Shown here in pieces: positions 1 to 64,000 of a stretch of 64,000 nucleotides of DNA. Position numbers and translations under genes: made by a program. Below the pieces are notes generated by a model. It saw only the letters and a list, made by a program, of their open reading frames with translations, was not told the DNA's origin and ran no database searches. The stretch spans positions 10,974,001 through 11,038,000 of the forward strand of contig OZ024740.1 in assembly GCA_964016885.1 (NCBI GenBank). Reading direction: 5' to 3'. The stretch is from Eledone cirrhosa (Eukaryota). Positions within the stretch are counted from its first letter, which is position 1. Each line of letters starts with the position of its first letter.

Positions 1-3000
1 GTGTTTGATACAATTATGGGAGTGTTTGATATAGTTATGGGAGTGTTTGATACAGTTATGGTAGTGTTTGATACAGTTATAGGAGTGTTTGATACAGTTA
101 TGGTAGTGTTTGATACAGTTATGGTAGTGTCTGATACAGTTATGGGAGTGTTTGATACAGTTATGGGAGTGTTTGATATAGTTATGGGAGTGTTTGATAC
201 AATTATGGTAGTGTTTGATACAGTTATGGGAGTGTTTGATACAGTTATGGGAGTTTGTGATACAGTTATAGGAGTGTTTGATACAGTTATGGGAGTGTTT
301 GATACAGTTATGGGAGTGTTTCATACAGTTATGGGAGTGTTGATATAGTTATGGTAGTGTTTGATACAGTTATAGGAGTGTTTGATACAGTTATGGGAGT
401 GTTTGATACATTTATGGGAGTGTTTGATACAGTTATGGTAGTGTTTGATACAGTTATGGGAGTGTTTGATACAGTTATGGGAGTGTTTGATACAGTTATG
501 TGTGTGTTTGATATAGTTATGGGAGTGTTTGATACAATTATGGTAGTGTTTGATACAGTTATGGGAGTGTTTGATACAGTTATAGGAGTGTTTGATACAA
601 TTATGGTAGTGTTTGATACAGTTATGGTAGTGTTTGATACAGTTATGGTAGTGTTTGATACAGTTATGGGAGTGTTTGATACAATTATGGGAGTGTTTGA
701 TATAGTTATGGGAGTGTTTGATACAGTTATGGTAGTGTTTGATACAGTTATAGGAGTGTTTGATACAGTTATGGTAGTGTTTGATACAGTTATGGTAGTG
801 TTTGATACAGTTATGGGAGTGTTTGATACAGTTATGGGAGTGTTTGATATAGTTATGGGAGTGTTTGATACAATTATGGTAGTGTTTGATACAGTTATGG
901 GAGTGTTTGATACAGTTATGGGAGTGTTTGATACAGTTATAGGAGTGTTTGATACAGTTATGGGAGTGTTTGATACAGTTATGGGAGTGTTTGATACAGT
1001 TATGGTAGTGTTTGATACAGTTATGGTAGTGTTTGATACAGTTATGGGAGTGTTTGATATAGTTATGGGAGTGTTTGATACAATTATGGTAGTGTTTGAT
1101 ACAGTTATAGGAGTGTTTGATACAGTTATAGGAGTGTTTGATACAGTTATGGGAGTGTTTAATACAGTTATGGGAGTGTTTGATACAGTTATAGGAGTGT
1201 TTGATACAGTTATGGTAGTGTTTGATACAGTTATAGGAGTGTTTGATACAGTAATGGTAGTGTTTGATAGAGTTATGGGAGTGTTTGATAGAGTTATGGG
1301 TGTGTTTGATACAGTTATGGTAGTGTTTGATACAGTTATGGTAGTGTTTGGTACAGTTATGGGAGTGTTTGATACAGTAATGGTAGTGTTTGATAGAGTT
1401 ATGGGAGTGTTTGATACAGTTATGGGATTGTTTGATACAGTTATGGTAGTGTTTGATACAGTTATGGTAGTGTTTGGTACAGTTATGGGAGTGTTTGATA
1501 CAGTTATGGTAGTGTTTGATACAGTTATAGGAGTGTTTGATAGAGTTATGGGAGTGTTTGATATAGTTATGGGAGTGTTTGATACAGTTATAGGAGTGTT
1601 TGATACAGTTATGGTAGTGTTTGATACAGTTATGGGAGTGTTTGATACAGTAATGGTAGTGTTTGATAGAGTTCTGGGAGTGTTTGATAGAGTTATGGGT
1701 GTGTTTGATAAAGTTATAGGAGTGTTTGATACAGTTATGGGAGTGTTTGATACAGTTATGGGAGTGTTTGATATAGTTATGGGAGTGTTTGATACAGTTA
1801 TAGGAGTGTTTGATACAGTTATGGGAGTGTTTGATGCAGTTATGGGAGTGTTTGATACAGTTATGGGAGTGTTTGATACAGTTATGGGAGTGTTTGATAC
1901 AGTTATGGGAGTGTTTGATACAATTATGGGAGTGTTTGATACAGTTATGGGAGTGTTTGATACAGTTATGGGAGTGTTTGATACAGTTATAGGAGTGTTT
2001 GATACAGTTATGGGAGTGTTTGATACAGTTATGGGAGTGTTTGATACAGTTATGGGAGTGTTTGATACAGTTATGGGAGTGTTTGATACAGTTATGGGAG
2101 TGTTTGATACAGTTATAGGAGTGTTTGATACAGTTATGGGAGTGTTTGATACAGTTATGGGAGTGTTTGATACAGTTATGGGAGTGTTTGATACAGTTAT
2201 AGGAGTGTTTGATACAGTTATGGGAGTGTTTGATACAGTTATGGGAGTGTTTGATACAGTTATGGGAGTGTTTGATACAGTTATAGGAGTGTTTGATAGA
2301 GTTATGGGAGTGTTTGATATAGTTATGGGAGTGTTTGATACAGTTATAGGAGTGTTTGATACAGTTATGGTAGTGTTTGATACAGTTATGGGAGTGTTTG
2401 ATACAGTAATGGTAGTGTTTGATAGAGTTATGGTAGTGTTTGATAGAGTTATGGGTGTGTTTGATAAAGTTATAGGAGTGTTTGATACAGTTATGGGAGT
2501 GTTTGATACAGTTATGGGAGTGTTTGATATAGTTATGGGAGTGTTTGATACAGTTATAGGAGTGTTTGATACAGTTATGGGAGTGTTTGATGCAGTTATG
2601 GGAGTGTTTGATACAGTTATGGGAGTGTTTGATACAGTTATGGGAGTGTTTGATACAGTTATGGGAGTGTTTGATACAATTATGGGAGTGTTTGATACAG
2701 TTATGGGAGTGTTTGATATAGTTATGGTAGTGTTTGATACAGTTATGGTAGTGTTTGATACAATTATGGTAGTGTTTGATACAGTTATGGGAGTGTTTGA
2801 TACAATTATGGGAGTGTTTGATATAGTTATGGGAGTGTTTGATACAGTTATGGTAGTGTTTGATACAGTTATAGGAGTGTTTGATACAGTTATGGTAGTG
2901 TTTGATACAGTTATGGTAGTGTCTGATACAGTTATGGGAGTGTTTGATACAGTTATGGGAGTGTTTGATATAGTTATGGGAGTGTTTGATACAATTATGG

Positions 3001-6000
3001 TAGTGTTTGATACAGTTATGGGAGTGTTTGATACAGTTATGGGAGTTTGTGATACAGTTATAGGAGTGTTTGATACAGTTATGGGAGTGTTTGATACAGT
3101 TATGGGAGTGTTTCATACAGTTATGGGAGTGTTTGATATAGTTATGGTAGTGTTTGATACAGTTATAGGAGTGTTTGATACAGTTATGGGAGTGTTTGAT
3201 ACATTTATGGGAGTGTTTGATACAGTTATGGTAGTGTTTGATACAGTTATGGGAGTGTTTGATACAGTTATGGGAGTGTTTGATACAGTTATGGGAGTGT
3301 TTGATATAGTTATGGGAGTGTTTGATACAATTATGGTAGTGTTTGATACAGTTATGGGAGTGTTTGATACAGTTATGGGAGTGTTTGATACAGTTATAGG
3401 AGTGTTTGATACAATTATGGTAGTGTTTGATACAGTTATGGTAGTGTTTGATACAGTTATGGTAGTGTTTGATATAATTATGGGAGTGTTTGATATAGTT
3501 ATGGGAGTGTTTGATACAGTTATGGTAGTGTTTGATACAGTTATAGGAGTGTTTGATACAGTTATGGTAGTGTTTGATACAGTTATAGGAGTGTTTGATA
3601 CAGTTATGGTAGTGTTTGATACAGTTATGGGAGTGTTTGATACAATTATGGGAGTGTTTGATATAGTTATGGGAGTGTTTGATACAGTTATGGTAGTGTT
3701 TGATACAGTTATAGGAGTGTTTGATACAGTTATGGTAGTGTTTGATACAGTTATGGTAGTGTTTGATACAGTTATGGGAGTGTTTGATACAGTTATGGGA
3801 GTGTTTGATATAGTTATGGGAGTGTTTGATACAATTATGGTAGTGTTTGATACAGTTATGGGAGTGTTTGATACAGTTATGGGAGTGTTTGATACAGTTA
3901 TAGGAGTGTTTGATACTGTTATGGGAGTGTTTGATACAGTTATGGGAGTGTTTGATACAGTTATGGTAGTGTTTGATACAGTTATGGTAGTGTTTGATAC
4001 AGTTATGGGAGTGTTTGATATAGTTATGGGAGTGTTTGATACAATTATGGTAGTGTTTGATACAGTTATGGGAGTGTTTGATACAGTTATAGGAGTGTTT
4101 GATACAGTTATGGTAGTGTTTGATACAGTTATAGGAGTGTTTGATATAGTTATGGGAGTGTTTGATACAGTTATGGTAGTGTTTGATACAGTTATGGGAG
4201 TGTTTGATACAGTTATGGGAGTGTTTGATACAGTTATGGTAGTGTTTGATACAGTTATGGGAGTGTTTGATACAGTTATGGGAGTGTTTGATACAGTTAT
4301 GGGAGTGTTTGATACAATTATGGTAGTGTTTGATACAGTTATGGTAGTGTTTGATACAGTTATGGGAGTGTTTGATACAATTATGGTAGTGTTTGATACA
4401 ATTATGGTAGTGTTTGATACAGTTATGGGAGTGTTTGATATAGTTATGGGAGTGTTTGATACAATTATGGTAGTGTTTGATACAGTTATGGGAGTGTTTG
4501 ATACAGTTATAGGAGTGTTTGATATAGTTATGGGAGTGTTTGATACAATTATGGTAGTGTTTGATACAGTTATGGGAGTGTTTGATACAGTTATGGGAGT
4601 GTTTGATACAGTTATGGGAGTGTTTGATACAGTTATGGGAGTGTTTGATACAGTTATGGGAGTGTTTGATACAGTTATAGGAGTGTTTGATATAGTTATG
4701 GGAGTGTTTGATACAATTATGGTAGTGTTTGATACAGTTATGGGAGTGTTTGATACAGTTATGGGAGTGTTTGATACAGTTATGGGAGTGTTTGATACAG
4801 TTATGGGAGTGTTTGATACAATTATGGTAGTGTTTGATACAGTTATGGGAGTGTTTGATACAATTATGGTAGTGTTTAATACAATTATGGTAGTGTTTGA
4901 TACAATTATGGTAGTGTTTGATACAGTTATGGGAGTGTTTGATACAATTATGGTAGTGTTTGATACAGTTATGGTAGTGTTTGATACAGTTATGGGAGTG
5001 TTTGATACAATTATGGTAGTGTTTGATACAATTATGGTAGTGTTTGATACAGTTATGGGAGTGTTTGATACAATTATGGTAGTGTTTGATACAGTTATGG
5101 GAGTGTTTGATACAGTTATGGGAGTGTTTGATACAGTTATAGGAGTGTTTGATACAGTTATGGGAGTGTTTGATACAGTTATGGGAGTGTTTGATATAAT
5201 TGTGGTAGTGTTTGATACAGTTTTGGTAGTGTTTGATATAGTTATGGTAGTGGTTGATACAGTTATGGGAGTGTTTGATACAGTTATAGGAGTGTTTGAT
5301 ACAATTATGGGAGTGTTTGATACAGTTATGGGAGTGTTTGATACAGTTATGGCAGTGTTTGATACAGTTATGAGAGTGTTTGATACAGTCATGGGAGTGT
5401 TTGGTAGAGTTATGGGAGTGTTTGATACAGTTATAGGAGTGTTTGATACAGTTATGGGAGTGTTTGATACAGTTATGGGAGTGTTTGATACAGTTGTGGC
5501 AGTGTTTGATACAGTTATGGCAGTGTTTGATACAGTTATGGCAGTGTTTGATACAGTTATGGTAGTGGTTGATACAGTTATGGGAGTGTTTGATACAGTT
5601 ATGGTAGTGTTTGATATAGTTATGGGAGTGTTTGATACAATTGTGGTAGTGTTTGATATAGTTATGGTAGTGGTTGATACAGTTATGGTAGTGTTTGATA
5701 TAGTTATGGGGGTGTTTGATACAGTTATGGGAGTGTTTGATACAGTTATGGGAGTGTTTGATACAATTGTGGTAGTGTTTGATATAGTTATGGGAGTGTT
5801 TGATACAGTTATGGCAGTGTTTGATACAGTTATGGGAGCGTTTGATACAGTTATGGGAGTGTTTGATACAGTTATGGTAGTGTTTGATATAGCTATGGGA
5901 GTCTTTGATACAGTTATGGGAGTGTTTGATACAGTTATGGTAGTGTTTGATACAGTTATGGTAGTGTTTGATATAGTTATAGGAGTGTTTGATACAGTTA

Positions 6001-6311
6001 TGGGAGTGTTTGATACAGTTATGGGAGTGTTTGATACAGTTATGGGAGTGTTTGATACAGTTATGGGAGTGTTTGATACAATTGTGGTAGTGTTTGTTAC
6101 AGTTATGGTAGTGTTTGATATAATTGTGGTAGTGTTTGATACAGTTATGGGAGTGTTTGATACAGTTATGGGAGTGTTTGATACAGTTATGGGAGTGTTT
6201 GATACAGTTATGGGAGTGTTTGATACAATTGTGGTAGTGTTTGTTACAGTTATGGTAGTGTTTGATATAATTGTGGTAGTGTTTGATACAGTTATGGTAG
6301 TGTTTGATACA
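1..6311. repeat. 21-bp tandem minisatellite (consensus GTGTTTGATACAGTTATGGGA), ~300 units, runs off the window start
   Basis: Directly visible periodicity; the 7-aa repeating ORFs (VFDTVMG, CIKHSHN) reflect the 21-nt unit. Confidence 0.98.
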
Positions 6312-6494
6312 TGAAAATTTTCATACGCAATATTTTCTTATTCTATCTGTAAATATTCTTCTTCTTTCTTCTTTCTCCTCCTCCTTCTGCTTTTCACCTC
6401 CTCTTCCTCATCTTTCTTCTTTTCACCACCCCTTCTTCCTCTTTCTCCTCCTCCTTCTTCTTTTTACCTCCTCTTCCTTCTTCCGTCCTCCCTC

Positions 6495-6662
6495 TTCTTC
6501 TATTCCCACTTATTTTTGAGGGACTTGTGGGGGTTGAGTCCTCAAACACTCCTTCCAGCAGGTCCTGTCAGAAGCAACCGTTTCCAACTGATCTGGCAGG
6601 ATCCCAAAGCAAGACCAGCCAAGCTCATGAATGTTAACCGACCATGTTGCTTGGGGTCTATG
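6495..6662 (-). mobile_element. 3' end fragment of an RTE-like LINE
   Basis: Reverse complement aligns by eye to ~7125-7285 (catgagcttggctggtc ... gtgtttgaggactc ... aataagtggg ... gaagaag tail). Confidence 0.65.
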
Positions 6663-6899
6663 CTTATAAAACCTAAAGAGTGATCAATGATACCAAACGT
6701 ACTGATGTTTTTGATGACAATGATCCTACACTGTTTAAATCTCTCTCTCTCTCTCTGTCGCTCACTCTCTCTCTCTCTCTGTCGCTCTCTCTCTCTATTT
6801 CACAGAGGTCATCAAGCTTAACCCCTTCAGATATGTTCTGAATAATTCATTCTTCTGATATTTACATTAGCTTACTATAACTCTTATTTTATTTGATGC

Positions 6900-7290
6900 C
6901 TGCATGTTCCAATGGGAAATGGGATTCCTCTGAAGGGTCTTTGGAGTTATGTTACTCGATAGAGTGCATAGCTCTGAGACCAGAGTCACTCCAGGTTGAG
7001 CCACTACTTCTTCGAATTTAGAGATCACAGCTCTGATATATTGGGCGTGTGGTTAGAATGTCACAGGAAAGAATCACTGAACAGATTTTACAGGTAAAAC
7101 GGCAGGCAAGGGACCCAGGAGCAGACCCGAGCAAGATGGTTGAATAATATTCATGAGCTTGGCTGGTCACGCTTGGAGATCCAGCTGGATTAATTGGAGA
7201 TGGTTGCTTCTAACAGGACTAACTGGAAGGTGTGTTTGAGGACTCTGTCCCCACAACTCTCTCTGGAATAAGTGGGCGAAGAAGTAGTTC
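6900..7290 (+). mobile_element. Degenerate 3' end of an RTE-like LINE (RT C-terminus plus 3'UTR, GAA tail)
   Basis: Frameshifted translation RSQL.YIGRVVRMSQERITEQILQVK..GKGPRSRP..RWLNNIHELGWSRL resembles the RTE RT C-terminus (LRW.GHV.RM...G.RP.GRP..RW). Further pieces lie at ~49600-49670 (-) and ~59765-59845 (+). Confidence 0.65.
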
Positions 7291-7552
7291 TCATCAAACA
7301 AACTTATGATAGACATTTTAATTGTGATTATTCTATATTTATTCTTTTAAAGTGAATCTGGGATTACATTATCCAAATATATTCCCTCTCAGGAATAAGT
7401 GGGTGAAGAAGAAAGAGGAAGAGAAGAAGAAGAGATGTGTTCTCTCTACTTTAATCTATTGAGCAGAATAATAAGTTTTATAAATTAGTATGTAAAATAC
7501 AAAGTATATATTCTTTATGTAATCTTTATTTTATATTGTCTTTATTTCATAG

Positions 7553-7840
7553 AAATATACATTTATGGTTACTTGAAGAAGATATCAGGCAGCAACTGTT
7601 TAGAGACACTTAATAGGGTGGTTATAAAGATGAAAAATAAGGTATATTTTGAAGTGACTCCTGATTTTATAATAGCAAAAGGAAAAAAATATAATGCTAC
7701 CAAACTGAATATAATTAAATTACCGCTGAAAAGATTTGTCTTGGTAAGAGTAATCATTCAGAAAACCGTAAATGATGAAAAATTTATTTCCTTGTATTTT
7801 CAACTATTAAGCAAATTCATTCAACCTGAAGGAATCTTGG
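7553..7840 (+). CDS. Penultimate coding exon (phase 1-1, 288 bp) of a host gene; weak resemblance to the inter-alpha-trypsin inhibitor heavy-chain C-terminal domain
   Basis: Acceptor tttatttcatag|AA and donor TTGG|gtaagt; open frame IYIYGYLKKISGSNCLETLNRVVIKMKNKVYFEVTPDFII...FISLYFQLLSKFIQPEGILG; splices in frame to 15394. The product call is low-confidence motif similarity (GILG ~ HGLLGQF). Confidence 0.75.
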
Positions 7841-8289
7841 GTAAGTAATATATATATTTTCTAAAATCAAATACAATTCTTTGTTTCTATAAGGAGTTTT
7901 ATTAACATGAACAAAAAAGCATTAAAATGGTTGTTGATAACTGTATATACCTATTAAAGGCCGATATAAAATGTTGAGCCGTTATTTTTAAGCTTATAAC
8001 TTATGTAAATACAGGTGTGATTTATTATTACTTTTCGATTCCGTGATATAATACATATCATATAGGAAATATATATATTCTTCATTGACCATACTTAAAT
8101 ATGAATGATACGCCATAATTTCAATTGAAATAAGAAACATCAGTTGTATAATGCAGTATACAGTTATTGTTATGGCTATGTGAAGAAGATATGTGAAGAA
8201 TATGTGTGAAGAAGAGATCACATGAAAAAGTAGTAAAAGTAATAGATACTCCCAAAACACTCAAAATGTCACCTTTTGTCTATATATAT

Positions 8290-8556
8290 TAAACATCTAG
8301 CATTTAAACAAACCATATCCAGCCAAAATTTTCTCACCACTTTCTGTTCCAGCTGGCCATAACTAGCCACTCATATTGATGTTAAGGTATTGTTCTCAAA
8401 ATAAATAATATCAAAATCTTGTAGCTTTGATATTATGTGAGATATTTATGTAAGGTAAAGACTTGACCACGAAAATACAATAGTATATATAGAGTAATGT
8501 AAATATTATGTGTGGTAAAGACTTGACAACGAAAGTACAATAGTAAATATAGAGTG
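8290..8556 (-). repeat. MITE-like interspersed repeat containing diverged 72-bp-type units; 3' flank/target of LINE copy 1
   Basis: Reverse complement reads actctatatttactattg...cacataatatc...agattttgatattatttattttgagaacaatacc...aaatgcta; homologous to 58862-59327 and 28908-29060. Confidence 0.75.
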
Positions 8557-8791
8557 GTTTCTTTATTTGCCACTAGGGCACAAAAGGTAGGGACAGATAC
8601 AAGGGGGGAAGTTTACATATAATTAACGAGTACAAAAATATAACAATGAAATAACAACAACCAACGAAGTCCTCAATAGGGAGGGGCATTAACATGGGTC
8701 GCACACACCCCGGAAAAAATGTGCAACCCTTCTCCTCAGGACCACAAAGAGTAGGTGCTTCCCTCGTCTCCTCTTTTTCCTCTTCTTTCAC

Positions 8792-11700
8792 CTACAGGCT
8801 GATATAGAGAGAAGACCCATTCACTCTGGCCATTCTCCCTACTTTCACCCACCTTTCATAAAACTTGCTGGGGTAGAGCACCTCTCTCTCCATTCTGATC
8901 CTTCTTTTAAAATGGTATTTGAAAAAGGGGACCAGTTGTTGGCCGGAGAGAAAGGTGTCTGACCTCAGCCCTTTCAGCCTCGTCCACCAAACAACTTCTT
9001 TAGCCATGGCTATCACACAGAGAAAAACCGCCTCTCCTTCGTTTTTGAAAGGGGGAGGCGGTTTGATCGTGACAATGGACTCGGTGGTCAACCGGATTGG
9101 TCCCACCCTCGACAGTAGTCGTTCCACATAGCCCCACAGGTCAGCAATGCCTGGGCAGTATACGAATGCGTGCGCAATGATTTCGTCGTCATGCACGCAT
9201 CTCGGACAGATCTTATTCAAAGGATCCCTACCCAGGCTCCCATGCCTGTGGAGCTTGTCTCGAACGGGTAGAGCCCCTCGGTAGCACTGCCAAGCCAGGG
9301 ACTTTTGGAAGTTGTCCATCGGTCCAGGGCCAAACGTCCTACCGAACAGACTGGCCAGTTCATCTTCCTCCATGCCTAGAGCTTCTCCGAGAGCATCGTC
9401 GCACCTGATGCGTACCAACCCTCTATAGAATGTCGAGGTGGAGTCTCCACTGATTGCCGGGTCTGCTTTCCAGAGGGCCGTGAGCGCCTGGGCACATTCA
9501 ATGTGTCAGTCGCCCACTTTTCTCGGTCTTTGCTTGACCCAGGATTGCAGCTCGGTGAGCGAGATGAGTCTGGGAAAGGCTCGCCTCACAAACGGGGCCC
9601 ACACCGGTTGACCGGTGAGGAATACCTGGAGGTGCCGTAGCCTTAATGTGTGTTTACGCATCTGTAGCCACGGCATCCCCAGCCCTCCTTTCGAAGGGTG
9701 TTGACAGCAGATGGATCTCCTCACCAAAGGGGTCCGCTTGTTCCAAAGAAATTGGAACAGCGCGCACTCCATTTTGGCGAGTCTTTTCACTGGGCAAGGC
9801 ACGACGGTCAAGCGGTAGTAGATGACGGATGCTATATAAGTATTCGCCACCTCCGCTCCACTTTTGAGGGATAGTTTGCACTGGGCCCACTTCTCGGTGA
9901 GGGCAAACACCCTGGCCGTTACCTCGTTCCAGTTTTTCTCCACCTGGAGGTCTGGTCCGAACCAGACCCCAAGCAGCTTCACCGAGCCCTCCGTCCAGCG
10001 TCCGACGACATCATTGGAGGGCATCGGTTTGCCTCTCCATGTTCCGAGTTGCAAACCGACGAACTTGTCCCGGTTCAGCTTGGCTCCTGTAAACCTTTCA
10101 TATTCCTCCAGTAAGGTGCCGATCTCACCGATTTGCGAGGTTTTCGACACCATTACTGTCACGTCATCGGCGTAGGCCGACGCCGCTTTCTGCAATCCCG
10201 GTTCCAAAGGGATGCCCTGCAACCGCCCCAACTTCCGCAGTAGTGGCTCAAGAGCCAGCACATACAGAAGGTAGGAGAGAGGGCATCCCTGTCGGATGGA
10301 TCACATGATTTGGAACGGCTCCGAGAGGTGGCCGTTCACCTTGACCCTTGAGCAGACGTTGCTGCTGTGCATCGCAGCAATCCAACCCCTGAAAACGAGT
10401 CCGAAACCTCCCGCCGCGAGCACCGCATCCAGGTAACGATGGTCAACCCTATCGAAAGCTTTAGATTGATCCAAGTTGATCAGGGCCCCACCAAAGTCGG
10501 GTTCATTCCCTACCCTCTCTATGATGTATCGCATAAGGTGGAGATTGTCGTGAATGGACCTGGACGGGATTGCGCATGTCTGCGCTTCTCCCACCAGGTT
10601 TCCGATGACATCGCTACATATAGCTCGTATGGTAGACCATCGAGACCCGGGGATTTGCGTTTGCCGCATTGGCTCAGCGCCGCCCCTATCTCAGCAGCTG
10701 AAATCGTCCTTTCGCAGGACTTCGCCTCCGCGTCCGAGAGGCGCGGCAGACCGTCGAGGTATGGATTGAAATCCATAGTCTCACCCGGCGCGCCGCCCCT
10801 CTCGAACAGTCGTGCAAAGTGCCGCTGGAAGACCGCACACATCTGCCCAGGTTCAAGGATCACACGCCCATCCTGGTCCTTCAAAGACCGAATCGTGGAC
10901 TTGTTCCCACTTTTTGCCTCTGTCACTCGGGCCCAGCTCACAGCTTTGGCTCACTCATTACCCAGAGCACGTATTTTACTCCTGACAACGCAGCCTTCAT
11001 GCTTCACCTCAAAGAACTGGTCTAAGGCCATTCTTGATGCCAGCACGCCGGCTACATTGCCACTCCTAATCGCCTCTTCTACTCTATCTACTAATTCCCT
11101 TTCCGTCTTGTTCCTATCCCTTGCTAATTCCTGACTAAAACCTATCGATTCTATTCTAATTGCTCTCTTAAGAGAGCTCCACCACCTGTTGTTGACAATT
11201 GCCCCTGTCAAACTCTGCTTAACTAACGTGCTAATCCGTTTACTGTAAGCTTTGCTTGTCGGTAAGGACAAGTTCAGCTTCCAGTAACCGGGTCCCTGTC
11301 TATGGGTTCTATCAAGGTTGGCTATGCAGGTCACTAACTTGTGATCCGAATAGTCAACCATGAACATTTTTGGACAGCTAAATGTGTCCCTATCCTTCTC
11401 TCTAACTAGGACCCTATCTAGGTACGACCTAGATGTTCCGCTGCGATTGGTCCACGTCCATAGTGCTACAGTCGGAAAATCTAGTCGATATCTATCGGCC
11501 AGGTCAAATCGGCCGATTAACCTTTTGAGGCGTTTACACCCCCCTCTATTGGCACATGCCCCTACATAGTCCCAACGTGCATCCCGGATACCATTCCAGT
11601 CCCCCACTAAAAGCAAGGAGCGGGACGTTCCCAGAAAAGTTTCCAGACGTTGGAAGTATTCCGGCCGCGCTGCCCAAAAAGGGGCGTACACAGCAATTAG

Positions 11701-12021
11701 TCTAAGGGCTCCACTTTCACTACTGCCGATGTCTAAAACCACCAGTCGACCCTCCGGGTCCAGGTGCACCTTCTGTATGGCGAGGCCCAGGTGTTTTCGC
11801 AGCAGAACGACAACTCCACCCCCACCCCCCGGTTGACAGAGAGATGCGAAGATCTCAAAGTCGTCGAAGAGGGGCGCCAGTTGGTGCTCGCTGCTGATCC
11901 TGGACTCGCAAATAGCCATTACATCCATTCTATGCGACCTGAGATCGTTTGAAAGTTTGCCTTGTTTCCAAGACAGTCCCAGGCCGCGTACATTCAGACA
12001 CCCAACTCTTATATCAGCCAT
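8792..12021 (-). pseudogene. LINE ORF2 (APE + RT + zf-RVT), disrupted
   Basis: Relative to copy 2: frameshift/stop near 10951, ~0.2-kb deletion near 10610, frameshift near 10300, in-frame TGA at 9506-9508. Confidence 0.9.
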
Positions 12022-12042
12022 GTTGGTTAAAAGAGGAAGGGC

Positions 12043-13783
12043 CTACCTGTTCGGCTCCTGAGGAGCAGGTTGCACAATATCCATGGGCGTATTGGAGGGG
12101 TTGTTTGGTGGAGTGTTGTTCTGTGGTGGAGTGGGGGTGTTTGGTGAGGTGTGGGTGGGGAAACGTTTCAAGAGGACGCGGTTATAGGGTCGAGTACATG
12201 TTTTCCCCACGTCCCCAGGAAAGTTCTCTCTTAGTTTTGCATAGGTGTCCATTGGGAGTCTTATCATTTTTAAATGCGGTTTGTTGGCCGCGCTTGCAAA
12301 GAATTGCCCTTCAGTTTCCACCGAAGGGTCTTTGTGTATTGTTTTTACTAGTTCTTTGTTATTTGTGTTAATGTATGTATACTGTTTTATTTGTGTTGTG
12401 TTTGTTTGTTGTTCTTGTGTGTGCTTACGTTTTGTTGTATGTGTTATGTTTTGGGGTGGGGCGAATTTTGTTTGTTCTGTTTCTTTTGTTTTTGTTGGTG
12501 GTTGTGTGTTTGTTTCGTTTATGTTCGAGTGGTGCTTTCTTTTTTTCCTTTTTACAGGTTGGAAGGGTCCCCCCTCTTCGTCACTAGGTGCCGTTTCAGC
12601 TGGGTTCTCGTCCGGGCTGTCGGGTAGTGGTGTATTTTGGGGTTTTGTTGTGTTTGTGTGTGTTTTGGGAGTTGTTTTGGATGGGGCCGTGTCTTGTGTT
12701 ATTTTTCCGTGTTGTTTTTGTTGTTGTTGTTGTGGTGGTGGTGGAGGTAGTGGTGGTGGTGGTGGCGGCGGTGGTGGTGTGTGGGGTGTAGGCAAAAGAG
12801 CCTTTTTTTGTCAATTGAGGACAGGCAGCCCTTAGATGACCCCTGCTTGAACAGTAGTAACATATGGGCCTCCTACCCTCGGCTGAAATGTATATAAATG
12901 TTTCTCCATCGAGGGACACCCTCTGTGGTATTCTAGCTATTCGTTCTGGTCTCATTTGGACCAGAACCTCCACGCTCAAATCGCCGAAAACGTCTGTGGT
13001 GACTTCTCCTACTGAGAGGATTCCGTCCTCGTCTTCTAAAAATCCTGTTAGTACCCAGGAAATGCATGCATTTGGCCGGATTCCGGAGACCCTTATTTTC
13101 TGCGTTCTTTTCCCTAAATATGTAGGGGAAAATGTGTGTCGCTTGGAAACAATTGGCGCCACAGAGTATTTCCTGGCCGTCAATTGATCCTTCATTAGTA
13201 CCGTTATATTCCCATAGAGTGGCTCTTTTTCTATGAACGATATATCACTCCACACATTTTTTAGGACTAGCTCAATTTCTTTTTGGGATAATTGAGCTGG
13301 TTTCCTTGTTATGTTGGAAATTGTTCTGAAAGATATCGTTCTTAGTGTCGTGTCTCTTTTGATTTCTTGTGGGGAGGTGATTGTGAAGTCTCCTCCTTCT
13401 TTGAAAGTTACATACTGTTTTGCTTCCTCCATCTTTTCTCTCAGAGTTGTAATGTCCAGTTGCTTGCAGGTCTGTGTTTTCCGGACCGCCTGTGCAAAGG
13501 AGGCACCAGTAGTGGGTTCGCTTTGTTTGGTGTTATCGTTATTTTTTCCTTGGTTGGTGTTGTGACTATTGCTGTTATTGTCATTGTTGTTTTTGTCTGC
13601 GTTTATGTGACTTTCTGGGTTTTCACCCATTTTTACAAATTTTTCTTTTAATTCCGTGTTCCATGTTTCTTTTGCAGAAGTGAGAAGGGAAGACTTAGAG
13701 CCTTGTGCTTCTAGCTTCTCTGTATCACCTTTCTTAGGGGGCGTGGCTTTCTCGTTAGGATGAGATGTGAAAATTCCATCCAT
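12043..13783 (-). pseudogene. LINE ORF1 (gag-like, zinc knuckle, Pro/Gln/Thr-rich tail), frameshifted
   Basis: Starts MDGIFTSH; CX2CX4HX4C knuckle; an A7 run near 12803-12809 (A9 in copy 2) shifts the frame; the downstream frame ends PQEPNR*. Confidence 0.85.
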
Positions 13784-14077
13784 TTCTATTAGTTTGCCGT
13801 AATAAATTTTTAACTGGAAAATTCGCCCCAAAAAGGGGCGAAAATAAATAAACTCAAAGTTTGACGACCAAGGCAAGGGGTTAACGTATATTACAGTATA
13901 AAAAAATTAATCAAAACTCACTTTTGAGTAAGTAAATCCAACTCGGTAGCCGAGCTTGTTCACACACGTCAACACACGTCTCTCGTATACGAGATGTTAT
14001 GTGAGATATTATGTGAGGTAAAGCCTTTACTGTGAAAATACAATAGTATATATAGAGTAAAACAAACATATGCATGT

Positions 14078-15257
14078 TGTGGTTAGAAAAAGCTTTCTCA
14101 CTTACCACTTTTCATAGGCGCCACTAAATCCCAAGGCTGGTTTCTCCTCTTCCGCGTGCGTCCAACTCATTAACACCCGGGAGCTGCCAAGCTCACGTCT
14201 ACACCGTTCCTGGTCACCACTAAAGAGAGACCGATCTGCTGGCCCTTCCGGTCGAGCACCCTTCCGGCCAAGCACCCTTCCGGTCAAGCACTCTTCCGGT
14301 CGAGCACTCCCCAGCTTCCGACCACCGTACCATACCCACACGCCCCCCCCCCCCTGATCTCAAGGATCAATTTCCCCCTCGTCCTTCTGCATATGAAATT
14401 CTGCTGTCCAGGTTGGTGGTTTGCGACTTCTTTGCGATCTCCGCAGTGTTGGGGCGGCACTTTGGGTTTCCTCTTCCTCGGAGTCCGTTGACACAGTGAT
14501 TCTATGGACATCCAGGACATGACGTGGTACTCCGTCCACGGACACATTGTTCTGGGAATTTACGGCCGTCACCGTTCCATCTAATTCTTGCCAGCTTAGC
14601 AAAAGCGGCTAATGGTCCCTCTGCGAACGCTTCCATCATGCGCCTCTCAATCTTTTGCGCATCCCTTTGGCTGTGTTCATCTAACTCAAGGAAGAGTACC
14701 AACGCGTCCCCCTTGAGGTACAGTGCCATGAGGCCAGCCACATCTTCTATCTTCTGTAAGCTTGCGACCAGCCGGACTTTTCGCAGCCAAGCAACAACAT
14801 CGCCTTCACCGGTAAATGCCCTAATTGCTTCGCTCATTCGTAGTCTCGTCGCCATATCTTAATTTGTCTTGCGGTACGTAATAAAAATAAAAAAAACAGA
14901 CTCCTCTCTGTTTTTCCAGTAGCTTTGTTTTCAGGAAAGTTTTTTTTTTTTTTCAATCAGATCTCAGTTTCCAGTGCCGAAATAGCTTGTGGTTAGAAAA
15001 AGCTATCTCACTTACCGCTTTTCATAGGCGCCGCTAAATCCCAAGGCTGGTTTCTCCTCTTCCACGTGCGTCCAACTCATTAACACCTGGGAGCTGCCAA
15101 GCTCGCGTCCATACCGTTCCTGGTCACCACTAAAGAGAGACCGATTTGCTGGCCCTTCCGGTCGAGCACCCTTCCAGCCAAGCACCCTTCCGGTCAAGCA
15201 CTCTTCCGGTCGAGCACTCCCCAGCTTCCGGCCACCGCACACTGCACCATACCCACA
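14078..15257 (-). mobile_element. Internally deleted (non-autonomous) Ty3/Gypsy-like LTR retrotransposon, 1180 bp, 5-bp TSD ACATG
   Basis: Two direct repeats 14988-15257 and 14078-14340 with TGTGG...CCACA termini. TSD at 15258-15262 and 14073-14077; G-run PPT immediately before the 3' LTR. A gag N-terminus (MATRLRMSEAIRAFTGEGDVVAWL, from 14855) is fused to an integrase-tail remnant (GTVTAVNSQNNVSVDG..RH...LRRSQRSRKPPTW). Confidence 0.92.
14976..14987 (-). promoter_or_regulatory. Primer-binding site AGCTATTTCGGC, complementary to nt 1-12 of tRNA-Phe(GAA)
   Basis: Directly abuts the 5' LTR end (..ACCACA|AGCTATTTCGGC). The plus strand reads GCCGAAATAGCT, the 5' end of metazoan cytosolic tRNA-Phe (GCCGAAAUAGCUCAG...). 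Confidence 0.8.
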
Positions 15258-15393
15258 CATGTATCCATTTTCTTTGATTTTAGTTTCAATAAAGTTTCAA
15301 AGAACTTTATTGAAATGAGTATTGTTGAACTAATATCTAATACCAGGTGAATATATAGTAATATTCTGTTGATATTTTTTTTTTCTTTTTCAG

Positions 15394-15527
15394 GTGATTA
15401 TTTTATGAACTTTAACTGTATTAAACATCTGCCAAATGAATTGCAACTGTCTAATAAAGCATTGGTCTTTCATAAGATCAATTACCTGACACCTACTGGA
15501 GTTCTTGATCAATGCTATAAGATGTAA
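15394..15527 (+). CDS. Terminal coding exon of the plus-strand host gene
   Basis: Strong acceptor (long T tract + cag|GT); phase 1 matches the 7840 donor; (G)DYFMNFNCIKHLPNELQLSNKALVFHKINYLTPTGVLDQCYKM-TAA. Confidence 0.75.
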
Positions 15528-15823
15528 GATATAAGAATGAAGCTTTAATCTAAGACAAAAACATTCACTATTATTTAGAATTTGATAAGTGCCTCTAATA
15601 GAGATATATTGGATGTATACTATCACTGATTATAGATTCAGATATTACATTAATTTGATTTAAACTCATGCAGTTGATTTACTGAGACTCTACTGAAATC
15701 TTATGAGTTGATCATCCACACAGAACTGTTACACTTGCTTCAACAAACATATGGTTACACATTATTGTACCAAGTAAAACTGAAGTCACAATATAAACTA
15801 GTCAATCTTTTTTCCAATTTACC

Positions 15824-15829
15824 AATAAA
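15824..15829 (+). terminator. Candidate polyadenylation signal AATAAA of the plus-strand gene
   Basis: AATAAA ~300 nt after the TAA at 15527. Confidence 0.45.
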
Positions 15830-15844
15830 TAAGTTTTTTGAAAT

Positions 15845-16265
15845 CATCGTATAGAGTTGTTGATATTGTTTTTTGCTGTTCTCTCCAGTGATCTCTGTCC
15901 TTCATCATGTCCCGTATCTCTCTGAGACTAGTGTTTGTCCTAAAGACATCAACATATATCATCCCTGGTCTCCCTCTTCTAGTGTGTCCATGTAGGGGCT
16001 CCCACAGCTTTTAGGAGCTGACTTTTAGGAGGCTCCCGTACAGCTCTGAATTCTTCATCCTCAGTGTATACTGATTAATGTTCAGAGCCAACCTCAGTTT
16101 CCTCATGTAGCACCCAGTCACCATCTGAGTGAGTCTCTTGGTCAGTGTCCAAGTCTCAGACCCGTACAGCAGCACAGACTCTACTGTAGCAATGAAGAGA
16201 CAGATCTTCAGGTTTTTCCAAAAGTCCAACTTCCACACCGATCCCAAAACTGACACACCACCCAA
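15845..16265 (-). mobile_element. RTE-like LINE RT C-terminal fragment
   Basis: LKICLFIATVESVLLYGSETWTLTKRL...CYMRKLRLALNI carries the LLYGSETW motif. Confidence 0.75.
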
Positions 16266-17076
16266 GCTTTGTTCTTCCTCTCCACTACATCATCCTGTGT
16301 TCCTAATCTTCGCAGGAAGTCCTCAACCAACTCTAGCGGCTTCCTGCCCACATTCGTAATCTTCTCTGGCTTCTTAATGTTCTCCACCAGAGAATATATA
16401 AAAATCAAGCAAACAAAAAATGAATGGCCAAGAGGATGCAATAACGTGAAGTGTTTTAGTTTCATGCTTGGAGAAAGAAGAGTGAGGTACAAAGTCAACG
16501 TATTGGGTGAAACACAAAAGTAAAAGTGTAAAGAAAAGAAAAAAGTGTTAAAATAAAAATGAGAGAGGAAGGACAGCAGTGGTGGGTGGGGGAGTGGTCT
16601 GGCATGCTGGTGTGGAGGTCAGGGTGAGGGTGGCAGACATGCAGTAAGTGGGTGTGTGTTAGTGGGGTGCATATAGTGGGTGTTTAATGTATTGTTGGTG
16701 GAGGTGTATGTGTGTAAATGTGTGTACACACATAAACACATGCACACACCTGTGTCTCTGTGCATGTGTCTATGATAGTATGTGTGTTTAGCAGAGATGT
16801 GTGGTTGCATGTATATGTGCAAGTGTGTGTGTGTGTGTATGTGCAAACCCCCCCCCTCCACCTTACCTTTCCAAAGAATGATCTTCCATCTCTTCTGCAA
16901 CCTCCTGTCAGACCCCTCCACCTCCTCCATTTCCACCTCCCACCCTCACCTCCTTCAAGTGCACACGCAACCTCCATAATCTCCTTATCTGCAGTTTTTC
17001 TTTCCAATACTTTACCCCTTGGTCACAACTTTACCCCTACCTATCACCTTTACCACACATATATATATATATATAT

Positions 17077-18950
17077 CATCATCATCGTTTAACGTCCATC
17101 TTCCATGGTAGCATGGGTTACATGGGAATTGTCCCACTTTAGGAAAGATTGATTGGGTGACCATGTCTCGCTCGTATAGGACTGCCTGGCATGTTTTCTA
17201 CGGATGGATGCCCTTCCTAACACCAACCACTTTACAGCGTGGACTGGGTGCTTTTTGTCATGACACCTACACGACCTCATTAGTTTGGACTGGGTGTTGT
17301 GGTACCAACATAACTTTACAGAGAAAGGGTGGTGTTGGTGGGAGTGGGAGCGTGGGGTAGGGGTAGTGGGTTGGGGTGTATTTTTGGTTAAGAGGTGCCT
17401 ACTGACTGTAGGTTTCGCTTTGTACGTAGGCAAGGCAGGTCTTCTGTATTACTGCGTGGCGCCAAAGATCTCGGTCCAGTGACATTGTCTTAGAGAGTTG
17501 CAAGTGTCTAAGGTCATAATTTATCAAGTCGTCCCAGGTTTTTCTGGGTCTGCCTACACCGTAGCTTCCATCTATTTTGATCGCCCTGCACTTTTTTATA
17601 CAGCTGTCGTATTTCATGCACATCACGTGACCATACCGACATAGTCTTCTCTCAAGTAAACAGCATCTGATCCCTCTTATTCTTAATTTCTCACTTAGTT
17701 CATTTATATTTTGCCGTTCGTGTATATTACTATTACACATCCAACGGAGCATGTATGCTTCGTTCCGTTCCAGTCTGCGCAGGTCCTCTTCACACAATGC
17801 CCATGTCTCACTGCCATGTAACATTTCTGTTCGTATACAAGTATCATACAATCTGCCTTTCCTTTTTAGAGAGAAACCTTTTGTGGCCAACATCGGTATA
17901 AGCTCTCTGAACTTTTTCCATCCCGTTCTGACTCTGGCTACTGTACTTTCAGAGCGTACTCCACCACTGTTAATTTTATCACCCAGGTAATGGAAAGTGT
18001 CCACTATTTCTATAGAACCATATGGGCAATAAAAAGAGCTAGTATCCTGTGGGCACTTGCTACTTATTGCACTTGAGCATCGGCCACATATAAAATCTAT
18101 GTTCTTAGATAGCTTACCTGTGATCCCACTACATCTTTTATGTACCCATACTTTGCATTTGGGACGTAAAATGGAATTTCTGCCTACTCCTTTCCTACAC
18201 ACTGAGCATGGCCATTTCCCAGAGGGCACCTGTGCCCTATTTTCCTTTCTACATACTAGAACTTTAGTCTTAGACAAGTTAACTTTAAGGCCTTTTGATT
18301 CTAGGCCAGGCTTCCATGTTTGGAATTTCTTCTCTAGTTCAGCCATTGATTCAGCTATAAGAGTTAGATCATCTGCGTATAGAAGTTCCCATGGGCAGCC
18401 GGTCTTGAACTCCTCTGTTATAGCCTGAAGGGCAATAATAAATAGTAGGGGGCTAAGAACGGAGCCCTGATGAACACCAACTTTTACGCTAAACTCTTCA
18501 CTATATTCGTTGTTAATTCTAACCTTGCTGACTGTTTCTTTATACATGGCTTGTATAGCTCTCACACGCCATTCATCTACACCTAGTTTTCTAAGAGCCC
18601 ACCAGATAATGGAGCGGGGACTCTGTCAAAGGCTTTCTCCAAGTCAACAAAAGCTAAGTAGAGGGGTTTACTTTTAGCTAGGTACTTCTCCTGTAGTTGC
18701 TGTACAAGGAAAAGAGCGTCTGTGGTACATTTACCTGGCACAAACTAAACTGCATTTCATCTAGATCAATTTAGTCTCTAATTAGTTGTGCAATAACTCT
18801 TTCTGTGACCTTCATGACCTGGTCAACTAACTTAATGCCTCTATAGGTTCCCCTATCTAGAGCATTTCTTTTGCTCTTGTAGCAGTTAACGATGATGTTG
18901 CGATGCCAGTCACTTGGTATGACCCCATTCTGTATTACTTGGTTTACTAT
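17077..18950 (-). mobile_element. 5'-truncated RTE-clade LINE with (GAT)n tail
   Basis: RT motifs FVDLEKAF, GVHQGSVLSPLLF, LLYADDL, Cys-rich insert, LHGSETW, GRPRKTW; tail appears as catcatcatc at ~17077-17086. Confidence 0.92.
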
Positions 18951-19084
18951 TTACGATTGCCTAGCAGCTAAATGCTTAGAAATTCCTCCACCTACCTCCT
19001 GACTTACTTGTCTCCCTTCACCAAAAGGATGGTGTATTACGCAGCATTACTATTAAATTACAAGATATTATATTTCTATTTATA

Positions 19085-21330
19085 CAAAGTCAGCAACATG
19101 TGACTAAAAGATTGTTGAGTCAGCAAATAATTATTCGAAAATAGGCGGGAAAAAAATGCAGACGTGGCAGAAATAATTACTATAAATACAGACAAATAAG
19201 AGTTTGGATCGCAGACGATATCAACACGCAGAAGAGAACAGTGCTATCCCATACAAAGAAATAAGACCTAATTAGCAATAATTGTTTCTACTTTAGGCAC
19301 AAGGCCAGCAAATACCCAGTGCATTACTGGTACTTTATTTTATCGACCCCATAAGGATGAAAGGCAAAGTTAACCTCGGCGGGATTTGAACTCAGAATGG
19401 CAAGGGCCTGTAACTCTATGCGTCAAATCATGGTGTCCGACCCTCTACCGATACTGCCAATTCACCATTAGCAATAATGAATTACGAAGACTTAAAAAAA
19501 AGTTATGCAGGAATGTTAAATGAGCTTTCAGTAAGTGATGCTATTACATTTACTATATTATAACTATTGTCGACCTTATACGACAGACTTCAGTAAGAAG
19601 CTAATTAATAATTTAGATGACTGCTGCAGAGAATATTGACTACGGACGTAATGACATATCAGTAGAAGAAGCTGATCATAAACTATTAGATTGCACCAAA
19701 AAATCGACGAGGTAGCATTGTTCATAGTTAACACTGCTATAAAAGTAAAGGGGATACTAATGCCACAAGCTAACAAAAACGTAAGGTAGAAGACACTCAA
19801 GCAACCAAAAATCAAGACGAACTAACTTGCGACATTTCAGACAGAGAATTAGTTGAAGTATTTCAAACACAAGACAGCGGAGTAGGCATTTCACAAGAAA
19901 GTAGCAATATGGGGGAACATAGGGCCGGCTGCAGGGGGATCAGTACAGCAGTTGGAGATTCACCACCATCGACTGGTCACATCAATCCTATGGTATGGTC
20001 CAGGGGGATCAGTACAGCAGTTGGAGATTCACCACCATCGACTGGTCACATCAATCCTATAGTTAACAAAAAGTTTTCACGCACATTCGTACATTACATA
20101 AATGCATTCGATAGACCTTTCGACACTGCATTCTATAAAACGGCAGACGAGGAATTCCTCTACTAAAGAATTGCTCATTGTCTATGCGGCATACCATATA
20201 CAGATCTAAAAGCAAGCATGACACTTGTGGAAATACAAACGTATTTAATGCCATGCAACAATTTCAGAGTTAAATCAGTAGGTTACAAAATATCAAATAT
20301 AGTAACGTTATCAGACTAGGAACAGTTCAAAATACTACTACAACTACCGACAACTTTCAATACAAGACCGTGGCTAACAACTTACATAGACAACAAGTAC
20401 GCATTATTTCCAAATGCAACATATAAGACAATAGGAATAAACGACAACTTCAAACATAACCTACGAATTAGTAGAGAAGAGGGAACGTTAAAACATATGG
20501 ACACGACTAGGAAATGTAGAAAAGACTGGTGTATGGCAACATACAAAGACGCCAACAGATACAGAACAAGAAATGAATGCAGAAGAGATACTTTCTTACT
20601 TCAATACTGGTGCATGGAAACCGATTTATGCTGGTGATACTTGGGTTAACCGGAGTTCAAGTTGGTTTAGCATGATGGGCTATTCTGCATTCAATGCAAC
20701 ATTTAAGCCACCAACTGTTAAATACACCAATGGCTTACCATCAGAAATTAATACATATTCAGGGGCACAAAAATCACAATGGGCACCTACGAAAGACGGC
20801 AAATGGTCAACTGATATGAAATGGTCATCAGAAGAAAACACTGGAAGGTCACCTCTAACACAATTTCCTATAAATCATTCTAATCCACCACCAGTAACGT
20901 GCTTAGATGCTATATCTATTCTAGACTCACAAAATCAGTTAGCTAAAATTACTTTCATGTTCACAATAACATACGCATCTGACATAGACTTCGAATACAT
21001 ATCTGGTTGTCCACAATACTTTGGGTGGTTAGCAAGGGGTAAAGAAAACACTATATTACACAACTCAGCATTCACAAATCTATGTAAATGGCCACAAGGT
21101 TTATGTAATTACGAGATAACTAGAGTTAATCACACCAGACAAGCTCTACGTTAACGTAATATTAACAGACTTTCTATAAATTTACAGACACTTCATCATA
21201 AACTTTATATGCTCATATACCGACGTATAAACGACTGAATCTGAACCGTTAGATGATTCGTGTGAAATCACAGTGAAACATAGAAAAACATACGACCACA
21301 AAAAGAATCTGTACCAAATAAACACATTCT
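19085..21330 (+). pseudogene. Endogenous parvovirus-like element: decayed VP1 gene (PLA2 domain plus jelly-roll capsid)
   Basis: Manual translation across frameshifts gives YNYCRPYT...INNLDDCCRE[HD lost]IDYG...ADHKLL (PLA2), a KRK basic motif, IPYTDLKASM..E...FRVKSVGYKISNI...YIDNKYALFP (cf. AAV FRPKRLNFKLFNI...FTDSEYQLPY) and HSNPPPVTCLD (cf. KHPPPQILIK). AATAAA at 21317. Boundaries approximate. Confidence 0.8.
19283..19466 (-). mobile_element. tRNA-derived SINE with 12-bp TSD (ATTAGCAATAAT)
   Basis: Minus strand has an A-box-like TGGCAGTATCGG and B box GAGTTCAAATCC; TSD at 19271-19282 and 19467-19478. Related copies at ~28845-28905, 43881-43945, 59845-59990, 60435-60620. Confidence 0.88.
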
Positions 21331-21365
21331 CACGCACACACACACGTACACGTATATATGTGTCG

Positions 21366-21417
21366 GGTTTCCTGATGATTTCTATACGAATGAAACAGTT
21401 CTAGTCCTGTAGATGCC
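21366..21417 (+). ncRNA. Type I minimal hammerhead ribozyme motif in a Penelope-like pLTR
   Basis: CTGATGA (21372-78), stem II ttc/gaa, GAAAC (21392-96), stem III ACAG/CTGT, GTA cleavage triplet (21409-11), stem I ggtttc/gatgcc; adjacent to a GIY-YIG ORF. Confidence 0.65.
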
Positions 21418-21513
21418 ATTTCTATATTAAATATTTACACTTTGCTATGTATTGAGTACCTTACTTACTGTGGTTACTCCCGATTGAACCCGGGATAAAC
21501 ATACATATATATA

Positions 21514-21903
21514 TGCGGAAGAAGCTGTGACACATGCCTAGACCTAACTGAAGGACAAACATTCACATTTAAAGATGGCCCAACTTTCACAGTGAAAAAC
21601 AACTTCACTTGCAACTCGGAGAACCTGATCTATGTAATCACATGCGGTGGCTGTCGACATAATTATATAGGACAGACGGGTTTGTCATTACGCAAAAGAA
21701 TGACCATCCACCGCCAACAAATCCGAGACATAAACACAAGAAAAATCCCCTTAAGTAGCTGCATTGCAGATTGTGTAGGAATGACTCTACCTAACTTTAA
21801 AATCTTCCTCCTTTACAAGTGCCCTGATTCTTTCACTCAACAACAAAGAATAAATAAAGAAAAACTATTTATTAACAAATTTAAACCAAAATTAAATATG
21901 TAA
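21514..21903 (+). mobile_element. Penelope-like element 3' fragment encoding a GIY-YIG endonuclease
   Basis: CGRSCDTC...FTCNSENLIYVITCGGCRHNYIGQTGLSLRKRMTIH...KEKLFINKFKPKLN matches the PLE GIY-YIG pattern. Confidence 0.9.
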
Positions 21904-22249
21904 TCACCCGCATTAGATGCTCTCTCTCTCTCTCCCACATACACACACTATGAAATAAGAGAAAAAAATGCTCATACACATATTTTCCAAAAATTCCTGA
22001 TTGAAAGTCCCTACTGATGCTTTGCTCTTTTTTTTTTATTTCCTACCACAAAGGGACCTGTGACAGACAGACTGAACCCCCCCCCCCCCCCCCACACACA
22101 GGTGTGTGTGTGTGTTTTATATATACACGTTTTCACACATACACAGACTCTCTAAAACCATATTCCAAAAATAGAATTTCTTTTACAACCCTACTGTTGC
22201 CAATGCCACAGCATGTGTCTCTAGCTTCCCCCCCCCCCTGACCAGTCTA

Positions 22250-22424
22250 TTACACAGTTGAGACACGTGTTTACACAGTTGAGACACGTGTTTACACAGT
22301 TGAGACACGTGTTTACACAGTTGAGACACACGTGTACACAGTTGAGACACGTGTTTACACAGTTGAGACACGTGTTTACACAGTTGAGACACACGTGTAC
22401 ACAGTTGAGACACACGTGTACACA
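22250..22424. repeat. 21-bp tandem repeat (TTACACAGTTGAGACACGTGT), ~8 units
   Basis: Visible periodicity; each unit contains CACGTG and CAGTTG. Confidence 0.93.
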
Positions 22425-22470
22425 AGATTGTCTTTGTCCCTAAAACAATTTTGTTCTGTGAAGAAACACA

Positions 22471-22606
22471 ACTACTACCACTGCTACTACTACTACTACC
22501 ACCACTGCTGCTACTACTACCACCACCACTGCTGCTACTACTACCACCACCACTGCTGCTACTACTACCACCACCACTGCTGCTACTACTACCACCACCA
22601 CTGCTG

Positions 22607-22640
<34 letters not shown>

Positions 22641-22714
22641 CACCACTGCTGCTACTACTACCACCACCACTGCTGCTACTACTACCACTGCTACTACTAC
22701 CACCACCACTGCTG

Positions 22715-22745
<31 letters not shown>

Positions 22746-24240
22746 CACCACTGCTGCTACTACTACTACCACCACTGCTGCTACTACTACTACCACCACC
22801 ACTGCTACTACTACCACTGCTGCTACTACTACCACCACCACTGCTGCTACTACTACCACCACCACTGCTACTACTACCACTGCTGCTACTACCACCACCA
22901 CCACTGCTGCTACTACTACCACTGCTGCTACTACCACCACCACTGCTGCTACTACTACTACCACCACCACTGCTGCTACTACCACCACCACTGCTGCTAC
23001 TACCACCACCACTGCTGCTACTACTACTACCACCACCACCACTGCTACTACTACCACTGCTGCTACTACTACCACCACCACTGCTGCTACTACTACCACT
23101 GCTGCTACTACCACCACCACTGCTGCTACTATTACTACCACCACCACTGCTGCTACTACCACCACCACTGCTGCTACTACCACCACCACTGCTGCTACTA
23201 CTACCACCACCACCACTGCTACTACTACCACTGCTGCTACTACTACCACCACCACTGCTGCTACTACTACCACCACCACTGCTACTACTACCACTGCTGC
23301 TACTACTACCACCACCACTGCTGCTACTACTACCACCACCACTGCTACTACTACCACTGCTGCTACTACCACCACCACCACTGCTGCTACTACTACCACT
23401 GCTGCTACTACCACCACCACTGCTGCTACTACTACTACCACCACCACTGCTGCTACTACCACCACCACTGCTGCTACTACCACCACCACTGCTGCTACTA
23501 CTACTACCACCACCACCACTGCTACTACTACCACTGCTGCTACTACTACCACCACCACTGCTGCTACTACTACCACTGCTGCTACTACCACCACCACTGC
23601 TGCTACTATTACTACCACCACCACTGCTGCTACTACCACCACCACTGCTGCTACTACCACCACCACTGCTGCTACTACTACCACCACCACCACTGCTACT
23701 ACTACCACTGCTGCTACTACCACCACCACCACTGCTGCTACTACTACCACTGCTGCTACTACCACCACCACTGCTGCTACTACTACTACCACCACCACTG
23801 CTGCTACTACCACCACCACTGCTACTACTACCACCACCACTGCTACTACTACCACCACCACTGCTGCTACTACTACCACCACCACTGCTACTACCACCAC
23901 CACCACTGCTACTACTACCACCACCACTCCTGCTACTACTACTACCACCACCACTACTGCTACTACTACCACTGCTGCTACTACTACCACCACCACTGCT
24001 GCTACTACTACTACCACCACCACTACTGCTACTACCACTGCTACTACTACTACCACCACTACTGCTACTACTACTACCACCACCACTGCTACTACTACTA
24101 CCACCACCACTACTGCTACTACTACCACTGCTGCTACTACTACTACCACCACCACTACTGCTACTACTACTACCACCACCACTACTGCTACTACTACCAC
24201 TGCTGCTACTACTACCACCACCACTGCTGCTACTACCACC
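22471..24240. repeat. Compound trinucleotide repeat (CTA/CCA/CTG)
   Basis: Visible directly; generates the poly-S/G, L/P, V/A and C/Y/H pseudo-ORFs. Confidence 0.97.
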
Positions 24241-24292
24241 TGTCTCTCTATACACAAGAGTTCATTTTCCAGTTTCCTTCTCAACAAGGTTT

Positions 24293-24961
24293 ACATCACT
24301 GATGCCCTTCTCCTCCGTTACCCCTGTACATCACTGATGCCCTTCTCCTCCGTTACCCCTGTACATCACTGATGCCCTTCCCCTCCGTTACCCCTGTACA
24401 TCACTGATGCTCTTCCCCTCCGTTACCCCTGTACATCACTGATGCTCTTCCCCTCCGTTACCCCTGTACATCACTGATGCCCTTCCCCTCCGTTACCCCT
24501 GTACATCACTGATGCCCTTCCCCTCCGTTACCCCTGTACATCACTGATGCCCTTCCCCTCCGTTACCCCTGTACATCACTGATGCCCTTCCCCTCCGTTA
24601 CCCCTGTACATCACTGATGCCCTTCCCCTCCGTTACCCCTGTACATCACTGATGCCCTTCCCCTCCGTTACCCCTGTACATCACTGATGCTCTTCCCCTC
24701 CGTTACCCCTGTACATCACTGATGCTCTTCCCCTCCGTTACCCCTGTACATCACTGATGCCCTTCCCCTCCGTTACCCCTGTACATCACTGATGCCCTTC
24801 CCCTCCGTTACCCCTGTACATCACTGATGCTCTTCCCCTCCGTTACCCCTGTACATCACTGATGCCCTTCCCCTCCGTTACCCCTGTACATCACTGATGC
24901 TCTTCCCCTCCGTTACCCCTGTACATCACTGATGCTCTTCCCCTCCATTACCCCTGCACAT
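24293..24961. repeat. 35-bp tandem repeat (ACATCACTGATGCCCTTCCCCTCCGTTACCCCTGT), ~19 units
   Basis: Visible periodicity. Confidence 0.96.
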
Positions 24962-25084
24962 GGAACGTGTTTAAAGCTAAGTGAGTACCATTAACAACTA
25001 AAAATGATGATATACTATTCAACAGAATTCGTAATATGGGCGTGTCTCCCCACAGCCCCGGCAGTCAGAATGGAGAAGGCGTTT

Positions 25085-25609
25085 CCAACTCGACCAGCAC
25101 TGCCTTGCCTGTTTTTGTGCGGCCTCCAAACACCACAGTGATGCCTGGCTCCATGCTCTACCCTCCTTCTCCACTGGCACGCAGCTAGACAACAATAGCC
25201 TGTGCATCAGCGTTTCCTTGAGGCTCAACCTCCGGATCTGCGAGCCACACCAATGTCGCTGCTGATCTACCGTGGACACTTTTGGCCTCCACCCATTTTC
25301 ATGTCGCCACAGTGCCAGCCACCTTCCATGACATGCTGCCCACAATGAGGTCATAAAGCATGGCTTGGAAGGTGGCCAGCACTGTGGCGACATGAAAATG
25401 GGTGGAGGCCAAAAGTGTCCACGGTAGATCAGCAGCGACATTGGTGTGGCTCGCAGATCCGGAGGTTGAGCCTCAAGGAAACGCTGATGCACAGGCTATT
25501 GTTGTCTAGCTGCGTGCCAGTGGAGAAGGAGGGTAGAGCATGGAGCCAGGCATCACTGTGGTGTTTGGAGGTCGCACAAAAACAGGCAAGGCAGTGCTGG
25601 TCGAGTTGG
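25085..25609. repeat. 244-bp inverted repeat (25085-25328 / 25366-25609) with 37-nt spacer; fold-back of the CRE-like element's 3' region
   Basis: Arms are reverse complements with about three mismatches by eye; the same peptide appears on both strands in the ORF track. Confidence 0.95.
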
Positions 25610-27520
25610 CTCGTGAGCCTGTCTGAAGCCAGGCTGCACTGGATGGCATCCCAGGTGTTTTGGGGGGATTTGATGTCAGCAGGGGGAGAAGGAGGAGGGA
25701 CGTCTACTGGGCTAAGTCCCAGCCGGTCCCATGTCTCACAGGCGGCCTCACCTTCTCTGATCACAGAGGGTTCTATTGTTTTGAAGAACCCTGCTGATGA
25801 GGACGCGGCATGAGGTTACCGACGAAAGAAACGCAGCAAATCCAGTGAGATCGGGGACCGGAGACCAAAGCCGCCATACCTGGCAGGTAAAGTGGCCTGT
25901 TGCCATCCAATGTCGTCAAACTTGACGTTGCAAACCTCCTCGGCTGTTGCTCGGATACAAGTATCGAGGTCAGTGAGGAGAGATGCGTGGGTGTAGCACG
26001 GAGCACTGTGAAGGGTATAGAGGATCTTCGGCATGGCGAAGCAGTTCCTCAACAGAAAGAGAGCTCGGTGGCCGTCGATCAAGCTCAGTCGACTCGTGAG
26101 GGTCTGGACCTGATGGTGGAGCGGATGGCCGGTGGGTGGAGCGGTGACCCGAGGATGACGACATCCTCTGTGGGGGTCACCTGTACCTGGTGGAGTATGG
26201 ACTGCACGTCCGAGATGGAGGCTGCAAAGCTCTCAGCATCGTGTCTAAGACTTGGCCGAGTTGACCTGGAGGCCGATTCCCACCAGGGCAGGAACCACCG
26301 ATTGTAGGTCATGGCAGACAGTCTGTACGGGCCCGCCCAATGTAGCATCATCCAGAAACCAAACGTTGAGAGGAGCCGTGATACTCCAGGTGATGTGGTC
26401 TATACCAAGGGCAAACAGGAGGGGTCCCAAAGGGTCACCCTGTTGGACTCCAGTGGCCGAAGGTATGACCGTATCAGCAGCAAGGAGCATGCTTGGGGCT
26501 CCATATGACAGGTAGGCAGAGGGGGCTTGGCTGAGGCAGGCATCAATCAGATGGTCCCGGCGCAAGCAGTTAAAGGCATTCCTCATGTCAAGTTTGACAA
26601 TGAGGTGCTTGGAGTCCCTGGATGCCGATTCCGGTGGGCAGTTGTTGAAGAACTTCCTGGTTGCATGTGCGGCCCCCTCTCAGCCACCGGACACGCTGAC
26701 ACCCAGTTGCACCGAACACGCCGACACCCAGTTGCACCGGAACGAACTCCTCACCCAGTTCAGGTGTTATGGACCTGCAGACCACCTTAGCAGCCAGCCT
26801 CCGGAAGACATTGCCCACAGCAATGGGGCGTATGCCAACCTCTTTCTTCCTGAGAGCGGTCAGGCTAGCCGAAAAAAAAGAGGCCTAGGGTGTGAGGGTC
26901 TAGGGCTTAATGGATAAGCCTATTGGTGACTGCCACAATTGCACTCAGAAGGTGGCGCCCAGCCTCAGCGGAGAGTGGGGATAGCAACTCCTTGAGGTGG
27001 CCAGGTCGGAGACCACCAGCACCTCCGCTGCTGCTAGCTTGGAAGGAGTTGATGGACATGTCTGCGTCGGAAGCCCCAAGGAGCAAGTAGGGATTGGGTG
27101 GGGGTATGGGTCTGAGATCAGCGGGTGGCTCAGGGTGCTTGAATTGCAGGACAGCCAGGACCTCCTCGGTGGGTTGGAGGACAGTGTACTCTGAGGCAAC
27201 CACTCTGACTGTGGCCGAGACATCACCCATGATTAATTTGGTATTTATGTGGTCACGCAAACGCTTGGCGCTGGCCTCAGGGGTGGAGAATTGGGGGTAC
27301 CCAAGGGTGGGTTGTGTGGCGTCTCTGGGCACGCTTGGAATGGGCGCTTGCCCAAAGGACGAAACTGGCCTTGACGAAGGCTGCTGTCGACCGGCCTTGT
27401 CGGTCAGCACCAGAGCTGGGGAGGCCGAGGGCGAGTGGGCCGAAATAAAAGAGTCGCTCCCAGTTGCTGGCTCGATTGGAGTCCAGGGCGCTCTTAATCG
27501 AGGAAGCGAGGGCATCAGCT
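25366..27520 (-). mobile_element. CRE-clade (RLE-type) non-LTR retrotransposon fragment, frameshifted
   Basis: RT motifs RPIAMGNVFRRLAAK, PVQLGVG, KLDMRNAFN, GVQQGDPLGPLLF, WFLDDATL, LPARYGGFGL, followed by a zinc-finger-like C.C...H..C and HAAHN stretch. Confidence 0.82.
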
Positions 27521-27534
27521 AGCAACTATTATAG

Positions 27535-28515
27535 CACTACATCACTTGTGTACCCAAGATTTACATTGTATAGTGTTTATGCCTACTCCCTTTCTACATA
27601 TTGAGCAGGACCACTTCCCTGAAGGAATCAGGGTCCTATCTTCTCTCCTACTCACTAGCACTTTAATTTTGGCTAAGTTTACTCTCAGACCTTTTCATTC
27701 CAAATTCTGTTTCCATAGTCAAAACTTATTTTCTAGTTCTTTAATGGATTTGGCTATAAGCACCAGATCATCTGCATAGAGAAGTTCCCATGAGCAGCCA
27801 GTCTTAAACTTCTCTTTTATAGCCAGGAGAACTATAAGGAATAATAGTGGGCTAAGAACAGAACCCTGATGAACTCCAACCTGTACCTTGAATTCCTCAC
27901 TAAACTCACTTCCTACTCTCTTTGCTGAAGGTTCCTCTGTACATGGCTTGCACTGCTCTAACCAGCCATTTCCTTAAGAACAACCAGATAATAGATTGAG
28001 GTATTCTGTCAAAGGCTTCTTCTAGATCAACAAAAGCTAGGTATAGTAGCTTATTTTTGTAGTTGCCTCACTAAGAAGAGGGCATCTACAGTACTTTTCC
28101 CAGGCATGAAACCAAACTGCATCTCATCTATTTCGACTCTTTCGCTAATTAGTTGCACAATAAATCTTTCTGTCACTTTCATAACTTGGTCCATTAGTTT
28201 TATTCCTCTGTAGTTGCTCCTCTCTAGAGCATCACATTTGCCCTTGTAGCAATTTATGATTGTACTGCTTTATCAATCATTGGGTATGACACCGTCCTGT
28301 ATTACCTGATTGACTGTGTGGGTTACTAGTTTGACTCCTACTTCTCCCGTATACCATCATTATCATCACTGTTTAACATCCATTTTTCCACGCTAGCATG
28401 AGTTAGATGAGTTGTCCTGTTGTGAGAAATGCCAGATCTGGTGACCATGTTCTGCTCATACAGAACTGTTTTTGGCATAGTTTCTATACCTGAATACCCT
28501 TCCTAATGCCAACAT
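27535..28515 (-). mobile_element. Degenerate RTE LINE RT fragment followed by a separate RTE 3' end (from ~28355)
   Basis: Homologous to 18140-18950 (GVHQGSVLSPLLF, LLYADDL); the catcattatcatcactgtttaacatcc tail motif matches 17077. Confidence 0.85.
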
Positions 28516-28907
28516 ATATTTGTATGTATATATACATATATAAAGGCTGTGTTAGCAAGGGTTGAGCTGGCTGTGATAGGGCTACTGCAATTGGACTGAC
28601 TCTCTGGCTGTGGCTAGACTGACTGAGGCTATTTTTTTTAGTTTACTTTAGAAATCCATCATAAAGCTCTATAATACAATAAACATGAAATACTATTATA
28701 AAATAAGTAATTAAAAAACTACATAAACAGACAAATATTTTTAGAAAAATTAGAATTTTATTATCAAATTTATAAGTACACTTGATTTCCAGCTTGGTAA
28801 TAGAATTTTGGAATTTCTTAAATTCTTAGCAAATAATGATTTCTAAATTAAGCAGAAGGCCAATAATTTTGTGGGGAGCTGGAAAGTCAATTAAATCGGC
28901 CCCAATG

Positions 28908-29060
28908 AATCTCACAAAATATGTAATCTATGAGATTTTGATATTATTTATTATGAGAACAATACCTTAACATCAGTATGAGCAGCCAGTTACAGCTGGT
29001 TTGAAGAGAAAGAGGTGAGACAATTCAGGACAGATATTGCTGGTTGAAATGCTAAAAAGC
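28908..29060 (+). repeat. Partial, LINE-free copy of the MITE-like repeat that flanks both LINE 3' ends
   Basis: aatctatgagattttgatattatttattatgagaacaataccttaacatcagtatgag...ggttgaaatgcta aligns with 59193-59322 and the reverse complement of 8298-8425. Confidence 0.75.
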
Positions 29061-29278
29061 TGATAACAAACAACAGTCACTAATAACAACAGAACCCATA
29101 AGGACACAAACATCTCCAGATCTATTCAGACAAAGATTCAGGGAACTAAGACAGCCATAGATTTCATCAGACTGGAATTTGGATTCTAAATGAAGCCATC
29201 AGCAGCATCATCATTTCTATATATTTAAAAAATATATAAAAGAACATAGAATATTAAATCTAAACAAATTTAGGGGGA

Positions 29279-32200
29279 GAACAACTGTAGAGAACAACTA
29301 TAAAGAACTACTATATAGAACAACTATATAAAACAACTGTAGAGAACAACTATAGAGAACTACTATATAGAACAACTATATAGAACAACTATATAGAACT
29401 ACTATAGAGAACAACTATATAGAACTACTATAGAGAACTACTATATATAACAACTATATAAAACAACTATATAGAACTACTATAAAGAACTACTATATAG
29501 AACAACTATATAAAACAACTGTAGAGAACAACTATAAAGAACTACTATATAGAACAACTATAGAGAACTACTATAGAGAACAACTATAAAGAACTACTAT
29601 ATAGAACAACTATATAAAACAACTATATAGAACTACTATAGAGAACTACTATATAGAACTACTATAGAGAACTACTATATAGAACAACTATCTAGAACTA
29701 CTATCTAGAACTACTATAGAGAATAACTATAGAGAACAACTATAGAGAACAACTATATAGAACAACTATAGAGAACAACTATAGAGAACAACTATAGAGA
29801 ACTACTATAAAGAACTACTATATAAAACAACTATATAGAACAACTATATAGAACAACTATAGAGAACAACTATATAGAACTACTATATAGAACAACTATA
29901 TAGAACAACTATATAGAACAACTATATAGAACAACTATAGAGAACAACTATATAGAAGAACTATAGAGAACAACTATAGAGAACAACTATATAGAACAAC
30001 TATATAGAACAACTATAGACAACTATATAGAACTACTATATAGAACAACTATAGAGAACTATTATAGAAAACAACTATATAGAACAACTATATAGAACTA
30101 CTATATAGAACAACTATATAGAACAACTATAGAAAACTACTATAGAGAACAACTATATAGAACAACTATAGAGAACAACTATAGAGAACTACTATAAAGA
30201 ACTACTATATAGAACTACTATAGAGAACTACTATATAGAACAACTATATAGAACAACTATATAGAACAACTATAGAGAACTACTATAAAGAACTACTATA
30301 TAAAGCAACTATATAAAGCAACTATATAGAACAACTATAGAGAACTATTATAGAGAACAACTATAGAGAACTACTATAGAGAACAACTATAGAGAACTAC
30401 TATATAGAACAACTATATAAAACAACCATAGAGAACTACTATAGAGAACTACTATAAAGAACTACTATATAGAACAACTATATAGAACTACTATATAGAA
30501 CTATAGAGAACTACTATATAGAACAACTATAGAGAACTACTATATAGAACAACTATCTAGAACAACTATATAGAACTACTATATAGAACAACTATATAGA
30601 ACTACTATATAGAACAACTAAATAGAACAACTATCTAGAACAACTATAGAGAACAACTATATAGAACTATTATAGAGAACAATTATATAGAACAACTATA
30701 CAGAACTATTATATAGAACTACTATAGAGAACTACTATATAGAACAACTATCTAGAACAACTATATAGAACAACTATAGAGAACAACTATATAGAACAAC
30801 TATCTAGAACAACTATAGAGAACTACTATATAGAACAACTATCTAGAACAACTATATAGAACAACTATAGAGAACAACTATATAGAACTACTATAGAGAA
30901 CAACTATATAGAACAACTATATAGAACAACTATAGAGAACTACTATATAGAACAACTATCTAGAACAACTATAGAGAACAACTATATAGAACAACTATAG
31001 AGAACTACTATATAGAACTACTATAGAGAACAACTATAGAGAACTACTATATAGAACAACTATATAGAACAACTATATAGAACAACTATATAGAACAACT
31101 ATATAGAACCACTATATAGAACAACTATATAGAACAACTATAGAGAACTACTATAGAGAAAAACTATATAGAACTACTATAGAGAACAACTATCTAGAAC
31201 AACTACATAGAACTACTATAGAGAACTACTATAGAGAACAACTATCTAGAACAACTACATAGAACTACTATAGAGAACTACTATATAGATCAACTATATA
31301 GAACAACTATATAGAACAACTATATAAAACAACTATATAAAACAACTATATAGAACTACCATAGAGAACTACTATATAGAACAACTATATAGAACAACTA
31401 TATAGAACTACTATAGAGAACTACTATATAGAACTACTATAGAGAACAACTATATAAAACAACTATATAGAACAACTATATAGAACCACTATATAGAACA
31501 ACTATATACAACTACTATAGAGAACAACTATATAGGACTACTATAAAGAACAACTCTATAGAACAACTATATAGAACTACTATATAGAACAACTGTATAG
31601 AACTACTATAGAGAACAACTATAGAGAACTACTATATAGAACAACTATAGAGAACAACTATATAGAACAACTATAGAGAACTATATAGAGAACAACTATA
31701 GAGAACTACTATATATAGAACAACTATATAGAACAACTATATAGAACCACTATATAGAACAACTATATAGAACTACTATATAGAACAACTATATAGAACA
31801 ACTATAGAGAACTACTATAGAGAACAACTATATAGAACTACTATAGAGAACAACTATCTAGAACAACTACATAGAACTACTATAGAGAACAACTATCTAG
31901 AACAACTACATAGAACTACTATAGAGAACTACTATATAGATCAACTATATAGAACAACTATATAGAACAACTATATAAAACAACTATATAAAACAACTAT
32001 ATAGAACTACCATAGAGAACTACTATATAGAACAACTATATAGAACAACTATATAGAACTACTATAGAGAACTACTATATAGAACTACTATAGAGAACAA
32101 CTATATAAAACAACTATATAGAACAACTATATAGAACCACTATATAGAACAACTATATAGAACTACTATAGAGAACAACTATATAGGACTACTATAAAGA

Positions 32201-35200
32201 ACAACTCTATAGAACAACTATAGAGAACTATATAGAGAACAACTATAGAGAACTACTATATATAGAACAACTATATAGAACAACTATATAGAACCACTAT
32301 ATAGAACAACTATATAGAACAACTATATAGAACAACTATATAGAACTACTATAGAGAACTACTATAGAGAACAACTATATAGAACAACTATAGAGAACTA
32401 CTATATAGAACAACTATAGAGAACTACTATAGAGAACTACTATAGAGAACAACTATAGAGAACAACTATAGAGAACTACTATATGGAACAACTATATAGA
32501 ACAACTATAGAGAACTACTATAGAGAACAACTATATAGAACAACTATATAGAACAATTATATAAAACAACTATAGAGAACAACTATATAGAAAAACTATA
32601 TAGAACAACTATATAAAACAACTATATAGAACTACTATATAGAACAACTATATAGAACTACTATATAGAACTACTATATAGAACAACTATATAGAACAAC
32701 TATATACAACTACTATAGAGAACTATATAGAGAACAACTATAGAGAACTACTATATATAGAACAACTATATAGAACAACTATATAGAACAACTATATAGA
32801 ACAACTATATAGAACAACTATAGAGAACAACTATAGAGAACAACTATAGAGAACAACTATATAGAACAACTATAGAGAACTACTATAGAGAACTACTATA
32901 GAGAACAACTATAGAGAACTACTATAGAGAACTACTATATAGAACAACTATATAGAACAACTATAGAGAACAACTATAGAGAACTACTATATAGAACAAC
33001 TATATAGAACCACTATAGAGAACAACTATATAGAACTACTATATAGAACTACTATAGAGAACAACTATAGAGAACAACTATATAGAACCACTATAGAGAA
33101 CAACTATATAGAACTACTATATAGAACTATAGAGAACTACTATATAGAACCACTATAGAGAACAACTATATAGAACTACTATATAGAACAACTATAGAGA
33201 ACTACTATAGAGAACTACTATAGAGAACTACTATATAGAACAACTATAGAGAACTACTATAAAGAACTACTATATAGAACAACTATAGAGAACTACTATA
33301 GAGAACAACTATAGAGAACAACTATAGAGAACAACTATATAGAACAACTATATAGAACAACTATAGAGAACTACTATAGAGAACAACTATAGAGAACTAC
33401 TATATAGAACAACTATATAGAACAACTATATAGAACAACTATACAGAACTACTATAGAGAACAACTATATAGAACAACTATAGAGAACTACTATAGAGAA
33501 CTACTATATAGAACAACTATATAGAACAACTTTAGAGAACAACTATATAGAACAACTATATAGAACTACTATATAGAACAACTATATAGAACAACTATAG
33601 AGAACTACTATAGAGAACAACTATAGAGAACAACTATATAGAACAACTATAGAGAACAACTATAGAGAACTACTATAAAGAACTACTATATAAAACAACT
33701 ATATAGAACTACTATAGAGAACAACTATATAGAACAACTATATAGAACAACTATAGAGAACAACTATATAGAACAACTATATAGAACAACTATAGAGAAC
33801 TACTATAAAGAACTACTATATAAAGCAACTATATAAAGCAACTATGTAGAACAACTATAGAGAACTATTATAGAGAACAACTATAGAGAACTACTATATA
33901 GAACAACTATATAGAACTACTATAGAGAACAACTATAGAGAACTACTATATAGAACAACTATATAAAACAACTATAGAGAACTACTATAAGGAACTACTA
34001 TATAGAACAACTATCTAGAACAACTATATAGAACAACTATAGAGAACAACTATAGAGAACAACTATATAGAACTATTATAGAGAACTACTATAGAGAACA
34101 ACTATATAGAACAACTATACAGAACTATTATATAGAACTACTATAGAGAACTACTATATAGAACAACTATCTAGAACAACTATAGAGAACTACTATATAG
34201 AACAACTATAGAGAACTACTATAGAGAACTACTATAGAGAACAACTATAGAGAACAACTATAGAGAACTACTATATGGAACAACTATATAGAACAACTAT
34301 AGAGAACTACTATAGAGAACAACTATATAGAACAACTATATAGAACAATTATATAAAACAACTATAGAGAACAACTATATAGAAAAACTATATAGAACAA
34401 CTATATACAACAACTATATAGAACTACTATATAGAACAACTATATAGAACTACTATATAGAACTACTATATAGAACAACTATATAGAACAACTATATACA
34501 ACTACTATAGAGAACTATATAGAGAACAACTATAGAGAACTACTATATATAGAACAACTATATAGAACAACTATATAGAACAACTATATAGAACAACTAT
34601 ATAGAACAACTATATAGAACAACTATATAGAACAACTATATAGAACAACTATAGAGAACAACTATAGAGAACAACTATATAGAACAACTATAGAGAACTA
34701 CTATAGAGAACTACTATAGAGAACAACTATAGAGAACTACTATAGAGAACTACTATATAGAACAACTATATAGAACAACTATAGAGAACAACTATAGAGA
34801 ATTACTATATAGAACAACTATATAGAACCACTATAGAGAACAACTATATAGAACTACTATATAGAACTACTATAGAGAACAACTATAGAGAACAACTATA
34901 TAGAACCACTATAGAGAACAACTATATAGAACTACTATATAGAACTATAGAGAACTACTATATAGAACCACTATAGAGAACAACTATATAGAACTACTAT
35001 ATAGAACAACTATAGAGAACTACTATAGAGAACTACTATAGAGAACTACTATATAGAACAACTATAGAGAACTACTATAAAGAACTACTATATAGAACAA
35101 CTATAGAGAACTACTATAGAGAACAACTATAGAGAACAACTATAGAGAACAACTATATAGAACAACTATATAGAACAACTATAGAGAACTACTATAGAGA

Positions 35201-38200
35201 ACAACTATAGAGAACTACTATATAGAACAACTATATAGAACAACTACATAGAACAACTATACAGAACTACTATAGAGAACAACTATATAGAACAACTATA
35301 GAGAACTACTATAGAGAACTACTATATAGAACAACTATATAGAACAACTTTAGAGAACAACTATATAGAACAACTATATAGAACTACTATATAGAACAAC
35401 TATATAGAACAACTATAGAGAACTACTATAGAGAACTACTATAAAGAACTACTATATAAAACAACTATATAGAACTACTATAGAGAACAACTATATAGAA
35501 CAACTATATAGAACAACTATAGAGAACAACTATATAGAACAACTATATAGAACAACTATATAGAACAACTATAGAGAACTACTATAAAGAACTACTATAT
35601 AAAGCAACTATGTAGAACAACTATAGAGAACTATTATAGAGAACAACTATAGAGAACTACTATATAGAACAACTATATAGAACTACTATAGAGAACAACT
35701 ATAGAGAACTACTATATAGAACAACTATATAAAACAACTATAGAGAACTACTATAAAGAACTACTATATAGAACAACTATCTAGAACAACTATAGAGAAC
35801 AACTATAGAGAACAACTATATAGAACTATTATAGAGAACTACTATAGAGAACAACTATATAGAACAACTATACAGAACTATTATATAGAACTACTATAGA
35901 GAACTACTATATAGAACAACTATCTAGAACAACTATATAGAACTACTATAGAGAACAACTATATAGAACAACTATATAGAACAACTATATAGAACTACTA
36001 TAGAGAACTACTATATAGAACAACTATATAGAACAACTATATAGAACAACTATAGAGAACTACTATAGAGAACAACTATCTAGAACAACTATAGAGAACA
36101 ACTATATAGAACAACTATAGAGAACTACTATATAGAACTACTATAGAGAACAACTATAGAGAACTACTATATAGAACAACTATATAGAACAACTATATAG
36201 AACTACTATATAGAACAACTATATAGAACAACTATATAGAACTACTATATAGAACAACTATATAGAACAACTATATAGAACTACTATAGAGAACTACTAT
36301 ATAGAACAACTATATAGAACAATTATATAGAACAACTATAGAGAACTACTATAGAGAACAACTATCTAGAACAACTACATAGAACTACTATAGAGAACTA
36401 CTATATAGATCAACTATATAGAACAACTATATAGAACAACTATATAGAACAACTATATAAAACAACTATATAGAACTACCATAGAGAACTACTATATAGC
36501 ACTACTATAGAGAACAACTATAGAGAACTACTATATAGAACTATATAGAACAACTATATAGAACTACTATAGAGAACTACTATAGAGAACTACTATATAG
36601 AACTACTATAGATAACTATATAGAACAACTATATAGAACCACTATATAGAACTACTATATAGAACAACTATATAGAACTACCATAGAGAACAACTATATA
36701 GGACTACTATAAAGAACAACTCTATAGAACAACTATATAGAACTACTATATAGAACAACTATATAGAACTACTATAGAGAACAACTATAGAGAACTACTA
36801 TATAGAACAACTATAGAGAACAACTATAGAGAACTACTATAAAGAACTACTATATAGAACAACTATCTAGAACAACTATATAGAACAACTATAGAGAACA
36901 ACTATAGAGAACAACTATATAGAACTATTATAGAGAACTACTATAGAGAACAACTATATAGAACAACTATACAGAACTATTATATAGAACTACTATAGAG
37001 AACTACTATATAGAACAACTATCTAGAACAACTATAGAGAACTACTATATAGAACAACTATAGAGAACTACTATAGAGAACTACTATAGAGAACAACTAT
37101 AGAGAACAACTATAGAGAACTACTATATGGAACAACTATATAGAACAACTATAGAGAACTACTATAGAGAACAACTATATAGAACTATATAGAACAATTA
37201 TATAAAACAACTATAGAGAACAACTATATAGAAAAACTATATAGAACAACTATATACAACAACTATATAGAACTACTATATAGAACAACTATATAGAACT
37301 ACTATATAGAACTACTATATAGAACAACTATATAGAACAACTATATACAACTACTATAGAGAACTATATAGAGAACAACTATAGAGAACTACTATATATA
37401 GAACAACTATATAGAACAACTATATAGAACAACTATATAGAACAACTATATAGAACAACTATATAGAACAACTATAGAGAACAACTATAGAGAACAACTA
37501 TATAGAACAACTATAGAGAACTACTATAGAGAACTACTATAGAGAACAACTATAGAGAACTACTATAGAGAACTACTATATAGAACAACTATATAGAACA
37601 ACTATAGAGAACAACTATAGAGAACTACTATATAGAACAACTATATAGAACCACTATAGAGAACAACTATATAGAACTACTATATAGAACTACTATAGAG
37701 AACAACTATAGAGAACAACTATATAGAACCACTATAGAGAACAACTATATAGAACTACTATATAGAACTATAGAGAACTACTATATAGAACCACTATAGA
37801 GAACAACTATATAGAACTACTATATAGAACAACTATAGAGAACTACTATAGAGAACTACTATAGAGAACTACTATATAGAACAACTATAGAGAACTACTA
37901 TAAAGAACTACTATATAGAACAACTATAGAGAACTACTATAGAGAACAACTATAGAGAACAACTATAGAGAACAACTATATAGAACAACTATATAGAACA
38001 ACTATAGAGAACTACTATAGAGAACAACTATAGAGAACTACTATATAGAACAACTATATAGAACAACTATATAGAACAACTATACAGAACTACTATAGAG
38101 AACAACTATATAGAACAACTATAGAGAACTACTATAGAGAACTACTATATAGAACAACTATATAGAACAACTTTAGAGAACAACTATATAGAACAACTAT

Positions 38201-41200
38201 ATAGAACTACTATATAGAACAACTATATAGAACAACTATAGAGAACTACTATAGAGAACTACTATAAAGAACTACTATATAAAACAACTATATAGAACTA
38301 CTATAGAGAACAACTATATAGAACAACTATATAGAACAACTATAGAGAACAACTATATAGAACAACTATATAGAACAACTATATAGAACAACTATAGAGA
38401 ACTACTATAAAGAACTACTATATAAAGCAACTATATAAAGCAACTATGTAGAACAACTATAGAGAACTATTATAGAGAACAACTATAGAGAACTACTATA
38501 TAGAACAACTATATAGAACTACTATAGAGAACAACTATAGAGAACTACTATATAGAACAACTATATAAAACAACTATAGAGAACTACTATAAAGAACTAC
38601 TATATAGAACAACTATCTAGAACAACTATAGAGAACAACTATAGAGAACAACTATATAGAACTATTATAGAGAACTACTATAGAGAACAACTATATAGAA
38701 CAACTATACAGAACTATTATATAGAACTACTATAGAGAACTACTATATAGAACAACTATCTAGAACAACTATATAGAACTACTATAGAGAACAACTATAT
38801 AGAACAACTATATAGAACAACTATATAGAACTACTATAGAGAACTACTATATAGAACAACTATATAGAACAACTATATAGAACAACTATAGAGAACTACT
38901 ATAGAGAACAACTATCTAGAACAACTATAGAGAACAACTATATAGAACAACTATAGAGAACTACTATATAGAACTACTATAGAGAACAACTATAGAGAAC
39001 TACTATATAGAACAACTATATAGAACAACTATATAGAACTACTATATAGAACAACTATATAGAACAACTATATAGGACTACTATATAGAACAACTATATA
39101 GAACAACTATATAGAACTACTATAGAGAACTACTATATAGAACAACTATATAGAACAATTATATAGAACAACTATAGAGAACTACTATAGAGAACAACTA
39201 TCTAGAACAACTACATAGAACTACTATAGAGAACTACTATATAGATCAACTATATAGAACAACTATATAGAACAACTATATAGAACAACTATATAAAACA
39301 ACTATATAGAACTACCATAGAGAACTACTATATAGCACTACTATAGAGAACAACTATAGAGAACTACTATATAGAACTATATAGAACAACTATATAGAAC
39401 TACTATAGAGAACTACTATAGAGAACTACTATATAGAACTACTATAGATAACTATATAGAACAACTATATAGAACCACTATATAGAACTACTATATAGAA
39501 CAACTATATAGAACTACCATAGAGAACAACTATATAGGACTACTATAAAGAACAACTCTATAGAACAACTATATAGAACTACTATATAGAACAACTATAT
39601 AGAACTACTATAGAGAACAACTATAGAGAACTACTATATAGAACAACTATATAGAACAACTATAGAGAACTATATAGAGAACAACTATAGAGAACTACTA
39701 TATATAGAACAACTATATAGAACAACTATATAGAACCACTATATGGAACAACTATATAGAACAACTATATAGAATTACTATAGAGAACTACTATAGAGAA
39801 CAACTATATAGAACAACTATAGAGAACTACTATATAGAACAACTATAGAGAACTACTATAGAGAACAACTATAGAGAACAACTATAGAGAACTACTATAT
39901 AGAACAACTATATAGAACAACTATATAGAACTACTATAGAGAACAACTATATAGAACAACTATAGAAAACAACTATATAGAAAAACTATATAGAACAACT
40001 ATATAAAACAACTATATAGAACTACTATATAGAACAACTATATAGAACTACTATATAGAACTACTATATAGAACAACTATATAGAACAACTATATAGAAT
40101 TACTATAGAGAACTATATAGAGAACAACTATAGAGAACTACTATATATAGAACAACTATATAGAACAACTATATAGAATTACTATATAGAACAACTATAT
40201 AGAACAACTATATAGAACAACTATATAGAACAACTATATAGAACAACTATCTAGAACAACTATATAGAACAACTATATAGAACTACTATAGAGAACAACT
40301 ATATAGAACAACTATCTAGAAGAACTATATAGAACAACTATAGAGAACAACTATATAGAACTACTATATAGAACAACTATATAGAACTACTATAGAGAAC
40401 AACTATATAGAAAAACTATCTAGAACAACTATATAGAACTACTATATAGAACTACTATATAGAACAAATATCTAGAACAACTATATAGAACAACTATATA
40501 GAACTACTATAGAGAACAACTATAGAGAACAACTATATAAAGAACTACTATAGAGAACTACTATATAGAACAACTATATAGAACAACTATATAGAACAAC
40601 TATAGAGAACTACTATAGAGAACAACTATAGAGAACTACTATATAGAACAACTATATAGAATAACTATAGAGAACTACTATAGAGAACTACTATAGAGAA
40701 CAACTATAGAGAACACCTATATAGAACTGCTATATATAGAACTACTATATAGAACACCTATATAGAATTACTATATATAGAACTACTATAGAGAACACCT
40801 ATATAGAACTACTATAGAGAACTACTATATATAGAACTACTATAGAGAACAACTATATATAGAACTACTATAGAGAAAAACTATATATAGAACTACTATA
40901 GTGAACAACTATATAGAACTACTATATATAGAACTACGATAGAGAACAACTATATATAGAACTACTATATATAGAACTACTATAGAGAATAACTATATAT
41001 AGAACTATTATAGAGAACAACTATATAGAACTACTATAGAGAACAACTATATATAGAACTACTATAGAGAACTACTATAGAGAACTACTATATAGAACAA
41101 CTATATATAGAACAACTATATAGAACTACTATAGAGAACAACTATATATAGTACTACTATAGAGAACTACGATATAGAACAACTATCTAGAACAACTATA

Positions 41201-43880
41201 GAGAACAACTATATAGAACAACTATCTAGAACAACTATATAGAACAACTATCTAGAACAACTATATAGAACAACTATATAGAACTACTATAGAGAACAAC
41301 TATATAGAACAACTATCTAGAAGAACTATATAGAACAACTATAGAGAACAACTATATAGAACTACTATATAGAACAACTATATAGAACTACTATAGAGAA
41401 CAACTATATAGAACAACTATCTAGAACAACTATATAGAACTACTATATAGAACAAATATCTAGAACAACTATATAGAACAACTATATAGAACTACTATAG
41501 AGAACAACTACATAGAACTACTATAGAGAACAACTATATAGAACAACTATCTAGAACAACTATAGAGAACAACTATAGAGAACAACTATATAGAACAACT
41601 ATATAGAACAACTATATAGAACTACTATAGAGAACTACTATATAGAACAACTATATAGAACAACTATAGAGAACAACTATATAGAACAACTATAGAGAAC
41701 TACTATATAGAACAACTATAGAGAACTACTATATAGAACAACTATATAAAACAACTATATAGAACTACTATAGAGAACTACTATATAGAACTACTATAGA
41801 GAACAACTATATAGAACAACTATATAGAACAACTATATAGAACAACTATATAGAACAACTATAGAGAACTACTATAGAGAACAACTATATAGAACAACTA
41901 TATAGAACAACTATATAGAACAACTATAGAGAACTACTATAGAGAACTACTATATAGAACTACTATAGAGAACTACTATATAGAACAACTATAGAGAACT
42001 ACTATAGAGAACAACTATCTAGAACAACTATATAGAACTACTATAGAGAACTACTATATAGACCAACTATATAGAACAACTATATAGAACTACTATATAG
42101 AACAACTATATAGAACTACTATAGAGAACTACTATATAGAACTACTATATAGAACAACCATCTAGAACAACTATATAGAACTACTATAGAGAACTACTAT
42201 ATAGAACAACTAAATAGAACAACTATATAGAACAACTATATAAAACAACTATATAGAACTACTATATAGAACAACTATATAAAACAACTATATAAAACAA
42301 CTATAGAGAACAACTATATAAAACAACTATATAGAACTACTATAGAGAACTACTATATAGAACTACTATAGAGAACAACTATATAGAACAACTATATAGA
42401 ACTACTATATAGAACTACTATAGAGAACAACTATATAGAACAACTATAGAGAACAACTATATAGAACTACTATAGAGAACTACTATATAGAACTACTATA
42501 GAGAACAACTATATAGAACTATAGAGAACTACTATATAGAACTACTATAGAGAACTACTATAGAGAACAACTATATAGAACTACTATATAGAACTACTAT
42601 AGAGAACAACTATAGAGAACAACTATATGGGACTACTATAAAGAACAACTCTATAGAACTATATAGAACTACTATATAGAACAACTATATAAAACTACTA
42701 TAGAGAACAACTATAGAGAACTACTATATAGAACAACTATATAAAACAACTATATAGAACAACTATATAGAACTACTATATAGTACTATATAGAACAACT
42801 ATATAGAACAACTATATATAAACAACTATATAGAACAACTATAGAGAACTACTATAGAGAACAACTATAGAGAACTACTATAGAGAACAACTATATAGAA
42901 CTACTATAGAGAACAAATATAGAGAACTACTATAAAGAACTACTATATAGAACAACTATATAGAACAACTATATAGAACAACTATATAGAAGTACTATAG
43001 AGAACTACTATAGAGAACAACTATATAGAACTACTATAGAGAACTACTATAGAGAACAACTATATAGAACTACTATAGAACTACTATAGAGAACAACTAT
43101 AGAGAACTACTATATAGAACAACTATATAGAACAACTATAGAGAACTACTATAGAGAACAACTATATAGAACAACTATAGAGAACTACTATATAGAACTA
43201 CTATATAGAACAACTATAGAGAACAACTATATAGAACAACTATAGAGCACTACTATAGAGAACTACTATAGAGAACAACTATATAGAACTACTATATAGA
43301 ACTACTATAGAGAACTACTATATAGAACAACTATAGAGAACAACTACATAGAACAACTATAGAGAACTACTTTAGAGAACAACTATATAGAACAACTATA
43401 GAGAACTACTATAGAGAACAACTATATAGAACAACTATATAGAACAACTATATAGAACAACTATATAAAACTACTATATAGAACAACTATAGAGAACTAC
43501 TATAGAGAACAACTATAGAGAACTACTATATAGAACAACTATATAGAACAACTATAGAGAACTACTATATAGAACTACTATAGAGAACAACTATAGAGAA
43601 CACCTATATAGAACTACTATATATAGAACACCTATATAGAATTACTATATATAGAACTACTATAGAGAACACCTATATAGAACTACTATAGAGAACAACT
43701 ATATATAGAACTACTATAGAGAACAACTATATAGAACTACTATATATAGAACTACTATAGAGAACTACTATAGAGAACAACTATATATAGAACTACTATA
43801 TAGAACTACTATAGAGAACAACTATATATAGAACTACTATAGAGAACAACTATATATAGAACTACTATAGAGAACAACTA
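29279..43880. repeat. 13-bp satellite (GAAC[A/T]ACTATA[T/G]A), ~14.6 kb
   Basis: Continuous visible periodicity with variant monomers. Confidence 0.98.
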
Positions 43881-43959
43881 AGGATGAAAGGCAAATCTAA
43901 CCTCGGTAGGATTTGAACTCAGAACGTAAAGGGCCATAACTGTATCCTGACTCTTTAAA

Positions 43960-44220
43960 TTATTGCGTACAGTGCTCAGGTGCACCACAACTCATCAAAG
44001 GTGCATGTATTGCACATAGAATAATGTACAAATGTCAGAAAAGTGAACAGTGTATGAGCCATGCCACACACATGCGTGTGTATGGAGTTGGGATATCAGG
44101 TGTAGTGTTGGTGAATTTCAGGAAACATGGAAGTTTTGTAGGATTCACTGTCCCGACAGCTAACAACTGATGCAGGTAGTTTGTTCCATGCTTCAGCAAC
44201 TCTGAGTGTGAAAAAATGTT
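43960..44220 (-). mobile_element. CR1/L2-like LINE 3' end
   Basis: Minus translation HFFTLRVAEAWNKLPASVVS resembles the CR1 C-terminal FF..RV...WN.LP..VV motif. Confidence 0.75.
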
Positions 44221-44545
44221 GATAGAGTCTCCAAAACTAATTATTTACATTTTCAATATTAGAAGCTTTGACCAAACAACCATTACTTCAAGCTGGAGCA
44301 ACAATACTTCCAAAAAGAATATTTCAAAATATATACACACTTCCATTCTTGGTCTGTATTACTGTGTGTATATATGTGTGTGTTTTTATATGTATGCATA
44401 TACATGTATATTTATGTGTGTTTTTGTTTGTGTATGCACATACATCTATTTGTATGTGTGTATATATGTGCATGAGTGTGTATGTGTGAAAATATAACTT
44501 ATGTTGAAATCAAACAGGATGTAACATAACAAATATGGCCGTGTT

Positions 44546-44695
44546 TCATCTAAGTGTGACCAATTCTTCTGAGGATGTGGGGTGTATGGCAGTGGTGTTG
44601 TCAAACTGGGCTTTAGTAGCTCCCATCTTTACAGCAACAGCAAATCCTTGTAACATTTCATCACAGCCCATTCCAACCATATGGAGACCAATTAC
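44546..44695 (-). CDS. GSR: Glutathione reductase, terminal coding exon
   Basis: Acceptor aaacag|GTA; [52 protein letters not shown], nearly identical to the human GSR C-terminus (active-site HPT..EE). Confidence 0.97.
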
Positions 44696-44859
44696 CTGTT
44701 TGGGTAAAATATTAGAATTTTATAGGATACAGTGGTTAAAGCACATCTAACCACACACACACATATATACAATATACATACACACATATATATCCAATAG
44801 TTTATATGCTATATACACACTCACACACAAAAGCATATACACACAAACATATATATATA

Positions 44860-46020
44860 TCATCATCATCACCATTTAAAGTCCATTTTTTCACGCCAGC
44901 ATGGGTTAGACAAGTTTTCCAGATGTAAGCCAAGCCAGATCAGATGTCCGTGTCTTGCTCACACTGCACTGATTGTGGCTCCGTTTCTACGGCTGGATGC
45001 CTTTCCTAATGCCAACCACATTTATAGTGTGCTGGGTACTTTTTGTCATGACATCTTCACGACCACTTTACAGTGTGAGCTGGGTACTTTTTGTCATCAC
45101 ATCTTCACGACCACTGTACAGTGTGAGCTGGGTGCTTTTTGTCATGACATCTTCACGACCACTTTACAGTGTGAGCTGGGTGCTTTTTGTCATGACATCT
45201 TCACGACCACTTTACAGTGTGAGCTGGGTGCTTTTTGTCATGACATCTTCACGACCACTTTACAGTGTGAGCTGGGTCCTTTTGGTCATGACATCTTCAC
45301 GACCACTTTACAGTGTGAGCTGGGTACTTTTTGTCATGACATCTTCACGACCACTTTACAGTGTGAGCTGGGTACTTTTTGTCATGACATCTTCACGACC
45401 ACTTTACAGTGTGAGCTGGGTACTTTTTGTCATGACATCTTCACGACCACTTTACAGTGTGAGCTGGGTGCTTTTTGTCATGACATCTTCACGACCACTT
45501 TACAGTGTGAGCTGGGTACTTTTTGTCATGACATCTTCACGACCACTTTACAGTGTGAGCTGGGTGCTTTTTGTCATGGCATCTTCACGACCACTTTACA
45601 GTGTGAGCTGGGTGCTTTTTGTCATGACATCTTCACGACCACTTTACAGTGTGAGCTGGGTGCTTTTTGTCATGACATCTTCACGACCACTTTACAGTGT
45701 GGATTGGGTACATTTTATCATGACAACTATACAACCACTTTACAGTGTGGACTGGGTGCTTTTTGCATGACACCAACACAAACACTTTACAGTGTGTACA
45801 AGGTGCTTTTTATCATGACACCTACACAACCACTTTACAATGTGGATTGAGTGATTTTTATCTTGACACCTACATGACCACTTTACAGTGAGGACTGGGT
45901 GCTTTTTCTTGTGACTCCTACACAACCACTTTACAGTATGGACTGGGTATTTTTTGTTGTAACACCTGCACAACCACTTTACAGTGTGGACTGGGTGTTT
46001 TTTTTTGTAACACCTACATG
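44860..46020 (-). repeat. RTE 3' end whose 3'UTR has expanded into a 48-bp tandem array (~45020-46020)
   Basis: catcatcatc tail plus ggctggatgcctttcctaatgccaacc as at 17077-17225, then repeats of accactttacagtgtgagctgggt...catgacatcttcacg. Confidence 0.9.
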
Positions 46021-46033
46021 ACTATTTTATCTA

Positions 46034-46145
<112 letters not shown>

Positions 46146-46299
46146 TCCAGAGGGTGTAACTAGGGGTTACTGCAGGTTCACCCGGGTGAGCACTCGATGT
46201 TTAGGTTCACTTCTGTGATGGTGTGTAGAGCTATACAGAGTGTAAAATATAGAAAGGATAAAAAGGACGATTGATTATTCCTTCATTGCATTTATTGAT

Positions 46300-46387
46300 A
46301 GGTGACGCGCGTTTCGCCACTGATCAGCTCAAGGTTCGATCTGTATCGATCCTACCCGAATCAATAATCGGCAGCTCGACGGACCCT
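46300..46387 (-). ncRNA. Degenerate Penelope-type hammerhead motif
   Basis: Minus strand gggt-CCGTCGA-gctgccgatt...gatcagtggc-GAAAC-gcgc-GTC-acct; the CGAAACGCGCGTC signature is typical of PLE hammerheads, but the core has two substitutions. Confidence 0.5.
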
Positions 46388-47330
46388 CTTAAAATGCTAT
46401 AAGAAAATGAAATACATGCTATGTGGTAAGGTCAGAGTTTCAAGAGTTTGACAAAATGAGTTGTTTGGATTGGTGGGAAGGATCAAGGCGATGTACTGGC
46501 CTGTAGTGTATATGGGGGTGGGTGTGATGGTGAGATGTTGGTGACGGTCGGTGGATGAGGTGGGATGTGGTGTGGTGGTGGTGGGTTGGCCTTGGCGTGT
46601 AGAGTATGTGGGGGTGGATGTGATGATATGATGGTGGTTAAGGTTATTTAGTGGGATGGGCTGTGGTATGAGGTTAGTGGATTGTCAGTAGACGGGTTGG
46701 CGTGTGGGTGGGGGTATGGTAGTGGTGCCGTTGTCTATGGTAGCGGCGTTTGTGGTGGTGTGGTGGATGTATTGGTGGCGTCAGGTCCTTACATAGATAC
46801 ATATTTAGACGCTCTTCGTCTGACAGATACCTTGTATATACGTATACGCACACACATATATGTATATATGTGCACATATATTGTTGTATAAACACACACA
46901 ACATAAAACATATACGCACATCCTTGCCCACACATATCGACATACGCTCACACACAGCCATATGTATATGTACACACATGTATGTGTATGCGCGCATGCG
47001 GACACGAATATGGAGAGTGGGGAGTATCGGGGGAGGGGGGGCGAATGGCAGAGATGGGGGAAGGTGAGAGGCGATGTAGAAGGTGTTTTACATATATACA
47101 TACACATACATACACATGGGTATGGGCACATGGACTCACACTCATGTATGCAAGATATACACATACACACTCGCACACACGTATACTCACACATATATAT
47201 ATATACATATATATATACACACACATGTACCGACAACACACACATACTTGCACCTATACACATACATGCACATATATGAGCTCACCTACACATACAGTCT
47301 GATTTACCCATATACATATATGTAGACGTA

Positions 47331-48390
47331 CACCGAACATTTATTATAATGCTCGGTGTGTTTGTAAACAAACATTCCGAATTAAGCCGTACAGTGTCTA
47401 GCAACCATCGTTGCTCATTTGTTCAACACTGACAAAGGAACGCTGTACTAGTTTCAAGCTTATTAGCTATCGTCAGCAACGTATACCTTCCTGCCAGATG
47501 ATTGAACGTCTGAAAGTATATACCTTCCTTATGCATATTAACGGCTGAGCAGCCTAATTTGCATATCGAGTGAGTTAATCGGCTGGGGTACCGAAAACGA
47601 TACAAGGAAAAAATGAAACGAAATTTCATTTCTCACTCTTAGTACGGCTGTTACTTAAATATAAGTATGTATACGTACATACATATATGTATACAGACGT
47701 ACAGTAAGTATGTATATATATATACATACATGCACACATATATATATATGTACGTATGGATTCACCGAACATTTATTATAATGCTCGGTGTGTTTGTAAA
47801 CAAACATCCCGAATTAAGCCGTAGTGTCTAGCAACCATCGTTGCTCATTTGTTCAACACTGACAAAGGAACGCTGTACTAGTTTCAAGCTTATTAGCTAT
47901 CGTCAGCAACGTATACCTTCCTGCCAGATGATTGAACGTCTGAAAGTATATACCTTCCTTATGCATATTAACGGCTGAGCAGCCTAATTTGCATATCGAG
48001 TGAGTTAATCGGCTGGGGTACCGAAAACGATACAAGGAAAAAATGAAACGAAATTTCATTTCTCACTCTTAGTACGGCTGTTACTTAAATATAAGTATGT
48101 ATACGTACATACATATATGTATACAGACGTACAGTAAGTATGTATATATATATACATACATGCACACATATATATATATGTACGTATGGATTCACCGAAC
48201 ATTTATTATAATGCTCGGTGTGTTTGTAAACAAACATCCCGAATTAAGCCGTAGTGTCTAGCAACCATCGTTGCTCATTTGTTCAACACTGACAAAGGAA
48301 CGCTGTACTAGTTTCAAGCTTATTAGCTATCGTCAGCAACATATACCTTCCTGCCAGATGATTGAACGTCTGAAAGTATATACTTTCCGT
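47331..48390. repeat. ~430-bp tandem repeat, 2.5 units (starts 47331, 47763, 48193), rich in short inverted repeats
   Basis: Identical 68-aa ORFs at 47423 and 47853; near-identical nucleotide blocks. Confidence 0.93.
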
Positions 48391-48449
48391 ATGCATATAT
48401 ATATAAATTATCTTTCCCCTCTATACATTGTATATATAAATATATATAT

Positions 48450-49065
48450 ACATCATCATCACCGTTTTACGTCCGTTCTTTCACGCTAGCATGGGTTAGA
48501 CGGGTTGTCCTGTTGTGGGCAGTGTCTGGTCGGCTGACCATGCCTTGCTCATACAGGAACTGATTTGGCTTGATTTCTACAGCTGGATGCCCTTCCTAAC
48601 ACCAACCTCATTTACAGTGAGTGCTGGGTGCTTTTTTGTGGCGCCTACACGTCCACTTTACAGTGTGGGCTGGGTGCTTTTTTGCCATGGCACCTTCACA
48701 ACCACCTTGCAGTGGGAGGGTGTGTGGGCATATTGTCTATATGATTCAGCTTGTACCCATGGGAGGTCGGGTAGTCTGTATTACTGCGTGACGCCAGAGG
48801 TCACGGTCGTGTGTCATCAAAGCCTTTGAGAGGTGTAATTGGGTAAGGTCGGCTTTTATCACCTCATCCCAGGTCTTCTTGGGTCTCCCCACTCCGCGGT
48901 TTCCATTGACTTCTAGTACTCTGCACCTTTTTATGCAGCTGTCATCCTTCATACGCATCACATGTCCATACCAACGCAACTGCCTCTCCTGCACACAGCA
49001 TTTGATTCCTCTTATGCTCAGTCTCTCTCTCAATTCATTTATGCTTTGTCGTTCGCGTATATTAC
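48450..49065 (-). mobile_element. RTE LINE 3' fragment
   Basis: RERQSINELRERLSIRGIKCCVQERQLRWYGHVMRMKDDSCIKRC...GRPKKTWD, same family as 17077-18950; catcatcatc tail at ~48450. Confidence 0.9.
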
Positions 49066-49149
<84 letters not shown>

Positions 49150-49669
49150 GCATTCGAAACCAATGACAGGTAGATCCCAGTAAACTAATCTAAAATAACT
49201 TTCCTTTCACAAGAAATATAGTGTTACCTAAGTAACCTAAACTTCCTTTACTACAGTTTCCAAGATCAAGAAACAGTAGTGACCATCCCATTAGACTGAG
49301 ACAGTCTACCCTGCCAGAAAATCTTTTCATCAAAGGGATTGTGTAAGGTATCAGAAAAAATATATAAACCTATTAAGTGAAAGGAGTTCATTGTCACTGA
49401 ACCAGCATGGAGTAAAATATGGTTAGTTCAACTAACAAGGTAAACATTTATCACAGACAAAAGTGACATGTCTAAATTGTCACTAGAAATAGCAGCCAAT
49501 ATAAACCATCCATAAATTCAACATTGTCCTTAGAAACTACAGTAAAAGAACTTAGCCTCCTAGCTTTAGGTTGCTTAATTAAGATTCTTTGTAGAAGATT
49601 TCTTCTTCTTTCATCCACTTATTCTCGATAGGGTCGTGGGGGCAGAGTCCTCAAACACTCCCTCCAGTG

Positions 49670-51210
49670 GATCACTTTACAGTGTGGACTGGGAACTTGT
49701 CGTGAGAACTACATGACCACTTTACAGTGTGGACTGGGTGCTTTTTGTTGTGACACCTACATGACCACTTTACAGTGTGGACTGGGTACTTTTTGTAGTG
49801 ACACCTACATGACCACTTTACAGTGTGGGCTGGGTACTTTTTGTAGTGACACCGACATGACCACTTTACAGTGTGGACTGGGTGCTTTTTGTTGTGACGC
49901 CTACATGACCACTTTACAGTGTGGACTGGGTGTTTTTTTGTTGTGACACCTACATGACCACTTTACAGTGTGGACTGGGTGCTTTTTGTTGTGACACCGA
50001 CATGACCACTTTACAGTGTGGACTGGGTGCTTTTTGTTGTAACGCCTACATGACCACTTTACAGTGTGGACTGGGTGCTTTTTGTTGTGACACCTACATG
50101 ATCACTTTACAGTGTGGACTGAGTGCTTTTTGTTGTGACATCTACATGACCACTTTACAGTGTGGACTGGGTGCTTTTTGTTGTGACACCTACATGACCA
50201 CTTTACAGTGTGGACTGGGTGCTTTTTGTTGTGACACCTACATGACCACTTTACAGTGTGGACTGGGTGCTTTTTGTTGTGACACCTACATGACCACTTT
50301 ACAGTGTGGACTGGGTGCTTTTTGTAGTGACACCTACATGACCACTTTACAGTGTGGACTGGGTGCTTTTTGTTGTGACACCTACATGACCACTTTACAG
50401 TGTGGACTGGGTGCTTTTTGTTGTGACACCTACATGACCACTTTACAGTGTGGACTGGGTGCTTTTTGTAGTGACACCTACATGACCACTTTACAGTGTG
50501 GACTGGGTGCTTTTTGTAGTGACACCAACATGATCACTTTACAGTGTGGACTGAGTGCTTTTTGTTGTGAACCGACATGACCACTTTACAGTGTGGACTG
50601 GGTGCTTTTTGTTGTGACACCGACATGACCACTTTACAGTGTGGACTGGGTGCTTTTTGTTGTGACACCTACATGACCACTTTACAGTGTGGACTGGGTG
50701 CTTTTTGTTGTGACACCTACATGACCACTTTACAGTGTGGACTGGGTGCTTTTTGTAGTGACACCTACATGACCACTTTACAGTGTGGACTGGGTGCTTT
50801 TTGTTGTGACACCTACATGACCACTTTACAGTGTGGACTGGGTGCATTTTGTTGTGACACCTACATGACCACTTTACAGTGTGGACTGGGTGCTTTTTGT
50901 TGTGACACCTACATGACCACTTTACAGTGTGGACTGGGTGCTTTTTGTTGTGACACCTACATGACCACTTTACAGTGTGGACTGGGTGCTTTTTGTAGTG
51001 ACACCTACATGACCACTTTACAGTGTGGACTGGGTGCTTTTTGTAGTGACACCTACATGACCACTTTACAGTGTGGACTGGGTGCTTTTTGTTGTGACAC
51101 CTACATGACCACTTTACAGTGTGGACTGGGTGCTTTTTGTAGTGACACCTACATGACCACTTTACAGTGTGGACTGGGTACTTTTTGTTGTGACACCTAC
51201 ATGACCACTT
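49670..51210. repeat. 48-bp tandem array (ACCACTTTACAGTGTGGACTGGGTGCTTTTTGTTGTGACACCTACATG), ~32 units, RTE 3'UTR-derived
   Basis: Visible periodicity; the monomer matches the single-copy motif at 17226-17273. Confidence 0.95.
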
Positions 51211-51447
51211 ATTGATGACAAATTTACTTATGTATTTGCTACTCCTTAAATGTTAAGTTGATAGACTGTTTATATGCATTATCTCTCTATACGTGTGTGT
51301 GTGTGTGTGTGTGAGTGTTTGTGTGTGTGTGTGTTTGTGTGTGTGTGTTTGTGTGTGTGTGTGTTTGTACAGTGATTATGATGATGTCAGGAAAAATAAA
51401 AAAAACAAGAAATAACAAAAGAGGAATAAAAAAAAAGGTGAGATTAC

Positions 51448-51581
51448 CGTTTCTTTAGGTAATAGACAGATTAACTTCATCATACATTTCTCCTTGTGTC
51501 TAGTGATGGCATAGTACATAGGTGTGAAACTAGTAGTGTAGGTCTTGATATTAGATTTACCATGGAGCTTCTCAGCTTCAG
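51448..51581 (-). CDS. GSR: Glutathione reductase coding exon (phase 1-0)
   Basis: aatccag|CT...ACG|gtaatc; (A)EAEKLHGKSNIKTYTTSFTPMYYAITRHKEKCMMKLICLLPKET (human [26 protein letters not shown]). Confidence 0.96.
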
Positions 51582-51670
51582 CTGGATTGAAAAAGAAGGT
51601 GACAATAGAATATTTGTGATAACATATTTAGTGGCCCAGCTGGAAGTTTAGAGGCTCTGCTTTAGTAGTG

Positions 51671-52216
51671 GTCAGTCTGTTGCATGTCCAACCTTTACTA
51701 GTAGCCTGAGTACTGGTCAGTCTGTTACATGTCCAACCTTTACTAGTACCCTGAGTACTGGTCAGTCTGTTGCATGTCCAACCCTTACTAGTAGCCTGAG
51801 TACTGGTCAGTCTGTTGCATGTCCAACCCTTACTAGTAGCCTGAGTACTGGTCAGTCTGTTGCATGTCCAACCTTTACTAGTAGCCTCAGTACTGGTCAG
51901 TCTGTTACATGTCCAACCTTTACTAGTAGCCTGAGTACTGGTCAGTCTGTTGCATGTCCAACCCTTACTAGTAGCCTGAGTACTGGTCAGTCTGTTGCAT
52001 GTCCAACCCTTACTAATAGCCTGAGTACTGGTCAGTCTGTTGCATGTCCAACCTTTACTAGTAGCCTGAGTACTGGTCAGTCTGTTGCATGTCCAACCCT
52101 TACTAGTAGCCTGAGTACTGGTCAGTCTGTTACATGTCCAACCCTTAGAAGTAGCCTGAGTACTGGTCAGTCTGTTACATGTCCAACCCTTAGAAGTAGC
52201 CTGAGTACTGGTCAGT
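51671..52216. repeat. 45-bp tandem repeat (GTCAGTCTGTTGCATGTCCAACCYTTACTAGTAGCCTGAGTACTG), ~12 units
   Basis: Visible periodicity. Confidence 0.95.
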
Positions 52217-52219
52217 TAT

Positions 52220-52458
52220 GACACATAATATTTTACATAACATTTACATTACTCTATATATACTATTATATTTTAACAGTAAAGACTTTATCTCACATAA
52301 TATCTCACATAACATTTACATTACTCTATATATACTATTGTATTGTCACAGTAAAGGCTTTACCTCACATAATATCTCACATAACATTTACATTACTCTA
52401 TATATACTATTGTATTGTCACAGTAAAGGCTTTACCTCACATAATATCTCACATAACA
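52220..52458 (+). repeat. 72-bp tandem units (actctatatatactattg...cacataacatttacatt); 5' side of the LINE copy 2 target
   Basis: Unit starts at 52251, 52323, 52395; the same units resume at 58862. Confidence 0.9.
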
Positions 52459-52611
52459 TCTCGTATACGAGAGACGTGTGTTGACGTGTGTGAACAAGCT
52501 CGGCTACCGAGTCGGATTTACTTACTCAAAAGTGAGTTTTGATTAATTTTTTTATACTGTAATATACGTTAACCCCTTGCCTTGGTCGTCAAACTTTGAG
52601 TATATTTAAAC
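52459..52611 (+). mobile_element. Extra copy of the LINE 5' end (~150 bp)
   Basis: Duplicates the LINE 5' end starting at 53235, from TCTCGTATACGAGA to aaactttgagt. Confidence 0.88.
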
Positions 52612-52620
52612 TTTGAGTAT

Positions 52621-53150
52621 AATTAGATGGAACGGTGACGGCCGTAAATTCCCAGAACAATGTGTCCGTGGACGGAGTACCACGTCATGTCCTGGATGTC
52701 CGTAGAATCACCGTGTCAACGGACTCCGAGGAAGAGGAAACCCAAAGTGCCGCCCCAACACTGCGGAGATCGCAAAGAAGTCGCAAACCACCAACCTGGA
52801 CAGCAGAATTTCATATGCAGAAGGACGAGGGGGAAATTGATCCCTGAGATCAGGGGGGGGGGGGGGGGGGCGTGTGGTTATGGTACGGTGGCCGGAAGCT
52901 GGGGAGTGCTCGACCGGAAGAGTGCTTGACCGGAAGGGTGCTTGGCCGGAAGGGTGCTTGGCCGGAAGGGTGCTCGACCGGAAGGGCCAGCAGATCGGTC
53001 TCTCTTTAGTGGTGACCAGGAACGGTGTAGACGCGAGCTTGGCAGCTCCCGGGTGTTAATGAGTTGGACGCACGCGGAAGAGAAGAAACCAGCCTTGGGA
53101 TTTAGTGGCGCCTATGAAAAGTGGTAAGTGAGAAAGCTTTTTCTAACCAC
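52621..53150 (+). mobile_element. 3' part of the same LTR element (integrase tail, PPT, 3' LTR 52873-53150)
   Basis: Matches the reverse complement of 14078-14586, including the following ACATG; the LTR has one extra 16-bp internal unit. Confidence 0.92.
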
Positions 53151-53445
53151 AACATGCATATGTTTGTTTTACTCTATATATACTATTGTATTTTCACAGT
53201 AAAGGCTTTACCTCACATAATATCTCACATAACATCTCGTATACGAGAGACGTGTGTTGACGTGTGTGAACAAGCTCGGCTACCGAGTTGGATTTACTTA
53301 CTCAAAAGTGAGTTTTGATTAATTTTTTTATACTGTAATATACGTTAACCCCTTGCCTTGGTCGTCAAACTTTGAGTTTATTTATTTTCGCCCCTTTTTG
53401 GGGCGAATTTTCCAGTTAAAAATTTATTACGGCAAACTAATAGAA

Positions 53446-55184
53446 ATGGACGGAATTTTCACATCTCATCCTAACGAGAAAGCCACGCCCCCTAAGAAAG
53501 GTGATACAGAGAAGCTAGAAGCACAAGGCTCTAAGTCTTCCCTCCTCACTTCTGAAAAAGAAACATGGAACACGGAATTAAAAGAAAAATTTGTAAAAAT
53601 AGGTGAAAACCCAGAAAGTCACATAAACGCAGACAAAAACAACAATGACAATAACAGCAATAGTCACAACACCAACCAAGGAAAAAATAACGATAACACC
53701 AAACAAAGCGAACCCACTACTGGTGCCTCCTTTGCACAGGCGGTCCGGAAAACACAGACCTGCAAGCAACTGGACATTACAACTCTGAGAGAAAAGATGA
53801 AGGAAGCAAAACAGTATGTAACTTTCAAAGAAGGAGGTGACTTCACAATCACCTCCCCACAAGAAATCAAAAGAGACAAGACACTAAGAACGATATCGTT
53901 CAGAACAATTTCCAACATAACAAGGAAACCAGCTCAATTATCCCAAAAAGAAATTGAGCTAGTCCTAAAAAATGTGTGGAGTGATATATCGTTCATACAA
54001 AAAGGACCACTCTATGGGAATATAACGGTGCTAATGAAGGATCAATTGACGGCCAGGAAATACTCTGTGGCGCCAATTGTTTCCAAGCTACACACATTTT
54101 TCCCCACATATTTAGGGAAAAGAACGCAGAAAATAAGGGTCTCCGGAATCCGGCCAAATGCATGCATTTCCTGGGTTCTAACAGGATTTTTAGAAGACAA
54201 GGACGGAATCCTCTCAGTAGGAGAAGTCACAACAGACGTTTTCGGCAGTTTGTGCGTGGAGGTTCTGGTCCAAATGAGACCAGAACGAATAGCTAGAATA
54301 CCACAGAGGGTGTCCCTCGATGGAGAAACATTTATATACATTTCAGCCGAGGGTAGGAGGCCCATATGTTACTACTGTTCAAGCAGGGGTCATCTAAGGG
54401 CTGCCTGTCCTCAATTGACAAAAAAAAAGGCTCTTTTGCCTACACCCCACACAACACCACTGCCACCACCACCACCTCCACCACCACCACCACCACAACA
54501 ACAACAACAAAAACAACATGGAAAAATAACACAAGACACGGCCCCACCCAAAACAACTCCAAAAACACACACAAACACAACAAAACCCAAAATACACCAC
54601 TACCCGACAGCACAGACGAGGACCCAGCTGAAACGGCACCTAGTGACGAAGAGGGGGGACCCTTCCAACCTGTAAAAAGGAAAAAAAGAAAGCACCACTC
54701 GAACATAAACGAAACAAACACACAACCACCAACAAAAACAAAACAAACAGAACAAACAAAATCCGCCCCACCCCAAAACATAACACATACAACAAAACGT
54801 AAGCACACACAAGAACAACAAACAAACACAACACAAATAAAACAGTATACATACATTAACACAAATAACAAAGAACTAGTAAAAACAATACACAAAGACC
54901 CTTCGGTGGAAACTGAAGGGCAATTCTTTGCAAGCGCGGCCAACAAACCGCATTTAAAAATGATAAGACTCCCAATGGACACCTATGCAAAACTAAGAGA
55001 GAACTTTCCTGAGGACGTGGGGAAAACATGTACTCGACCCTATAACCACGTCCTCTTGAAACGTTTCCCCACCCACACCTCACCAAACACCCCCACCCCA
55101 CCACAGAACAACACCCCACCAAACAACCCCTCCAATACGCCCATGGATATTGTGCAACCTGCTCCTCAGGAGCCGAACAGGTAG
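53446..55184 (+). pseudogene. LINE ORF1 with one frameshift (~54588)
   Basis: CCHC knuckle; 1-bp loss (aacccaaaat vs aaccccaaaat in copy 1). Confidence 0.85.
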
Positions 55185-55205
55185 GTCCTTCCTCTTTTAA
55201 CCAAC

Positions 55206-58200
55206 ATGGCTGATATAAGAGTTGGGTGTCTGAATGTACGCGGCCTGGGACTGTCTTGGAAACAAGGCAAACTTTTAAACGATCTCAGGTCGCATAGAAT
55301 GGATGTAATGGCTATTTGCGAGTCCAGGATCAGCAGCGAGCACCAACTGGCGCCCCTCTTCGACGACTTTGAGATCTTCGCATCTCTCTGTCAACCGGGG
55401 GGTGGGGGTGGAGTTGTTGTTCTGCTGCGAAAACACCTGGGCCTCGCCATACAGAAGGTGCACCTGGACCCGGAGGGTCGACTGGTGGTTTTAGACGTCG
55501 GCAGTAGTGAAAGTGGAGCCCTTAGACTAATAGCTGTGTACGCCCCTTTTTGGGCAGCGCGGCCGGAATACTTCCAACGTCTGGAAACTTTTCTGGGAAC
55601 GTCCCGCTCCTTGCTTTTAGTGAGGGACTGGAATGGTATCCTGGATGCACGTTGGGACTATGTAGGGGCATGTGCCAATAGAGGGGGGTGTAAAAGCCTC
55701 AAAAGGTTAATCGGCCGATTTGACCTGGCCGATAGATATCAACTAAATTTTCCGACTGTACCACTATGGACGTGGACCAATCGCAGCGGAACATCTAGGT
55801 CGTACCTAGATAGGGTCCTAGTTAGAGAGATGGATAGGGACACATTTAGCTGTCCAAAAATGTTCATGGTTGACTATTCGGATCACAAGTTAGTGACCTT
55901 CATAGAACCCATAGACAGGGACCCGGTTACTGGAAGCTGAACTTGTCCTTACCGACAAGCAAAGCTTACAGTAAACGGATTAACACGTTAGTTAAGCAGA
56001 GTTTGACAGGGGCAATTGTCAACAACAGGTGGTGGAGCTCTCTTAAGAGAGCAATTAGAATAGAATCGATAGGTTTTAGTCAGGAATTAGCAAGGGATAG
56101 GAACAAGACGGAAAGGGAATTAGTAGATAGAGTAGAAGAGGCGATTAGGAGTGGCAATGTAGCCGGCGTGCTGGCATCAAGAATGGTCTTAGACCAGTTC
56201 TTTGAGGTGAAGCATGAAGGCTGCGTTGTCAGGAGTAAAATACGTGCTCTGGGTAATGAGGGAGCCAAAGCTGTTAGCTGGGCCCGAGTGACAGAGGCAA
56301 AAAGTGGGAACAAGTCCACAATTCGGTCTTTGAAGGACCAGGATGGGCGTGTGATCCTTGAGCCTGGGCAGATGTGTGCAGCCTTTCAGCGGCACTTTGC
56401 ACAACTGTTCGAGAGGGGCGGCGCGCCGGGTGAGACTATGGATTTCAATCCATACCTCGACGGTCTGCCGCGCCTCTCGGACGCGAAGTCCTGCGAAAGG
56501 CCGATTTCAGCTGCTGAGATAGGGGCGGCGCTGAGCCAATGCGGCAAACGCAAATCCCCGGGTCTCGATGGTCTACCATACGAGCTATATGTAGCGATGC
56601 CGGACTTGTTCTCCGATATCCTCGAAGCGGTCTACTGCAACTGGCAGCAGAACGGGAGAATTCCCAGTTCTGTGACCAAGGGCGTAGTTATGCTGGTGAG
56701 GAAGGATGAGAACAAGGGGGATGACATAAGTAACTTCAGGCCTATAACTCTGCTAAATACAGAGTTAAAGATTTTGGCCAAGGTGTTAGCGAAGAGGTTG
56801 GCGCTTGTCGTCGGAAACCTGGTGGGAGAAGCGCAGACATGCACAATCCCGTCCAGGACCATTCACGACAATCTCCACCTTATGCGATACATCATAGAGA
56901 GGGTAGGGAATGAACGCGGCTTTGGTGGGGCCCTGATCAACTTGGATCAATCTAAAGCTTTCGATAGGGTTGACCATTGTTACCTGGATGCGGTGCTTGC
57001 GGCGGCAGGCTTCGGACCCGTTTTCAGGGGTTGGATTGCTGCGATGCACAGCAGCAACGTCTGCTCAAGGGTCAAGGTGAACGGCCACCTCTCGGAGCCG
57101 TTCCAAATCATGCGATCCATCCGACAGGGATGCCCCCTCTCCTCCCTTCTGTATGTGCTGGCTCTTGAGCCACTACTGCGGAAGTTGGGGCGGTTGCAGG
57201 GCATCCCTTTGGAACCGGGATTGCAGAAAGCGGCGTCGGCCTACGCCGATGACGTGACAGTAATGGTGTCGAAAACCTCGCAAATCGGTGAGATCGGCAC
57301 CTTACTGGAGGAATATGAAAGGTTTACAGGAGCCAAGCTGAACCGGGACAAGTCCGTCGGTTTGCAACTCGGAACATGGAGAGGCAAACCGATGCCCTCC
57401 AATGACGTCGTCGGACGCTGGACGGAGGGCCCGGTGAAGCTGCTTGGGGTCTGGTTCGGACCAGACCTCCAGGTGGAGAAAAACTGGAACGAGGTAACGG
57501 CTAGGCTGTTTGCACTCACCCAGAAGTGGGCCCAGTGCAAACTATCCCTGAAAGGTCGAGCGGAGGTGGCAAATACTTATATAGCATCCATCATCTACTA
57601 CCGCTTGACCGTCGTGCCTTGCCCAGTGAAAAGACTCGCCAAAATGGAGTCCGCGCTGTTCCAATTTCTTTGGAACAAGCGGACCCCTTTGGTGAGGAGA
57701 TCCATCTGCTGTCAACACCCTTCGAAAGGAGGGCTGGGGATGCCGTGGCTACAGATGCATAAACACGCATTAAGGCTACGGCACCTCCAGGTATTCCTCA
57801 CCGGTCAACCGGTGTGGGCCCCGTTTGTGAGGCGAGCCTTTCCCAGACTCGTCTCGCTCACCGAGCTGCAATCCTGGGTCAAGCAAAGACCGAGAAAAGT
57901 AGGCGACTGGCACATTGAATGTGCCCAGGCGCTCACGGCCCTCTGGAAAGCGGACCCGGCAATCAGTGGAGACTCCACCTCGACATTCTATAGAGGGTTG
58001 GTACGCAGCAGGTGCGACGTTGCTCTCGGAGAAGCTCTAGGCATGGAGGAAGATGAACTGGTCAGTCTGTTCGGTAGGACGTTTGGCCCTGGACCGATGG
58101 ACAACTTCCAAAAGTCCCTGGCTTGGCAGTGCTACCGAGGGGCTCTACCCGTTCGAGACAAGCTCCACAGGCATGGGAGCCTGGGTAGGGATCCTTTGAA

Positions 58201-58624
58201 TAAGATCTGTCCGAGATGCGTGCATGACGACGAAACCGTTGCGCACGCATTCGTACACTGCCCAGGCATTGCTGACCTGTGGGGCTATGTGGAACGACTA
58301 CTGTCGAGGGTGGCACCAATCCGGTTGACCACCGAGTCCATTGTCACGATCAAACCGCCTCCCCCTTTCAAAAACGAAGGAGAGGCGGTTTTTCTCTGTG
58401 TGATAGCCATGGCTAAAGAAGTTGTATGGTGGACGAGGCTGAAAGGGCTGAGGTCAGACACCTTTCTCTCCGGCCAACAACTGGTCCCCTTTTTCAAATA
58501 CCATTTTAAAAGAAGGATCAGAATGGAGAGAGAGGTGCTCTACCCCAGCAAGTTTTATGAAAGGTGGGTGAAAGTAGGGAGAATGGCCAGAGTGAATGGG
58601 TCTTCTCTCTATATCAGCCTGTAG
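55206..58624 (+). pseudogene. LINE ORF2 (APE + RT + zf-RVT) with one frameshifting deletion (~55900); the 893-aa RT portion is open
   Basis: ORFs 55206-55940 and 55943-58624; KSPGLDG, FRPITLLN, LDQSKAFDRV, RQGCPLS, AYADD; ~13-bp deletion relative to copy 1. Confidence 0.92.
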
Positions 58625-58861
58625 GTGAAAGAAGAGGAAAAAGAGGAGACGAGGGAAGCACCTGCTCTTTGTGCTCCTGAGGAGAAGGGTTGCACATTTT
58701 TTCCGGGGTGTGTGCGACCCATGTTAATGCCCCCTCCCTATTGAGGACTTCGTTTGTTGTTGTTATTTCATTGTTATATTTTTGTACTCGTTAATTATAT
58801 GTAAACTTCCCCCCTTGTATCTGTCCCTACCTTTTGTGCCCTGGTGGCAAATAAAGAAATC

Positions 58862-59327
58862 ACTCTATATATACTATTGTATTGTCACAGTAAAGGTTTT
58901 ACCTCACATAACATTTACATTACTCTATATATACTATTATATTTTCACAGTAAAGGCTTTATCTCACATAATATCTCACATAACATTTACATTACTCTAT
59001 ATATACTATTATATTTTCACAGTAAAGGCTTTACCTCACATAATATCTCACATAGCATTTACATTACTCTATATATACTATTATATTTTCACAGTAAAGG
59101 CTTTACCTCACATAATATCTCACATAGCATTTACATTACTCTATATATACTATTGTATTTTCACAGTAAAGGCTTTATCTCACATAATATCGAATCTATG
59201 AGATTTTGATATTATTTATTTTGATAACAATACTTTAAAGTCAGTATGAGTGGATGGTTGCAGCTGATTTGAACAGAAAGAGGTGAGAGAATTCTGACAG
59301 GATACAGCCGGTTGAAATGGTAAAGGT
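58862..59327 (+). repeat. 72-bp tandem units followed by the MITE-like repeat end; 3' flank of LINE copy 2
   Basis: Unit starts at 58862, 58922, 58994, 59066, 59138, then the aatctatgagattttgatattatttatt... family sequence. Confidence 0.88.
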
Positions 59328-59357
59328 AAATGCAGAATAAATAACTCAATCACTGAC

Positions 59358-59489
59358 CTTGTGTCAATCCAACAGATCCAACAGTTGGGTGGCTAAACAC
59401 AACTGATGGAATATTGGTATAGTCCATCTTGGATTTAGTTTCACCATTAAATAGTCTGTGAGCTAGTCGACGTCCAGCTGCTATAGCCA
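59358..59489 (-). CDS. GSR: Glutathione reductase coding exon (phase 1-1)
   Basis: catcacag|TG...CAAG|gtcagt; [44 protein letters not shown]. Confidence 0.97.
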
Positions 59490-59659
59490 CTGTGATGAAC
59501 ATAACACAAAGAGAAACATATAATATATGCAAAATATGGTGGGTGTGGAGATGTTGGCTGATGTTGTTGTTAGTGGTGGCGGGGGGTGATAGTAGTATCA
59601 TCACCACCATATTAATTAAATATATTCCATTTATTCAAGCTGTGAGTCTTGTTATTCTG

Positions 59660-59735
59660 GAGTTTTGCCTGCTTCTCACAGGGTCATCAGACAACAGTTT
59701 GTGTCTGATGGCCCTGTGAGAAGCAGGCAAAACTC
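59660..59735. other. 76-nt hairpin (34-bp stem, 8-nt loop) in a GSR intron
   Basis: GAGTTTTGCCTGCTTCTCACAGGGTCATCAGACA / TGTCTGATGGCCCTGTGAGAAGCAGGCAAAACTC, with one non-Watson-Crick pair. Confidence 0.9.
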
Positions 59736-59844
59736 ACTATTAAGTCTTAATAAAATGAATACTTCAACTCAGGGTATGTAGTTAGAATGTCTCAAGAAAG
59801 AATCACTGGAGAGATTTTACAAGCAAAACCAACCAGCACGAGAC

Positions 59845-59990
59845 CCAGTGCATTACTGGTGCTTTATTTTATCAACCCCATAAGAATGAAAGGCAAAATT
59901 AAACTCGGCGGGATTTGAACTCAGATCATAACTCAGGGCCGTAACTATGCTAAAAAGCAAGGTGTCTGACCCTCTACCGATACTGTCATT
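59845..59990 (-). mobile_element. tRNA-derived SINE copy
   Basis: Same family as 19283-19466 (ggcgggatttgaactcaga). Confidence 0.8.
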
Positions 59991-60434
59991 CCATGGTTTC
60001 TGATTACCTTATATATAATGACTGGAGAACTGCAAGACTGTGTCGACTTTATTATTTTATATCATGTTATTAAAATAAGTTGGATTACTTTCAATAAATC
60101 ATGAATGAATATTATGTAATTTATCCACTAAATTTCTTAGCTCTTGATTAAACATAAATATTCTTATATATAATATGTTGCTTATTTCAAGATTCACTTC
60201 TGTTAAAACTTTCAAATGTCATTCTTCCATTAGCGTTCATATCATCACCGTAGAAGAAAGTGTAACGCAGTCTTTGTTCAATTTATGTGCATATTGTCAA
60301 TTTACTTTTCAATTTACATATCATATCTATATACATAAATATTTGCATATAATATCAATATGCACAGTACATATGGTAGCAGAAGAACTGCCCGGGGGGG
60401 GGGGGGGGGGTCTTCTACTAGTTATAAAATAACG

Positions 60435-60620
60435 ATTTCTGATTTAGGCACAAAGCCAACAATTTAGGGAGCAGAGGAAGTTGATTAAATCAACTCCAGT
60501 GTATTACTGGTACTTTATTTTATTGACCTCGCAATGATGAAAAGCAAAGCTAACCTTGGCAAGATTTGAACTCAGAACGTAAAGCATGGTGTCTAATGCT
60601 CTACCGATACTGCCAATCCA
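60435..60620 (-). mobile_element. tRNA-derived SINE copy
   Basis: tttaggcacaa...gatttgaactcagaacg...ctaccgatactgccaat, same family. Confidence 0.8.
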
Positions 60621-60660
60621 ATAATAATGTTAATAATGATAATTGCTTATTATTTTTTAC

Positions 60661-60772
60661 CTGGTGTTAACTGGTATTTACCACAGACATCACCCAAGGC
60701 ATAAATATGACTGACACTTGTATTTTGGTATTCATCAACAATAATGTGACCTTTGGCATCATATTTCACCGT
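60661..60772 (-). CDS. GSR: Glutathione reductase coding exon (phase 0-1)
   Basis: gtttccag|ACG...CCAG|gtaaaa; [37 protein letters not shown] (FAD-binding YA.GD motif). Confidence 0.97.
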
Positions 60773-60894
60773 CTGGAAACAAGAACATTGTCAGAACTAA
60801 TTGAGGAAGATGGACAATTAGATTGGACATCCTAATCAGCAATTTGAGACTCTTCGTTTTTATGTTTTTGCATGCTAGCATAAGTTGGATGAAA

Positions 60895-61200
60895 GGAGGT
60901 ACATGGCCCAGTGGTAAGGGTGTTGGACTAATCATTATGATGTTGTGAGTTTGATTCCTGGACTGGCTTGTGTGTTGTGTTCACGAATTTTAAATAATTT
61001 ATTAGAGGCTTTGACAGATTTACAAATATTTCTAATCATTTCATTATTAAGATGGTCTAAAGGTGATGTGGCTCTGCAGTAGCTGGGAGGTTTAACCTTT
61101 CGATGGACTGGTGTCCTTTCTAGAGGGGAGTCTGGAACTCTCAGTCGCTTCATGCCATGGAAACCAAGATAAGCACCAGCCTGATGAACCTCTGAGACAG
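60895..61200 (+). mobile_element. Degenerate tRNA-headed SINE of a second family
   Basis: A-box-like TGGCCCAGTGG, B-box-like GAGTTTGATTCC, SINE-like body gatggactggtgtcct...catggaaacc. Confidence 0.55.
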
Positions 61201-61478
61201 ACTTTAGATAAATTGGACGAGACTTATACTAAAACAGATTGTAATGAACAGATAACTTTCTTGATGCCAGTCATCACTTTCTTTTTTGTAAGCTACTGCT
61301 TTTATTTGCATGTTAAGCCAGCGAGTTGTGGGACTTTTGTTTATGAGAGACATAAACAAATATCACCACTAGTGGAGTCTATTGTAAAAGGAAGATTCAG
61401 TGACAAACAAACATACCCACACTAACACACACACACACACCCACATTAAGACCCACACACACACACTAACACCCACAC

Positions 61479-61519
<41 letters not shown>

Positions 61520-61586
61520 AAACAATCAGAATGAAAAACATTGAAGAACTTTTCTAAAAGATATTTCCGAACCTATAAAAACTTAC

Positions 61587-61721
61587 GGTATTTTCAAGTC
61601 CAAGGTTTGAAATATTTGGGACACGACCCACGGCCCACAAAAGACAGTCAACACCAGTAATGGGTCCTTGGTTAGAGGTCACACTTAGCAGACCATTGCT
61701 TTGTTTTTGCAATTCTTTCAC
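61587..61721 (-). CDS. GSR: Glutathione reductase coding exon (phase 0-0); upstream exons lie beyond the window
   Basis: ttttacag|GTG...ACC|gtaagt; VKELQKQSNGLLSVTSNQGPITGVDCLLWAVGRVPNISNLGLENT (human VDCLLWAIGRVPN). Confidence 0.97.
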
Positions 61722-61762
61722 CTGTAAAATTACAATTTCAAAGAGAGGTCAAACTTCATTTC

Positions 61763-62710
61763 ATGGTGATGATGATGGTAGTGATGATGGTGATGGTGAT
61801 GGTGATGGTGGTGATGATGGTGGTGATGGTGGTGATGATGGTGGTGATGGTGGTGATGGTGATGGTAGTGATGATGGTGATGGTGATGATGGTAATGACG
61901 GTAGTGATGATGGTGATGGTAGTGATGGTGGTGATGGTGATGATGGTGTTAGTGGTGATGGTGATGGTGGTGATGATGGTGATGATGGTGGTGGTGGTGA
62001 TGATGGTGATGGTGGTGATGGTGGTGATGATGGTAGTGGTGATGGTGATGGTGATGATGGTGGTGATGGTGATGATGGTGATGGTGGTGATGGTGGTGAT
62101 GATGATGATGGTGATGGTGATGATGGTGATGGTAGCGATGGTAGTGGTGATGGTGATGATGGTGGTGATGGTGATGATGGTGATGATGATGGTGATGGTG
62201 GTGATGATGGTGGTGATGATGGTAGTGATGATGGTAGTGGTGATGTTGATGGTGGTGGTAGTGATGGTAGTGATGATGGTGGTGGTGGTGGTGATGATGG
62301 TAGTGATGGTGGTGGTGGTGATGGTAGTGATGGTGGTGGTAGTGATGGTAGTGATGGTGGTGGTAGTGATGGTAGTGATCATGGTGGTGGCGGTGATGGT
62401 GATGATGATGGTAGTGATGATGGTGATGGTGGTGGTAGTGATGGTGATGATGGTGATGGTGCTGGTGATGGTGATGGTGATGATGGTGGTGGTGATGGTG
62501 ATGGTGATGGTGGTTGTGATGGTGGTGGTTGTGATGATGGTGATGGTGGTGGTGATGGTAATGATGATGGTGGTGATGATGGTGGTGGTATTGAAGATAG
62601 TGGTTTTCATGGTGATAGCAGTGGTGGTAGTTATGGTTGTAGAGGTGATAGTGGTGGTGGTTATGGTTGTGGAGGTGGCAGTAGTTGTGGTGGCAGTGGT
62701 GGTAGTAGTA
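61763..62710. repeat. Compound (GAT/GGT) trinucleotide repeat
   Basis: Visible directly; gives D/G, M/V and T/I pseudo-ORFs. Confidence 0.96.
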
Positions 62711-62719
62711 GGAAGTTAC

Positions 62720-64000
62720 CAGAAAAGTAGTTGGTAGCTTCTGTTACCTCAGAGGACCTAATTAGCACTGAAAACACAGTAGCTAAAATAAGAACAGTGT
62801 AGAAAAAGTTCAGGGATCTACTACCTCTGTTGATAACTGACAAAGGTATTTTCTGTTCAAGTGAAGGGTAGATTATATAATGCTTACTTGAGAGGTGCAA
62901 TGTTGCATGGCTGTGAGACATGGGTGGTAAATGGTAGATTATATGATGCTTACTTGAGAGGTGCAATGTTGCATGGCTGTGAGACATGGGTGGTAAATGG
63001 TAGATTATATAATGCTTACTTGAGAGGTGCAATGTTGCATGGCTGTGAGACATGGGTGGTAAATGGTAGATTATATGATGCTTACTTGAGAGGTGCAATG
63101 TTGCATGGCTGTGAGACATGGGTGGTAAATGGTAGATTATATAATGCTTACTTGAGAGGTGCAATGTTGCATGGCTGTGAGACATGGGTGGTAAATGGTA
63201 GATTATATGATGCTTACTTGAGAGGTGCAATGTTGCATGGCTGTGAGACATGGGTGGTAAATGGTAGATTATAAAATGCTTACTTGAGAGATGCAATGTT
63301 GCATGGCTGTGAGACATAGGTGGTAAATGGTAGATTATATGATGCTTACTTGAGAGGTGCAATGTTGCATGGCTGTGAGACATGGGTGGTAAATGGTAGA
63401 TTATATGATGCTTACTTGAGAGGTGCAATGTTGCATGGCTGTGAGACGTAGGTGGTAAATGGTAGATTATATAATGCTTACTTGAGAGGTGCAATGTTGC
63501 ATGGCTGTGAGACATGGGTGGTAAATGGTAGATTATATGATGCTTACTTGAGAGGTACAATGTTGCATGGCTGTGAGACATGGGTGGTAAATGGTAGATT
63601 ATATGATGCTTACTTGAGAGGTGCAATGTTGCATGGCTGTGAGACATAGGTGGTAAATGGTACATTATATGATGCTTACTTGAGAGGTGCAATGTTGCAT
63701 GGCTGTGAGACATGGGTGGTAAATGGTAGATTATATGATGCTTACTTGAGAGGTGCAATGTTGCATGGCTGTGAGACATGGGTGGTAAATGGTACATTAT
63801 ATAATGCTTACTTGACAGGTGCAATGTTGCATGGCTGTGAGACATAGGTGGTAAATGGTAGATTAAATAATGCTTACTTGAGAGGTGCAATGTTGCATGG
63901 CTGTGAGACATGGGTGGTAAATGGTAGATTATATAATGCTTACTTGAGAGGTGCAATGTTGCATGGCTGTGAGACATGGGTGGTAAATGGTAGATTATAA
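62720..64000 (+). repeat. RTE RT fragment whose coding segment has expanded into a 66-bp tandem array (~62868 to window end, ~17 units)
   Basis: The unit encodes GRLYNAYLRGAMLHGCETWVVN, homologous to GRLYDTCIRTEMLHGSETWAL of the RTE ORF at 17399-18565; the preceding sequence matches the upstream RT region (KKFRDLLPLL). Confidence 0.92.

Follow-up and report, generated by a model that had tools for sequence, protein, structure and literature searches.

Sequence comparison across the genome of the octopod Eledone cirrhosa makes it highly probable that a young family of L1/Tx1-type non-LTR retrotransposons, present in approximately 330 copies, inserts at one base of the internal 72-bp repeat of an older piggyBac MITE, with a nick between CATT and ACTCTAT and an RNA that would carry a 25–28-nt leader of target sequence. 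The window, by which the whole 64,000-nt stretch analysed here is meant, holds two long copies of this family, A and B, together with a 5' stub (Table 1).

Copies in the window

The 3' ends of both copies were found to meet the target at the same base, as the first-pass annotation had described, with AATAAAGAAA-CC running directly into ACTCTATA in copy A and AATAAAGAAA-TC running into ACTCTATA in copy B. The two LINE bodies differ by 2.0% and the host tails behind them by 23%, so that the flanks are indeed more diverged than the elements, and the LINE-free piece of the host repeat is likewise present. The three 5' ends placed after CTCACATAACAT (13994, 52459 and 53235) stand as positions but not as independent events, since two of them share a private LTR fragment and one belongs to the 149-bp stub. 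The junction between LTR piece and 65-bp unit that is common to A and the second start at B has two matches in the genome, both in the window, which rules out a subfamily that takes the LTR piece along by 5' transduction. A plain derivation of B from A was also unsupported, as their 2.0% divergence is like that of other pairs (mean 1.5%) and only three rare alleles are shared.

Table 1. Features of the window that belong to the LINE, its host repeat and the neighbouring LTR element
Feature	Position	Strand	Description
Host MITE right part behind LINE A	8290..8555	-	two diverged units and ~135-bp tail, degenerate right TIR
LINE copy A	8556..13993	-	ORF1 frameshifted; ORF2 (APE-RT-zf) with stops and ~195-bp deletion; ends AATAAAGAAA-CC
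Donor-type unit, 65-67 bp, before A	13994..14060	-	unlike A's 3' units; no TIR before unit
Short LTR element upstream of A	14078..15257	-	two ~270-bp LTRs (TGTGG..CCACA), purine tract, 5-bp duplication ACATG
LINE-free host MITE fragment	28908..29060	+	tail and degenerate right end
Host array left part at B	52222..52459	+	3.3 units of 72 bp; without left TIR
LINE 5' stub, 149 bp	52460..52608	+	junction CATAACAT/CTCG; one diagnostic base unlike A and B
Copy of A's upstream region	52621..53235	+	LTR-element piece (7 mismatches in ~526 bp) and 65-bp unit; locus-private
LINE copy B	53236..58861	+	ORF1 from 53446 (candidate CCHC knuckle), ORF2 from 55206 (APE, RT, zf-RVT); both frameshifted; ends AATAAAGAAA-TC
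Host MITE right part at B	58862..59327	+	~4.7 units and tail, degenerate right TIR

The LINE family and its target specificity

A genome-wide pattern search returned 409 exact generic LINE 3' ends, of which 336 continue as NN-ACTCTAT; about 325 exact ends belong to the focal family, and reversed-pattern controls gave 0 matches, so that the pattern greatly exceeds chance expectation. Among the best 30 DNA matches to the LINE, the 3' flank lies on target in 30/30, and the first 30 pattern matches include 23 family-type loci, all on target at the 3' end. In the first 95 family-specific 3' ends listed, 93 occur in the exact-target list, by a comparison made by eye, and the other two are on target with a variant. 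The corresponding tally of 80/80 for the fetched loci is circular, because 79 of these 80 were picked from on-target lists. At the opposite end, ATAACAT precedes 278 of 284 LINE 5' ends genome-wide. The flanks at both ends thus lie above the level of more than 20% of one type by which target preference is defined for Tx1 families (PMC4494074). Site specificity, which the first-pass annotation had proposed to check by extracting genomic junctions, is therefore borne out, and most copies do not have unrelated flanks. The LINE terminus itself consists of AATAAAGAAA and two further bases (CC, TC or TT), and the two bases past AAAGAAA follow a SNP of the LINE, being TT with G in 13/13 and CC with A in 31/32.

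Both ORFs are intact in L077, L085, L094 and L100, which are 99.5–99.7% identical to L100. ORF2 contains the Pfam domains PF03372 (APE), PF00078 (RT) and PF13966 (zf-RVT, a C-terminal zinc finger), the domain set that characterizes the L1/Tx1 group, and homologues were found without any named Tx1 reference. Among solved relatives, human L1 ORF2p scores best (E 3.5e-53), with R2 ranking behind. APE motifs are conserved in the translation and alignment, and endonuclease activity is predicted. The separate ORF1 of ~580 aa carries CX2CX4HX4C, with a zf-CCHC score of 16.8 bits against a cut-off of 20.8.

The host element and independence of insertions

The left TIR is absent in all three host pieces of the window, and the identity of the host was established from other loci. 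It is a non-coding MITE of ~229 bp (197–229 bp in the single-unit form) with TTAA at both ends, unrelated outer flanks and 7,918 exact left ends genome-wide. Its ends match those of a 2,575-bp transposase-bearing piggyBac of the same genome at 21/22 and 15/16 terminal bases, and 20 of the best 30 loci with piggyBac PF13843 have the end TTAACCCTTTAGCATTCACATT. With its TIRs, TTAA and high copy number defined genome-wide, the earlier description of the host as MITE-like is confirmed. Single-unit elements account for 22 of 30 sampled host elements and a LINE lies inside one of the 30, while LINEs occupy mostly multi-unit arrays.

Across 40 loci (780 pairs), divergence is 2.1% for the LINE and 16.9% for the host tail, with a Mantel rho of -0.01 between them, and no pair has a tail divergence below 5% (0/780). 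Tails of empty MITEs differ by 14.9%. Since LINE and tail divergence are this unequal and uncorrelated, most insertions are independent, and the segmental duplication that equal divergence would have indicated was not found among these loci; the claim of independent insertions thus holds for most insertions genome-wide but not for the window's own 5' ends, whose shared junction is private to the window. Some copies have been multiplied or rearranged at the DNA level: tandem copies at C1:4.23-4.26 Mb have identical spacers and are 99.7–99.8% alike. Copies are concentrated near contig ends on C1–C3.

The 5' junction and a probable target leader

The final 28 nt before the LINE are exactly canonical at 63 of 75 loci, compared with 28/63 for the same stretch in the next unit upstream (Fisher p 2e-6) and 27/65 in the first downstream unit (p 2e-7). 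Where local arrays differ, unit positions 39–65 in front of the LINE match the donor in 7/7 cases, a small count of 7 informative sites in 6 loci; positions 1–30 are of local type in 17/25, as is the downstream unit in 20/26. In L084 and L085, the abutting unit alone has the long form among units of 58–60 bp, and in L077 the allele switches at unit position 41. Donor-type sequence in the final 25–28 nt, even in divergent arrays, points to an RNA-borne target leader combined with a 7-bp deletion, so that the LINE RNA likely carries 25–28 nt of target directly upstream of CTCGTATAC, the LINE start. A 27-nt target leader is retained by R2Bm in a published model (PMC6895275).

The 7-nt gap TTACATT had been attributed to either a small deletion or a near-unit-length duplication, and the comparison of units mainly favours the former. 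The units before and after the LINE differ at a mean of 2.25 of 38 nt (identical in 9/56), and neighbouring units at 2.17 (9/46 identical) and 1.90 (11/48 identical); as units across the LINE are no closer than neighbours, a 65-bp target duplication as the rule was ruled out. The 5' end is kept in 75 of 80 fetched copies. Three truncated copies show short duplications of 2–9 bp (ACTCTATAT in L082, ACTCTA in L179, AC in L111), and L110 has a 5' inversion. Insertion outcomes vary, because L106 is joined at CATAACAT although truncated, and L103, with one unit on either side of the LINE, has a duplication of ~50 bp. GACG is shared at element positions 14–17, a by-eye candidate for a DPE-like promoter.

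In a predicted hairpin, the first 35 nt of the LINE pair with the putative leader, spanning exactly its 25 nt (z -3.9, with boundaries set post hoc). The 5' ends of four relatives have no such fold (z -0.03, 0.81, -0.55 and -0.24), and it was dropped as a general feature. An Rfam scan of L100:780-1400 for a known ribozyme at the 5' end gave two sub-threshold matches at chance level.

Relatives and a possible target change

Close relatives in the same genome lie in (TATC)n and (ATT)n and are also site-specific, with endonuclease domains 60–80% identical. Family-specific stretches of these domains lie near residues 114–117 and 153–157. In a midpoint-rooted DNA tree of 34 rows, the focal family is nested among TATC lineages, these relatives having been recruited as neighbours within TATC arrays. 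A first protein tree is compatible with either ancestral target, and when 19 rows (15 of 46 extracted plus 4 homologues) were placed in a rooted tree, a single TATC clade was not rejected (p-AU 0.46). These data suggest a target switch, likely from (TATC)n-targeting relatives, with the AU p of 0.46 leaving its direction unproven; (TATC)n as the proven ancestral target was dropped in view of the midpoint root, the array-recruited relatives and this p value. A wider reading is tentative and rather doubtful: an APE LINE may recently have given up (TATC)n for the array of a piggyBac MITE, where it would need an R2-like leader, and its own 5' end may have adapted to the new target through the leader-complementary first 35 nt. 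If so, the focal family and its close relatives with other targets, intact copies of both being present in one genome, would form a natural series for the endonuclease residues and RNA features that set the target.

Proposed mechanism and alternatives

Transcription would begin inside the 72-bp array and thus place the last part of a unit at the RNA 5' end, and the RNA would end with AATAAAGAAA and the two element-borne bases (CC, TC or TT). The APE domain would nick the bottom strand between CATT and ACTCTAT, priming reverse transcription. The top strand may break 2–9 nt downstream, a position taken from the three truncated copies, and an early stop in copying would leave a short duplication. 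A full-length cDNA could anneal through its leader to the last part of the unit upstream, overwriting it with donor sequence and removing TTACATT, which would explain the fixed 5' junction, rare truncation and bias towards multi-unit hosts. Some copies were afterwards multiplied or rearranged as DNA.

A specific endonuclease acting without a leader, with fixed cuts on both strands (the top one 7 nt upstream) and canonical upstream sequence reflecting the choice of perfect targets, would account for the base-exact 5' junction in 278/284 copies and for truncated L106 being joined at the same base. It is nevertheless improbable, given that the abutting sequence is absent elsewhere in the local arrays of L084, L085 and L077, that the L103 host is without it, and that the three truncated copies duplicated sequence downstream of the nick. 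It is decidedly improbable that the LINE spread at the DNA level, through gene conversion or unequal exchange among 72-bp arrays, and not through targeted reverse transcription: the sequence copied along with the LINE amounts to ~28 nt on the upstream side alone, the first unit downstream is of local type at 20/26 sites, short duplications in truncated copies and the inversion in L110 are marks of reverse transcription, and the relatives are site-specific too. This holds even though truncation is rare (75/80 with a 5' end), copies lie near contig ends on C1–C3, and the tandem duplicates and the segment shared by A and B show that DNA-level events occur.

Two further explanations concern the host. 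Movement of a MITE and LINE composite by piggyBac transposase, or an origin of the loci as segmental duplicates, draws on host ends on both sides of the LINE in 13/75 loci within the fetched stretch and on an intact piggyBac transposase family in the genome with ends matching the MITE; it is refuted for the 40 sampled loci by the tail divergences (16.9% occupied, 14.9% empty, 0/780 pairs below 5%, uncorrelated with LINE distance) and very unlikely as a general account. A Tx1C-like composite, with host halves copied along with the LINE, was not seen in the tail comparison of these 40 loci. An origin of the 72-bp units within the LINE, as its 3' tail or as promoter monomers at its 5' end, is scarcely credible: units do stand on either side of almost all copies, but they also occur in LINE-free TIR elements (29/30), form 33,740 exact unit junctions genome-wide against about 330 LINEs, and show locus-private variants common to both sides of the LINE, with ~25 nt alone behaving as element-borne. 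The tail origin named in the first-pass annotation as a possible refutation is thereby set aside.

Comparison with known systems

In Xenopus laevis, the site of Tx1L reportedly lies in internal tandem repeats, and its insertion is said to produce a duplication of ~23 bp. Full-length copies of the focal family, in contrast, appear to leave a 7-bp deletion and donor-type target sequence at the 5' side. Tx1L occupies a sequence-specific site inside the non-autonomous piggyBac family Tx1D (PMC4494074, PMC1950540, PMC6719617); the focal family is similarly an APE-type LINE with a specific site within a non-autonomous piggyBac element, but differs in its octopod host, its unrelated target sequence and the fact that composite transposition is not seen in the sampled loci. 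In crocodilians, Tx1-Mar prefers Mariner-N4_AMi and Tx1-9_AMi prefers Harbinger, tandem insertions occur, and transcription from the flanking transposon has been proposed (PMC4494074). The focal family shares the preference for another DNA transposon and the tandem insertions, whereas the crocodilian families are described there as old (85–87% to consensus) with two preferred regions, and the focal family, at ~2% divergence, includes intact copies and uses one base-exact site. Kibi, Koshi and the crocodilian (TTCC)n/(TTTC)n Tx1 families target microsatellites (PMC4494074), as do the sister families found here, with (TATC)n and (ATT)n as their targets; the focal family, in contrast, lies off microsatellites, and its site has only TCTAT in common with (TATC)n. 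In R2Bm, target sequence at the RNA 5' end serves 5' joining by strand invasion (PMC6895275), a role resembling that proposed for the putative leader here, although R2 targets rDNA, uses an endonuclease of the restriction-like type and possesses an HDV-like ribozyme, and the focal family is APE-type, with no Rfam ribozyme found at its 5' end.

Altogether, the targeting of DNA transposons by Tx1 elements and target leaders on RNA are already published principles, and the family described here is, for an invertebrate, an unusually clear example of a retrotransposon for which a different transposon serves as a safe place to land. As it is young, with intact copies, and has related families with (TATC)n and (ATT)n targets in the same genome, both target change by an APE domain and completion of the 5' junction by an APE LINE become testable.

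Target specificity of the LINE family

LINE copies A and B both end in AATAAAGAAA plus two bases and continue into ACTCTATA, and CTCACATAACAT precedes all three LINE 5' starts in the window; self-comparison, motif scan and the sequences bear out these junction motifs, which had been described in the first-pass annotation. The 3' flanks are, as also claimed there, more diverged than the LINE bodies (23% in the host tail, the MITE part after the repeat units, vs 2.0% in the LINE). ORFs are broken in both copies; matches to APE endonuclease, RT and zf-RVT remain in pieces of their ORF2. Of the three 5' ends taken to be independent, at most two are, because the LINE beginning at 52460 is a stub of 149 bp and the region before B is a copy, private to the window, of the region before A. 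It takes in a piece of a short LTR element together with one 65-bp unit, with 7 mismatches across ~526 bp, and the shared junction occurs at two places in the 3.0-Gb genome, both of them in the window. The LTR-element copy before B lies 38 kb off, inverted, after the LINE stub with short microhomology, and the shared segment reflects either rearrangement of the DNA at this locus or a single 5' transduction event. The evidence for targeting rests on the genome, in which the window occupies G000:C1:10,974,001-11,038,000, not on the window's own junctions.

A generic LINE 3' pattern gave 409 genome matches, with NN-ACTCTAT next in 336, and reversed-pattern controls gave none genome-wide. Among the first 30 matches, 23 belonged to the focal family, all on target; the other seven were from a sister family and were followed by TATC-like repeats. 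The genomic 3' junctions, which the annotation had proposed to check, were sampled with a family-specific 3' pattern (325 genome matches): of the first 95, compared by eye with the exact-target list, 93 appear in it and the remaining two are on target with a variant. In addition, the unit start follows the 3' UTR in 30/30 best-match loci (at one, L020, for ~10 bases only), and ATAACAT precedes 278 of 284 matched LINE 5' ends in the genome. The LINE family is real and target-specific, as claimed.

The host element

The host left end TTAACCCTTTAGCATTTACATTACTCTAT has 7,918 exact genome copies, and exact unit junctions number 33,740. Among the first 30 left ends, 22 have one unit, eight have 2-26 or more, and one contains the LINE; complete single-unit MITEs in this set measure 197-229 bp, with inverted repeats and TTAA at their borders and unrelated outer flanks. 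The end TTAACCCTTTAGCATTCACATT is present at 20 of the 30 top-ranked piggyBac transposase loci, and the MITE agrees with a 2,575-bp piggyBac element at 21/22 bases of one end, the other end being 73% identical across 66 bases. These features uphold the proposed MITE-like host and, since its ends are common to transposase-bearing piggyBac elements, identify it on sequence grounds as a non-autonomous piggyBac derivative. The 2.57-kb family, with a 561-aa transposase frame open in several copies, is possibly still active. Occupied hosts are mostly arrays (at least 2 units to the left in 63/75). Focal-family copies on contigs C1-C3 sit close to contig ends; of the first 100 MITE left ends, 79 lie within C1 31-60 Mb, with no LINE copy there among the matches listed, a distribution that array position or chromatin may explain.

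Features of the window and of related genomic loci
Feature	Location	Strand	Remarks
LINE A	8556-13993	minus	self-comparison, motif scan, sequence
LINE B	53236-58861	plus	self-comparison, motif scan, sequence
Short LTR element	14078-15257	minus	5-bp duplication ACATG
LTR element 3' part	52621-53151	plus	copied before LINE B
RT fragment of another LINE	17399-18625	minus	PHD-like finger; presumably RTE-like
A-rich region, 220-aa ORF	19950-21154	plus	no Pfam or PDB match; perhaps a degenerate endogenous viral capsid gene
Degenerate element, GC 55-57%	25000-27900		short ORFs, no Pfam match; one motif resembles CRE-type RT
Minisatellite	1-6311		21-bp units
Minisatellite	29278-43880		13-bp units
Minisatellite	45015-46003		48-bp units
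Minisatellite	49673-51210		48-bp units
Minisatellite	51664-52216		45-bp units
Minisatellite	62867-63999		66-bp units
Head-to-tail array, six LINE copies	L238-L241, G000:C1:4.229-4.263 Mb		spacers 1-4 units
piggyBac family, 2.57 kb	L249:972-3547 and L245-L253		ends common to host MITE
At least 4 related LINE lineages	L121-L140, L221-L229		head-to-tail stacks within (TATC)n arrays
(ATT)n-microsatellite LINE family	L191-L220, L230-L237		often tandem

Some of these large window minisatellites apparently grew out of dispersed-repeat pieces.

Independence of the insertions

Composite transposition and segmental duplication would each carry LINE and host together. In 780 pairwise comparisons among 40 loci whose host tail could be read (A, B and 38 of the 80 fetched), divergence was 2.1% in the last 600 bp of the LINE and 16.9% in host tails (empty MITEs, 14.9%), no tail pair was <5% divergent, and LINE and tail distances were uncorrelated (Mantel rho -0.01), which excludes both processes as the rule. 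Locally, the six-copy C1 array, with two identical spacers and three copies 99.7-99.8% alike, was made in part by duplication. The claim of independent insertions thus holds for most copies, with exceptions such as this array and the A/B upstream segment. Both ORFs are intact in 4/60 scanned copies, which are 99.5-99.7% identical to the intact copy L100.

Junction structure and proposed insertion mechanism

The 5' end is kept at CATAACAT followed by CTCG in 75/80 fetched copies (one with an extra base, one with a variant), of which 15 have internal deletions. For the missing TTACATT, the annotation had offered a small target deletion or a near-unit-length duplication. The units on either side of the LINE are no more similar than neighbour units, so a general unit-length duplication is rejected; deletion stands as the probable reading. 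Three truncated copies have duplications of 9, 6 and 2 bp from the 3' junction onward, L103 has a ~50-bp duplication in a host with one unit either side, L110 a 5' inversion, and L106 is truncated yet joined at the usual base.

The last 28 nt of the unit are exactly canonical in 63/75 units abutting the LINE 5' end, 28/63 next upstream and 27/65 first downstream units, a contrast also present in the first 56 loci alone. Scored only where the local array departs from the canonical unit, positions 39-65 of the abutting unit are of donor type at 7/7 sites (control 2/6), positions 1-30 of local type at 17/25 (control 14/15), and the downstream unit of local type at 20/26. The abutting unit of L077 switches at position 41, and in L084 and L085 this unit alone has the long form, all others being 58-60 bp. 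Two bases after AAAGAAA track a LINE SNP and therefore travel with the element.

The best reading, well supported by these junction comparisons, would be that the target is nicked between CATT and ACTCTAT, that the top strand then breaks a few bases downstream, and that a leader carried on the RNA, at least 25-28 nt long, anneals to the upstream unit, which would remove TTACATT. The leader is predicted to pair with the element's first 35 nt in a single hairpin (window 53211-53290, plus strand; z -3.9, 0/200 shuffles, with fold boundaries picked post hoc; z -2.8 in L100), which relatives' sequences folded likewise do not show; an Rfam scan of the LINE 5' end returned no known ribozyme. By eye, GACG recurs at element positions 14-17 across the MITE-targeting family, one of the TATC families and the ATT family.

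Related families and known systems

TATC-type repeats come next after the sister family, which has 80% DNA identity, in 20/20 loci, its mapped 5' ends lie behind (TATC)n, and other lineages at 70-85% likewise end in (TATC)n. The (ATT)n family, at 68% protein identity, is large and young, its copies being 97-99% identical and many having an open ORF2. Endonuclease domains across related families are 60-80% identical. In a DNA tree rooted at its midpoint, for which the relatives had been picked up as neighbours in arrays, the MITE-targeting family is nested among TATC lineages; this shape recurs in a rooted protein tree, with a single TATC clade unrejected (p-AU 0.46). TCTAT is common to (TATC)n and the MITE site, and a target switch from the former to the latter appears likely.

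The nearest solved structure to ORF2 is human L1 ORF2p, and among named homologues one from Argonauta hians is closest (68% across the RT region), which makes an octopod genome likely. Thirteen recently active L1-Tx1 families are described in Octopus vulgaris in a main text in which the word 'target' is absent (PMC13282606), and passages of PMC10294476 contain no target data. The literature searched holds no description of the focal family; supplements, Repbase or Dfam may hold one. Target-specific LINEs in DNA transposons are already known, and the focal family adds another. Tx1L is described as specific for Tx1D (PMC1950540, PMC6719617), and PMC4494074 places Tx1 in this non-autonomous piggyBac and lists Tx1-Mar, Tx1-9_AMi, Keno, Kibi and Koshi; the focal LINE likewise sits inside a non-autonomous piggyBac. 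Furthermore, the proposed leader, target sequence on the RNA 5' end used in joining, would resemble that of R2Bm, whose RNA, according to a passage of PMC6895275, retains 27 nt of target, with 5' joining proposed to proceed via that leader.
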